The notes under the pieces are model-generated. The model searched no databases. It saw nothing but the letters and a program-made list of their open reading frames with translations, and was not told the origin of the DNA. Both the position numbers and the translations under genes were made by a program. A stretch of DNA of 64,000 bases from an uncultured delta proteobacterium. Lineage in GTDB: Bacteria > Myxococcota > Myxococcia > Myxococcales > Anaeromyxobacteraceae. Of the stretch, positions 1 to 64,000 are shown piece after piece. Every line of letters starts with the position of its first letter. The stretch's first letter is position 1. The stretch covers positions 192,001-256,000 of the forward strand of contig CAVYBH010000001.1 in the NCBI GenBank assembly GCA_963766715.1, in the 5' to 3' direction.

Positions 1-1347
1 CTGTTCCTGGTGGGGGAGGGCGAGGAGCTCCTGCCCTCCTTCTTCGCGGCCCTGCGCCGGCTGCCCGCCCGGGAGCCGCGGGCCGGGGCGCTGCGGGCGC
101 TGGCCCGGATCCCCGGCGCCTACGTCCCGTCGCTCTACGACGTCGAGTACGCCGACACCCGCGCCGGCGCGGGGTGGGTGACCCGCTTCGAGCCCCGGGA
201 GGGCGCGTCACCGCGGGTGAAGCGGCTCTACGTCCCCGACCTCGGGAAGGTGCCCACCAGCCGGGTGGTCGAGACCCCGGGCGCCCAGTTCGGCGACCTG
301 TACCTCACCGAGGTGGCGCGGGGCTGCCTGTGGGGCTGCCGCTTCTGCGCGGCCGGCTTCGTGCAGCGCCCCTACCGCGAGGTCGATCTCGAGGTGCTGC
401 GCGGCGAGGTGAGGAAGGGGATCGAGAAGGGGCTGCGCATCGGGCTCGTCGGCCCGGACACGAGCGACTACACCGGCCTCGACCCGCTCACCTGCTTCAT
501 CGGCGAGGAGGGGGGCACCTTCAGCCCCTCGTCGCTCCGCGTCGACGCCATCACGCCCGAGCTGGCCGGCCGCATGGCCGCCGGAGGCGAGCGCTCCATC
601 ACGCTGGCGCCCGAGGCCGGGACCGACCGGATGCGCAAGGTCGTGAACAAGGACTTCTCCGACGACCGGATCGTCGAGGCGGCCGGGAACGCGCTCTCGC
701 AGGGCATGCGCCACGTGAAGCTCTACTTCATGTGCGGCCTGCCCACCGAGACCGACGAGGACGTGCTGGGCATGGCGCACGTCGCGCTCCGCATCCGCGA
801 CGAGGTGATGAAGCCGAAGGCCAAGGCCACCGGGCGCATGGGGCGCATCACGCTCTCGGTGAACCCCTTCGTGCCCAAGCCCTGGACCCCGTTCCAGTGG
901 GCGCCCATGCACGACGCCGGCTGCCTGGCCAAGAAGCGCCGCCTGCTGGAGAAGGCGCTGCGCCCCCACGGCATCGAGGTCGAGTTCTTCAGCCCGCGCG
1001 AGGGCTACGTGCAGACGCTGCTCTCCCGCGGCGACCGGCGCGTCGCCGACCTGCTCGAGCTGGCGCTCCTCGAGACCGGCGGCAGCGTGCAGCGCGCGCT
1101 CGCCCGCTGGCCGCACGACCCGGAGTTCTTCGTCACCCGCGAGGTGGGCGTCGACGAGTGGCTCCCCTGGGACTTCATCGACCACGGGCTCGAGAAGGCC
1201 TTCCTGGCCCGCGAGTACCGGCGCGGCGTCGGGGCCCGCATCACGCCCAAGTGCGCGCTCGCCACCTGCCGGGCCTGCGGCCTCGACTGCGCCGACCACC
1301 CCGAGCTCCGCCTCCCGCAGCCCGCGGTCGGGGTGCCCGTCCCGTGA
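1..1347 (+). CDS. Radical SAM protein (TIGR03960/YgiQ-like), 5' end outside window
   Basis: CxxxCxxC motif (RGCLWGCRFC), SLRVD, LAPEAG, YFMCGLPTET, PFVPKPWTPFQW; C-terminal CxxxxCxxCG cluster. Confidence 0.85.
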   Translation: MFLVGEGEELLPSFFAALRRLPAREPRAGALRALARIPGAYVPSLYDVEYADTRAGAGWVTRFEPREGASPRVKRLYVPDLGKVPTSRVVETPGAQFGDLYLTEVARGCLWGCRFCAAGFVQRPYREVDLEVLRGEVRKGIEKGLRIGLVGPDTSDYTGLDPLTCFIGEEGGTFSPSSLRVDAITPELAGRMAAGGERSITLAPEAGTDRMRKVVNKDFSDDRIVEAAGNALSQGMRHVKLYFMCGLPTETDEDVLGMAHVALRIRDEVMKPKAKATGRMGRITLSVNPFVPKPWTPFQWAPMHDAGCLAKKRRLLEKALRPHGIEVEFFSPREGYVQTLLSRGDRRVADLLELALLETGGSVQRALARWPHDPEFFVTREVGVDEWLPWDFIDHGLEKAFLAREYRRGVGARITPKCALATCRACGLDCADHPELRLPQPAVGVPVP

Positions 1348-1862
1348 GCCTCCCCTTCGAGGACGCCATGCGCGAGGCCATGCGGCTCGCCGGCGAGGCC
1401 GCCGCCGCCGGCGAGGTCCCGGTGGGCGCGGTGGCGGTGCACGACGGCGTCGTGGTCGGCCGCGGCCGCAACCGGCGCGAGGAGGACCGCGATCCCTGCG
1501 CCCACGCCGAGCTGCTGGCGCTCCAGGAGGCCTCGCGCACGCTGGGGCGCTGGAGGCTCACCGGGGTGACGCTGGTCGTGACCCTCGAGCCCTGCGCCAT
1601 GTGCGCCGGCGCCCTCGTGCTGGCCCGGATCGACCGGCTGGTCTACGGGGCGTCTGACCCGAAAGCGGGAGCGGTGGGCTCCCTCATGGACCTCTCCTGC
1701 GACCCCCGCCTCAACCACCGCTTCCCGGTCGAGCGGGGCCTTCTCGGCGAGGCCTGCGGGGAGCAGCTGCGGGCCTTCTTCCGGTCCAGACGGGCAACTT
1801 CCGGTGCCTCCGGGGAGATTTCCGCATCCACCGTGCTTGGCTCCGGGGGGGAAATCGGTTAA
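1344..1862 (+). CDS. tadA: tRNA adenosine(34) deaminase
   Basis: GEVPVGAV, HAE and TLEPCAMC deaminase motifs; GTG start overlaps the upstream TGA. Confidence 0.92.
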   Translation: MSLPFEDAMREAMRLAGEAAAAGEVPVGAVAVHDGVVVGRGRNRREEDRDPCAHAELLALQEASRTLGRWRLTGVTLVVTLEPCAMCAGALVLARIDRLVYGASDPKAGAVGSLMDLSCDPRLNHRFPVERGLLGEACGEQLRAFFRSRRATSGASGEISASTVLGSGGEIG

Positions 1863-1872
1863 ATCCGCCCGC

Positions 1873-1960
1873 GGAGAGCTGGCCGAGCTGGTCGAAGGCG
1901 CCTGACTCGAAATCAGGTGTACGGGCAACCGTACCGTGGGTTCGAATCCCACGCTCTCCG
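1873..1960 (+). tRNA. tRNA-Ser(CGA)
   Basis: GGAGAGC/GCTCTCC acceptor stem, CCTGA-CT CGA AA-TCAGG anticodon arm, long variable arm, GGTTCGAATCC T-loop; CCA not encoded. Confidence 0.95.
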
Positions 1961-1982
1961 CATCGTTTCGCTGTTATCGATT

Positions 1983-2075
1983 GGAGAGGTGACCGAGCGG
2001 CCGAAGGTGAACGACTGGAAATCGTTTGTCCGCCCAAAAGGTGGACCGTGGGTTCAAATCCCACCCTCTCCGCCA
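1983..2075 (+). tRNA. tRNA-Ser(GGA)
   Basis: GGAGAGG/CCTCTCC acceptor stem, AACGA-CT GGA AA-TCGTT anticodon arm, long variable arm, GGTTCAAATCC T-loop, encoded CCA. Confidence 0.95.
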
Positions 2076-2082
2076 GTCGACA

Positions 2083-2193
2083 GGAGCCGGTCCAGAATCC
2101 TCGGGCGACGTGGGTGCAGTCGAACCCCGCCAGGCCCGGAAGGGAGCAACGGTAGGCTGTCCTCCGTGCGCCCGGGGATTGTGGACCGGCTCC
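2083..2193 (+). ncRNA. ffs: Small bacterial SRP RNA (4.5S)
   Basis: Long hairpin GGAGCCGGTCCA...TGGACCGGCTCC with CAGGCCCGGAAGGGAGCA domain IV core; followed by a T-run; conserved position upstream of dnaX. Confidence 0.92.
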
Positions 2194-2213
2194 GTTTTTT
2201 TTCGAGGTGAACC

Positions 2214-3987
2214 ATGGGCTACCTCGTCCTCGCCCGGAAGTACCGGCCGCAGACCTTCGGCGAGATGTCGGGCCAGGAGCACGTGGTCCGCACGCTGTCG
2301 AACGCGCTCGCGCGCGGGCGGCTCGCCCACGCCTTCCTCTTCACCGGTCCCCGCGGCGTGGGGAAGACCACCGCGGCCCGGCTCGTCGCCAAGGCCGTGA
2401 ACTGCGAGAAGGGGCCGACCGCCACGCCCTGCGGCACCTGCGTGGCCTGCGTCGAGATCACCGAGGGGCGCTCCGTCGACGTCATCGAGATCGACGCGGC
2501 CTCCAACAACGGCGTCGACAACGTCCGCGACATCGTCGAGGGGGTGAAGTACCGGCCCGCCCGCGACCCGTACAAGGTCTTCGTGGTGGACGAGGTCCAC
2601 ATGCTCTCCACCGGGGCGTTCAACGCCCTGCTGAAGACGCTCGAGGAGCCGCCCGACCACGTGCTCTTCGTGCTCGCCACCACCGACGTCCACAAGGTGC
2701 CGGAGACCATCGTCTCCCGCTGCCAGCGCTTCGACTTCCGGCGCCTCGACCTGCGCCAGATCGTCGACCAGCTCCGCAAGGTGGCCACGGCGGAGGGGAT
2801 GAAGCTCTCCGACGCCTCGCTCGCGCTGGTGGCCCGCGCCGCCGAGGGCGGCATGCGCGACGCCCTCTCGCTCCTCGACCGGGTGCGCGCCGCCTGCGGC
2901 GACGAGCCGGGCGAGGAGGCCGTGGCCGAGGCGCTCGGCGTGGTCGACGCGGCCGCGGTGGCGCGCATCGCCTCCGCCATGGTCCAGCGGGACGGCGCCT
3001 CCCTGCTCGCCGAGGTGGCCGCGCTCCACGAGCGGGGGCTGGAGATGCGCCGCGTCGCCGAGGAGCTGGTGCGCTTCCTGCGCGACGTCACGGTGACCCG
3101 GCTCGCGCCGGGCGTCCCCCTCGACCTGCCCGAGGCCGAGCGGCGCGACGTCGAGGCGCTGGCGGGCGCGGCCGATCCGGCCCAGCTCGCGCGCCTCTTC
3201 GACCTGGTCCAGCGGGCGGTGACCGAGGTGAAGCTCGCCGACCAGCCCCGCTACGCGCTGGAGATCGCGCTCCTGAAGGGCGCGGTGCTCGCCCCCGGGG
3301 CCGACGTGTCCGCGCTGCTCGCCCGGGCCGAGGCGCTCGCCGGCGGGCGCCCCCTGCCGGCGCCGGCGCCGCGCGCGTCGCCCCCGTCGCCCGCCCCGTC
3401 CCCGCCTGCCGCCCGCCCGGCCGCGGCTCCCCGTCCCGCCGCTCCGGTCCCTGCCGTCGCGTCGCCCGGCGCCCTCGCCGCCCGCCGCGCCAAGGGCCGC
3501 CGCCGCACCTCCCCGGCCGCTCCCCCGCCTCCCGCCGCCCCCGCGCCGTCGGCGGCGAGCGACGACTCCCAGCCGCTCGCCGATCGCTGGCGCGCCGCGG
3601 TCGCCGCGGTCGAGGCCGGGAGCCCGACGCTCGGGGCGGCGCTCAAGCAGGCCTCGCTCGTCTCCTTCGGGCCGCCCGAGGTCCGCATCCGCTTCGCGGC
3701 CGGGACCAAGTATCCGGAGATGGTGGAGCGCAAGCGGGCGGCGGTCGAGAAGGCCTTCTCCGGCCCTGCTCGGGCGCCCCGCGAAGCTCGCCATCGAGGT
3801 GGGGCCGGCCGCGCCCGCGTCTCCGGCCGCCGAGGCCAGCGCCCCGGTCGCCCCCATCGCGTCGGTGGAGCGGGCCGAGCGGGAGGCCCGCTCGGCGAGG
3901 CTGCGCGAAGAGGCCCGGAGCCACCCCAACATCCAGGAAGCGGCGAAGCTGCTGGGCGCCGAGATCGACGGAACCGACGAGCTGTAG
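2214..3987 (+). CDS. dnaX: DNA polymerase III subunit gamma/tau (frameshift near 3770)
   Basis: [32 protein letters not shown]; Pro/Ala linker; C-terminus continues in the 3799..3987 frame ([15 protein letters not shown]). Confidence 0.93.
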
Positions 3988-4009
3988 GGCCAAGGGCCCG
4001 GGAGCATCC

Positions 4010-4321
4010 ATGGACATCCAGTTCCTCATGCGGCAGGCGAAGAAGATCGAGAAGGCCGTCGAGCAGGCGAAGGAGAAGCTCTCCGAGCTCGAGGTCGACG
4101 CCGAGTCCGGCGGCGGCCTCGTCCAGGTGAAGATGAACGGGCGCTTCGAGGTCCGTCGCATCACCATCGACCCGAAGGCCATGGACCCCGCCGACAAGGG
4201 CATGCTCGAGGACCTGGTGGCGGCCGCCGTCAACGCCGCCATGGAGAAGGCCCGCGTCCTCTCCGACGAGACCATGGAGAAGGCCACCGGCGGGCTGCGC
4301 ATCCCCGGCCTGGGGACCTGA
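4010..4321 (+). CDS. ybaB: YbaB/EbfC nucleoid-associated protein
   Basis: [14 protein letters not shown] and [11 protein letters not shown] motifs; lies between dnaX and recR. Confidence 0.92.
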
Positions 4322-4328
4322 TCCGCGC

Positions 4329-4926
4329 ATGTCCGTCGCCGATCCCATCGCACGGCTGGTGAAGGAGCTGGCCCGGCTGCCGGGCATCGGCGAGAAGACC
4401 GCCCAGCGGCTGGCCTTCCACGTGCTCGACGCCGGCCCGGCCTACGCCGAGGCGCTGGCGTCGGCGCTCGTGGCCGTGGTCCGCGACGTGCGCTGCTGCT
4501 CGGTGTGCCAGACCCTCACCGAGCACGACCCCTGCGGCATCTGCTCCGACGTCGCGGCGCGACGCCCGCCTCCTCTGCGTGGTGGAGGGCGTGCCCGACC
4601 TCGTGGCCATCGAGCGCACCCACGAGTTCCGCGGCCGCTACCACGTGCTCCACGGCGCGCTCTCGCCGCTCGACGGCGTGGGGCCGTCCGACCTCAAGAT
4701 CCGCGAGCTGCTGGCGCGCCTCTCGACCGAGCCGGCCGAGGAGGTCCTCATCGCCACCAACCCCGACGTCGAGGGGGAGGCCACCGCCCTCTACCTGGCG
4801 CGCCTCCTGAAGCCCACGGGGGTGAAGGTGAGTCGCATCGCACAGGGTGTGCCCATGGGCGGCGATCTCGAGTACGCCGACCAGGTCACCCTGGCGCGCG
4901 CCATCTCCGGAAGGCGCGAGCTCTGA
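4329..4926 (+). CDS. recR: Recombination mediator RecR (frameshift near 4555)
   Basis: [14 protein letters not shown]4 zinc finger, [31 protein letters not shown]. Confidence 0.93.
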
Positions 4927-5011
4927 GCGGCGATATCGCGGCGCAGGATTGATCGGCCCGGGATTCCCTGGTATCGCCGGAGAGACCGTCACTCGACGCG
5001 TCGGAGAGGGC

Positions 5012-5491
5012 ATGAACCCGGGCCTGGTACTTTACGAGGAGGAGTTCCGGAAGATCTCCGGGATCTGCGACCGCCTGACGCGCGACGCCAGCGCGAAGGT
5101 GGTGTTCCTCGTCGACAAGAACGGGCAGCTCATCGCCTCGGCCGGGCAGTCCCAGCACCTCGACACCACCTCGCTCGCCTCGCTCACCGCCGGCAACGTG
5201 GCCGCCATGGGCGGTCTCGCCAAGCTCATCGGCGAGAAGGAGTTCCCCAGCCAGTTCCACGAGGGCGAGCACGAGTCCCTGCACATGTCCATCGTGGGCG
5301 GCCGGGTCGTCCTGGTCGTCGTCTTCGACGCCCGCAGCTCGCTCGGGCTCGTTCGCCTGCGCGTGAAGAAGGCCAGCGAGGAGCTGGCCCGGGTCTTCGA
5401 GCAGCTCTCGCGGCGGCAGTCCGCACCCGGCGCGCAGAGCCCGTTCGCCGAGATCACCGACGACGACATCGACAACCTGTTCAGCGCCTAG
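5012..5491 (+). CDS. mglB: Roadblock/LC7 GAP MglB
   Basis: LVDKNGQLIA, TSLASLTAGNVAAMGGLAKLIGE, C-terminal EITDDDIDNLFS. Confidence 0.95.
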   Translation: MNPGLVLYEEEFRKISGICDRLTRDASAKVVFLVDKNGQLIASAGQSQHLDTTSLASLTAGNVAAMGGLAKLIGEKEFPSQFHEGEHESLHMSIVGGRVVLVVVFDARSSLGLVRLRVKKASEELARVFEQLSRRQSAPGAQSPFAEITDDDIDNLFSA

Positions 5492-5494
5492 CCC

Positions 5495-6082
5495 ATGAGC
5501 TTCATCAACTACAGCTCGCGGGAGATCAACTGCAAGATCGTCTATTACGGTCCCGGGCTCTGCGGGAAGACCACCAACCTCCAGTACGTCTACGCGCGCA
5601 CCTCGCCCGAGGCCAAGGGCAAGATGATCAGCCTGGCCACCGAGACCGAGCGCACGCTCTTCTTCGACTTCCTCCCGCTCTCCCTCGGCGAGATCCGCGG
5701 ATTCAAGACCCGCTTCCACCTCTACACGGTGCCCGGCCAGGTCTTCTACGACGCCTCGCGCAAGCTCATCCTCAAGGGGGTCGACGGCGTGGTCTTCGTC
5801 GCCGACAGCCAGATCGAGCGCATGGAGGCCAACCTCGAGTCGGTCGAGAACCTCCGGGTGAACCTGGCCGAGCAGGGCTACGACCTGAACCGCCTCCCCT
5901 ACGTCGTGCAGTACAACAAGCGCGACCTGCCCAACGTCGCCACCGTCGACGAGCTGCACCGGCTGCTCAACCCGCGCGCCGTGCCCGAGTTCCAGGCGGT
6001 GGCCCCGACCGGCGTGGGGGTCTTCGACACCCTCAAGTCGGTGGCGAAGCTGGTCCTCACCGAGCTGAAGCGCGGAGCCTGA
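5495..6082 (+). CDS. mglA: Ras-like GTPase MglA
   Basis: [38 protein letters not shown]. Confidence 0.97.
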
Positions 6083-6216
6083 GCGGGGACCGCAGCCCCA
6101 CCCCCTCCAGGGACCCAGGAGGGGCCTGAAGTGCTTGCCCTGCGGCGCGTCTAGAGGTAGGACCGCACCGCCCGCCCAAAGGCGCCCGAGCGCCGTCGAC
6201 AGGAGAGACTGACCCC

Positions 6217-7866
6217 ATGAACCTTCGCGTCCTCGCACTCGCGGCCCTCACGGCGCTCGCGCCCGCAGCGTCCCTGGCGCAGGATCTGAGCCTCACCCTC
6301 GCCCAGGCCGACTACCGGGAGCCGCTCTCGCCGCCGGAGGCTCTCGACAACCCGAGCCGGCCCGACGCGACCGAGCTCGCGCTGCTCAAGGACGCCTACA
6401 TCCACATCGACCGGGCCGGGCGCGACCGCCAGTCGGGCAACCCCGACGCGGCCGCCGCCGAGGACAAGGTCGCCGCCGAGAACCTGGTGCGGTTCGTGAA
6501 CAAGTACACGAACCACCGGCTGCACATCGTCTTCCTGCGCATGGCGGCCGTCCGCTTCCTGAACTCGAAGGAGTGGCAGGCCGCCGCCGAGGCCGCCAGC
6601 CGCATGGTCCAGGACCCCAAGGCCACCGCGCTCACCAAGGCCGTGGGCGCGCGCTACGCCTCCGGCGCCTGGCAGATGCTCGCCGTGCAGGAGATGAAGG
6701 CCGGCAAGATCCCGCAGCTCAAGCTCCAGCCTTCCACCGCCCGCGGCGGCGTGGCGCCCACGCCCCGCTCGCCCGACCTGCCGTGGAAGATGTTCGTCGA
6801 GAACGCCGACATCTACGCCGCCAACGCCGACGCCGACCCGGCCAACAAGCTCGACTCCGACGGGAAGAAGGCGGCCGGCGGCGCCGACGCGGGCATGCTC
6901 GAGCTCATCGCCGCCCAGGTCGAGTTCGGCTACGACAACATCGAGGACGCCCAGCGCCGCTTCGGCAAGCTCATCGAGAAGTACCCCTCCCGCGCCGACA
7001 TCCTCGAGACCGCGGTCCCCTACTACCTCGACAGCTTCAAGATCCTGAAGAACACCCAGGGGCTCGAGGCGGCCCTCGCCAAGGTCGAGCCGGGCGTCGC
7101 CGCCGCCGCGAAGCAGGCCGCCGAGCAGGCCGCCGCTCCGGGCGCCAGCGAGGAGGCGAAGAAGTCCTCGGCCACGCTGACCCGGCTCGCCACGGAGCTC
7201 CGCGACGCCTCCCGGGCGAGCGACTACGCCACCGCCGCGGCCCTCATGCAGAAGGGCGACGCCGCCCCCCGGGACGGCAAGACGGCGCCCCCCGAGTTCG
7301 CCCAGGCCGGCGCGCTCTTCGAGAAGTACGCGAACGAGAACAAGGCCAGCCCCGACGCCCCCAACGCCCTCTTCAACGCCGGCATCGCCTACGACAAGGC
7401 CAAGGAGCCGAAGAAGGCCGTGGCCGTCCGCGAGGCCCTGCTGGCGAGCTACCCCGACGCCAAGGTGACGCAGCAGACCACCGTGATCCTGGGCGGCACG
7501 CTGGCCGCGTCGCGCGAGTACCCGGCCTCGGCCAAGTACAACCAGCAGTACCTGACCCGCTGGCCCGACGGGCCGCAGCGCTGCACCGCCCTCCAGAACC
7601 TGGGCGTGGCCCAGCAGGAGCTGAAGAAGCCGGCCGACGCGGCCGACAGCTACCTGCGCTTCGCCGCCGACCCCACCTGCGCCGGCGAGGATCCGAACGC
7701 CACGGCCCGCATCCTCTACTCGGCCGCCAAGATGCAGGCCGACGCGAAGAAGCCGGCCGAGGCCAAGAAGGCCCTGCAGCAGCTGGTCGCGCTGAAGGGG
7801 GTCACCGACGTGGTGGCCAAGTCGTACCAGACCGACGCCAAGGAGCGGCTCGCCAAGATGAAGTAG
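6217..7866 (+). CDS. Secreted TPR-like helical repeat protein
   Basis: Signal peptide (ALAPAASLA); repeats such as [13 protein letters not shown] and RILYSAAK; strong GC3 bias; SD AGGAG. Confidence 0.7.
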
Positions 7867-7947
7867 CGAGGACCGGGGGCGAGCCGCGCCGGTCCGCGCG
7901 TCGTCCCCGCCTCGAGCCGCCCTCCAGTCCGGAAGCACCCCCGGCCG

Positions 7948-7963
7948 CGGCACGAGCCCTGCT
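7948..7963 (+). promoter_or_regulatory. Putative sigma54 -24/-12 promoter of comM-recA
   Basis: CGGCACGAGCCCTGCT = GG-N10-GC, close to consensus TGGCACGN4TTGCW; 15 nt before the ATG. Confidence 0.65.
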
Positions 7964-7977
7964 CGTGTTCGCGGCCG

Positions 7978-9495
7978 ATGCTCGTCCGCGTCCGCTCCTC
8001 CTCCGTCCTCGGCGTCTCGGCCATTCCCGTCGACGTCGAGGTCGACGTGGCGGGGGGCATGCCCCGCTTCGTGCTGGTGGGGCTGGCCGGCGGCGCCGTC
8101 CAGGAGTCGGTGGTCCGGGTGGCGGCGGCGGTGCGCAACCTCGGGTTCAAGCTCCCGTCCAAGCGGGTGACGGTGAACCTGGCGCCGGCCGACCTCCGCA
8201 AGGAGGGGACCGCCTTCGACCTGCCCATCGCGGCCGCCCTCCTCGGCGCCTGCGGCCTCGTGCCGGCGGCGTCGCTCGCCGGGCTGCACCTGGCCGGCGA
8301 GCTCTCGCTCTCGGGGGAGGTGAAGGCCACCCGCGGCGTGCTCCCCATGGCCATCGCGGCGCGCCGCTCGGGGGCTCGCGCCTTCCTGGTGCCGGTCCCC
8401 AACGCGCTGGAGGCCGCCGCGGTCGAGGGGCTCTGCGTCCAGCCGGTCCGCCACCTGGGGCAGCTCGCGGCCTGGGCCCACGGGCAGGAGCCGCTCGACC
8501 CGCTTCCCCCCGGGGACCGCCCGCTCGCCCTCACCGGGGGCGCGCTCGACCTGCGCGACGTGGCCGGGCAGGAGGGAGCCAAGCGCGCCCTCGAGATCGC
8601 GGCGGCCGGCGACCACAACCTGCTCCTCTTCGGCCCGCCGGGAAGCGGCAAGACCATGCTGGCCCGCAGGCTGGGCGGGCTGCTCCCTCCGCTCGACCTC
8701 GACGAGGCGCTCGAGGCCACCTCGGTCCACAGCGTGGCGGGGCTCCTGCGCGACCGGGGGCTGCTCGGGGAGCGGCCGTTCCGGGCGCCCCACCACTCCA
8801 TCTCCGACGCGGGGCTGGTGGGCGGCTCGGCCAGCCCGCGCCCGGGCGAGGTGTCGCTCGCCCACCGCGGGGTCCTCTTCCTCGACGAGCTGCCCGAGTT
8901 CCGGCGCCACGTCCTCGAGTCGCTCCGCCAGCCGCTGGAGGACGGCGACGTCATCCTCTCCCGCGCCGGGCACACCGTCCGCTACCCGGCCGAGTTCCAG
9001 CTGGTGGCGGCCATGAACCCGTGCCCCTGCGGCTTCCTGGGCGACGCCCGCCGGGCCTGCCTGTGCGGCGACGAGCAGCTCCTCCGCTACCGGCGGCGGG
9101 TCTCCGGCCCGCTCCTCGACCGCATCGACCTCCACGTCGACGTGCCCGCCGTGCCCTGCGACCGGCTGCAGGGAGCGGGCGCGGGAGAGGGCACGGCCGA
9201 GGTGTCCTTGCGGGTCCGGGCCGCCCGGGAGCGGCAGCGGGCCCGGGGGGCGCAGAACGCGCGGCTGCGCGGCGGGGCGCTCCGGCGCCACTGCGCGCTC
9301 GACGCCGCCGCCCGGGAGGTCCTCTCGCGGGCCGCACAGCGGCTCGGCCTGTCGGCCCGGGCACACGATCGAATTCTCAGGGTGGCGCGAACCATCGCCG
9401 ACCTCGAGGGCGCGGCGCGCGTGGACGCGCGCCACCTGCTGGAAGCCGTGCAGTACCGCGCCCTCGATCGGCCGGCTTCAACGGAGGCAACGTGA
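7978..9495 (+). CDS. comM: YifB/ComM Mg-chelatase-like AAA+ ATPase
   Basis: [75 protein letters not shown]. Confidence 0.93.
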
Positions 9496-10511
9496 GCAAG
9501 CTCGTGGAGAAGATGAAGGCGCTCGCCCAGGCGGTGGGCGCCATCGAGAAGCAGTTCGGCAAGGGCAGCATCATGCGGCTGGGAGAGGAGGGAGAGGCGC
9601 CGCCCGTGCCGGTCATCCCGTCGGGGTCCATCGGCCTCGACGTCGCCCTCGGCGTGGGAGGCTACCCGCGCGGCCGGGTGATCGAGATCTTCGGTCCCGA
9701 GTCGTCGGGGAAGACCACGCTGGCGCTCCACGCCATCGCCGAGGCCCAGAAGGCCGGCGGGGTGGCCGCCTTCATCGACGCCGAGCACGCACTCGACGTG
9801 AACTACGCCCGGAAGCTGGGGGTGAACGTCGGCGAGCTGCTCGTGTCGCAGCCCGACACCGGCGAGCAGGCGCTCGAGATCGCCGAGCAGCTGGTGCGCA
9901 GCGGGGCCTGCGACATCCTGGTCGTCGACAGCGTGGCGGCGCTCGTCCCCAGGGCGGAGATCGAGGGGGAGATGGGAGACGCGCACATGGGCGTGCAGGC
10001 GCGCCTCATGAGCCAGGCCATGCGAAAGCTCACCTCGGTGGTCTCCCGCAACCTCTCCACGGTGGTCTTCATCAACCAGATCCGGATGAAGATCGGCGTG
10101 GTCTTCGGCAACCCCGAGACCACCACCGGCGGCCAGGCCCTCAAGTTCTACGCCTCCATCCGGCTCGACATCCGGCGCATCGGCCAGGTGAAGGACGGGG
10201 AGCAGGTGGTGGGGAGCCGCACCCGGGTGAAGGTGGTGAAGAACAAGGTCGCCCCGCCGTTTCGCGAGGCCGAGTTCGACGTCCGCTACGGCGTGGGGGT
10301 GGACCGGCTCGCCGAGGCCCTCGACCTGGGCGTGGAGCGCGGCATCGTCGAGAAGTCGGGGGCCTACTTCTCGCTCGACGGGGAGCGGATCGGGCAGGGG
10401 AGGGAGCGGGCCGGCGAGTGGCTCCGGGAGCACCCGGCGGCGCTCGACTCGCTCGTGGCCCGCATCGGCGGCGCCCACGCGCCACCGGCGGCCATCGCCG
10501 CGGCCTCCTGA
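9492..10511 (+). CDS. recA: Recombinase RecA (resembles the myxobacterial RecA1 paralog)
   Basis: [53 protein letters not shown] overlaps the comM TGA. Confidence 0.96.
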
Positions 10512-10526
10512 GGCCCGGCGGGGACC

Positions 10527-10958
10527 TCACTCCGCGCCGAGTGGCCAGCTCTTCCCGGCGAGCGGGAGGCGAAAGCCGCCCGGCGCGGACGGGTCCTCGC
10601 TGAGCAGCATCCCCAGCGCGATCTGGGCGGCGCGGGAGAACCGGGCCGGGTGGCCGGAGGCCAAGGTCGTCCGCAGGCGCCCGTCCGCGCCCACCCGGAG
10701 CGTGCCCGGCACGAGCGGCTCCCGGCCGCCGCCGGCGAGCAGGAGGTCGAGGTTCCCGGGGCGTTCGGCGATCCCGGTGACCACGAACGGGGTCCCGTCC
10801 ACCGTCACGGGGGCGGTCTCCCGCCCCACGCGGACGACCCATCCTTCGCCCGACGGCTCGAGGCCCCGCCAGAGGACCTCCAGCGTCCGCTCGTGGGTCA
10901 CCGCCTCGCCGTGCACGAGGAACCGCCCCTCGTCGTCGATGGAGAGCCCGGGGATCAC
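10527..10958 (-). CDS. DUF1285-like hypothetical protein
   Basis: LSIDDEGRF..HG..THER, PVTVDGTPFVV and ARFSRAAQ pattern; start approximate. Confidence 0.6.
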   Translation of the reverse strand: MIPGLSIDDEGRFLVHGEAVTHERTLEVLWRGLEPSGEGWVVRVGRETAPVTVDGTPFVVTGIAERPGNLDLLLAGGGREPLVPGTLRVGADGRLRTTLASGHPARFSRAAQIALGMLLSEDPSAPGGFRLPLAGKSWPLGAE

Positions 10959-11130
10959 GCAGGAGACATAGCGGGAAAGACCAGCTCCGGCGACGGGAGT
11001 GCGCACCTTCCCGACATGGGTGGCCTTGCGAAACCGCCTTCCCGGGTGTCACCTGATCCGGGCAGCGTCGCGTCGTCGGAGGGGGGAGCGCTTGGCACGG
11101 GCATCCAGGTTCGGATCGCTTCACGGATCG

Positions 11131-12401
11131 ATGGCGCTCTGCCTGGCCGCCGTGGCGATGGCGGCGTCCTCCTGCGGCGGCAGCCAGGGGGCCGGCGGGG
11201 CGGCCAGCGCCCTCCCGGTCGTCGCCTCGTTCGCCGCCCAGCCCGCATCCATCGAAGCCGGTGCGTCGAGCCAGCTCTCCTGGAGCGTGACCGGCGCGAC
11301 CTCGCTCGCCATCGATCCGGGAGTCGGCGCGGTGACCGGGGCACGGCACGTCGGTTACGACCGTCCGCGACCACGACCTACACGCTCACCGCGACCAACG
11401 CCGCCGGCAGCGCCACCTCCCAGGCGACGGTGACCGTGACGGGCGGCGGGACGACGGGCGCCTGCAACGGCCTCCCGACCCAGCTCTTCCCGCCCGGCGC
11501 CCCCTGGAACCAGGCCGTCGCCGGCATGGCGCTCGACCCCGAGTCGGACGCCATCGTCGCCTACCTCGCGGCCAACCACACGGCAAGCGCCCGGTTCCAG
11601 ATCACCTTCGACTTCAACCTGCTCTTCGCCGACGTGAACACCCCGCATCGCGCGTTCACGCCGACGGGCGACTTCTTCAGCCCGGACTGCGATCCAGCGC
11701 CCGTGCCGGTGCCGGCGGCCGGCCGGCTGGAAGGGGAGAGCAGCTACGCCTGCGCCTCCGACGGCGACTGCCACCTGACGGTGGTCGACCGCTCCACCTG
11801 TCGCCTGCACGAGCTCTGGCGCGCCAATCTCGCCGGGGGGACCTCGACCGGAACGTTCACGAGCGGCTGCCAGGCGATCTGGGATCTCTCCGCGGTGCCG
11901 CCGGCCACCGGCCGCGGCGACTTCTGCACCAGCGCCGACGCCGCCGGGCTTCCCATCCTGCCGCTCGTCTTCACCGCCGACGAGGTGGCGGCCGGGCGCA
12001 TCGACCACGCCATCCGCTTCGTCCTCCCCAACTCGCTCATCCGGGCCGACGTCTACGTGCGTCCAGGAACGCACTCGACCCGGGCGACCACGGGCGGAAG
12101 CGCCGCGCCTCCCTACTCGGCCCGGCTGCGGCTCAAGGCCTCGAAGGACCTGTCCGGCCTGGGCGCCGGAGCGAGGGTCATCGCCCAGGCCCTGAAGGAG
12201 TACGGCATGTTCCTGGCCGACGGCGGCAACGTGACCTTCACGGCCGCCACCGACGCGCTGACCCCCCACGGGTGGAGCGAGGTCGGCGTCGATTCCGCCA
12301 GCCTCAAGGGGCTCTCCTGGAGCGACTTCGAGGTGGTCGAGCTGGGCGCCCGGCTCCACTACGGGGCGGGCAGCTGCAGCCGGACCCCCATCACCCGCTA
12401 G
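11131..12401 (+). CDS. Secreted lipoprotein with Ig-like domain and uncharacterised C-terminal domain (frameshift near 11350)
   Basis: Lipobox AASSC; Ig-like LSWSVTGAT...TTTYTLTATNAAGS; motifs DGDCHL, SADAAGLPILP, HAIRF, YGMFLADGG. Confidence 0.65.
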
Positions 12402-12463
12402 CGAAGCGAGGCGAGCCGCTCGCGGGATGGCGGACGGCCCCGCGATGCGATAGGTGGACCGCC

Positions 12464-12929
12464 GTGAACCCCACAGAGCCCGTCCGCGAGCCGGTCGTCC
12501 GGATCCGTTGCCCCTCGCCCGAGGACGAGGTCCGCTGCCGGACCCTCCTCGAGAAGGCCGGGCTCGCGCCCGAGGCCCAGCTCACCTGGCTCGCCGTCCG
12601 CGACGCCGACCCCGATCGCGTGAACGAGAATCCTCGTCGACGGGGGAGCGCTGGGGCGGGTGGTGGTCCGGGAGCAGATCGGCAAGCTGGTCGGCTTCGT
12701 CATCGACCACGGGCCCGACCTCGCCGCGCGGGCCGGGAGCCTGCGGGCCACCGTGTCGCGCGTCCTCACGAGCGCCGGCCTCTCCGGCCGCTGGTCGCCC
12801 CGCCCGGAGGAGGAGATGGCGGCGGCGGGCGCCGCGCTCCACGAGCACCTCATGGCCACGCGGGGCGGCTTCGTCAGCTGGGAGCGGTTCACCGGCCTCT
12901 TCTGCCGGCGCGAAGCGGGCGGGAGCTAG
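12464..12929 (+). CDS. Hypothetical protein (frameshift near 12630)
   Basis: GC3-biased frames 12464-12630 and 12660-12929 join after one indel. Confidence 0.45.
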
Positions 12930-12959
12930 GCGGGCGGGAGCTAGGCAGGAGCTAGGCGG
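12915..12959. repeat. Short tandem repeat GCGGGCGGGAGCTAG x2 plus a degenerate third copy
   Basis: Units at 12915-12929, 12930-12944 and 12945-12955, spanning the stop codons of two convergent genes. Confidence 0.8.
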
Positions 12960-14236
12960 AACCCGGCGCGCCCAGGGCGCCGACGCCCATCGCCCGGCGC
13001 AGCATGTCGAGCGCCTCGTAGGACGCCGTGCGCCGCACCCGGTCGCGGTCGCCGCGGAAGACCCGGTGCACGGCCTGGGTGCCGGCCGGCCCGGCGAGCG
13101 CCAGCCAGACGGTCCCCACGGGCTTCTCCTCGGTCCCGCCGGTGGGGCCGGCGATGCCGGTGATGCCGATGCCCCAGGTGGCCCGGCCGAGGTGGCGGAC
13201 CCCCTCGGCCATCGCGCGAGCCGCCGCCTCCGACACCGCGCCGTGGGCCGAGAGCACCTCCGGCGCCACGCCCACCACGCCGGTCTTCACGTCGTTCGCG
13301 TAGGCCACCACCCCCAGGTCGAAGACGTTCGACGACCCGGAGATCGCGGTGAGCATCTCGGCGACCATCCCGCCGGTGCAGCTCTCGGCCAGCGCCACCC
13401 GCTCCCCGCGGCGGGCCAGCGCCTCCACCACCAGCCGGGCCAGCTCGTCCTTCCCCTCGGCGAAGACCGACGCGCCGAAGAGGGCGCGGACCCGCGCCAG
13501 GATCCGGTCGGCGCGCGCCTCCGCGTCCGGCCCCGGCACGGCCCACTTCACGTGGATCTCCGGCCAGTGGGCCCGGTAGCCGAAGCGCACGTCCCGGTTC
13601 TCCGGGTCGTCCATGACGGGGCGCATGGCCTGGTCGGCGTGCGACTCCGGGACCGCGAAGAGCTTCACCAGCCGGAAGGCGGGCGCCGACCCGACGCGCG
13701 ACGAGACCCGGGGCAGGACGAACTCCTCCGAGAGGCCGCGGTACTCGACCGGCACGCCCGGGAGCGCCACCAGCTCGCCCCGCCCGAGCCGGACCAGGAA
13801 CCCCGGCGCCGTGCCGAACCGGTTCGGGACGACCGTGGCGCCGCGGGGGAAGCGGGCCTGCTTGGCGTTGTTGGGCGTCATCTCCCGCCCCAGCTTCCGG
13901 AAGCGCTCCCGGATGGCCTCGAGCGACGGCGCGTGGACCTCGAGCGGCACGCCCATGGCCGCCGCCACCACCTCGGCGGTCAGGTCGTCCTCGGTGGGCC
14001 CGAGGCCGCCGCTCATGACCACCAGGTCGGAGCGGCCGGTGGTCTCCCGGATGGCGGCGAGCAGGTCGTCGCGGTCGTCGGCGACGAGCGTCTTGCGGCG
14101 CGGCATCACCCCCAGGTCCCAGAGCCGGTCCATCAGCCAGGCCGAGTTGGTGTCCACGATCTGGCCGGTGAGGAGCTCGTCGCCGGTGGCGAGCAGCTCG
14201 ACGTGCAGGGGCGGGGGGGGGGCTCGCGTCGTTCAC
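12952..14236 (-). CDS. cinA: CinA family protein (MCF domain + PncC NMN deamidase); frameshift in G-run near 14215
   Basis: ELLATGDE, DTNSAW, SGGLGPTEDDLT, GTAPG, ALAESCTGG, ITGIAGPTGG, KPVGTVW. Confidence 0.9.
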
Positions 14237-14777
14237 GGGGTCAGCTCCATGCACCACCAGTGGAGGCCGCCGGTGCAGCCGAGGAGCAGCGTCAGGGCGA
14301 GCTGGACGAAGGCGAGCGCCAGCCCCGCGTAGATGCCGGCCGCCACGTCGTCCATCACCACCCCGAAGCCGCTCTTCACCCGGTCGAGGGCGGACGCCGG
14401 CCAGGGCTTCGCGATGTCGAAGAGCCGGAAGAGCAGGAAGCCGGCGATGGCCGTCCCCCAGGACCAGGGGAAGAAGGCCATGGCGACGAGGTACCCCACC
14501 ACCTCGTCGATGACGATGGGGGATGCGTCCACGACCTTCCAGTAGGCGCCGGCGCGCGGGTCGCGGCGAGGACGGCGAGGACGAAGAGCGCGGCGGTGGC
14601 GGCGAGGTAGGCCGGCAGGGGCGCCTGCCGGAGCAGCCAGAAGAGCGGGATGGCGCCCAGCGTGCCGACCGTGCCCGGCACCACCGGCGAGAAGCCGCAG
14701 GGGCCCCAGGCCGCCAGGATCACCCAGGGTGTCGGGCGGCCGTCGGGCCGACCCTTCTTGAGGACGAGCGAGGCCAT
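14233..14777 (-). CDS. pgpA: Phosphatidylglycerophosphatase A (frameshift near 14550)
   Basis: PVVPGTVGTL, IVIDEVVG, FRLFDIAKPWP, GVVMDDVAAG. Confidence 0.9.
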
Positions 14778-14795
14778 GGCGGGGCGGGAGCCCGG

Positions 14796-15644
14796 CTAGA
14801 TGTACTCGTCTCCCTCGTCCTTCGCCTCGACGTCGTCGTCGTCCGCCTCGAGCGCCTCGTCCGACTCAATCTCGCGGCGCACCGACGCGGGCAGCATCGC
14901 GGTCTCGAGCCGCTTGCGGAAGAAGATCGACTCGACCAGCCCGAGGAGGATGTAGGCCCCCGCGAACACCAGGAGGACGAAGGAGGCCCGCGTGGCGATT
15001 CCGATGATCACGCCGGCCGCGAGGACGAAGACGAAGGTGGCGAGGCTGCGCGCGTTGAGGTGGGTGTCCTTGAAGGTCCGGTAGCGGACCGTGGAGACCA
15101 TGAGGAAGGAGAGCAGCGCCACCCCGATGGCGATGGGGACGTGGGTGGAGGGCTCGGTGGGCGCGCCGAACTGCCGGTAGTGGGCGATCACCACCGAGAC
15201 GAGCGCGCCGGCCGCGAGCGGGATGGGCAGCCCGGTGAAGAACCGGTGCGAGGCCTTGTCCCCGCGGGCCGCCAGCACGTTGAAGCGGGCCAGCCGCAGC
15301 GCGCCGCAGGCGGCGAAGGAGAAGGAGAGGAAGAGCCCCAGGAACCCCATCGGCGCGAGCGCCCACTTGTAGACGAGCAGGGCGGGCGCGGCGCCGAAGG
15401 AGATCACGTCGGCCAGGCTGTCGAGCTGGACGCCGAAGTCGGACTGGGTCCGCGTCATGCGCGCCACCCGGCCGTCGAACATGTCGAAGAAGATGGCGAA
15501 GAAGATGGCCAGGGCCGCCCGGTAGAGCTGCTCCGGGGAGGCGTCCCCGGAGGCCAGCGTCATCGAGTAGAAGCCGAGGAAGATCGAGCTGACCGTGAAC
15601 AGGTTCGGCAGCACGAACATGGCCTTGCGCAGGTTGATCTGCAT
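14796..15644 (-). CDS. pssA: CDP-diacylglycerol--serine O-phosphatidyltransferase
   Basis: LPNLFT, DMFDGRVARM..SDFGVQLDSLADVISFG, LRLARFN, FTGLPIP. Confidence 0.92.
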   Translation of the reverse strand: MQINLRKAMFVLPNLFTVSSIFLGFYSMTLASGDASPEQLYRAALAIFFAIFFDMFDGRVARMTRTQSDFGVQLDSLADVISFGAAPALLVYKWALAPMGFLGLFLSFSFAACGALRLARFNVLAARGDKASHRFFTGLPIPLAAGALVSVVIAHYRQFGAPTEPSTHVPIAIGVALLSFLMVSTVRYRTFKDTHLNARSLATFVFVLAAGVIIGIATRASFVLLVFAGAYILLGLVESIFFRKRLETAMLPASVRREIESDEALEADDDDVEAKDEGDEYI

Positions 15645-15841
15645 CGCTGGCGGGGTCCTCCCGAAGGCCCTCTGCTCCCCGGAGGCTGGCACGCGAGCCG
15701 GGGGTTGTCGAGGCAACGTCCGTCACCCGGGGATGTAAGCGCCCCATCCGGGGGCCGCCACGATCCCGGCGGGGGCGAGACTGTCGCGTGAATACGTCCT
15801 GATTACAGATACTTGTGCTGCCGCCGGGCCGCGCCGGCCGA

Positions 15842-16878
<1,037 letters not shown>

Positions 16879-16913
16879 GAATCCTCCGGGGGCGCGGATG
16901 CTACCATCGCCGC

Positions 16914-17639
16914 GTGAGGGAGCGCGAACGTGCCGGGAAGGTCTTCGACGCGCTCGAGGCGGCCATGCCCGGGGCTCGCATCGAGCTCGACTTCCGCTCC
17001 GACCTGCAGCTGCTCGTGGCGGTGATCCTCTCGGCCCAGTGCACCGACGCCCGCGTGAACGAGGCCACCCCCGGGCTCTTCGCGGCCTACCCGGACGCCG
17101 CCGCGCTCGCCGCCGCCCGGCCCGAGGACCTCTGGCCGCACGTCCGTCGCCTGGGCCTCTTCCGCAACAAGGCGAAGGCCATCGTGGCCGCCGCCCGGGT
17201 CATCCAGGAGGCGCACGGCGGGAAGGTCCCCCGGACCCGGGAGGCGCTCGAGGCGCTGCCCGGGGTGGGGCGGAAGACGGCGGGCGTGGTGCTCGTCCAC
17301 CTGGGCGCCGGGCACGCCTTCCCGGTGGACACGCACGTCGGCCGGGTCTCGCGCCGCCTGGGGTTCACGCGCCAGGAGAACCCGGATCGGGTGGAGGAGG
17401 AGCTGTCGGCCCTGCTCCCGCCCGAGCGCTGGGGGCTCGCGCACCAGCTGCTCGTGTGGCACGGGCGGAGGACCTGCCACGCCCGCAAGCCCGCCTGCGC
17501 TGGCTGCGCGGTGGCGGGACTGTGCCGGAAGGTGGGGGTGGCCCCGCAGGGCGGGGCGGCCCGGCGCGCTAGAGCGCCGAGCGGTGCTGCGCGGCCTTCC
17601 TCACCTCTTCGGGCGTCTCCGAGGCGCGGTCGGCCTTGA
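16914..17639 (+). CDS. nth: Endonuclease III (true end may be near 17572)
   Basis: [27 protein letters not shown] and CX6CX2CX5C Fe-S motif. Confidence 0.92.
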
Positions 17640-18127
17640 GCTTCTTCATGCGCCGGCGGATCAGCTCGCGCTTGAGGCTGGAGAGGTGGTCGACGAAGAC
17701 CGTGCCCTCGAGGTGGTCGTGCTCGTGCTGCACGGCGATGGACGAGCAACTCCTCGGCCTCCATCTCGAAGGGCTTCCCGCGGTAGTCGAGCGCGCGCAC
17801 CCAGACCTTCGCGAAGCGGTCGACGTCCTCGGCCTCGCCGGGGATGGAGAGGCAGCCCTCGGTGTAGGTGGTCTCGCCCTCGGCCCGGACGATGACCGGG
17901 TTCACGAGGTGGATGAGCTTCTGCCCGTCCTGCCGGGGGGAGGTGTCGATGACCAGGCAGCGCTTGAGCACGCCAATCTGCGGGGCGGCCAGGCCGACGC
18001 CGTCGGCCGCGTACATGGTCTCGGACATGTCGTCGAGCAGGCGGCGGATGCCGTCGTCGACCTTGTCGACGGGCAGGGAGGGCTGCTTCAGCAGGGGTTC
18101 GGGCCAGATGAGGATGTCGCGGACCAT
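17569..18127 (-). CDS. def: Peptide deformylase (frameshift near 17745)
   Basis: GVGLAAPQIG, EGCLSIP and QHEHDHLEG motifs across two frames. Confidence 0.93.
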
Positions 18128-18194
18128 CGTTCGAGCTCCAGGTTCGCCAGGCATGATAATCGGCGCGGGCTCGTCGTGCACCTCCGGACTCGGC

Positions 18195-20404
18195 TCAGAG
18201 CATGGCGTGCGGGTCGACGTCGAAACGGACGCTGGCCCCCCCGGGCGGCCGGGCGGCGGCCGGCTTGAGGGCCCGGTGGACGCGCCGGAGGGCCGCGGCG
18301 TCGGAGGCGCGGAAGAGCAGGTGCCAGCGGCTGCGCCCCCGGATCCGCTCGATGGCGGCCGGGGCCGGACCGAGCAGGGTGACCCCCTCCCCGAGCGCCG
18401 GGCGGGCCGCCTCTCCGAGCGCCTCGGCGGTGCGCCGGGCGCCGTCCTCCGACCCCTCGACCCGCACCGCCAGCATCCGGCCGAAGGGCGGGTAGCCGAG
18501 GGTCCGCCGCCGGTCGAGCTCCAGCTCGGCGAAGCCGGCGTAGTCGTGACCCACCGCGAAGGCGACCGCCGGGGAGTGGGGGTGGAAGGTCTGGACGATG
18601 ACCTGCCCGGGATCGGCGCCGCGCCCGGCCCGGCCGGCCACCTGGGTGAGCAGCTGGAAGGTCCGCTCGGCGGCCCGGAAGTCGGGCAGCGCGAGCGCGG
18701 TGTCGGCGAGCACCACCCCCACCAGCGTGACCCCCGGGAAGTCGTGCCCCTTCGTCACCATCTGCGTGCCCACCAGCACGTCGATCTCGCGGCGGGCGAA
18801 GCGGGCCAGCAGCTCGGCCACGTCGGCCGCGCCGGCCAGCGCGTCGCGGTCCATCCGCGCCACCCGCGCGCCGGGCACGATCTCCTTCACCGCCGCCTCC
18901 ACCTGCTCGGTGCCCACCCCCACGCCGGCCCGCTCCCCGCCGCAGGCCGGGCAGGTGCGGCTCATGCGCTCGGTGGCGCCGCAGTAGTGGCAGAGGAGCA
19001 CCCCGCGCCGGGCGTGCAGGGTGAGCGAGACCGAGCAGTTCTCGCAGCGCTCCTCGCGGCCGCAGTCCCGGCACAGGACGAGCGTCTGGAAGCCGCGGCG
19101 GTTGAGGAAGAGGATGGCCTGCCGCCCGGCCCGCACCGTGTCGGCGAGCGCATCGCGGAGGACCGGCGAGAGGAGCCCGGGCAGGGGGAGCCCCTTGCGG
19201 ATGCGGGACAGGTCGACGATCCGCACCTCGGGCAGCGGGCGGTCGTCGATGCGCCGCGGGAGCTCGATGCGCTCGTACTTCCCGGTGCGGGCGTTCTCGA
19301 GGGTCTCGAGCGAGGGCGTGGCCGAGCCGAGCACGCAGACCGCCCCCTCCTCGCGGGCCCGGACCACCGCCAGGTCGCGCGCGTGGTAGCCGGGGCCGTC
19401 GTCCTGCTTGAAGGACGGGTCGTGCTCCTCGTCGACCACCACGATGCCCAGGTCCTGCACCGGCGCGAAGACGGCGCTGCGGACCCCCACGCAGATGCGG
19501 GCCTCGCCCCGGCGCAGCCGCAGCCACTCCGAGTGACGCTCCCGGTCGGAGAGCCCGCTGTGGAGCAGCGCCACCTCGGCGCCGAAGCGGGCGCGGAAGC
19601 GGCCGGCCAGCTGCGGGGTGAGCGCAATCTCCGGCACGAGCACGAGCGCCCCGCGGCCGGCGGCGCGGGCCACGCGCGATGGCGTGCAGGTAGACCTCGG
19701 TCTTCCCGGAGCCGGTCACGCCGTGGAGCAGGAAGGTGCGGAAGGTCCCGGCCGCCGCGGTGATCCGGGCCAGCGCCGCCGACTGATCGGCGGTCAGCGC
19801 GGGGGGCGTCTCGGCGCCGGGGAGGAGCGCGTCGCCGCCCGCCACCCCGGCCACGGTCTCCACGGTGGCGAGGCCGTCCTTCACGAGCGCGGAGAGGATG
19901 GGGCGCCCGCGCGGGAAGGCGGCCCGGAGCTCCTCGACCGGGATGCGCCCGCGGGCGAGCAGGTACTCGAGGACGGCGCGCCGGGCGTGGGCCCGGGGCG
20001 CGATCCCCGCGCAGGGCCTCGGCGGCGCCGGGTGCCGGAGCGGCGTAGTCGACCCCGCGCCGGGTGGGCGCGGCGCCCCCGCGCCTGGCGTTCAGGCCGG
20101 GGGGAAGCGCGGCGCGGAGCAGCTCGCCCGGCGGGGCCAGGTAGTAGTCCTCGGCCCAGCGCAGGAGCCGGAGCAAGGGCTCGGTGAAGGGAGGGAACTC
20201 GTCGAGCACGCCGGTCACGTCGCGCAGCTCGACCCCCGGCGGCGGGGAGAGCGGCAGCCCGATCACGTAGCCGGTGGCCCGCTGGCTCTTGCCGAACGGC
20301 ACGGCGACGCGGCTCCCCAGCGACACCTCGCCGGCGAGCCGGCTGGGGACGCGGTAGGTGAAGGTGCCGCGGACGGCGGCAGCGACGGCGACCTCGACGA
20401 GCAC
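18195..20404 (-). CDS. priA: Primosomal protein N' (two frameshifts)
   Basis: LHGVTGSGKTEVY, LVPEIALTPQ, DEEHD, SATPS, four CxxC pairs, GTQMVTKGHDFP, QVAGRAGR. Confidence 0.93.
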
Positions 20405-20436
20405 GGGGGCCGGAGTCTATCAGCCCGGTCTGCGAC

Positions 20437-21301
20437 CTACCGGACGAGCTGCCGGAGGTACTCGAGCAGGTGCTCGCGGAGCTCCGGGCGCTGGAGGGCG
20501 AAGGCGATGTTGGCCTTCAGGAAGCCGAAGCGGTCGCCGGCGTCGTGGCGCTCGCCCTCGAACCGGTAGCCGAGCAGTCCCTCCTCGCGGGCCAGCACGG
20601 CGAGCGCGTCGGTGAGCTGGATCTCGCCGCCCACGCCGGGCTTCACCTGCTCCAGGATGCGAGAAGATCCGGGGCGGCAGGACGTAGCGGCCAATCACCG
20701 CCAGCCGGGAGGGGGCGTCCTGCTTCGGCTTCTCCACCAGCTTCTCGATGCGGATGGTGCGCTCGTCGAGGGCCGGTCCGGCGGCGATGCCGTACATGTG
20801 GGTCTCGGCGGGCGGCACCTCCATGAGGGCGATGGTGCCGAGGCCGTTCCGCTCGTAGCAGGCGGCGAGCTGCTTCGCGGCCGGGACGGCGGCGTCGATG
20901 ATGTCGTCGCCCAGCATGACCACGAAGGGCTCGTCGCCGACCAGCGCCTTCGCGCAGAGCACCGCGTGCCCCAGCCCGAGCGGCTCCTGCTGGCGGACCG
21001 TGACCACGTTCGCCATCTTGGCGATGGCCCGCATCTGCTCGCGGAGCGCCTCCTTGCCGGTGCGCGACAGGTGGGCCTCGAGCTCCGGGGCGATGTCGAA
21101 GTGGTCGACGATCGAGTCCTTGCCGCGCGCGCAGACCAGGATCACCTCTTCCACGCCGGCGGCCACCGCCTCCTCGACGATGTACTGGATCGTCGGGCGA
21201 TCGACGATGGGGAGGAGCTCCTTGGGGACGGCCTTGGTGGCCGGCAGGAAGCGGGTACCGAGTCCTGCGGCGGGGATGACGGCCTTGCGGATCGTCGACA
21301 T
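20437..21301 (-). CDS. galU: UTP--glucose-1-phosphate uridylyltransferase (frameshift near 20665)
   Basis: KAVIPAAGLGTRFLPATKAVPKE, PLGLGHAV, VEKP, GEIQLTDA. Confidence 0.93.
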
Positions 21302-21406
21302 GGGCCGAGAATGTAGCCGCCGATCCGCCCGCCGGAAAGTACCGAGCTCGGGGCGCGAGATGATCCGCGTCCTTGCCGGGTGATCGGCGGGTGATATCGT
21401 GCCCCG

Positions 21407-22283
21407 GTGCGCAGACTCCTCGCCCTGATCGCTCCTCGCCGTCGTCCTGCCCGCCCAGGCCCAGGAGGGGCCGCTTCCCCCCACGCCCACCAACTACATC
21501 TACGCGCGGTCCATGGCGATGTCGGCCTACCGCGGGCTCATCGGCGAGAACGACGCCATCTTCTACAATCCCGGCGCGCTGGCGGCGAAGAAGCGCTTCG
21601 ACGTCGAGCTGGCAGGTCTCATGTACCGCGTGGGGGCGGACACCGACGGGACGATGTTCGGCGGCTCGGTGGTCGACTCGATCTCCAGCCCGCTCGCGGC
21701 CGGCTTCTCCTACAACTACGTCACCACGCTCGGCTACAAGACCCGGGGCGCGTTCGGCGGCATGACCAACATGGCGGTGGGCTTCGCCGGTCGGGGACAA
21801 CCTGTTCCTCGGGCGCCACCGGCACCTACCTGAACCTCTACTCCTCGCTTCGCCTCGGTGAGCGCCGCCACGGTCACCGTGGGTGCGCTGGTCTCGTTCG
21901 GCAAGTTCGTCTCGGCGGGCTTCGCCGGCTACAACCTCATCAACACCTACCACCCCGACATCCTGCCGCTCGCCATGGGCGGCGGGGTCGCGCTCGGTCC
22001 GGAGAACACCTTCCACGTCACCGGCGACTGGTACCGGGAGTTCGGCGCCAACGGCGTCCACGCCGACAAGTGGGCCGCCGGGGCCGAGGTCCTCCTCTTC
22101 GACGTGGCGGCGCTGCGCGGCGGGTGGCTCTACGACGCCGGCTCGAACCGGCAGTGGTGGTCGACGGGCGCCGGCTTCAACGTGCAGGGATTCGGCGCCG
22201 ACTTCGCCTACCGGCAGAGCTTCGGCGGGCAGACGTTCCGGACGCTCGCCCTGATGATCAAGGTCGACGTCCCGGGGATGTGA
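21407..22283 (+). CDS. Probable outer-membrane beta-barrel protein (frameshifted)
   Basis: Signal peptide; ARSMAM..AIFYNPGALA motif typical of FadL/PorV-like barrels; alternating amphipathic strands. Confidence 0.55.
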
Positions 22284-23088
22284 TCGGCAGCACCACCGGC
22301 GCCCCGGTGGCGCCGTTCTCCCCGCGCCAGACCGGCACGCCCCACACCTCGCCCACCCGCTCGGCGGTCAGCACCTCGCGCGGCGGACCGTCCGCGACCA
22401 CGCGCCCGTCGGAGAGGGCCACGATCCGGTCGGCCGACCCGCCGGCCAGGTTGAGGTCGTGGAGCACCGCCACCACGCAGAGCCCGGCCCTCGCCGCCAC
22501 CCGGGCCATCTCCATGGCGGCCACCTGGTGGGCCAGGTCGAGGAAGGCGGTGGGCTCGTCGAGCAGGAGGACGCGCGGCTCCTGGGCGAGCGCCCGGGCG
22601 AAGAAGACCCGCCGCCGCTCGCCGCCGGAGAGCGCGTCGAGCCGGCGGTCGGCCAGCGAGAGCAGGTCGCAGGCGCGCAGCGCGCCGTCCACCGCGCCGT
22701 GGTCGAAGGGGCCGGGCACGGCGAGCAGCCCCTGGTGCGGCGCCCGCCCCATCATGACCGCCTCACGGACCGTGAAGGGCCAGGGCGCCCGGGGCTCCTG
22801 GGGCACGAGCGCGCAGACCCGCGCGAAGGCCCGGCGGGGCGCGCCGTGGGCGTCGAGCCCGCCCACGCGGACGCTCCCCTCCGACGGCGCGAGCAGGCCG
22901 GCGGCGAGCCGGAGCAGCGTGCTCTTCCCGGCGCCGTTCGGCCCCAGCAGCGCCACCAGCTCGCCCGCACGCGCGGTGAACGAGACCCGGCGCAGCGCCG
23001 GGCGCCCTCCGTAGTCGAAGGAGACCTCCTCGGCGATGACGAGCGGCGTGCCCGGGGGCGCCAGCGCGGGGGGCGGGCCGGGCCTCAC
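22258..23088 (-). CDS. ABC transporter ATPase, cobalamin/siderophore type (BtuD-like)
   Basis: GPNGAGKST, LSGGERRR, LLDEPT, VLHDLNLA. Confidence 0.88.
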   Translation of the reverse strand: MRPGPPPALAPPGTPLVIAEEVSFDYGGRPALRRVSFTARAGELVALLGPNGAGKSTLLRLAAGLLAPSEGSVRVGGLDAHGAPRRAFARVCALVPQEPRAPWPFTVREAVMMGRAPHQGLLAVPGPFDHGAVDGALRACDLLSLADRRLDALSGGERRRVFFARALAQEPRVLLLDEPTAFLDLAHQVAAMEMARVAARAGLCVVAVLHDLNLAGGSADRIVALSDGRVVADGPPREVLTAERVGEVWGVPVWRGENGATGAPVVLPITSPGRRP

Positions 23089-24111
23089 TTCGCCTCCAGG
23101 TCGCCGAACCCGAGCAGCTTCCGGGCGTTGCCCTGGAAGATCTGGCCGAGCGCGTCGCGGGGCAGCCCGAGCCCCTGGATCAGGGGATCTCCCGCCACCG
23201 GCGTGGGGGTGGGGATGGCCGGATCGCGGGTCTCGAGGAAGCGCCAGGTGGAGTCGAAGAAGCGCCGGAGCTGGTCGAGCGAGCGGATGGGCGGGCCGGA
23301 GCCGATCACCAGCGCGCGCTGCTCCGGCTTCGGCCCCTGCAGCCAGAGCAGGTCGGTGCCGAAGAGCACGCGGTCGGCGTGGGTCACGAGAAGCTCGCGG
23401 GCGCGCTCCGGGTGGGCCGAGCAGCGCGACGAGCGCCCCCGCCGTGTCGACGTGGAGGTTGGGCAGCCGGCCGAGGAGCGGCCGACAGAGCGTCCAGGTC
23501 CCCGCCCAGGCCGGCGAGGTGGAGCGCGACGAAGGGGATCCCCGGGCGCCGCTCGAGGAGCCGGGTGAGCTGGGCGGTTCCCTCCGGCGTCTCGCCCCGG
23601 TGGAGGGCGACCGGGATCCCGAGTCCCCCGGTGGTCTCCCAGATCGGGTCGAGGGCGGGCGAGTCGAGCGCCACCGGGAAGCCGCCCGGGCCCGCCAGGT
23701 CGGCCGGCACGTGCAGCCCGCGGGCGCCCAGCGCGCGCCCGGTCACCAGCCGGGCCACCTCCCGGTCGGCCCAGCCGGCGCTGCAGCAGCCCGCGCCATC
23801 CAGGCTCATGAAGACGAGCACCCGGCCGGGGAAGCGGTTCGCGGCCTCGACCTGCCGCTCCAGCCCGGCGCCGGCCTGGCCGCCGCCCAGGTTCACGATG
23901 CCCAGGATGCCCTGGCTCGAGGCGACGTTCACCGCCACGCCCAGCACGTCGGGGTCGATCTGCTCGTGGAAGTCGACCTTCCAGATCCCAGGCCGTGGTA
24001 CCCGGCGAAGCCCCGCGTGTGCGACTCGAGCGCGGTGGCGGTGACGAGCGCCACGGCGAGCAGCGAGAGGGCGAGCGCCGTGATGGCGATCCAGGCGCGG
24101 CGCGGGGTCAT
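23085..24111 (-). CDS. Amidohydrolase-family (TIM barrel) protein with N-terminal hydrophobic segment (frameshifted)
   Basis: DFHEQ, LGIPVALH, VALHLA, RVLFGTD, LGLP....IFQGNARKLL motifs over three frames. Confidence 0.6.
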
Positions 24112-24145
24112 GCGGGCATCCTATCGGGCGGCGGGCGGCGGCACC

Positions 24146-25165
24146 TCATGCGCTTCGATCCGTCCGGCGCAGCAGCCAGAGGAAGAGCGGGCCGCCGAGC
24201 AGCGCGGTGAGCGCGCCCACCGGGGGCTCGGAGCCGAGCGGCAGGAAGGCCAGCCGGGCGGCCGCGTCGGCCAGCACCAGGAAGGCGGCGCCGAAGAGGG
24301 CCGAGGCCGGGAGCAGGATCCGGTGGTCCGGGCCGAAGAGGCGCCGGAGCAGGTGGGGCACGATGAGCCCGACGAAGCCGACCAGGCCGGCCAGCGCCAC
24401 CGCCGCGCCGGTGGCCAGGCTCGCGGCCAGGAAGACCAGCCCGCGGGAGCGTCCCACCTCGACGCCGAGGGAGGCGGCCTCGTCGTCGCCGAGCGAGAGC
24501 AGGTTGAGCTGCGCCGAGAGCGCCACCAGCACCGCCACCGCGACGCCGAGCAGGACCGCGCCGGCGACCAGCGTCCCGGGGTCGGCGTAGCCCACCGCCC
24601 CCATGAGCCAGTAGAGCAGCCGGGCCGCGTCCTCCGGCGGGACCATCACCTTCACGACCGTGATGACGCCGGCGGCGAAGGCGTTGAAGACCACGCCCAC
24701 GAGCAGCGCCGCCTCCGGCACCAGCTTCCCCCCGATGCGCCCCAGCGCGAAGACGAGCGCGGTGGAGGCGGCCGCGCCCACCGAGGCGCCCAGCGCCACC
24801 GACGTGCCCGAGCTGGCGAGCGATCCCAGCAGCGTGGCCGGCCCGATCACCGCGGACGCGGCCAGCGCCGCGGTTCCGCCCAGCGCGGCGCCGCCGGAGA
24901 CGCCCAGCACGAAGGGCTCGGCGAGCGGGTTGCGCAGCAGCGCCTGCAGGGCCACGCCGGCGGTGGCGAGCCCGGCCCCCACCATCGCCCCGAGCAGCAC
25001 CCGGGGCACGCGGAGGCCGAAGAGGATGGCGGCGTCGGGCTCCACGCCGGACAGGGCGGCGGAGAGCGAGACGGGCTGCGGGCCGAGCAGGAGCGCTGCG
25101 GCGCAGGAGCCGGCCAGGACCACGAGCCCGGCGCCGAGCGCCACGGGGAGCCGGCGGAGGATCAC
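24146..25165 (-). CDS. FecCD/BtuC-type ABC permease
   Basis: LRVPRV, QALLRNPLAEPFVLGVSGGA, GFVGLIVPH, PVGALTALLGGP. Confidence 0.9.
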   Translation of the reverse strand: MILRRLPVALGAGLVVLAGSCAAALLLGPQPVSLSAALSGVEPDAAILFGLRVPRVLLGAMVGAGLATAGVALQALLRNPLAEPFVLGVSGGAALGGTAALAASAVIGPATLLGSLASSGTSVALGASVGAAASTALVFALGRIGGKLVPEAALLVGVVFNAFAAGVITVVKVMVPPEDAARLLYWLMGAVGYADPGTLVAGAVLLGVAVAVLVALSAQLNLLSLGDDEAASLGVEVGRSRGLVFLAASLATGAAVALAGLVGFVGLIVPHLLRRLFGPDHRILLPASALFGAAFLVLADAAARLAFLPLGSEPPVGALTALLGGPLFLWLLRRTDRSA

Positions 25166-26093
25166 CGGACGCCGCCCTCCGCCGGGCCGCCCGGGGGGGC
25201 CGGGTGGAGCGCCGACTGCAGCTGCAGGAGCGCCGCGGGGAGCTGGGGCCCGGGGCGCAGCACCCGGTCGTCGGGGAGCCGGACCACGCGTCCGGCCTTC
25301 ACGGCGGGGATGGCGGCGAGGCGCCGGATGGCGTCGGCCGGCTCGTTCACGGCGGCGTCGATGACGAGGTCGGGGTCGTCGGCCACGGCCCGCTCGAGCG
25401 AGTAGATGGGCCAGGGCCGCTCGCCCTTCACCACGTTCTCCCCGCCGGCGATGCGCAGGAGCGCGTCGGGGTAGCTGCCCGGGCCGGCCACCACGAGCGG
25501 GTCCCGCCCCACCACGAGGAGCGTCCGGCGGCGGGGCAGCGCGCCCGCCCGGGCCTCTGCGGTGCGGACCGCCGACTCGAGCTGGGCGGCCAGCCGGTCG
25601 CCCGCCGCGGCGTTGCCGAGCGCCGCCCCGATCTCGCGGGCCGCCCGGAGCACGTCCGGGACGCCGACGACCGGGAGCGCCAGCACCGGCACGCCCAGGT
25701 CGGCGATCCGCCGCACCGCCGGCAGCGCGCCGCCGTCGGCCAGCCAGAGCACGAGGTCCGGGCGCAGCCCCAGCACCGCCTCCGGGCTGGGGTCGAGGAA
25801 GCCGCCCACGCGCGGCAGCGACTTCACCTCGGGTGCGGTGTCGTAGCGGGTCACCCCGACGAGCCGTCCGGCCTCGCCCAGCGCGATGACGGTGTCGGTG
25901 AGGCTCGGCGCGAGCGAGATCACCCGGACCGGGCGGGGCGGGGCCTTCGGGCCGAGCCAGGCCGGCTCGCCGCGCGAGAGGGGGAGCTCGCCGCCGGCCC
26001 GGCCCGCGACGGGCAGGAAGGCCAGGAAGGCAGGAGGATCGCCAGGAGGGCGGCGGCCGCGGTCCGGCCGAGGTGGGCGGTCTTCCCGATCAT
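25162..26093 (-). CDS. Periplasmic cobalamin-binding protein, BtuF-like (N-terminal frameshift)
   Basis: RVISLAPSLTD, LVGVTRY, VGGFLDPSPEAVLGLRPDLV, RPGP. Confidence 0.85.
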
Positions 26094-27387
26094 CTGCCGC
26101 AGGCGACGTCGGCCACGAAGCTGGAGCCGTTCAGGGAGGGGGCGCACACGAGCCCCTGGTCCGTGACGACCTTCGTGGCCGGGTCGAACCGGAACACATT
26201 GCCCGAGAACCGGTCGCCGACATAGGCCGTTCCGTTGCAGAAGGCGATCGCGCCGGGCGCGAAGGGCTTGGCCTGCGGGGTGGACAGGTCGAGCGCCGGG
26301 ACGGAGGCGCCCACCACCGGCACGGCCCCGGAGACGTTCACCGGGACGAAGGCGGCGCCGGTGATGTCGGAGGCGCTCGTGGCGGAGAACGGGAAGAAGC
26401 CGCACGTCACCCAGAGGGTCCCGTCCAGGATCGCGAGCCCGGCCGGGTCCAGGCAGGAGGCGCCCAGGTCCACCGGGTTCACTCCCGGGACGAGCGCGTC
26501 GGTGGCCGTGTCGATGACCGCCAGCCGGCCGTGTCCCGCCGGCGAGAAGCTCGAGTCCAGGTTCCAGAGGGTGACGTAGATCCGCGAGTCGACGGCCACG
26601 AGCCGCGAGGGCAGCGCGCTGGCGCCCGCGGCGGGGCCGGCCAGGGCCGAGAGGTCGATGGTCTTCGTGAGCCGCCGGGAGGCCAGGTCGACGACCGCGA
26701 CCCCGCTCGACCCGTTGAGGGCCACGTAGGCCTTGCTGCCCGAGAAGGCGATCCCCTGGGGGAAGGCGAAGGAGCCGAGCTGCACCTCGTCGACGATGGG
26801 CAGCGCCGCCGCCGGGTCCACGATCACGAGCGAGCTCACGGCGGCGTTCGAGGCGTACAGGAGGCCGTTCCACTCGGCGAGGAACTCCAGGTCGGAGAAG
26901 TTCCCGCTCACCGGGATGCTCACGGTGGGGAGCGGCCCGTCGGCGGTGAGGCCGGCCGGGGAGACGCCCAGCCGGTCGAGCGTGTTGCTGATGGAGTTCG
27001 CGACCCAGAGGGACGATCCGCGCCAGGCGAGCGAGATCGGGCCCGACTCCACCGCCACCGGGGCGCCCACCGGGACCACCGCCGCGGTGGCTCCCTGGAT
27101 CTCGCTCCCGTTGAAGCAGGCGGCGTAGACCGCGGGCGGACACTGGCTGCCCTGGCAGCAGAGCCCCGCCGAGCAGCTCTCGCCCGATCCGCAGGCCCGG
27201 CCGCAGGCGCCGCAGTTGGCGGGGTCGGCGGCGAGCGTGACGCACTGGCCGCCGCAGGTCACCTGGGCGGTGGTGCAGACCACCTCGGTCTTGCAGGCGC
27301 TGGCGGCGAGGGCGACGAGGAGGACGGCGGCGAGGCGGCGGCCGGGCGGGCAGCGGCGAGGCGGGCAGCGGCGAGGCGGGGGATCAT
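26090..27387 (-). CDS. Lipoprotein with MXAN_6577-like Cys-rich repeat and YncE-like beta-propeller (frameshift near 27340)
   Basis: Lipobox LAASAC; CV.L.ADPANCGACGRAC repeat; propeller blades FPQGIAF..KAYVA and AVIDTATD. Confidence 0.7.
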
Positions 27388-27391
27388 GGCG

Positions 27392-29313
27392 TCAGTTCTC
27401 CGGGGAGGACCCGACCCTCAGCGTGACGAGGAGGGTGCGGGAGGGAAGGGGATAACCGAAGCCGTCCTGCAAGGTCCGGTCGTCGAGGAGGTTCTTCACC
27501 TCCACGCCGATGCGGATCTCCGGGCTCCGGAGGATGCGGGCGAAGGCCCCGGCGTTCACCACCAGGCTGGCTGGGACCGAGTGGAGGTTGCGGGCGTCGA
27601 GGTACTGGAGGCCGACGTACTGGGCCTCGAGGTGGCCGCCGGCCGGGCCCGGGTCGACCGACACGCGGGCGAAGGCCCGGTTGCGGGGGCGCTGGGGGAG
27701 CTCCATGCCCACCACGCCCGGCACGCCGCGCAGCTCCTTCGTGGCCAGGAACGTGTACGAGACCTGCCCCTGGAGGTTCCAGAGGTCCTTGGCCGCGGCC
27801 GAGACGAGCTCCACCTCGGCGCCGGCCGCCGACGCCCGCGAGGCGTTCTGCGGCTTGAAGCTCCCGGGCACCCGGCCGGTCACGTACACGATGAGGTCGT
27901 CGTAGAGGGTGCCGAAGCCGCCCAGGCTGGCCCGGCCCAGCGGCCCGTCGTAGACGACCGCGCCGTCCACGCTCCAGGCCACCTCGGGGCGGAGGTCGGG
28001 GTTGGGCTCGAAGGGGCCCTGCACGAGGTAGAGCTCGGAGAAGCTGGGCGGGCGGAAGGATCGTCCGCCGCTCAGGCGCACCGACCAGGGGCCGTCGATG
28101 CGGGCGCTGGCGCCGAGCTTGCCCGACCACCCCACGAAGGAGCCCACCCCGTCGACGCGCAGCGCCGGCGAGATGCGGGCCTGGTCCTTCCCGATGGTGA
28201 AGTCGTCGGCGGCCCAGGCGGCCAGCGTGGGGCGCTGGTGGTCGCCGCTGGCCGTCGAGTCGAGCCGCTCGTAGGAGGCGAGCACGCCGGCGGTGAGCTG
28301 GCTCGGGCCGGCCTCCCAGGTGACCCGCGCGTCGCCCCCGCCCGACAGGTCCACCTGGTCGGTCGCTCCCGCGCCGCCCGGGGGGGCGATCCACACGTCG
28401 AGGCTCTCGCGCCCGTCCGGCCGCGCCGACCTGGAAGGTGAGGCCGGAGCCGGCCAGGTGCGACCAGCGCACCGCGCCCGGACGCCCGGCCGCCCCGCTG
28501 CCAGTCGAGCGGCGTGGGGCTCGCGGGGACGCCCGGCAGCTGCCGCCAGCCCCAGGAGAGCTGGAGGACCCCGTCCAGGCGGTCGGGACCGGGCGTGTAC
28601 CGGCCCTTCAGGAGGAGCCCGCCCTGCGCGGCGGCGTCGTTCTGCCGGATCTGCTGCACGAGCGGGCTGCCCGGGACCGACGGGTCGACCGGGGTGAGGA
28701 AGGGGAAGTCGCCGGCGGTCGAGCTGGCGGTGAGCGCGCCGACGAGCGCCCAGTGGTCGCCGCCGACGCCCACGTCGGCGACGGCGGACGCGGTCCCGAA
28801 GGAGCCGCCGGTGATCTCCGCGCCCCACTTCCCGTCCACCGCCGGCAGCGTGACCACGTTCACCGCGCCGCCCAGCGCGCCGGCGCCGTAGTAGGCCCCC
28901 TCGGCGCCCCGCACCACCTCCACCCGGTCCACCCAGTGCAGCGGGATGGACGAGAGGTCCACGCCGCCGCCGGCGGCCGTGTCGAGAGGGATGCCGTCGA
29001 GGAGGATGAGCACGCCGCCCGAGGTCGAGCCCCGGATGGAGAGGGTGGAGAGCTGCCCCAGGCCGCCGTAGCCGCGGATGGCGACGCCGGGCGCGGTGGC
29101 GGCCAGCTCGGCGACGCCCTTCAGCTCGCCGGCGAACCGGGCGGCCTCGACCACCGTGGCGGACGCGGTGGGGTCCTGCGGGGCGGGGGCCCGCGGCAAG
29201 GGGACCACCACCTCCTCGAGGAGGACGGGAGGGGGAGCGTCGGCGCCCAGGGCCATCCGGCCCCATGTCACGGCGAGTGCAATGAGCACCCGGCGCGCGT
29301 CGATCTGTCGCAT
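27392..29313 (-). CDS. btuB: TonB-dependent receptor, BtuB-like (frameshifts near 28400-28500)
   Basis: Plug motifs LSIRGS..VLILLDG and RVEVVRG....YGAGALGGAVN; NPDLRPE; VKNLLD; lies under a cobalamin riboswitch. Confidence 0.8.
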
Positions 29314-29374
29314 CGTCCTGCGCGTCTCCTTCGGACGCGGGAACGTCGGCCGCGAGAGATTCGCGGCCAGGCCC

Positions 29375-29545
29375 GAGGGGAGGTCTCCTGGCTTCCAAGG
29401 GACGGCTCGAGGCCGTCAGCGCCTGCCACCTTCCCGCCGCGCGTGCGCGACAGTGGTGACGAACCGCAGGCACCTGCTCCCTGGCTACAGTGGCGGGACC
29501 GCGCCGGACTTCGACCGGCTTCCCTGATCCCCCGGGCGGGGATGT
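29375..29545 (-). promoter_or_regulatory. Cobalamin riboswitch
   Basis: Minus strand reads GGGAAGCCGGTCGAAGTCCGGCGCGGTCCCGCCACTGT...CCACTG...GGGAAGG...AAGCCAGGAGACCT (B12 box). Confidence 0.92.
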
Positions 29546-29551
29546 CCCGCG

Positions 29552-29580
29552 GTGGTAGCCCCTGGACACGGGGGTGTCAA
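29552..29580 (-). promoter_or_regulatory. sigma70-type promoter of the btu operon
   Basis: TTGACA-17 nt-TACCAC immediately upstream of the riboswitch. Confidence 0.6.
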
Positions 29581-29838
29581 GGACGGCCCGGAGTGGCCGG
29601 GGAACCCGCGCGCGCCACCGGTCCGGCGCCTTCCGGGCGTCGCTCAGGCGCCTTCCGGCCCGGTTCGGGCGTCCATCGGCCGTCCGTGGCCTTCGCCCCG
29701 GCCGGGTGGGTCCGGGAGGTTCCCGGCGGGGGGCCCCGGCCTTTCACTTGCTTCGGGGCTCGCATCTACCTAGGTCTCCCGCCACGCTTCGATAGGCAAG
29801 GCGGAGCGAAGGTTCGCGATGTCGTAGGCAGGAAAACG

Positions 29839-29854
29839 TGGCAGGTAGCTCGCA
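29839..29854 (+). promoter_or_regulatory. Putative sigma54 promoter
   Basis: TGGCAGGTAGCTCGCA = GG-N10-GC upstream of the lipoprotein gene at 29911. Confidence 0.45.
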
Positions 29855-29910
29855 TTTTATTCGACGCAACGGCGTCGCGCGCTGCCGCCCTTGAATTCAC
29901 TGGAGGTTTC

Positions 29911-30814
29911 ATGCGCAGGATCGCTCTTCTCACGGCCGTCGCCGTCCTCGCCGCCTGCGGCGGCAGCAGCACCACCACGGGCACCGGCTACCTTCGGGTG
30001 GCGAACCTCTCGCCCGACCTGGGCGCCCTCGACTTCTGCGTGTTCCCCAGCGGCGGAGCCGTCGGGAGCCCGGTGATGGCATCGGTCAGCAATAACCTCG
30101 GGGCCGCCGGCCTGGTCGCCGCCAGCGACGCCACCGACCTGTCCGAGGGCGGGTTCGCCGTCTCCCGGTACTTCGCGTACACGGAGGGGACGTACGACGT
30201 GGTCGTCTACCAGAAGGGCCTGCTCGGCGCGAGCTGCGCGAATCCGCTCCTCACCGTGAGCAACGTCTCGCTCGGCGCCAACGCCTACAAGCTCATCGCG
30301 GCCGTCGGCATGACGGGCGCCACCGGGGCCGCCCACGCGCTCGTGACCTTCACCGACGAGAAGACGGTCAGCGCCTCCAACGTCCTCATCCGCTTCGTCA
30401 ACGCCGGCATCCTCGCGCTGCCCGGCGCGGCGCCCGTCCCGCTGCCGGCGATCGACGTCGGCGTCACCACCGCCTCGGCCGGCTACCAGGTCCTCTTCAC
30501 GCAACATCGCCTATCCCGGCAAGGCCGCCGCGGTCACTCCCGTCGACGCGAACGGCTACGCCGACGTCGCGGCCGCCAGCTTCTCCGGCGCCGTCAGTCT
30601 GACCGTGTGCCCGGCCGGCCTGACCCCGGCGTCGCTGCAGTGCCAGAACACGGCCATCGCCTCCGGCGTGATCACCGGCGGCGTCGTCGCCAGCGCCTAC
30701 GTCATCGGCCTGGCCGGCGTCCCGCCCAATGCGCTGCTCTGCGGCGACAACACGACCATCCCGCCCATCGGCGGCGTGACCTGGCCGTACTCGGCCTGCA
30801 CCGTCAATCCGTAG
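29911..30814 (+). CDS. DUF4397-like lipoprotein (frameshift near 30500)
   Basis: SD GGAGG; lipobox LAAC; LRVANLSPD..ALDFC and IRFVNA motifs. Confidence 0.7.
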
Positions 30815-30830
30815 GACGCTTCGCGAACCC

Positions 30831-30867
30831 AGGCCCGGCGAGCGCTCGCTCGCCGGGCCTTTCCTTG
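30831..30867 (+). terminator. Rho-independent terminator
   Basis: AGGCCCGGCGAGCG/CGCTCGCCGGGCCT hairpin followed by TTCCTT, between convergent genes. Confidence 0.7.
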
Positions 30868-30871
30868 TCCG

Positions 30872-31222
30872 CTAGCCGCCCTTGGCCGTCCGGGCCGGCT
30901 CGGCGGGCCGCGCCGGCGCCGGCGCCTCCCCGACGGTCAGCACCCCCTTCATCTTCGAGAACCAGGCGGGGCTCATCCCCTTCACGCGCAGGATCTCGTC
31001 CGCCTTCTTGAAGGGGCGCTTGTCCCGCGCGGCCACGATGGCCTCGGCGCGCTTCTTCCCGACGCCGGGCAGGCGCATCAGCTCGGCGGCGGTGGCGGAG
31101 TTGAGGTCCACCCGCTCACCCGGGGAGAGGGGCTTCTTCTGGGCCTCGGCGGGCAGGGCCACGAGGAGGGCCAGCAGGGCGAGCAGCCCGAGCAGCGGCG
31201 AATGGCCGCGAGCCGGGCTCAC
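30872..31222 (-). CDS. comEA: ComEA-family helix-hairpin-helix DNA receptor
   Basis: Signal peptide; VDLNSATAAELMRLPGVGKKRAEAIV...F...EILRVKG; GTG overlaps the upstream TGA. Confidence 0.85.
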   Translation of the reverse strand: MSPARGHSPLLGLLALLALLVALPAEAQKKPLSPGERVDLNSATAAELMRLPGVGKKRAEAIVAARDKRPFKKADEILRVKGMSPAWFSKMKGVLTVGEAPAPARPAEPARTAKGG

Positions 31223-31482
31223 GTGCGCGCCTCCTCCGCGGACGGGGCGTGGCCGCCCTTGCCGTTGCCGGCCTGGGCGTCCTCCGGGAAGCGCTGCTCG
31301 CGGATCTGCAGCCGGTTGGTGCTCGCCGGGAAGGCGTCGAGCACCACCGTGAGGCTGCCGTCCCGGTTGGTGAATGCGGCCCCCACCTTCATCCAGTAGG
31401 GCTTTCCTCCGTCCTTGCGGTCGAGGACCGCGAAGACGGAGAGGGGCTTGCGGCCGGTGGGGCCGCCGTTCGAGTCGGTCAT
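31219..31482 (-). CDS. Small conserved beta-rich protein (putative ssDNA-binding)
   Basis: 87 aa; YWMKVGAAFTNRDGSLTVVLDAFP..RLQIRE core; good SD; function inferred. Confidence 0.65.
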   Translation of the reverse strand: MTDSNGGPTGRKPLSVFAVLDRKDGGKPYWMKVGAAFTNRDGSLTVVLDAFPASTNRLQIREQRFPEDAQAGNGKGGHAPSAEEART

Positions 31483-31521
31483 GGTCGGTTCTCCCTTGCT
31501 GCGGGTTCACCGAGCCGGGAG

Positions 31522-31537
31522 AGCAACGCGCGTGCCC
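31522..31537 (-). promoter_or_regulatory. Putative sigma54 promoter of the small protein-comEA operon
   Basis: Minus strand GGGCACGCGCGTTGCT; one mismatch to TGGCACGN4TTGCW. Confidence 0.75.
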
Positions 31538-31635
31538 GCGCCGAGGCCGCGATCGCGGCCGGGCGATCCCCGTCGCAGGTCCGGGAGGCGGACCGCGGTT
31601 CGGAGGACGGCCGGCCGGGCCGCCTGACCGCCGGG

Positions 31636-31954
31636 CTAGTTCGCGCCGGGGAGGCGCGCGAAATGGGGCGACGGCGTGGCGTCCACCGTTCCGAAGATCG
31701 ACTCGTAGCGGGTCAGGTTCTCCTGCATCGCGATGAGCAGCCGCTTCATGTGGCGGGGCGTCAGGATGGCCCGGGCGCGGACGGTGGCCTTGGGCGCCTC
31801 GGGGTGCAGGTAGAGCAGGTCGAGCGTGAACTCGCTGTCGGTGTGGTTCACCATGGCGAAGTTGACGAAGACGCCGTTGGCGGTGGCGGGGTCGATCTCG
31901 ATCTGGACCTGGACCTGCTGGGAGCGCGGGCGGCGTGGCGGGCTTGTCGGACAT
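31636..31954 (-). CDS. DUF3467-like protein (frameshift near 31925)
   Basis: IEIDP..ANGVFVNFAMVNHTDSEFTLD, RAILTPRHMKRL, YESIFG. Confidence 0.75.
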
Positions 31955-32016
31955 GGCGGGAGCGTACCTCGGAAAGGCCGGTGCGGGGCGTCCGGCCCCC
32001 GTGCTAAGGGACCCGG

Positions 32017-32832
32017 GTGGCTGCACGCGACCAGGCCCGGGGCGACGGCGCCCCGTTCGACCTCCCCGGACGGCCGGGCGGGACGGACGCGGCCCTGCTC
32101 CTGCACGGGCTCACCGGCACGCCCTTCGAGCTCCGGCCGGTGGCCGAGCGGCTCGCCCACGCCGGCGTGCGCTGCCTGGCCCCGGTGCTGCCCGGCCACG
32201 AGAGCCCCGACGCGCTGGCCCGGACCTCCTGGCTCGACTGGGTGGCCGGCGGCCGCGAGGCGCTCGCCGCCCTCGGGGAGACCCGGCGCACGATGATCGT
32301 CGGGTCGTCGATGGGGGCGCTCGTCGCCTGCGCGCTGGCGGCGGAGAGCCCGGGCCGGGTGGACGGCCTCGCGCTCCTCGCCCCGGCGCTCGAGCTCATG
32401 CCGCTGGGGAACCTGGCCGGCTGGCTGGCCGGCCACACGCCGCTCGCCCGCCTCGTCCCGCACATCCCCAAGCGCGGCGGCTCCGACGTCTCCGACCCCG
32501 CCATGCGCGCCGCCAACCCCTGCATGGACGCGGTCCCCTTCCGCGCCGTGGCCGAGCTCCAGGCCTTCCAGCGCCACGTCGACGCGCTGCTCCCGCGGGT
32601 CCGCTGCCCGGCGCTCGTGGTGGCCGGCGCGCTCGACGGCACGGTGACGGTGGCCGGGGCGCGGCGCATGGCCGGCCGCCTGGGCGGGGGGGCGCGCTTC
32701 GTGGTGCTCCAGCGCAGCCGCCACCTGGTGGGCATCGACGTCGAGCGGGACCGCTGCGCCGCCGACGTGTCCTCCTTCTTCGACTCCATTCCGGCGCGCG
32801 GCGGCAGCCGCGTCGCCCCGACGGCGAGGTGA
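32017..32832 (+). CDS. Alpha/beta hydrolase (carboxylesterase-like)
   Basis: LLHGLTG, LPGH, GSSMG nucleophile elbow, D and H catalytic positions. Confidence 0.85.
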   Translation: MAARDQARGDGAPFDLPGRPGGTDAALLLHGLTGTPFELRPVAERLAHAGVRCLAPVLPGHESPDALARTSWLDWVAGGREALAALGETRRTMIVGSSMGALVACALAAESPGRVDGLALLAPALELMPLGNLAGWLAGHTPLARLVPHIPKRGGSDVSDPAMRAANPCMDAVPFRAVAELQAFQRHVDALLPRVRCPALVVAGALDGTVTVAGARRMAGRLGGGARFVVLQRSRHLVGIDVERDRCAADVSSFFDSIPARGGSRVAPTAR

Positions 32833-32835
32833 CGC

Positions 32836-34315
32836 ATGGCGAAGTACGTCGTGGCCATCGATCAGGGCACCACCGGCACCACCGTGCTCGTGCTCGACAA
32901 GAAGCTCGGCGTGAAGAGCAAGGTCACCCAGGAGTTCCCGCAGCACTTCCCGAAGCCGGGATGGGTGGAGCACGACCTCGAGGAGATTCTGGGACTCGAC
33001 CACCTCCACGCTGCGCCGCGCCCTCTCCCGCGCCGGCGTGTCCGGGCGCGACGTGGCGGCGGTCGGGCTCACCAACCAGCGCGAGACCGTGGCGCTGTGG
33101 AGCCGCCGCAGCGACGCCCCGCTCGCCCGGGCCATCGTCTGGCAGGACCGGCGCACCGCCATCGACTGCCAGCGGCTCCGCGAGGCCGGGCGGGAGCCCT
33201 GGATCCGGGAGCGCACCGGGCTCGTGCTCGACCCGTACTTCTCGGCCACCAAGCTGGCCTGGCTCCTCGACCACGTGAAGGGGGCGCGCAGCCGGGCCCG
33301 CAAGGGCGAGCTGGCCTTCGGGACCATCGACACCTTCCTGGCCTGGCGGCTCACCGGGGGGAAGGCCCACGTCACCGACCCGTCGAACGCCAGCCGCACC
33401 ATGCTGATGAACCTGCGCACGCTGGCCTGGGACCCGGAGCTGCTCGAGCTGTTCGGGATCCCGTCCGAGGTGCTGCCCGAGATCCGGATGAGCTCGGAGG
33501 TCTACGGCACGACGAAGGGGCTGCGGGTGCTCCCCGACGGCGTGCCGGTGGCGGGCATCGCCGGCGACCAGCAGGCGGCGCTCTTCGGCCAGGCCTGCTT
33601 CACCCCGGGTGACGCCAAGATCACCTACGGCACCGGCGCCTTCGTGCTCGCCAACACCGGCCCCGAGCCGGTGACCTCCCGGTTCGGGCTGCTCACCACG
33701 GTGGCCTGGTCCATCCCGGGCGAGGTGGCCTACGCGCTCGAGGGCTCGGCCTTCATCGCCGGCGCCGCCGTGCAGTGGCTCCGCGACGGGCTGGGGATCA
33801 TCCGCAGCGCCTCCGAGGTGGAGGCGCTGGCGCGCACCGTGCCCGACACCGGCGGGGTGGTCTTCGTGCCGGCCCTCACCGGCCTGGGCGCCCCCCACTG
33901 GCGCGCCGACGCCCGCGGCCTCATCTCCGGCATCGACCGGGGCACCCGCGCCGGGCACCTGGCCCGGGCGGCGCTCGAGGGCATCGCACTGGAGGTGTAC
34001 GACCTGGTCACCGCCATGCGCCAGGAGATCCCCCACCGGCCCACGGCGGCGAAGGTCGACGGCGGCGCGTGCAAGAACGACCTGCTCATGCAGCTGCAGG
34101 CCGACCTGCTCGACGTCCCGGTGGTCCGGCCGAAGATGGTGGAGACCACCTCGCTCGGCGCCGCCTTCCTGGCGGGGCTGGCGGTGGGCTACTGGAAGTC
34201 GCGCGACGAGATTGGCCGGGCCTGGAAGATGGACCGGCGCTTCAAGCCGAGGATGAGCGGGGAGGCCCGCGACCGCATGCACGAGCGCTGGAAGCGGGCG
34301 CTCGAGCGGGCCTGA
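32836..34315 (+). CDS. glpK: Glycerol kinase (frameshift near 32990)
   Basis: [53 protein letters not shown]. Confidence 0.93.
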
Positions 34316-34356
34316 CCTCACGGGAGGGGGGAGGCGGCGAGGGCCGCCGCGGCGGA

Positions 34357-35613
34357 TCACGGCGCCGGGACGGCCCGGATCGCGTGGAGCGTCCCCGCGT
34401 AGTCCACCACGTACAGCTCGCCGTCGTTCCCCTCGGCGAACGACGAGATGGCGTGGGAGGTCGTGGCGAGGGGGATCGGCGTCCGGCTGCCGGAGGGGTC
34501 GGCCATCCAGATCCGGCCGCTGCCGAAGTCGCCGAAGACGTAGCGCCCCACCAGCCCGGGCATGGCGCTGCCCCGGTAGACGTAGCCGCCGGTGACGGCC
34601 GAGCCCTGCGAGTGGTCGTACTCGGAGACGGGGTCGACGAGCCCCGCGGTGGGGCAGCCGGTGGCCGGGTCGTAGCAGTGCGCGCCCTCGCGGAAGCGCC
34701 AGCCGTAGTCGGCGCCCCGGACGACGACGTCGATCTCCTCCCACGCGCCCTGGCCGACGTCGCCCACCCAGAGCTGCCCGGTCTGGCGGTCGAAGCTCCA
34801 GCGCCAGGGATTGCGGAAGCCCCAGGCGAAGATCTCCGGGCAGCTGGACGCGCCGCTCCCGGTGGCGCCGCAGGTCGCGTTGCCGGCGAACGGGTTCCCG
34901 GCCGCGCCGCCCGGGATCGCGTAGGGAGCGCCCCCGTCCACGTCGATGCGCAGCATCTTCCCGAGCAGCGTGGTCAGGGTCTGGCCGTTGTCGAGCGGAT
35001 CGCCGCCCGAGCCGCCGTCCCCGTACCCGGCGTAGAGGAAGCCGTCCGGGCCGAAGGCCACCTGCCCGCCCTTGTGGTTGGCGAAGGGCTGGTTCACCCG
35101 CAGCAACACCCGCTCGCTCCCCGGGTCGAGCGTGGCGCCGCCGTCCGGCGTGGTGAGCTCGGAGATGCGCGACTGGAGCGCGCCCGCCACGGTGGCGGTG
35201 TACGAGAGGTAGACGCGCGGGTTCGCCGGGAAGCGGGGGTGGAAGGCCATGCCCAGCAGGCCGGCCTCGCCTCCCGAGGTGACGCCGGGCAGCGCGACGA
35301 AGACGCTCGACGTCGCGACCCCCGGCTGGTTCGCGAAGACCCGGACCGTCCCCGCCTGCTCGACGACGAACCACCGCGACGCGTCGCGGGGCGCCTGCAG
35401 GAGCGCCACCGGGCTCGAGAAGGTGAGCCCCGGGAAGACCCGCTGGGTGGTCACCGCGGTGACGGGGACGACCGGCGGAGACGGGGGTGCCTGGGACGAT
35501 CCCCCGCAGGCGGAGAGGGCGACGAGCGTCGGACCGAGAGGGCGAGCGGCCGAGAGTCCGGGGCACGGTACCGGAGCCAATACCTGCGCCCCGGGCGCCT
35601 CCGGTCGCACCAC
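34357..35613 (-). CDS. Glucose/sorbosone dehydrogenase-family (PQQ-dependent) lipoprotein; start uncertain
   Basis: LSAC lipobox, [43 protein letters not shown]. Confidence 0.85.
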
Positions 35614-35631
35614 ATGGGGGTACCGGAACGC

Positions 35632-37011
35632 TTACTCCAGCCGGTCGAGCGCCTCGGAGACCGTCTCCACGCCGATGACCTCCATGCCGGCGGGGGCCTC
35701 GACGTGCCGGGCGTTCCCGGCCGGGACCACGGCGCGCCGGAAGCCCAGCCGCGCCGCCTCCGAGAGCCGGGCCTCGCCCTGCGCGACGGCGCGCACCTCG
35801 CCCGCCAGCCCCACCTCGCCCAGCACCAGCGTCCGGGCGTCGATGACCTTGTCGCGGAAGGAGGAGGCGAGCGCCGCCACCGTGGCCAGGTCGGCGGCGG
35901 GGTCCTCGAGCGTCATGCCGCCGGCCACGTTCACGAAGAGGTCGCAGCCCAGGATGTCGAGGCCGACCTTCTTCTCGAGCACCGCGGCGAGCAGGGCCAC
36001 GCGCGCCGGGTCGAGCCCGAGCGCGGTGCGGCGGGGGGTGCCGAAGCCGGTGGGCGCCACCAGCGCCTGCACCTCGACGAGCAGGGTGCGCGTCCCGGAG
36101 AGCGCCGCGGTGACCGCGCTCCCGGCCGCGTCCTGGGGGCGCTCGGCCAGGAAGAGCGCCGACGGGTTCGCCACCTCGGAGAGGCCGCGCGACTTCATCT
36201 CGAAGACGCCGATCTCGCTGGCCGAGCCGAAGCGGTTCTTGTGGGCGCGCAGCACGCGGTACGGGTGGGCGCCGCCCCCCTCGAAGTAGAGCACCGTGTC
36301 GACGATGTGCTCGAGCACGCGCGGCCCGGCGATGGAGCCGTCCTTCGTGACGTGCCCCACCAGGAAGACCGGCGTCTCGGAGGTCTTGGCGTAGCCCATC
36401 AGGCGCGCCGCCACCTCGCGGATCTGGGTCACCGTCCCGGGCGCCGACGAGAGCTCGGGCAGGTACTGGGTCTGGATCGAGTCGACCGCCAGGATGGCCG
36501 GCTCGAGCTGGGAGGCGACGTGGAGCACGCGGGAGGCGTCGGTCTCGGCCAGCAGGTGGAGGTTCTCCGCGTCGACCCCCAGCCGGTCGGCCCGCAGCTT
36601 CACCTGCCGCGCCGACTCCTCGCCGGTCACGTAGAGCACCGGGCGGCCGGAGAGCTGCTTCGCCAGCCGGTCGAGCGCGGTGAGGAGCAGCGTGCTCTTG
36701 CCGATGCCCGGGTCGCCGCCCAGGAGCACGAGCATCCCGGGCACCACGCCGCCGCCCAGCACCCGGTCGAGCTCGCCGATGCCGGTCCGGATGCGCTCGT
36801 CCTCGCTCGCCACCACCTCGCGCAGCGGGATGGGCTTCGCCGCCGAGGCGGCCGAGGGGACGCGGGACGCACTGTGGACGTCCGGCGCGACCTCCTCGTG
36901 GAGGGTGTTCCAGCGGTGGCAGGAGGGGCACTGGCCGAGCCATTTCGGGGAGGAATGCCCACACTCCGCGCAGGCATAGACGCTTTTCTGGCGGGGGGCG
37001 GGGCGGGCCAT
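35632..37011 (-). CDS. radA: DNA repair protein RadA/Sms
   Basis: C4 zinc finger [42 protein letters not shown]. Confidence 0.96.
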
Positions 37012-37026
37012 GCGCGGACCTTGCCA

Positions 37027-37042
37027 TGCAACCCTGACGCCG
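37027..37042 (-). promoter_or_regulatory. Putative sigma54 promoter of radA
   Basis: Minus strand CGGCGTCAGGGTTGCA = GG-N10-GC with a TTGCA -12 element; 16 nt before the ATG. Confidence 0.6.
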
Positions 37043-37079
37043 GCCTGGCGCGGCCCGGACGCCGGAGCCGGCGGCCGAG

Positions 37080-37111
37080 TCGTCAACCCTCGCGTCGCGG
37101 CGGGTTGACGA
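37080..37111. promoter_or_regulatory. BirA operator overlapping the bioB -35 element
   Basis: TCGTCAACC-N14-GGTTGACGA inverted repeat, matching the deltaproteobacterial BirA box form; TTGACG(37105)-16 nt-TATCCT(37127). Confidence 0.8.
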
Positions 37112-37140
37112 CGGTCATGGGGCGGGTATCCTCCGGCCCC

Positions 37141-38223
37141 ATGTGCGAGACCCGCGCCGCGCTGCCCCCCGGAATCGAGCCCATCTCCGCCGACGAGGCC
37201 CGCCGCCTCATCCGGCTCACCTCCGGCCCCGAGTTCGAGGCGCTGCTCGACCGCGCCGGCCGGATCCGGCACGCCGTCCACGGCGACGAGGTGAGCCTGT
37301 GCGGGATCACCAACGCCAAGTCGGGCCTCTGCCCGGAGGACTGCGGCTTCTGCTCCCAGTCGGCCCACTACAAGGACGCCGACGCGCCGGTCTACTCGCT
37401 CCTCACCGCCCGCGAGATGCTCGAGCAGGCCAAGGCCGCCGAGGCCGCCGGCGCCCGCGAGTTCTCCATCGTGTGCAGCGGCACGCGGGTCTCCAAGGAG
37501 GAGGAGCTCTCGGTCATCGAGGAGGCCATCCGGCTCATCAAGGCCGAGACCACCGTCGAGCCCTGCGCCTCGCTCGGCCTCATGAAGGAGGCGGACATCG
37601 CGCGCCTCAAGGCCGCCGGCCTCATGCACCTGCACCACAACCTCGAGACCGCCCCCAGCCACTTCGACCAGGTCTGCACCACCCACACCTTCCAGGAGCA
37701 GATCGACACGGTCCGCTCGGCGAAGGGGCTCGGCCTCAAGCTCTGCACCGGCGGCATCCTCGGCATGGGCGAGTCCCCGGACCAGCGGGTCGAGCTCGCC
37801 GAGGTGCTGCGCGACCTCGACGTGGACTGCGTCCCGGTGAACTTCCTGAACCCGCGCCCCGGCACGCCCATGGGCCACCTCAAGGCCATCAGCGCCGAGG
37901 AGTGCCTGGCCGCCGTCGCCGTCTTCCGGCTCATGATGCCCACCGCGCACATCTTCGTGATGGGTGGACGGGAAGTGAACCTGGGCGGCCGGCAGGACGA
38001 CATCTTCCGCGCCGGGGCGAACGGCACCATGGTGGGCAACTACCTGACCAGCGCCGGCAAGACCCCGGAGCAGGTGGTCGAGATGATCACCGGCCAGGGA
38101 ATGACGGTGCGCCCCACGCCCGACGCCGAGCACTGGGCCTTCCACGGGGACGCGCCGGCCGAGACCAACTGGAACCGCAGGGCCACCGAGCCGGGGCGCC
38201 GCTCGCTGCGGGTGGTCCGGTAA
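37141..38223 (+). CDS. bioB: Biotin synthase
   Basis: [48 protein letters not shown]. Confidence 0.95.
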
Positions 38224-38225
38224 GG

Positions 38226-39398
38226 GTGGCGGCCGACCGGCTCGACTGGATCCCCGGCGAGCTCGAGTCCCTGGAGCGCCAGGGGCTCCGCCGCCGGCTG
38301 GAGCCGATCTCCGGCCCGCAGGGCGACACCGTCGAGGTCGACGGGCGCTCGCTCGTCAACCTCTGCTCGAACGACTACCTGGGGCTCGCCACCGATCCGC
38401 GCCTCCGCCACGCCGCCATCGAGGCGGTGAAGCGGGAAGGGGCGGGGGCCGGGGCGGCGCGGCTCGTGGTGGGGGACCTCGCCATCCACCACCGGCTGGA
38501 GGAGCGGCTCGCCCGGATGAAGGGGACGGAGGCGGCGCTCCTCTTCTCCTCCGGCTACCACGTGAACGCCGGCGTGGTGGGCGCGCTGGTGGGCAGCGGC
38601 GACGCCGTCTTCTCCGACGCGTGGAACCACGCCTCCATCATCGACGGCTGCCGGCTCTCCCGGGCCGAGGTGCAGGTCTACCCGCACCGGGACGTCGACG
38701 CGCTGGCGAGCCGGCTCGCGGCCTCGAAGGCCCGCCGCAAGCTGGTGGCCACCGACGCCGTCTTCGGCATGGACGGGGACGCCGCGCCGCTCCGCGAGAT
38801 CGTCGACCTCTGCGAGCGGCACGGGGCCATGCTCTACCTCGACGAGGCCCACTCCACCGGCGTCCTGGGCGAGACCGGCGCCGGGCTGGCCGAGGCGCTC
38901 GGCGTCACCGATCGCGTCGACGTGCTCATGGGGACGCTGGGCAAGGCGCTCGGCAGCTTCGGCGCCTTCGTGGCCGGGTCGCGCCCGCTCTGCGACTGGC
39001 TGGTCTGCCGGGCCCGCACCTTCATCTTCACCACCGCGCTGCCGCCGTCCGCCTGCGGGGCGGCCCTGGCCGCCCTCGACGTGCTCGAGGGGGAGCCGGA
39101 GCGGCGCCGCCGCCTGGACGCGCTCTCCACGCGCATGAAGGCCGGGCTCGAGGCGATGGGCTTCCCCATGAAGGACGTGGTGGCCCCCATCTTCCCGGTG
39201 ATCCTGGGCGAGGAGACCCGCGCGCTCGAGGCCTCGCGGCGGCTGCGGGAGCGGGGCTACCTCGTGAAGGCCATCCGGCCGCCCACCGTGCCGCGCGGCA
39301 CGAGCCGGCTGCGGGTCTCGATCGGGGCGAGCCACGCCCCCGAGCAGGTCGACGGCTTCCTGGCCGCGCTGAAGGACGTGCTCTCTGCGCTAGGGTAG
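38226..39398 (+). CDS. bioF: 8-amino-7-oxononanoate synthase
   Basis: SNDYLGL, NHASIIDG, FGMDGD, DEAHS, TLGKALG, AIRPPTVP. Confidence 0.93.
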   Translation: MAADRLDWIPGELESLERQGLRRRLEPISGPQGDTVEVDGRSLVNLCSNDYLGLATDPRLRHAAIEAVKREGAGAGAARLVVGDLAIHHRLEERLARMKGTEAALLFSSGYHVNAGVVGALVGSGDAVFSDAWNHASIIDGCRLSRAEVQVYPHRDVDALASRLAASKARRKLVATDAVFGMDGDAAPLREIVDLCERHGAMLYLDEAHSTGVLGETGAGLAEALGVTDRVDVLMGTLGKALGSFGAFVAGSRPLCDWLVCRARTFIFTTALPPSACGAALAALDVLEGEPERRRRLDALSTRMKAGLEAMGFPMKDVVAPIFPVILGEETRALEASRRLRERGYLVKAIRPPTVPRGTSRLRVSIGASHAPEQVDGFLAALKDVLSALG

Positions 39399-39403
39399 GG
39401 GGC

Positions 39404-40383
39404 ATGACCCCTCCCAGCGTCCACGTCGTGTTCGGTGCCGGGCAGGTCGGCCTGCCGCTCGCCCGGTTGCTCGCCTCCCGGGGCCACGAGGTCCGGCTGG
39501 TGAGCCGATCCGGGAAGCCCTTGCAGGGCGGCAACGGCGGGAATCCAGGTGGTCGGGGCCGACGCCATGGACCTCGCCGCCTGCCGGTCGGCCGTGGCCC
39601 GCGCGGCCGCGGTCTACCACTGCATGAATCCGAAGTACGAGGCGGCAGCCTGGGAGCGGGAGCTGCCCCGCATCCAGGAGAACCTGATCGCCGCCACCGG
39701 GGAGGCCGGCGCCCGCCTGGTCGTCCTCGACAACCTGTACGCGGTCGGGCGCACCGGCGGCCGGCCCATGGACGGGGACGCGCCCGACGCGCCGTGCAGC
39801 CGGAAGGGAGCGGCCCGGGCCCGCCTCGCCGCCTCCCTGCGCGAGGCCGTGCGGCGGGGCGACGTGCGCGCCGTCACCGGCCGGGCCTCCGACTTCTTCG
39901 GCCCCGGGGGCCTGCAGACCCACTTCGGGGAACGCTTCTGGACGCGGCTCCTGGCCGGCAAGGGAGCCGAGGTGCTGGGCGATCCGGACCAGCCCCACAC
40001 CTATCACTTCCTCCCCGACGTGGCGGCCGGCCTGGCGGCGCTGGGCGAGGCCACCGACGCGGCCTGCGGGGCCGCGACCGGGGCCGCCTGGATCCTCCCC
40101 TGCGCTCCGGCCGGGACCACGCGCGACCTCGTCGCCGGGTTCGCCGCCGCGCTCGGGCGTCCCGTCGAGGTGCGCCGGATGCCGCGACTCCTGGTGAAGG
40201 TGCTGGGGCTCTTCGTCGCGCCGCTCCGCGAGGTCGGACGAGATGCTCTACCAGTGGGACGAGCCCTTCGTGGCCGACGACCGGGCCATCCGGACCCGCC
40301 TCGGCGCGCTGCCCACCCCGCCGGAGGAGGCGGCGCGGCGGACCGTGGCCTGGGCCGTGGCGAACTACGGCAGGCCGGCCTAG
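39404..40383 (+). CDS. NAD-dependent epimerase/dehydratase-like protein (two frameshifts)
   Basis: VFGAGQVG Rossmann motif, LDNLY, RKG..R, RASDFFGPG, EMLYQWDEPF. Confidence 0.75.
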
Positions 40384-40386
40384 GCG

Positions 40387-41592
40387 CTACACCCGCTCGA
40401 CCTGGTACTCGCGCTCGCGCAGCGCGCCGAGGATCTCCTCGACGTGCTCGGGGCCGCGGGCCTCCAGCGTGAGGAGCAGCGTGGTGTCGCCGAACCGCTC
40501 GCTGAAGGCGCGCGAGTGGTGCACCTCGATGACGTTGGCGCGCAGGCCGGAGATGATGCCGGAGACGATGGTCAGCTGGCCGGGCTTGTCGAGCAGCCGG
40601 ATGTTGATGCGGACCAGCCGTCCGTCCTTCACCAGGCCGCGCTCGATGACCCGGGCCACCACGTTCACGTCGATGTTGCCGCCGGAGATGACCGAGCAGA
40701 CCCGCTTCCCCTCCAGCTTCGGGAGCCGGTGGTGCATGAGGGCGGCCACGCCCACCGCCCCGGCCCCCTCCACCACGGTCTTCTCCTTCTCGAGCAGGTA
40801 GAGGATCGACGAGGCGATCTCCTCCTCGGTGACCGTGACGATCTCGTCGACCAGGGCCTGCACGTGCTCGAAGGTGATCTCGCCGGCCCGCTTCACCGCG
40901 ATGCCGTCCGCCAGCGTCGAGGCCGCCGGGAGCGTCACCAGCTCGCCCGCCTCCACCGCCGCCTGCATGCAGGGCAGCACGTCGGCCTCCACGCCGATCA
41001 CCTTCACCGACGGGCACAGGGCCTTCACCGCCACCGCGACCCCGGAGACGAGCCCTCCGCCGCCCACCGGCACGAGGATGGCGTCGAGCCCGGGCACCTG
41101 CTCGACCACCTCCAGCCCCAGCGTGCCCTGGCCGGCGATGATCGCCTCGTCGTCGAAGGGGTGGACGAAGGTCAGCCCCTCCTCCCGCTCCAGGCGGCGG
41201 GCCTCCGAGTAGGCCTCGTCGTAGTTGGAGCCGGAGAGCACCACCCGCGCGCCGTGGCCGCGGGTGTTCGCCACCTTCATGATCGGGGTGGTCTCCGGCA
41301 TGACGATGGTGGCCAGCACCCCGAGGCGCCCGGCGTGGTAGGCCACGGCCTGGGCGTGGTTGCCGGCCGAGGCGGCGATGAGGCCGCGGGCCCGCTCCGA
41401 TTCACTCAGGGTGAGCAGCTTGTTGAGGGCGCCCCGCTCCTTGTAGGCGCCCGTCATCTGCAGGTTGTCGAGCTTGAGGAACGCCTGCGTGCGCGTGAGG
41501 CGCGAGAGCGTCTCGGAGCGCGCGCAGGGGGACAGGTAGAGGGCGTCGCGGACGCGTTCCCGCGCCGCCTGCACGTCTTTCAGTGTGACCAC
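40387..41592 (-). CDS. ilvA: Threonine ammonia-lyase with C-terminal ACT domain
   Basis: TGAYKERGA, ASAGNHAQ, HPFDD, PVGGGGL, SGGNID, DKPGQL. Confidence 0.88.
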   Translation of the reverse strand: MVTLKDVQAARERVRDALYLSPCARSETLSRLTRTQAFLKLDNLQMTGAYKERGALNKLLTLSESERARGLIAASAGNHAQAVAYHAGRLGVLATIVMPETTPIMKVANTRGHGARVVLSGSNYDEAYSEARRLEREEGLTFVHPFDDEAIIAGQGTLGLEVVEQVPGLDAILVPVGGGGLVSGVAVAVKALCPSVKVIGVEADVLPCMQAAVEAGELVTLPAASTLADGIAVKRAGEITFEHVQALVDEIVTVTEEEIASSILYLLEKEKTVVEGAGAVGVAALMHHRLPKLEGKRVCSVISGGNIDVNVVARVIERGLVKDGRLVRINIRLLDKPGQLTIVSGIISGLRANVIEVHHSRAFSERFGDTTLLLTLEARGPEHVEEILGALREREYQVERV

Positions 41593-41601
41593 GAACGGAG
41601 G

Positions 41602-42126
41602 CTACCGGCTGGAGAGCCGGCGCGCCAGTTCGACCCGGTTTCGGACCCCGAGCTTGTCGAAGATGGTCTTCAGGTGGCTCTTCACCGTCTGCGGGGCGAT
41701 GGCCAGGCGCTCGGCGACCTCGCGGCTGCGAAGTCCGTCGGCGACCAGCAGCGCCACCTCGCGCTCGCGCTGGGTGAGGCCGTCGGAGGTGGCCTCCTCG
41801 ACCGCGGCCGGGCTCTCCACCACGCCGGGCAGGACCTCGCGCCAGAGGTGGAACTGTGTCCGGCCCTTGCCCACCGCGGTGGCCTCGACGCGGAGCCGCT
41901 CGCCGGCCTGCTCCATGATGAGCGTGCGACGCACGCCCGGAGGACCGACCTGGGCGCCGTCCGCCAGTCCGCGGAGCTCCGCGGGCATGGAGACCGAGTC
42001 TGCTGCGCTGGGCCAAAACGCCCTAAGCATCTCTTCACCTGCCCGGTCGCAGCGCAGCAACCCATCACCCTCGGATGTGGCCGAGGCGCCGCGAGGCAAC
42101 ACCCGTGCATTTGCCCGCATCATCAT
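41602..42126 (-). CDS. LuxR-type HTH transcriptional regulator
   Basis: LTQREREVALLVADGL..EVAERL.I...TVKSHLKTIFDKLGVRNRVEL; SD GGGGAGGGG. Confidence 0.8.
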   Translation of the reverse strand: MMMRANARVLPRGASATSEGDGLLRCDRAGEEMLRAFWPSAADSVSMPAELRGLADGAQVGPPGVRRTLIMEQAGERLRVEATAVGKGRTQFHLWREVLPGVVESPAAVEEATSDGLTQREREVALLVADGLRSREVAERLAIAPQTVKSHLKTIFDKLGVRNRVELARRLSSR

Positions 42127-42263
42127 GGCTTCGTCCCCTCCCCCTGCTGCAATCTCTCGCAGTAGAGTCAGTCTAGCACCTACACACACTCACGGGGGGG
42201 GTCGCTACCCTGAACGAGGTACACTCCCTGATGGGTGCAGGTTCAACTTATTATCTACCCCCA

Positions 42264-43462
42264 ATGTCCATTTCAGCGCCGCCAGAGCCTTCAACCCCCG
42301 GAGATCCGGGGCAGGGGCAAATCGCCCCCGGGCTGGTGCTGCTGCTCGCTTTCACGGCCGCGGCCACGGTCGCGAACCTCTACTACGCCCAGCCGCTCCT
42401 CCCGGAGATGGCCCGCTCCCTCGGGGTGAACGCGCGGACCGTCGGTTGGGTTCCCGTCCTGACGCAGGTGGGCTACGCAGTTGGGCTATTCCTCTTCATC
42501 CCGCTCGGAGATGCGGTCGAGCGGCGCCGGCTCATCCTGACCCTGGTGCTGGCCTCCGCGGCCGCGCTGGCCGGGGCCGCCGCCGCTCCGGGCATGGCCT
42601 GGCTCGCGGTCGCCAGCCTGGCGGTGGGGGGCTTCACGGTGGTGCCCCACGTGGCGGTGCCGCTCGCCGCCCACCTGGCCGCTCCCAGCCAGCGGGGCCG
42701 GGTCATCGGATTCATCATGAGCGGGGTGCTGGCGGGGATCCTGCTCGCCCGGACCTTCTCCGGCCTGGTGGGGGGCGCGCTGGGCTGGCGGACCGTCTAC
42801 GCCATCGCCGCGGCCGGGATGGTGGCGCTCGCCATCGCGCTCGCCCGCCTGCTCCCGCACGCGCCGCCCGAGCGCGCCGTGCGCTACCCGGAGCTGCTCG
42901 CGTCGCTCTGGACGCTCGTCCGTCGCGAGAGGGAGCTGCGCCAGGCCTCGCTCGTCGGCGCCGCCGTCTTCGGGGCCTTCAGCGTCTTCTGGACCACGCT
43001 CGCCTTCTTCCTCGAGACGCCGCCCTACCACTGGGGCGCCGAGGGAGCCGGCCTCTTCGGCCTGGTGGGGCTGGCCGGCGCGCTCACCGCGCCCATGGTG
43101 GGCCGGGTGGCCGACCGGCGCGGGGCGCGCTTCGCCACCGGCCTGGCGCTCGCCGTGGCGCTCTCCTCCTTCGCGCTCTTCGCGCTCGGGGGAAGGAACC
43201 TGGCCGGCCTCGTCCTGGGCGTCGTGCTGCTCGACGTGGGGATCCAGTCGGCCCACGTCTGCAACCTGGCCCGCGTCCACGCCCTCGACCCGGGCGCGCG
43301 CAGCCGGCGCAACACCGTCTACATGGTGTCGTACTTCGCCGGAGGGGCGCTCGGGACCTGGCTCGGCGTGCGGGCCTGGGTGCGGTTCGGCTGGATGGGC
43401 GTGTGCGCGGCCGGCGCGGCCTTCCTGCTCGCCGCGCTGCTCGCCTGGTGGCCGAAGGGGCG

Positions 43463-43470
<8 letters not shown>
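42264..43470 (+). CDS. MFS transporter (true 3' end uncertain; ORF stays open to 44045)
   Basis: ANLYYAQPLL, PLGDAVERRRL, GILLART, GWR.VY, SVFWTTL, NTVYM. Confidence 0.85.
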
Positions 43471-47063
<3,593 letters not shown>

Positions 47064-47149
47064 GGTGCGGCACCCCCTGGGGGCTGCTTAGATAGCACCC
47101 GGGTCTGACCGCTTCCACCCGTGCTCCCCCCTTCCTGGAAGGTGCCGCG

Positions 47150-47689
47150 ATGCTGAAGAAAATCCTGATCGCCGTGGTCGCCATCGTCGCCGTCTTCGCC
47201 GTCTACGTGTCCACCCGGCCGGCCACCTACCGCGTCGAGCGGACCCTGGTGGTGAAGGCGCCGGCCGAGGCCCTCTACGGCCAGGTCGTCGACTTCCGGA
47301 AGTGGCCCGCCTGGAGCCCCTGGGCGAACCTCGACCCCGCCATGAAGACCGACTTCACCGGCCCCGACGCCGCGCCGGGCTCCGTCTACCACTGGAAGGG
47401 CAACGACAAGGTGGGCGAGGGGCGCATGACCATCACCGGCGTGAAGCCCGACCAGGTCGTCGACATCAAGCTCGAGTTCATCAAGCCCTGGGAGCAGGTC
47501 AGCCAGACCGAGTTCACCTTCGTGCCCGACGGCGCAGGGACCCGGGTGACCTGGTCGATGTCCGGGGACCAGGACTTCGTGGGCAAGCTCTTCAGCGTCT
47601 TCATGAACATGGACAAGATGGTCGGGCCCGACTTCGAGAAGGGGCTGGCCTCGCTCCAGCGCATCGCCGAGGGGAAGCCGGCGCCCTGA
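47150..47689 (+). CDS. SRPBCC family protein
   Basis: N-terminal TM; WPAWSPW, Y.WKGN..VGEG.M, GTRVTWSM, GPDFEKGL. Confidence 0.85.
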   Translation: MLKKILIAVVAIVAVFAVYVSTRPATYRVERTLVVKAPAEALYGQVVDFRKWPAWSPWANLDPAMKTDFTGPDAAPGSVYHWKGNDKVGEGRMTITGVKPDQVVDIKLEFIKPWEQVSQTEFTFVPDGAGTRVTWSMSGDQDFVGKLFSVFMNMDKMVGPDFEKGLASLQRIAEGKPAP

Positions 47690-47701
47690 CCGGTCCGTGA
47701 C

Positions 47702-47737
47702 CCAGGCCGCGGCTCAGGCCGCGACTCAGGCCGCGAC
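47702..47737. repeat. 12-bp tandem repeat (T/C)CAGGCCGCG(A/G)C x3
   Basis: Units at 47702, 47714 and 47726; the last contains the glycosyltransferase stop codon. Confidence 0.8.
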
Positions 47738-48835
47738 GACGCCGTCGCCGTAGGCCGCGAGCGTCTTCCGCGCCATCGACTCCAGCGAGAACCCCGCGCG
47801 AACCCGCGCCTGCCCGGCCGCGCCGAGCCGGGCGGCGAGCGCCGGGTCGGAGAGCAGCGCGACGACGGCCGCGGCGAACGCGCCGGGATCGCCCGACTCG
47901 AAGAGCAGCCCCGACTCGCCGTGGACGACCAGCTCCGGGATGCCGCCCACGCGCGCGGCCACCACCGGGACGCCGGCGGCCATGGCCTCGGCGAGGGCGA
48001 GGCCGAGCGCCTCCTGCCGGGAGGGGAGGGTGGCGACGGTGAGGTCGGGGACGAGCCGGGCGGGGTCGTCGCGGTGGCCGAGGAAGTGGACCGAGCCGGC
48101 GATGCCCAGCGAGCGGGCCTGCGCCTCGAGGGCCGCCGTGGTCTTGCCGGCGTCGGCGTCGCCGCCGAGGAACACGAAGCGCGTCGACGGGTGGCTCGCC
48201 AGGATCGCCGGCGCGGCGCGGAGCAGGAGCTCCTGCCCCTTCGCGCCGCTGAGCCGCCCCGACAGGCCGACGAGCGGCACGCCGGCGTCGACGCCCAGCT
48301 CGCTCCGCAGGACGCCGCGCGGCGCCGAGGCGAACCGCTCCACGTCGATGCCGTTGTGCACCACGGCGACGAGCTCCGGAGGGACCTTGCCGGCGAGCTC
48401 GGCGGCGACGGCTCCGGAGACCGCGATGATCCGGTGCAGCCCGCGCGCCACCCAGCGCTTCCAGGGATTCGACCCGCGAGCCTTGGCGAGGTGGCGGGTG
48501 ACCACGACCCGGACGCCCGGGAGGCCCGAGGCGGCGAGGCGGCCCGTCGACCAGTCCTGGACCTGGTGGCCGTGGAGGACGTCGACGTGCTCGGCCAGGC
48601 AGAAGGCGCGCAGCTTCCAGGCGGCGCGCGGCTGGATCGTCCCGCTGGAGAGGACCGGGAGCACGTCGAACCCCTCCGCGGCGGCCGCGCGCGCGAGCGG
48701 CGAGTCGGGGCGGCAGGCGATGGTGATGCGGCAGCCGCTCTGGACGAGCGCGTGGGACAGGCCGAGGACGTGCACCTCTCCGCCGCCCCAGCCCTTGGCC
48801 GAGCTCACCTGGAGGACGTGCAGGGCGCGGGGCAC
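47726..48835 (-). CDS. GT4 family glycosyltransferase
   Basis: GGGE, AVS, VHNGID, GRL..AKG, PS..EALGLALAEAMAAG.PVV. Confidence 0.88.
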   Translation of the reverse strand: MPRALHVLQVSSAKGWGGGEVHVLGLSHALVQSGCRITIACRPDSPLARAAAAEGFDVLPVLSSGTIQPRAAWKLRAFCLAEHVDVLHGHQVQDWSTGRLAASGLPGVRVVVTRHLAKARGSNPWKRWVARGLHRIIAVSGAVAAELAGKVPPELVAVVHNGIDVERFASAPRGVLRSELGVDAGVPLVGLSGRLSGAKGQELLLRAAPAILASHPSTRFVFLGGDADAGKTTAALEAQARSLGIAGSVHFLGHRDDPARLVPDLTVATLPSRQEALGLALAEAMAAGVPVVAARVGGIPELVVHGESGLLFESGDPGAFAAAVVALLSDPALAARLGAAGQARVRAGFSLESMARKTLAAYGDGVVAA

Positions 48836-48845
48836 GAGGCGCCGG

Positions 48846-49229
48846 TCAGTGCTTCAGGGACGCCGGGTGCGCCTCCTCCTCGAAGCCGTGGGCCACGAGG
48901 AAGTGGTAGACCGCCGAGGGGTCGCTGGCGCCGCCCACCACCTCGAAGAGGAAGTGGCGCTCCCCTTCCTCCTCCGCCTCGAGGGTGGACTGCACGTAGA
49001 TCGCCTCGCGGACGTCGAGGACGATCTCGGCGATGATCTGCTTGCCCCGGACCAGCTGCACCGACGGGTTGCGGTCCGGGTCCTCCTCCAGGTGCCAGTG
49101 GAGGTCGTCCTGATCGTACAGCCAGACGTCGGGGGTGCCCGCCCGCAGGATGCAGTTGGGGTGGTGCTTCAACCACTTCCAGAAGCGTTCGAACGGGAGC
49201 GTGGCGCCCGACTGGACGGTGAGGGACAT
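48846..49229 (-). CDS. Conserved hypothetical protein
   Basis: 127 aa, GC3-biased; FERFWKWLKHHPNCILRAGTP...YHFLVAHGF. Confidence 0.65.
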   Translation of the reverse strand: MSLTVQSGATLPFERFWKWLKHHPNCILRAGTPDVWLYDQDDLHWHLEEDPDRNPSVQLVRGKQIIAEIVLDVREAIYVQSTLEAEEEGERHFLFEVVGGASDPSAVYHFLVAHGFEEEAHPASLKH

Positions 49230-49258
49230 GTGCGCGGGACTATAACCCCGCGGTGGCG

Positions 49259-49472
49259 TCAGGCGCTGGCCTGGGGCGGGTAGGCGACGGCGACCTGGCC
49301 GTTCGCCTCCCAGACGAACGGGCGCGGAGATCCAGCCGCAGCGGGCGCAGTAGCCGCGCATCGTGCCGGGCGTCGCCCGCACGCTCATGGGCCCCTCGCA
49401 CACGGCGCAGCCGCCGGAGACGGTGAATTCCCGGGACTCGGGGGCGGGGGTGGTGTCGCGGTCGGGATGCAT
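49259..49472 (-). CDS. Small Zn-ribbon protein (frameshift near 49322)
   Basis: CAVC...CARC pairs; upstream TTGCCA-16 nt-TACCTT promoter. Confidence 0.55.
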
Positions 49473-49539
49473 GTCGTCGAAGGTAACCACGCCCCGGGAG
49501 GTGGCAAGCGGTCCGTCGCGCCGGCAGCCGCCGCGGCGC

Positions 49540-50535
49540 TCAGCCGCGCGCCAGCCGGGGGAGCAGGTACCCGAGAGACCGGTCGTATCGGTAGTTCACG
49601 TCCCGGTGCCCGTCGTCGAACTCCTCGTGGACGGCCTCGACGCCGCCTTCGCGGAGCGACGCGGCGACCATGCGGGCGCCCCAGCGGAGGTTGAACTCGT
49701 CCCGCGTGCCGCAGTCGAGGAACACGCTCGAGAGCCGGCGGAAGGCGTCGAGCGACGCGGGGACGAAGCGGACCGGGTCGTGGGCGAGCCAGCGCTCCCA
49801 GACCTCGGGGCGGAGGCGCGCGGTCTCCGGGTCGAAGGGAAGCTCCAGGCCGGCCGGGGCGCCGGCCTTCGGGGAGTAGGCGGCGGCCATGGCCAGGATG
49901 TTGAGCGGTGCGTGGTCGTCGCCGCGCATCTTCGTCTCGAGGGCCCGGCGCCGGAGGTCCTCGAGCCAGGTACCGGGGTCCGTGCCGAGCAGCGCGCCCG
50001 CGGTGCGCGGGAAGTCGGGCAGGTAGCAGTACTCGAACGCGGCGTCCCCGGCGTGGGAGCCGACGTGGCCGAAGACGTCCGGGTGGTGGCGACCCATCAC
50101 GAGCGCGCCGTAGCCGCCGGACGACTTGCCCACCACCGCCCGGGCCGAGGGGTGGGGGAGGGTGCCCAGCTTCGCGTCGACGAAGGACACGACGTCCCGG
50201 GCCACGTAGTCGCGGTAGTCGCCGATGGCCGGGCTGTTCACCCACTGGCTGCCGCCGAACGCCGTCCAGCCGTCGATGAAGACCCCCACCGTGGGCGGGA
50301 CCTTGCCGGACGCGACGAGCCGGTCGAGCCGCTCCGGCACGGTGAGGCCGAAGCCCGGGAAGCCGGTCCAGGAGTGGGCACTGCCCGTGAACCCGTGGAG
50401 GAAGTAGACGGCCGGCAGGCCGGGGCGGAAGCCGGGCGGGCGGTACAGGTAGACGGGTCGGCGCGACGGGTCGCCGAGCGGGTTGCCGCGCAGCGCGGGT
50501 GCGTCGATCTCGTCCAGGTCCAGACGACCTTCCAT
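49540..50535 (-). CDS. Esterase (enterochelin esterase-like alpha/beta hydrolase)
   Basis: NPLGDP..R...VY.PP, LHGFTG, GKSSGGYGA, LDCG..DEF, EFDDGH. Confidence 0.85.
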   Translation of the reverse strand: MEGRLDLDEIDAPALRGNPLGDPSRRPVYLYRPPGFRPGLPAVYFLHGFTGSAHSWTGFPGFGLTVPERLDRLVASGKVPPTVGVFIDGWTAFGGSQWVNSPAIGDYRDYVARDVVSFVDAKLGTLPHPSARAVVGKSSGGYGALVMGRHHPDVFGHVGSHAGDAAFEYCYLPDFPRTAGALLGTDPGTWLEDLRRRALETKMRGDDHAPLNILAMAAAYSPKAGAPAGLELPFDPETARLRPEVWERWLAHDPVRFVPASLDAFRRLSSVFLDCGTRDEFNLRWGARMVAASLREGGVEAVHEEFDDGHRDVNYRYDRSLGYLLPRLARG

Positions 50536-50578
50536 GGGTCTCTCCCTCCGGTGGGTTACCGGATAGGATAGCCCGCTC

Positions 50579-51181
50579 ATGCCCTCCGGACTCGTCGAGA
50601 GCTTCGGCCACGCCCTGCGCGGACTCGTCGAGGTCACGGCGCGCGAGCGGAACATGAAGATCCACGTGCTGGCCGGCACCGGGGTCGGTCTCCTGGCCGC
50701 CGAGGTGGCGCTTCCGCTCCCGGCGCGCCTCGCGCTCGTGCTGGCCGTGATGCTGGTGGTGGCCGCCGAGATGGGCAACAGCGCGCTCGAGGCGCTCGTC
50801 GACCTGCACACGAAGGAGTTTCGCGAGGAGGCCCGCCGCGTGAAGGATGCCGCGGCCGGCGGCGTCCTCGTCCTCGCGATCGGTGCGGTGCTGCTCGCCC
50901 TCGCCGTCGCGGTGGGGAACTCGGACGCCGTCCGGGTGGCGTTCGAGCGGCGCGGCGTGCACCTCGTCCTCGCCGCCGGCGTGCTCCTGCTCGAGGGCTT
51001 CCTCCTCTTCGGCCGGGGCCGCTCCGCGCTCCTCGACGGCATCGCCATCGCGGTCGGGGCCGTGCTCGCGAGCTTCCTCGGATACGGCAGCCAGAGCGGC
51101 GCGCTGTCCCTCACCGCCATCTTCCTCTTCGCGCTCGCGGGATCGTCGGCGCTCTTCGCACGGTCCACGGAGAAGGCATGA
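50579..51181 (+). CDS. DgkA-family kinase (diacylglycerol/undecaprenol) with membrane extension
   Basis: SF.HALRG......ERN..IH, EMGNSALEALVDL, KDAAAGGVL. Confidence 0.8.
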   Translation: MPSGLVESFGHALRGLVEVTARERNMKIHVLAGTGVGLLAAEVALPLPARLALVLAVMLVVAAEMGNSALEALVDLHTKEFREEARRVKDAAAGGVLVLAIGAVLLALAVAVGNSDAVRVAFERRGVHLVLAAGVLLLEGFLLFGRGRSALLDGIAIAVGAVLASFLGYGSQSGALSLTAIFLFALAGSSALFARSTEKA

Positions 51182-52716
51182 GACTGCCGCGGTTCCTCGC
51201 CCTCCTCCTCGCCATCCATTCACCTTGCGTCGCGTTGCTGACGGTATCGCTGGCCGTCGCCAGGCCCTCCATCGCCGCCGCCGCGGAGGCGCTTCCGAAG
51301 TACGGCGTCTCCCCGCTCCTCCCGCCCGAGCACTGGGCGGTCCGCGCCGCGGCGCGCCTCGACGGCGTGGGGCTCGTCACCGGCTACCTGCCCGCCAACC
51401 AGGCCGCGCCCATGTACATGGTCTGGGCGGCGCTCGAGGAGGGGGCCCGCCGCGCGGAGAAGGAGCGGCCGGCCATGGCCGCGCTCGCCAGGGGCTGGAA
51501 GGAGAAGTTCCAGGCCGAGTGGCGCGGCATCGACGAGAAGGGGCTCCTCCGCTTCCTGGGCGGACAGGCGTCCATCGGCTACGAGTGGGACGGCGTCTCG
51601 CCGGAGCCCGCTGCGGTGCCGCCGGCCGCGTGGTCCCTCACCCCGCCGCACGACCCGACGCCGGTCCTGGCGGTCGAGGCCGCCGGCGCCCTCGACGACT
51701 ACCTGGCGCTGCTCGTCGCCCCGGTGGGCACGGCCTGGCAGCTGCGCTGGGCCGGCGAGCTCGTGGCCGGCATCGGCCCGGTGTCGCTGTCGGCCGGCCG
51801 CGCGCCCGCGCAGACCGGATTCGCGTCGCCCGGAGGCGGAGTGGTCTTCGGCGGAGAGTCCCTGCGCGACCGGGTGGCCTTCCAGATCTACCGGCCCGTG
51901 GACATCTACATCGGGCTCCTCACGCTCGACGTGTCGCTGGCGCGGCTGGGGTCGCCGCACCACGCCCCGAACACGCTTCTCTGGGAGTGGTCGCTCCAGT
52001 ACCAGCCGGTGCCGCGCCTCACCTTCGGCGTGCAGAGCGGGATCATGATGGGCGGCTCCACCTGGGAGACGCTGACCGGCGCGCCCTTCACCTTCAGCGA
52101 CTTCATGCACGTCATCACCTACCGGGGGAACGGATCCGAGAACAACCTCTTCTCGATCTCCGGGCGATGGCGGCTGCCCACCGAGGACTGGGTGCCCATC
52201 ACCATCTACGGCGAGTGGGGCGCCGACGACAACGGCGGGGCCTGGTACCAGGCCCCGGGCCTGGACGCCGGGATTCTCGTCCCCAGCCTGCCCTTCGCCC
52301 CCGAGGTCTCGGTCGGCCTCGAGTGGAGCTTCTTCGGCACGGTCTGCCAGCCAGGCGCGCCCGACGGCGGGCTCTGCCGCCCGCCCGACTTCCCGCTCAA
52401 CTGGTACACGCACGCCTACAGCTGGACGCAGTTCGACCAGCCGCTCGGCCACCGGATGGGCGGCAACGGCCGCGAGCTCTTCCTGTACGCCGCCGCCGAC
52501 CTGCTCGACGCGCGGCTCCTCGTGCGCGGCGACGTCTTCCTGCGCGACCGCTTCTCCGCCAACCTCTACGCGCCGTACACCGGCCGGAGCGGCGGCTTCG
52601 ACCTGCAGGCCACCTGGCGCATCGGGATCGGCGAGCTGGGCGTGAACGGCGGGCTGGAGGCCGGCAGCGGCTGGACCTCGGGCGGCGCCGGCGCGCGCGC
52701 GACCGTGTTCTTCTAG
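51178..52716 (+). CDS. Capsule assembly Wzi-like outer membrane protein
   Basis: Signal peptide; YGEWGADD, WYTH......QPLGHRMGGNG; C-terminal Phe; next to polysaccharide genes. Confidence 0.65.
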   Translation: MRLPRFLALLLAIHSPCVALLTVSLAVARPSIAAAAEALPKYGVSPLLPPEHWAVRAAARLDGVGLVTGYLPANQAAPMYMVWAALEEGARRAEKERPAMAALARGWKEKFQAEWRGIDEKGLLRFLGGQASIGYEWDGVSPEPAAVPPAAWSLTPPHDPTPVLAVEAAGALDDYLALLVAPVGTAWQLRWAGELVAGIGPVSLSAGRAPAQTGFASPGGGVVFGGESLRDRVAFQIYRPVDIYIGLLTLDVSLARLGSPHHAPNTLLWEWSLQYQPVPRLTFGVQSGIMMGGSTWETLTGAPFTFSDFMHVITYRGNGSENNLFSISGRWRLPTEDWVPITIYGEWGADDNGGAWYQAPGLDAGILVPSLPFAPEVSVGLEWSFFGTVCQPGAPDGGLCRPPDFPLNWYTHAYSWTQFDQPLGHRMGGNGRELFLYAAADLLDARLLVRGDVFLRDRFSANLYAPYTGRSGGFDLQATWRIGIGELGVNGGLEAGSGWTSGGAGARATVFF

Positions 52717-52726
52717 GCTCCGCGTC

Positions 52727-53782
52727 CTAGAAGGTCGCGTTCTGGCCTGGCGGCTCGTGGACGTTCGCGTCACGGCCCGTGGCGCCATGTGGGCCGCGCC
52801 CCGGACGCGTGTGCCGTCGGTGAACCGGTCCATCCAGTCGTCGCCGAAGGCCTGCCGGGCCGCGAGCTGGTTGTGGAACCGGCAGACGAGCCGGCAGTTC
52901 TCGACCGTCGAAGGACCGCCGCGGGCCCGCGGGATCACGTGGTCGATCTCCAGGCAGAGCTTCGAGTCGCAGGTGCCGCCGCCCTCGACCGGCCACTGGC
53001 ACCGGCCCTTGTCCCTCGCCCAGACGGCGCGCTTCACCGCGGGTGGCACCTGGCGCCGCCGCTTCTCCTGCTGCGCCAGGAGGAGGTCCAGCGCGGCATC
53101 CAGGACATGCTCCGCGGTCGCCCCGGGCTGGACGTGTGCCTGGCCTGCGCGCGCCCGCTCGAGCTTCTCGAGCAACTGCTTCGAGACGGTGACGTGGAGG
53201 CGGCGGAGGTCGGGGTGAGGCCACGGCCACGGAGCGGGACTACGGAAGGGGCACCGGACCGGAGGCTAAGCGGCGGCGGGAGCGCGGACCCTTTCGCGGT
53301 CGGGTCGGGTCCAGTTCAACCGGTTGAACTGGGAGTCGGGGGCGGCTGGCGGCGTCCGCGACGCGTCCGTCACGACCACCCGCCGCGGCACGAGCTCGGC
53401 CGGCCGGATCTCGACGGCCGTCGCCTGCGCCTCCCGCCTCGACAGGTGGAAGAAGCGCGGGAGCACGTCGGCCCGGTTCTCCGGGGTGATGACGCGGGCC
53501 AGCTCGATCACGCTGGTGATGCACAGCCTGCCGTCGCGGAGGGGCTCGACCACCTCCGGGTAGGCCTGCAGCAGCGTTGCTGCGACCTTGCGGTAGTGGG
53601 CGGACCCTCGGGAGAGCTGCAGCTCCCGGTGCAGGTAGTCGAACAGGCTCGCGTGGCCCAGCTCGACCCAGAGCCGTTGCCGGTCGAAGTCTGGCGAGCG
53701 CGACGAGGAAGTCGGCCATGGCGTCGTGCTCGCGGCGGAGGAGCTCGGTGAGGCGGAGGGAGGACTCGTGTGCGTGGTTCAT
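52727..53782 (-). CDS. HNH endonuclease with DUF222-like N-terminal domain (multiple frameshifts; possibly mobile or pseudogenised)
   Basis: VPPAVKRAVWARDKGRCQW...C....LEIDHVIPRARGGPSTVENCRLVCRFHN; N-terminal LRREH..ADFLVALA..F....LWVELGHASLF. Confidence 0.8.
53311..53332. repeat. Perfect 22-bp palindrome inside the HNH gene linker
   Basis: CCAGTTCAACCGGTTGAACTGG equals its own reverse complement. Confidence 0.9.
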
Positions 53783-53796
53783 GGGCGCGAGGGGCT

Positions 53797-53812
53797 TGCA
53801 GGTTCAGGGCCA
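53797..53812 (-). promoter_or_regulatory. Putative sigma54 promoter of the HNH gene
   Basis: Minus strand TGGCCCTGAACCTGCA = GG-N10-GC; 15 nt before the ATG. Confidence 0.55.
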
Positions 53813-53926
53813 CGGGCGGATCGAGCCGTGCAAGCGCCCTGGAGGGGCGAAATCGACACCCAGGCCGATGCAGCCTCGTTCTTCCCCGAGGTATCCGGTC
53901 GGCTGCTGGTAGACTCCCGGCCACTC

Positions 53927-55121
53927 ATGCGCTGCCGAATTCCTACCTTTCTCGCCCGCCCGACATCCCGGACGAGGGCATCCGTGCGGTCGAGGAGCTC
54001 CTCCGCTCCGACTGGCCCACCACCGGAGCCCGCGCCCGCCAGTTCGAGGAGGAGTTCGCGGCCTACGTGGGGTCGACGGCCGCGCTCGCGGTGAGCTCCG
54101 GGACGGCGGCGATGCAGGTCTCGCTGGCGGCTTTCGGCGTCCGCGCCGGCGACCGGGTCGCCACCACGCCGCTGACCTTCTGCGCGACCGCCCACGTGAT
54201 CGAGCACATGGGCGCGAGGCCCGTGTTCGTCGACGTGGACCCGGAGACGCTCGACATCTCCCCGGCCGAGCTCGAGCGGGCGCTCTCCGCGCGAGAAGTT
54301 CGCCGCGATCATGCCCGTGCACCTCTACGGGCACCCGTGCGACATGGATCCCATCCTCGCGCTGGCGAGGAGCCACGGCTGCGTGGTCGTCGAGGACGCC
54401 GCCCATGCGTTCCCGGCCACCTACCGGGGCGGCCACGTGGGCTCGCTCGCCGAGCGGGCCGGCGTGCCGGGCTCCGCGTGCTTCTCCTTCTACGCCACGA
54501 AGAACATCACCACCGTCGAGGGCGGGATGGTCACCGGCGACGCCGACTTCATCGCCGAGGCGCGCCTCTGGAGCCTGCACGGCATCGATCGGGACACCTG
54601 GGCGCGGCAGCACGGCGGCAGCTCCTGGGGCTACGAGGTGGTGCGCCCCGGGATTCAAGTGCAACATGCCCGACATCTCGGCCGTCCTCGGGCTCGCGCA
54701 GCTCCAGCGCGTGCGTGCCATGCAGCGGCGCCGCCGGGAGATCGTCGCGCGGTACAACCAGGCCTTCGCCCAGGTGCCCGGGCTGCAGCTCCCCGCCAAC
54801 CGGCCGGAGGTCGGGCACGCCTGGCAACTCTACGCGCTCCGCCTGGATCCGGCGGCCTTCCGCTGGGAAGCCGGGGACTGCCAGACGGGCTTCATCGAGG
54901 CCCTCAAGGACCGGAACATCGGGGCCTCGGTGCACTTCGTCCCGCTGCACCTGCAGCCCTACTACCGCGACCGCTACGGTCTCCGGCCCGAAGACTTCCC
55001 GGTCGCCGACCGGGAGTCGCGGCGCCTGGTCAGCCTTCCCCTCTTCACGCGGATGACCGACGTGGACGTCCAGGACGTCATCGAGGCCGTCGTCGACGTG
55101 GTGACCCGAAACCGCCGATGA
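53927..55121 (+). CDS. DegT/DnrJ/EryC1/StrS aminotransferase (several frameshifts)
   Basis: AVSSGTAA, PVHLYG, EDAAHA, FSFYATKNITT.EGG, GFKCNMPD, SVHF.PLHLQPYY. Confidence 0.88.
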
Positions 55122-55171
55122 ACCCCGACGAGCCGCGAGCCCCGAGCGAGTCGAGGACCCGAGGAGGTCGA

Positions 55172-55872
55172 ATGACCGAGACCGGAAAGGCGGCCCGGGA
55201 GGCCGAGCGGATCCGGCAGGTGTACGCCGAGTACGACGCCAGCCCGGACGCCCAGAGGCGATGGACCCCGCCCAGCCGGGCAACGCCGCGAACCGCGCCC
55301 GACTGAAGGACGGGCTGGCCGCCCTGCTGCCCGGCATCGCGGGGATGGACGTGCTCGAGATCGGTTGCGGCCCCGGCGACGTCCTGGAGCTCATGAAGGA
55401 GATCGGCGCCCGGGAGGAGCGGCTCACCGGCGTCGACCTGCGAGAGGGTGCGATCCGCCAGGCAGCAGCGCGACTCCCGCGCGCCACGCTTCGCGTCGAG
55501 AACGCGGAGCGGCTCCCCTTCGCCGACGCGTCCTTCGACGCCGTGCTGCTCTTCACCGTGCTGAGCTCCGTCCTGAACGGCGAGTCCCAGGAAGCCATCG
55601 CCGCCGAGGCGGCGCGCGTGCTCCGTCCGGGGGGCGTCGTCGTCTGGTACGAGATGCGCCTGCCCAACCCCTGGAACCGGCACGTGCGCCCCGTCTCCCG
55701 GCGCGACGTGGCCAGGCTCTTCCCGGGCCTGGAGCCCGACCTGAGCGGCGCGACGCTCGTCCCCCAGCTGGCCCGGATGCTGGGACCGCTGACCGGCGCG
55801 ATGTTCCCGCTGCTCCACGCGTTCCCCGTGCTCCGCTCCCACTGGCTGGGGCTGCTCCGGAAGCGTGCGTGA
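55172..55872 (+). CDS. Class I SAM-dependent methyltransferase (frameshift near 55262)
   Basis: VLEIGCGPG, GVDL, LPFADASFDAV, RVLRPGG. Confidence 0.8.
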
Positions 55873-56447
55873 CGCGCCTGCTCGACATCGTCGGCGCCGC
55901 GCTCCTCCTGCTCCTCTTCTCTCCCGTCCTCCTGGTGGCAGGGATCCTCGTCGCATGGGATTCGCCGGGCGGCGTCCTCTTCGGGCAGGAGCGGATCGGG
56001 CAGGGGATGAGGCCGTTTCGCATCCACAAGCTGCGAACCATGTCGGTGGCGCCCGGCGTTCCGGACTTCGACCTCACGTCCACGCGGATCACGCGCGTGG
56101 GTCGCTGGCTGCGGCGCTGGAAGCTGGACGAGCTGCCGCAGCTCTGGAACGTGCTCGTGGGAGAGATGAGCTTCGTCGGCCCGCGTCCCGAGCTTCGCCG
56201 CTACGTGGAGCTCTTCCGGAGCGACTACGAGGTGCTCCTCCGGCGCCGCCCGGGCCTGACCGACCCGGCGTCGATCGCGTACCGCCACGAGGCCGAGATG
56301 CTGGCCCGGGACCCGGACCCCGAGGCGGCCTACGTGGGGAGGATCCTTCCCGACAAGCTGCGGCTTTCCCGGGAGTACGCCGGGAGCCGGACGCTGCTCA
56401 CCGACCTCGGCGTCGTCCTTCGGACCGTCGGCTCCCTGTTCGGCTGA
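55869..56447 (+). CDS. Small monotopic phosphoglycosyl transferase (PglC-like bacterial sugar transferase)
   Basis: F.QERIG, KLRTM, LRRWKLDELPQLWNVL.GEMSFVGPRPE, PGLT. Confidence 0.88.
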   Translation: MTRLLDIVGAALLLLLFSPVLLVAGILVAWDSPGGVLFGQERIGQGMRPFRIHKLRTMSVAPGVPDFDLTSTRITRVGRWLRRWKLDELPQLWNVLVGEMSFVGPRPELRRYVELFRSDYEVLLRRRPGLTDPASIAYRHEAEMLARDPDPEAAYVGRILPDKLRLSREYAGSRTLLTDLGVVLRTVGSLFG

Positions 56448-56497
56448 AGCGCCCCCGAGCGCCCGGTACCGCCGGCGCGCGGCCGCCGCGCTCCCAG

Positions 56498-58542
<2,045 letters not shown>

Positions 58543-58611
58543 CGAGCGACCGCGAGCCCCGCCCCCGCGGGAATGGACTCCGGGCGGCGATCCGCGCTAG
58601 TCACTCCCTCC

Positions 58612-59502
58612 ATGCCATCCGCACGGAAGGGGATCATCCTGGCCGGGGGGTCGGGAACGCGGCTCTACCCGGCCACGCTGTCGGTCTCGAAGCAGCTGCT
58701 CCCCATCTACGACAAGCCGATGATCTACTACCCGATGTCGGCCCTCATGCTGGCCGGCATCCGGGAGATCCTGGTCATCTCCACGCCCCAGGACACCCCG
58801 CGCTTCGCGCAGCTCCTCGGCGACGGCAGCGCCTGGGGCATGCGCATCGCGTACACGGTCCAGCCCAGCCCGGACGGGCTCGCCCAGGCCTTCATCCTGG
58901 GGGCCGACTTCGTCCGCGGCGGGCCGTCGGCGCTCGTGCTCGGCGACAACATCTTCTACGGCCACGACTTCCACCAGCTGCTCCAGGGCGCCGACGCGCG
59001 GAAGGAAGGGGCGACCGTCTTCGCCTACGCCGTCACCGACCCGGAGCGCTACGGCGTGGTCGAGTTCGACGCCAGGAAGCGGGCCATCTCCATCGAGGAG
59101 AAGCCCCAGAAGCCCAAGTCGCGCTACGCCGTCACCGGCCTCTACTTCTACGACGAGCAGGTGGTCGACTACGCACGCAGCGTGAAGCCGTCGGCCCGCG
59201 GCGAGCTGGAGATCACCGACCTCAACCGCATCTACCTCGAGGCCGGCACGCTCGACGTGGAGATCATGGGGCGCGGCTACGCCTGGCTCGACACCGGCAC
59301 GCACGAGTCGCTGCTCGAGGCCGGCCAGTTCATCTCCACCATCGAGAAGCGGCAGGGGCTCAAGGTGGCCTGCCCGGAGGAGGTGGCCTGGCGCCAGGGC
59401 TGGATCGACGACGCCCAGCTCGCCGCCTGCGCGAAGGCGCTCGGCAAGTCGAGCTACGGCCAGTACCTGCGCGGCCTGCTCGAGCAGAAGGTCTTCACGT
59501 GA
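58612..59502 (+). CDS. rfbA: Glucose-1-phosphate thymidylyltransferase
   Basis: [48 protein letters not shown]. Confidence 0.96.
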
Positions 59503-60066
59503 AGATCACCCCCACCTCGATCCCGGACGTCGTGGTGATCGAGCCGCAGGTCTTCGGCGACGCGCGCGGCTTCTTCTTCGAGAGCTTCAACCAGAAGAAG
59601 CTGGAGGCGGCGCTGGGGCGCCCCATGGGCTTCGTGCAGGACAACCACAGCCGCTCGGCCCGCGGCGTGCTGCGCGGGCTGCACTACCAGCTGCCCTTCC
59701 CGCAGGGGAAGCTGGTGCGGGTGATCCAGGGCGAGATCCTGGACGTGGCCGTGGACATCCGGCGCGGGTCCCCCACCTTCGGGAAGTGGGAGAGCGACGT
59801 CCTCACCGCCGAGAACAAGCGGCAGCTCTGGGTGCCGGAAGGCTTCGCCCACGGCTTCCTGGTGCTCTCGGAGGTGGCCGAGGTGCTCTACAAGACCACC
59901 GGCTACTACCACCCGGAGCACGAGCAGTGCATCCGCTGGGACGACCCCGCCATCGGGATCGCCTGGCCGCTCTCCGGCGCGCACGCCGAGGCTCTCGGCG
60001 AAGGACGCGGCGGGGAAGCCGCTCTCGGAAGCCCGCGTCTTCGAACAGGGGGATCTCTCGCGATGA
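59499..60066 (+). CDS. rfbC: dTDP-4-dehydrorhamnose 3,5-epimerase (frameshift near 59985)
   Basis: [39 protein letters not shown]. Confidence 0.93.
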
Positions 60067-61073
60067 ACGTGCTCCTCACCGGCGGTAGCGGCTTCATCGG
60101 CTCCAACCTGGTCCGGCTGCTGCTGGCCGAGCGCCCCGACTGGCGCATCGTCAACCTCGACAAGCTCACCTACGCCGGCAACGCCGAGAACCTGGCCGAC
60201 CTGGCCGGCAACCCGCGCTACCGGTTCGTGCGCGGCGACATCTGCAACGGCGAGCTCATCGCCGACGTCTTCCGCACCGAGAAGATCGAGGCGGTGATGC
60301 ACCTGGCCGCCGAGAGCCACGTCGACCGCTCGATCCTGGCGCCGTCCATCTTCATCGAGACCAACGTGCGCGGCACCCAGGTGCTCCTCGAGGCCGCCCG
60401 CGAGTTCGGCGTGAAGCGCTTCCTGCACGTCTCCACCGACGAGGTCTACGGCTCGCTCGGCCCCACCGGCCTCTTCACCGAGAAGACCCCGCTCGACCCG
60501 TCGTCGCCGTACTCGGCGTCGAAGGCCTCCTCCGACCTGCTGGCGCTGGCCTACGCGCACACCTTCCACCTCCCGGTGGTGGTGACCCGCTGCTCCAACA
60601 ACTACGGCCCGTTCCAGTTCCCGGAGAAGCTCATCCCGCTCATGATCGCGAACGCCATCCGCGACCTGCCGCTGCCGGTGTACGGCGACGGGATGAACGT
60701 GCGCGACTGGATCCACGTCGAGGACCACGGCCGCGGGCTGCTCGCCGCGCTGGAGAAGGGGAAGGACGGCGAGGTCTACAACTTCGGCGCCTCCTCGGAG
60801 CGGCACAACATCGACATCGTGAAGCAGGTGCTGCGGCTGGTGGGCAAGCCCGAGTCGCTCATCCAGTACGTGAAGGACCGGCTCGGCCACGATCGCCGCT
60901 ACGCCATCGACTCGACGAAGGCCCAGGAGAAGCTCTCCTGGGCGCCGCGCCACAAGTTCGAGGACGCGCTCGCCGCCACGGTGCGCTGGTACGTGGAGCA
61001 CCGCCCCTGGTGGGAGCGGATCATCTCGGGCGAGTACCTCAAGTACTACGAGAAGCAGTACGGAGGCCGGTAG
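60063..61073 (+). CDS. rfbB: dTDP-glucose 4,6-dehydratase
   Basis: GGSGFIGSN, DKLTYAGN, AAESHVDRS, STDEVYG, YSASK, NNYGP. Confidence 0.95.
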   Translation: MNVLLTGGSGFIGSNLVRLLLAERPDWRIVNLDKLTYAGNAENLADLAGNPRYRFVRGDICNGELIADVFRTEKIEAVMHLAAESHVDRSILAPSIFIETNVRGTQVLLEAAREFGVKRFLHVSTDEVYGSLGPTGLFTEKTPLDPSSPYSASKASSDLLALAYAHTFHLPVVVTRCSNNYGPFQFPEKLIPLMIANAIRDLPLPVYGDGMNVRDWIHVEDHGRGLLAALEKGKDGEVYNFGASSERHNIDIVKQVLRLVGKPESLIQYVKDRLGHDRRYAIDSTKAQEKLSWAPRHKFEDALAATVRWYVEHRPWWERIISGEYLKYYEKQYGGR

Positions 61074-61972
61074 TGAAGGTCGCGGTCACGGGCGCGAACG
61101 GGATGCTGGGCGGCGAGGCGGTGGCCCAGCTGGCCGGCCGCCACGAGGTGCTGGCGCTGGGGCTCGGCCCCGGACGCCCGCCCGAGGGGACCTACCACTG
61201 GGTGGAGGCCGACCTCGGGGACGGACGCTCGGTGGAGGCGGCGCTCCTCGAGTTCGGCGCGCAGGCGGTGCTCCACGCCGGCGCGGTGACCGACGTGGAC
61301 GGCTGCGAGAAGGAGCCGGACGCGGCCTGGCGGGTCAACACCGGCGGCACGCAGCAAGTGGCTCGCGCCTGCCGCGCGCTCGGCGCCCGGCTGGTGGCGG
61401 TCTCCACCGACTACGTCTTCGACGGCGCGTGCGGCCCGTACGGCGAGGACGACCTCCCGAACCCCCGCGGCGTCTACGCCCAGAGCAAGCTGGCCGGGGA
61501 GTGGGCCGCGCTCTCCATCGCCCCCGACAGCGCGGTGGCCCGGGTGGCGGTGGTCTACAGCGGGCGGTCCACGGCGCGTCCGACCTTCGCCACCCAGGTG
61601 GTCGACAAGCTCCGCCGCGGCGAGGTCGTGAAGGCCTTCGACGACCAGTTCACCTCCACGACGCTGGCGGCGAGCGGCGCGGCCATGTGCCTGGAGCTGC
61701 TCCTCGAGCACGCCTACCGGGGCGTGCTCCACGTGAGCGACGAGACGGTGCTCGACCGGGTGGAGTTCGCCCGGAAGGTGGCGGCCCGCTTCGGCCTCCA
61801 GGGCGAGATCGTCCCGGTGAAGACCGCCGACGTGAAGCTGCTCGCCCCCCGGCCGTTGCGGGGTGGACTGCGGGTGGACCGGGCCGCCGCGATGCTCCGG
61901 AACAAGCCCCTGGCGGTCGACGCCGCCCTGGACCGGTTCCACGAGGAGTGGACGCGACGCAACCCCCCGTGA
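61073..61972 (+). CDS. rfbD: dTDP-4-dehydrorhamnose reductase
   Basis: TGANGMLG, TDVDGCE, STDYVFDG, Y..SKLAGE. Confidence 0.88.
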   Translation: MKVAVTGANGMLGGEAVAQLAGRHEVLALGLGPGRPPEGTYHWVEADLGDGRSVEAALLEFGAQAVLHAGAVTDVDGCEKEPDAAWRVNTGGTQQVARACRALGARLVAVSTDYVFDGACGPYGEDDLPNPRGVYAQSKLAGEWAALSIAPDSAVARVAVVYSGRSTARPTFATQVVDKLRRGEVVKAFDDQFTSTTLAASGAAMCLELLLEHAYRGVLHVSDETVLDRVEFARKVAARFGLQGEIVPVKTADVKLLAPRPLRGGLRVDRAAAMLRNKPLAVDAALDRFHEEWTRRNPP

Positions 61973-61989
61973 CGTGGTAGGAAAAGCGG

Positions 61990-63755
61990 ATGCTGCGCTC
62001 GCCACGACTCCCGTTCACGCGGGCCCTCGCCCTCTTCCTCTGCGCCCAGCCCGTCCTCTGGATGAGCAACGTGGCGCTCGCGCAGACGCTCGATCAGCAG
62101 GCAGGCGGCGCAGCAGGCCGAGCAGCAGCGTGCGGCAGGGGCAGCAGGTCCAGCCGCTGCCGGGCGAGCCGCAGCAGCCACGGGCCCGCTGGCGCCGGGC
62201 AGCCGGGGCTCCGGGCTGCCAGGAGGCGGGCGCATTCCCCGCAGGGCCGCCGGGCACCCCGGCGCCCTTCTCGGCCACGCCGGGCGAGGCGGAGGGCGCC
62301 CGCGCCGACCGCCAGGCCGCCCCGTCCTGCACGGGCGACGCCGGTGGACGAGCCGCTCGACCCCGACCGCTACGTGCTCGGGTCCGGGCGACGTGCTGGA
62401 GCTCCACTTCTGGGGCGTCGAGAACTTCCGGTTCCGCGTGACGGTCGACCTGGAGGGGCGCGCCTTCGTGCCCAAGGTCGGCTACCTCGTCGCTGCGCGG
62501 GAAGACGCTCACCGAGGCGCAGGGCATGCTGGAGAAGGCCGTGGCCCGCTTCTATCCCGAAGCTGGGCTTCGGGGTGAACCTGGCCGAGCCGCGCACCTT
62601 CCTCGTGCAGGTGGTCGACGACGTGGTCCGCCCGGGCCGCAGCAGGCCAAGGCCCTCGACCGCGTGGCCACGGTGATCCGCCGGGCCGGCGGGCTGGGGC
62701 CCAACGCCTCGCAGCGGCGCATCGAGGTGAAGCGGCGCGACGGGACGGTGCTCACCGCCGACCTGCTCCTCTACGCCCTCACCGGCGACGTGAAGCACAA
62801 CCCGTACGTCCTCGACGGCGACGTGTCCGCGTGCCGTTCCAGACGGTCGTCGCGACCATCTGCCGGCGCCGTGAACCGGCCGGGCAGCTACGAGCTGGTC
62901 GGCACCGCCGACCTCGCGGAGCTGGTGAGCCTGGCCGGCGGGCTCTCCCCGGGCGCCACCCGCGACCTGCCCGTCACGGTCGTCCGGCGGGTCCGGGAGG
63001 GCAAGCTCTCGCGGTCCACGTACGACTTCGCCGCCGACGGGCAGCTCCCGCCGGTCGCCGCTCTCGAGCGAGGACAGCGTCTGGGTGCCGTCCTTCTCCG
63101 AGCTGCAGCAGTCGGTCACCATCACCGGCGCGCTCGCCGGCGTCGGCCGCCAGCGGCACCGCGGGACGACACGACGGCACCGGGACCGCGGCCGCCGGAC
63201 GCGGGACGGTGGCCCGCGACGAGGCCGCGGCGACGCGCCGGCTCGCCTTCGCGCAGGGCGACACGGTCCGCTCGATCCTGGAGCGGGCCGGGGGCCCCGG
63301 GCCGCTCGCCGACCTCAAGGGCTCCTACATCCTCCGCGACATGCGTGGCCGTGCCCGTCGACCTCTACGCGGTGGTGATGCTCCGCGACCTCAGCGCCGA
63401 CCGCCCGGTCGAGCTCGGCGACACCATCGTCGTGCCCTTCCGCCGGCAGAGCGTGCTGGTCGAGGGCGCCGTCTTCAGGCCCGGCCCCTATCCCTACAAC
63501 CCGACTACGGCGTGGAGCAGTACGTGGCGCTGGCCGGCGGCCTGAACCGCTTCGCGCAGGCGATGGACGACGTCTACGTGGTCACGCCGAACGGCGAGAT
63601 GAAGGAGTTCGCCCCGGATCTGAAGATCGATCCCGGCGCGTCGCTGGTCGTGCCCGAGCGCAACTTCTCCCGCAGCGAGGTCGTGTCCCTCATCCTGGCC
63701 GGGCGCCGGGCTGCTCCTCAGCGCGGCCACCATCTTCATCTCCCTGCGCAAATGA
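61990..63755 (+). CDS. Polysaccharide export protein, Wza/SLBB-domain (many frameshifts)
   Basis: YVLG.GDVLEL, V.VDLEG..F.PKVG, repeated SLBB motifs GAVNRPGSYEL and GAVFRPGPY, AGG. Confidence 0.75.
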
Positions 63756-64000
63756 CCAGGACCTTCCGTACACCTCGATCTCCCCTTCCTGCGGCGACGC
63801 GAGGTGCAGGTGCGCGTCGCCGTCACGTCGTCTTCGCGCTGGCGGGCTTCGTCTACGGCGCGTTCGCGCCAAGAGTACCGGCCGACGCTGACCGTCGTGC
63901 CGGTCGGCGCCCAGAAGCTGGGCATCGCCAGCCTGCTCGGGGCGGAGATCGGCGGGATCGCCGCCGGATGGCGGCCTCGGCGGCGGGCGCCGACGCCGCG
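63752..64000 (+). CDS. Probable polysaccharide chain-length/co-polymerase protein, truncated by window end
   Basis: ATG overlaps the wza stop; hydrophobic segment followed by a ..Y....L pattern; context suggests Wzz/Wzc. Confidence 0.4.
   Translation, partial: MTRTFRTPRSPLPAATRGAGARRRHVVFALAGFVYGAFAPRVPADADRRAGRRPEAGHRQPARGGDRRDRRRMAASAAGADAA

Follow-up and report, generated by a model that had tools for sequence, protein, structure and literature searches.

Genes and Candidate Promoters in the Window

The window, a stretch of 64,000 nucleotides (positions 192,001-256,000 of contig CAVYBH010000001.1, assembly GCA_963766715.1), comes from an uncultured member of the Anaeromyxobacteraceae, a soil myxobacterium. 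It contains four 16-mers resembling sigma54 promoters, located before comM-recA, orf87-comEA, radA and an HNH gene (Table 1), and a first-pass annotation had taken them together as a sigma54-dependent competence regulon. The coordinates and strands given there for the four 16-mers are right, with the GC lying 15 (comM), 40 (orf87), 16 (radA) and 15 (HNH) nt from the start codon, and the gene identities hold as well (YifB/ComM, recA, the ComEA HhH protein, RadA/Sms and, with a frameshift in this assembly, an HNH gene). Its remark on TAnnnT -10 boxes is also correct: across the genome these boxes are most frequent 6-11 nt ahead of ATG, and leaderless mRNAs are therefore probably common in this genome.

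The recA gene following comM, likely of the RecA1 type, is adjacent to comM in 28/30 loci, the other two having no flank, and it is 74% identical to the other recA of the genome (at C8), which carries LexA-like boxes and a PafBC-type motif. Likewise, comEA lies directly after orf87 in 26/29 loci of the family and 14/17 order-level loci. The orf87 gene itself is present in 50/61 genomes. It has no Pfam match and no PDB sequence match, its Atlas matches are unnamed, its PHROG matches are weak and of unknown function, and searches with its modelled fold matched nothing, the best Foldseek E being 0.44 and the best VIA Z 2.9. The idea of a PC4-like ssDNA binder found no support in sequence or fold searches and was discarded; that orf87 might be a cytoplasmic DNA-handling factor is a guess.

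Table 1. Features of the window considered in this work (positions in the window; promoters and boxes are predictions).
Feature	Position	Strand	Remarks
Shared palindromic box, proximal copy	7891..7907	+	Putative enhancer/activator site, 57 nt upstream of the comM site; 14.2 bits
Sigma54 -24/-12 promoter of comM-recA	7948..7963	+	Transcript would be near-leaderless
comM	7978..9495	+	YifB-family AAA+ branch-migration helicase; TIGR00368, 577.6 bits, over cut-off; Pfam match
recA, second paralogue	9492..10511	+	PF00154; start overlaps comM stop
comEA	30872..31222	-	Signal/TM segment and HhH DNA-binding domain; PF12836, TIGR00426
orf87	31219..31482	-	Conserved small all-beta protein; structure model with four strands, pLDDT 70.6
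Sigma54 promoter of orf87-comEA	31522..31537	-	
Tandem shared boxes of orf87-comEA	31578..31594 and 31597..31613	-	At -57 and -76; 14.1 and 8.2 bits
radA/sms	35632..37011	-	TIGR00416, over cut-off; not assigned to the sigma54 regulon
PafBC-type promoter of radA	37018..37038	-	GTCAG-N10-CAAGGT; the -10 hexamer lies 6 nt ahead of ATG; overlap with the motif at 37027-37042
HNH endonuclease gene	52760..53782 (end approximate)	-	Expanded family, frameshifted; not assigned to the regulon
Sigma54-like 16-mer before HNH	53797..53812	-	Best box score -5.4

Conservation of the Sigma54-Type Motifs

The sigma54 consensus is YGGCACG-N4-TTGCW, with GG and GC exactly 10 nt apart, and the genome encodes both rpoN (one PF04552 match), which is reportedly essential in M. 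xanthus, and 24 matches to bacterial enhancer-binding proteins (bEBPs; PF00158). The bare GG-N10-GC pattern, found 14.7 times in each kb and no commoner before gene starts, is uninformative as evidence. Scored with a matrix of the full consensus, the orf87 motif reaches 14.8 bits (a score equalled or exceeded by 24 sites genome-wide), comM 12.6 bits (98), HNH 10.65 bits (386) and radA 9.8 bits (632). The same matrix also picks up a GlnA-like gene, PII genes and a GspC-like gene, as named from their sequences. As background, sites of at least 10 bits precede 1.8-2.9% of genes in windows of 100-200 nt, and 10.9% when the window is widened to 1100 nt, as was done for the Ig/lamin-tail (LTD) lipoprotein operon. 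The relatives counted below are not independent of each other, and one matrix was trained on the comM and orf87 sites. Loci L204 (radC), L086 (orf87) and L280 (comEC) and five LTD loci, all without flank, were left out of the counts, as was L407, taken from the wrong side.

Among orthologues, the comM site scores at least 10 bits in 66/70 loci across the order and class (29/30, 17/20 and 20/20), and its alignment keeps GG in 50/50 and GC in 49/50 sequences, while the N4 spacer varies. The orf87 site reaches the same threshold in 42/46 loci (26/29 in the family and 16/17 in other families), is present at 8 bits or more in 29/29 family loci, and retains GG in 28/29 and GC in 29/29 of the aligned sites. 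The proposed check in orthologues therefore speaks for these two motifs, and against those of radA (14/30) and HNH (1/30). In family f6, the comM-linked recA has a sigma54 site of its own (3/3 and 7/7). On the other hand, the UV-induced recA1 of M. xanthus has been drawn with -10/-35 boxes (PMC7029660), which counts against a sigma54 reading of this gene.

A Palindromic Box in Fixed Phase with the Predicted Promoters

Upstream of the comM and orf87 sites of the Anaeromyxobacteraceae, the palindrome GTCCGC-N3-GCGGAC occurs in tandem, at ~57 and ~77 bp; accordingly, GTCCG peaks at -55/-57 and -76/-77 among the comM orthologues. The box keeps a fixed helical phase relative to the -24/-12 site in two unrelated promoters, and the matrix that scores the comM copy was trained without this genome. 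A scan for the composite of site and box returned 10 matches of at least 22 bits, against 0 at control offsets. The orf87 promoter is the top match, and the scan also recovers radC, the LTD operon and a small type III secretion system (T3SS), all of them conserved. In a held-out test, the box (at least 9 bits) was present at 64/69 promoters of radC, LTD and T3SS, 59 of these 64 in phase, and at 0/27 other strong sigma54 promoters. Beyond the family the picture is more varied. In a second comM set the box appears in only 1/20 loci (19 of these from other families), and family f6 has only a degenerate version, shifted by 10 bp. In family f1, predicted sites with boxes precede comEA, comEC, comM, recA and radC. 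Relaxed box-plus-site patterns were noisier than their own controls, and a scan for a GGAC pattern in f6 and f4 yielded mostly unrelated sigma54 genes.

It could be argued that the promoters are of the sigma54 type and the box is no bEBP site, being for instance a repeat of the REP kind or a target of some other regulator, in which case the genes need not share one activator. The box is indeed GC-rich, with 825 single copies of at least 10 bits in the genome, it precedes RAYT-like genes, and in many cases an upstream stop codon comes directly before it. Nevertheless, we judge this explanation very unlikely, as the phase to the -24/-12 site is fixed at five unrelated promoters, the box is absent from the 27 control promoters, and it is found inverted and downstream at the comEC leader (see below). 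As a separate observation, the genes of RAYT-like transposases are preceded by the same promoter. Conserved sigma54-type motifs together with one shared box suggest that the genes are switched on together by a single activator. Regarding its identity, none of the bEBP genes of the genome has a convincing box nearby, nor any above chance; an FHA-bEBP at C9 is no more than a lead.

The radA and HNH Motifs

At radA, a different promoter type fits better. GTC[AG]G-N10-[TC]A, a -26 element with GTC set 10 nt ahead of the -10 TA, is found in 28/30 orthologues family-wide, in agreement with the PafBC consensus tGTCgg(N10)tA(N3)T given in the available part of the actinobacterial work (PMC8635444). 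Tandem pafB/pafC HTH-WYL orthologues are encoded in the genome, with E-values of 1.4e-16 to the M. smegmatis PafB chain and 7.5e-10 to PafC, and both DNA-reading arginines of PafB align in the genome's orthologue. Intergenic matches to the PafBC-type motif in G000 number 17 at N10, versus 3, 7, 13 and 1 at N8, N9, N11 and N12, and by our own reading 8 of the 17 belong to repair or replication genes; the motif is found at dnaB, mutL, ruvB, a uvrD-like gene, ssb, the other recA and radA. As a sigma54 member, radA was rejected: the motif is absent in 16/30 loci and the best box score is 0.8 bits. GG..TGC is retained in 14/30 loci, namely 13 of the same genus and one more; an overlapping, genus-limited sigma54 site may exist. 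The HNH gene was rejected too, its site being present in 1/30 homologous loci (the window copy itself) and lacking a box; the 16-mer is probably a chance match.

The view that all four motifs of the window are sigma54 promoters of one regulon could draw on the GG and TGCA before radA, which are kept in 13/13 same-genus loci while the flanks vary, and on the 3/30 HNH homologues elsewhere that do have site and box. It is nonetheless highly improbable, since neither radA nor HNH has a box in the window, the HNH site is unconserved, and at radA the PafBC-type motif fits 28/30 loci. Of the regulon first proposed, the comM-recA and orf87-comEA parts are supported by conservation and the shared box, and radA and HNH probably drop out.

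Further Candidate Members and Genes Outside the Proposed Regulon

A sigma54 site of at least 12 bits precedes radC in 29/29 loci, and sites are found before the first T3SS gene in 30/30 loci and before the LTD operon in 18/30 (5 of the 30 without flank). A sigma54-like site precedes gpmI-comF in 21/25 loci in which comF follows and in 0/4 in which it does not (background 9/600); no box stands at the customary offsets from this site, and comF is a probable member of the regulon. Two pilin genes have sigma54 sites and no box. In genome G053, which has two SctV proteins, the closest match to the first T3SS gene of the regulon adjoins the lower-scoring SctV, which tentatively places the regulon T3SS with the smaller second cluster rather than the predation cluster of the MXAN_2434-2464 type.

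Typical members of competence regulons include dprA and ssb, both predicted here to lie outside the regulon. A sigma54 site of at least 10 bits precedes dprA in only 1/30 loci, most family loci having, as judged by eye, a TTGAC-N17-TA sigma70 promoter instead, and ssb, inspected in G000 only, has a PafBC-type motif and no sigma54 site. The suggestion to look before dprA, comEC and comF had a mixed outcome: negative for dprA, a sigma54-like site without the box for comF and, from beyond cdnL, a candidate site for comEC.

A Candidate comEC Leader Antisense to cdnL

No comEC promoter was found in the cdnL-comEC gap of G000; the site sits instead beyond the divergent cdnL gene. A sigma54 site followed by an in-register start is found there in 25/25 family loci from 9 genera, and the stop of the resulting leader ORF overlaps the comEC start in 24/25. 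The left segment of the leader has 8 different lengths, all multiples of 3, and the tandem box is inverted and downstream of the sigma54 site. In all 25 loci the predicted transcript would run sense to comEC and antisense to cdnL, the geometry of an excludon. An open antisense frame by itself is uninformative, as it was met over 653/703 control genes, and over 205/703 with flanks. A GTDB-wide scan gave 120 matches, 106 of them without cdnL. Among the 14 linked to cdnL, 4 ended at the locus edge and 1 had an early stop, and the 9 full-length matches all have the comEC-leader layout (9/9), including named Anaeromyxobacter strains. The layout was met in 0/13 loci of other families, and in f6 comEC has no evident sigma54 site. 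Taken together, comEC is likely transcribed from the sigma54 site beyond cdnL through an antisense leader ORF. The RNA runs gave only small shares, and contigs of other organisms' cdnL.

A Model for the Regulon

The core of the first proposal is probably right, and the regulon larger than it had envisaged. We consider it probable that the motifs before comM-recA and orf87-comEA act as sigma54 promoters within a common regulon, controlled by a single bEBP via the tandem box, and that its output is likely a state of natural competence. According to this model, a signal would activate one of the bEBPs of the genome, which would bind the tandem boxes and open sigma54-RNAP at promoters that are mostly leaderless. 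The output would comprise ComEA, the periplasmic DNA receptor, together with orf87, and the membrane channel ComEC, made from a transcript starting behind cdnL and passing through it as a leader ORF of 250-280 codons, coupled into comEC by an ATGA-type overlap. The antisense transcript may also lower CdnL and slow growth. Integration would be carried out by ComM, the dedicated RecA paralogue and RadC, and further products would be probably ComF, the LTD operon and a TPR lipoprotein. More speculatively, the small T3SS, one subunit of which is needle-like, may act on neighbours by lysis or contact and free their DNA. In parallel, dprA would stay on its housekeeping sigma70 promoter, whereas a PafBC-like circuit for DNA damage, separate from the regulon, would govern radA, ssb and the other recA.

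A large part of the regulon consists of T3SS components, a needle-less myxobacterial T3SS is needed for prey lysis according to the available text of PMC10433427, and dprA is not co-regulated; hence the same sigma54/bEBP regulon might serve contact killing and feeding on DNA, with the recombination genes riding along and transformation marginal. This is unlikely, given that ComM, the second RecA and RadC serve the integration of DNA and not its digestion, and that the T3SS of the regulon is, from the G053 match, read as the smaller cluster. Alternatively, the genes could form a late DNA-damage or developmental stress regulon in which ComEA and ComEC import repair templates or are idle, in line with the late induction of M. 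xanthus recA1 after UV and its requirement for recombination (PMC7029660), and with the RAYT-like transposases sharing the promoter. The repair genes, however, are on a separate PafBC-type motif, and envelope and uptake genes are abundant in the regulon, so we regard this as quite unlikely.

The competence reading can be extended to a switch in which a T3SS-derived filament contacts neighbours or captures DNA, the whole uptake and integration path has its own RecA, growth is shut down by comEC transcription through the essential cdnL, the promoter has been copied by RAYT-like transposases, and repair is split onto PafBC. This full version is tentative, and we hold it to be possible rather than probable.

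Relation to Known Systems

Our literature searches linked RpoN to competence only through pilin. Like the TfoX/QstR programme of Vibrio cholerae, as described in the accessible part of PMC6237807, the regulon would join comEA, comEC, comM and comF to a killing machine (there the T6SS) that frees the DNA of neighbours. In V. cholerae, however, the uptake genes need TfoX/QstR and sigma54 enters only via VasH for the T6SS, whereas here the uptake and recombination genes themselves have -24/-12 sites, the machine is a T3SS in reduced form, and dprA is not included. In Ralstonia solanacearum, sigma54 (RpoN1) and an enhancer-binding protein (PehR) are required for natural transformation; the portion of PMC4371752 at hand proposes a link through pilA only, with comEA unmentioned, while here the pilin promoters are boxless and the core com genes have the box. 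[quoted passage not shown]

The comEC leader resembles the excludon (PMC4627465) in that a transcript runs antisense to a divergent gene, here predicted from sequence geometry, and the mycobacterial AscarD, for which the abstract of PMC8820732 describes an alternative-sigma antisense RNA that lowers a CarD/CdnL-family factor. Unlike in either, the antisense part here forms a conserved open leader, which is coupled to comEC and predicted to be sigma54-driven. The putative PafBC-type circuit shares with the actinobacterial regulon, in the available part of PMC8635444, the GTCRG-N10-TA motif at radA and other repair genes and the tandem pafB/pafC-like genes. It differs in its host, a myxococcote, and in the frequent lack of the last T of the -10 hexamer. 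Finally, the needle-less T3SS* of M. xanthus, as far as the accessible texts go (PMC10433427, PMC10849154), likewise has SctJ, SctQ, SctR/T/U/V, SctL, SctN and LcrH-like chaperones; the system here is a small cluster that includes a FliO-like gene and opens with a needle-like gene (no more than a lead), and it would probably correspond to the second cluster.

Implications

Since promoters and boxes are all placed with single-base precision, the model is directly testable. Were it true, sigma54/bEBP control would join the known competence regulators as a new way to control natural transformation. It would also suggest roles, open to experiment, for the weakly expressed recA1 and the second myxobacterial T3SS, as well as a simple coupling of competence to growth arrest through cdnL, and a PafBC-like damage response would be predicted in Myxococcota. 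Natural transformation of low efficiency has been reported for M. xanthus, as cited second-hand in PMC11610982. In Myxococcota, transformation is reported as inefficient; the regulon would supply a master switch for it, and a constitutive activator could render these strains transformable.

A probable sigma54 regulon with a shared box

The first-pass annotation had placed sigma54-like motifs before comM-recA, orf87-comEA (orf87 being the small gene heading the comEA operon), radA and an HNH gene, and had joined the four into one candidate competence regulon. All four 16-mers are present (Table), and the adjoining comM, recA, comEA, radA and HNH genes, the last one broken, are correctly identified. 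A bare GG-N10-GC occurs 14.7 times per kb in this genome and is uninformative by itself. Sites were scored with matrix W, the sigma54 consensus weighted by hand, and with matrix P, trained on orthologous comM and orf87 sites with the window's own genome left out; scores obtained after P are the better of the two, except where W is named. The background rate of sites of at least 10 bits, within 100-200 nt, is 1.8-2.9% of genes, and orthologue counts across relatives, not being independent, are not probabilities. The assembly (4.2 Mb, 72% GC, 84.6% complete, 3,510 genes called de novo) contains numerous frameshifts; those that seemingly split recR, priA and dnaE in the window are probably assembly indels, and dprA and radC, outside it, likewise look split. 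Named orf87 homologues and named motif-scan matches indicate Anaeromyxobacteraceae as the family of this genome (f1).

By W rank in this genome, the orf87 site stands within the best 24, comM within 98, HNH within 386 and radA within 632. The first two motifs hold as conserved sigma54-type sites. That of comM reaches at least 10 bits by W in 29/30 top loci and 17/20 further loci, and at least 10 bits in 20/20 additional loci from another order and from family f6 (genomes of 9-13 Mb, probably Myxococcaceae); an alignment of 50 sites shows GG without exception, GC in all but one, and no constraint on the N4 spacer. That of orf87 reaches at least 10 bits by W in 26/29 family loci, at least 8 in all 29, and is conserved in 16/17 order-level loci, with comEA directly following orf87 in 26/29 and 14/17, respectively. 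Genome-wide, a strong TAnnnT peak lies 6-11 nt ahead of ATG, so leaderless mRNAs are probably widespread, which makes near-leaderless sigma54 promoters plausible.

The comM and orf87 promoter sets have in common a GTCCG, placed -55/-58 and -76/-77 relative to the site, that belongs to the imperfect palindrome GTCCGC-N3-GCGGAC (the box). A composite scan for site plus box yielded 10 matches of at least 22 bits, versus 0 at control offsets (Table). Among orthologues, the promoter reaches at least 12 bits at radC in 29/29 and at least 10 at the first T3SS gene in 30/30; at the Ig/lamin-tail lipoprotein (LTD) operon it is conserved in 18/30 (5 lacking flank; 1100-nt window, background 10.9%). In a held-out test, a box of at least 9 bits was found at 64/69 family promoters, 59 in helical phase, and at 0/27 other strong sigma54 promoters of this genome. 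A shared sigma54 regulon is very probable. Sites of sigma54 enhancer-binding proteins (bEBPs) are typically tandem, phased palindromes near the -24/-12 site. The rival reading, that this putative activator box is not a bEBP site, is rated very unlikely. The genome encodes rpoN and 24 bEBP matches, none of which could be named as the activator; one with two FHA-type domains is a candidate. Outside the family, the box occurs in 1/20 loci of the second comM set, and f6 has a weaker TCC..GGAC pair displaced by 10 bp.

Features located in the window and elsewhere in its genome
Feature	Position	Description
comM	window 7948-7963	flagged motif; composite match
orf87-comEA	window 31522-31537, minus	flagged motif; composite match
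radA	window 37027-37042, minus	flagged motif
radA	window 37018-37038	PafBC-type motif
HNH gene	window 53797-53812, minus	flagged motif
radC		composite match
T3SS export cluster		composite matches, two promoters; SctJ, FliN/SctQ, FliO, SctR, T, U, V
Operon ending in Ig/lamin-tail lipoprotein gene		composite match
TPR lipoprotein		composite match
Needle-like paralogue with LcrH-like chaperone		composite match
Divergent gene pair of unknown function		composite match
comEC leader	C17:145333-146143 (L003:95-905)	putative leader of 260 codons, antisense to cdnL, end on comEC start; sigma54 site with inverted tandem box downstream
Candidate activator bEBP	C9:31125-32741 (L473)	two FHA-type domains
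Small T3SS, scattered	C7:24039-31933 (L121-L122); C17:181600-183030; C12:708770-710694; C13:119280-119880	export cluster with FliO-like gene, SctL-SctN, possible ruler-like gene, paralogue with LcrH-like chaperone
pafB/pafC orthologues	C8:17300-19240 (L124)	tandem
Three WYL genes	C14:68500-71200 (L131)	tandem, flanked by NERD-helicase and TY-chaperone genes
recR, priA, dnaE	window 4329-4952, 18195-20404, 43463-47063	seemingly frameshift-split

The first gene of the small T3SS has a needle-like C-terminus (Atlas lead PF09392, 11% of one cluster). Genes resembling RAYT transposases (NF047646, below cut-off) have both site and box in 11/14 regions fetched from genome G063, and also lie behind such sites in G020 (L176, L179); these mobile or domesticated genes may be linked to the competent state. 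They are expanded in G063 (L162-L170, L172, L173), with the regulon promoter 13-14 nt before the start. In G020 the comM-recA operon looks disrupted (L332): comM is matched over part of its length and contains a stop, and the recA linked to it lacks its N-terminus. In genus g6 (G018, G026, G034), the queries used recovered no comM, dprA, first T3SS gene or LTD protein, comF does not adjoin gpmI, and orf87 site and box are kept in two genomes; this genus may possibly have given up competence.

Other competence genes, radA and HNH

A sigma54-like site lies 70-105 nt upstream of gpmI in 21/25 loci where comF follows and in 0/4 where it does not, with no accompanying box. Both dprA and ssb belong to the regulons of ComK, ComX and TfoX; dprA, sought as a member here, has a sigma54 site in just 1/30 loci. 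Two pilin genes carry sigma54 sites, both lacking the box.

Of the genome's two recA genes, the one linked to comM has no LexA-like boxes and carries a sigma54 site of its own in f6 (3/3, 7/7). The other shows boxes of the GTTCAG type together with a PafBC-type motif in 5/5. Since Myxococcus xanthus recA1 is reported to have no LexA box and low basal expression and to be required for recombination (PMC7029660), we infer that the window's recA is of the recA1 type. The late UV induction and the -10/-35 boxes also reported for recA1 (PMC7029660) argue against the sigma54 reading; that the whole regulon is a late stress response seems improbable.

Comparison did not support the assignment of radA to sigma54: GG..TGC is kept by 13 loci of the same genus and by just one other. 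Upstream of radA, GTC[AG]G-N10-[TC]A is found in 28/30 loci and matches the PafBC consensus as published, tGTCgg(N10)tA(N3)T (PMC8635444). The motif also precedes genes read from sequence as dnaB, mutL, ruvB, ssb, a uvrD-like helicase, the other recA, a ribonucleotide reductase and lepA, and in genus g10 it lies ahead of dprA at two loci; matches number 17 at N10 versus 3, 7, 13 and 1 at other spacings. In the pafB/pafC orthologues both DNA-reading arginines align, and these observations suggest a PafBC-like DNA-damage regulon in Myxococcota. A second, genus-specific sigma54 promoter at radA is possible, though less likely than not. The HNH gene likewise drops out, reaching at least 10 bits only at the window copy among 30 loci, 3 others of which have site and box; the four-member grouping is scarcely credible. 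This HNH family reaches up to 23 copies per genome, and many homologues (L342-L370) have another upstream motif, about CGCATGAGAC, right before the start.

A predicted comEC leader running through cdnL

The comEC gene is divergent from the CarD-like cdnL, which is essential in M. xanthus according to PMC2919716. In the window's family, a TGGCAY-N6-TGCW site in the cdnL-ispD gap is directed back across cdnL, and an ATG/GTG 13-16 nt after its GC starts a frame of 250-280 codons antisense to cdnL, whose TGA overlaps the comEC start (ATGA, GTGA, TTGA, CTGA). Site and start are present in 25/25 loci of 9 genera and the overlap into a comEC-like frame in 24/25; start-to-cdnL lengths take eight different values, every one a multiple of three. 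The tandem box lies downstream of the site, inverted, mostly at +74/+93. An antisense frame is open over 653/703 control genes (205/703 with flanks), as expected, and no conservation of the peptide outside cdnL is visible by eye; the frame is therefore read as a putative translated leader rather than a protein. In a GTDB-wide motif scan, 14 cdnL-linked cases were among the at least 120 matches listed, and among these the layout recurs in 9/9 cdnL-linked ones with full flank, including Anaeromyxobacter sp. PSR-1 and A. oryzae. In other families it was found in 0/13 loci; in family f3 a weaker site (9.4-10.8 bits) lies immediately 5' of comEC in four loci.

A model for the regulon

In full-text searches, mostly outside subscription journals, no account came up of sigma54 promoters at comM, comEA, comEC or radC or of a comEC leader through cdnL, and competence, comEA, radC and transformation were not found in the main text of a 2025 sigma54-regulon survey (PMC12316311). 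In Ralstonia the reported tie between RpoN and competence goes through pilA (PMC4371752), and in Vibrio TfoX/QstR is described as coupling competence with the T6SS (PMC6237807). The most likely account, which we favour with moderate confidence, is that one bEBP would open the regulon promoters and render the cell competent, that transcription into comEC would interfere with cdnL, and that the T3SS would aid in reaching or lysing donors. That the regulon serves transformation is less certain than its existence; a regulon for feeding or killing is unlikely. The comparative evidence, which is strong, points to a probable competence regulon under sigma54/bEBP control; it would include a reduced T3SS, regulated along with the other genes, and a comEC transcript of excludon-like layout.
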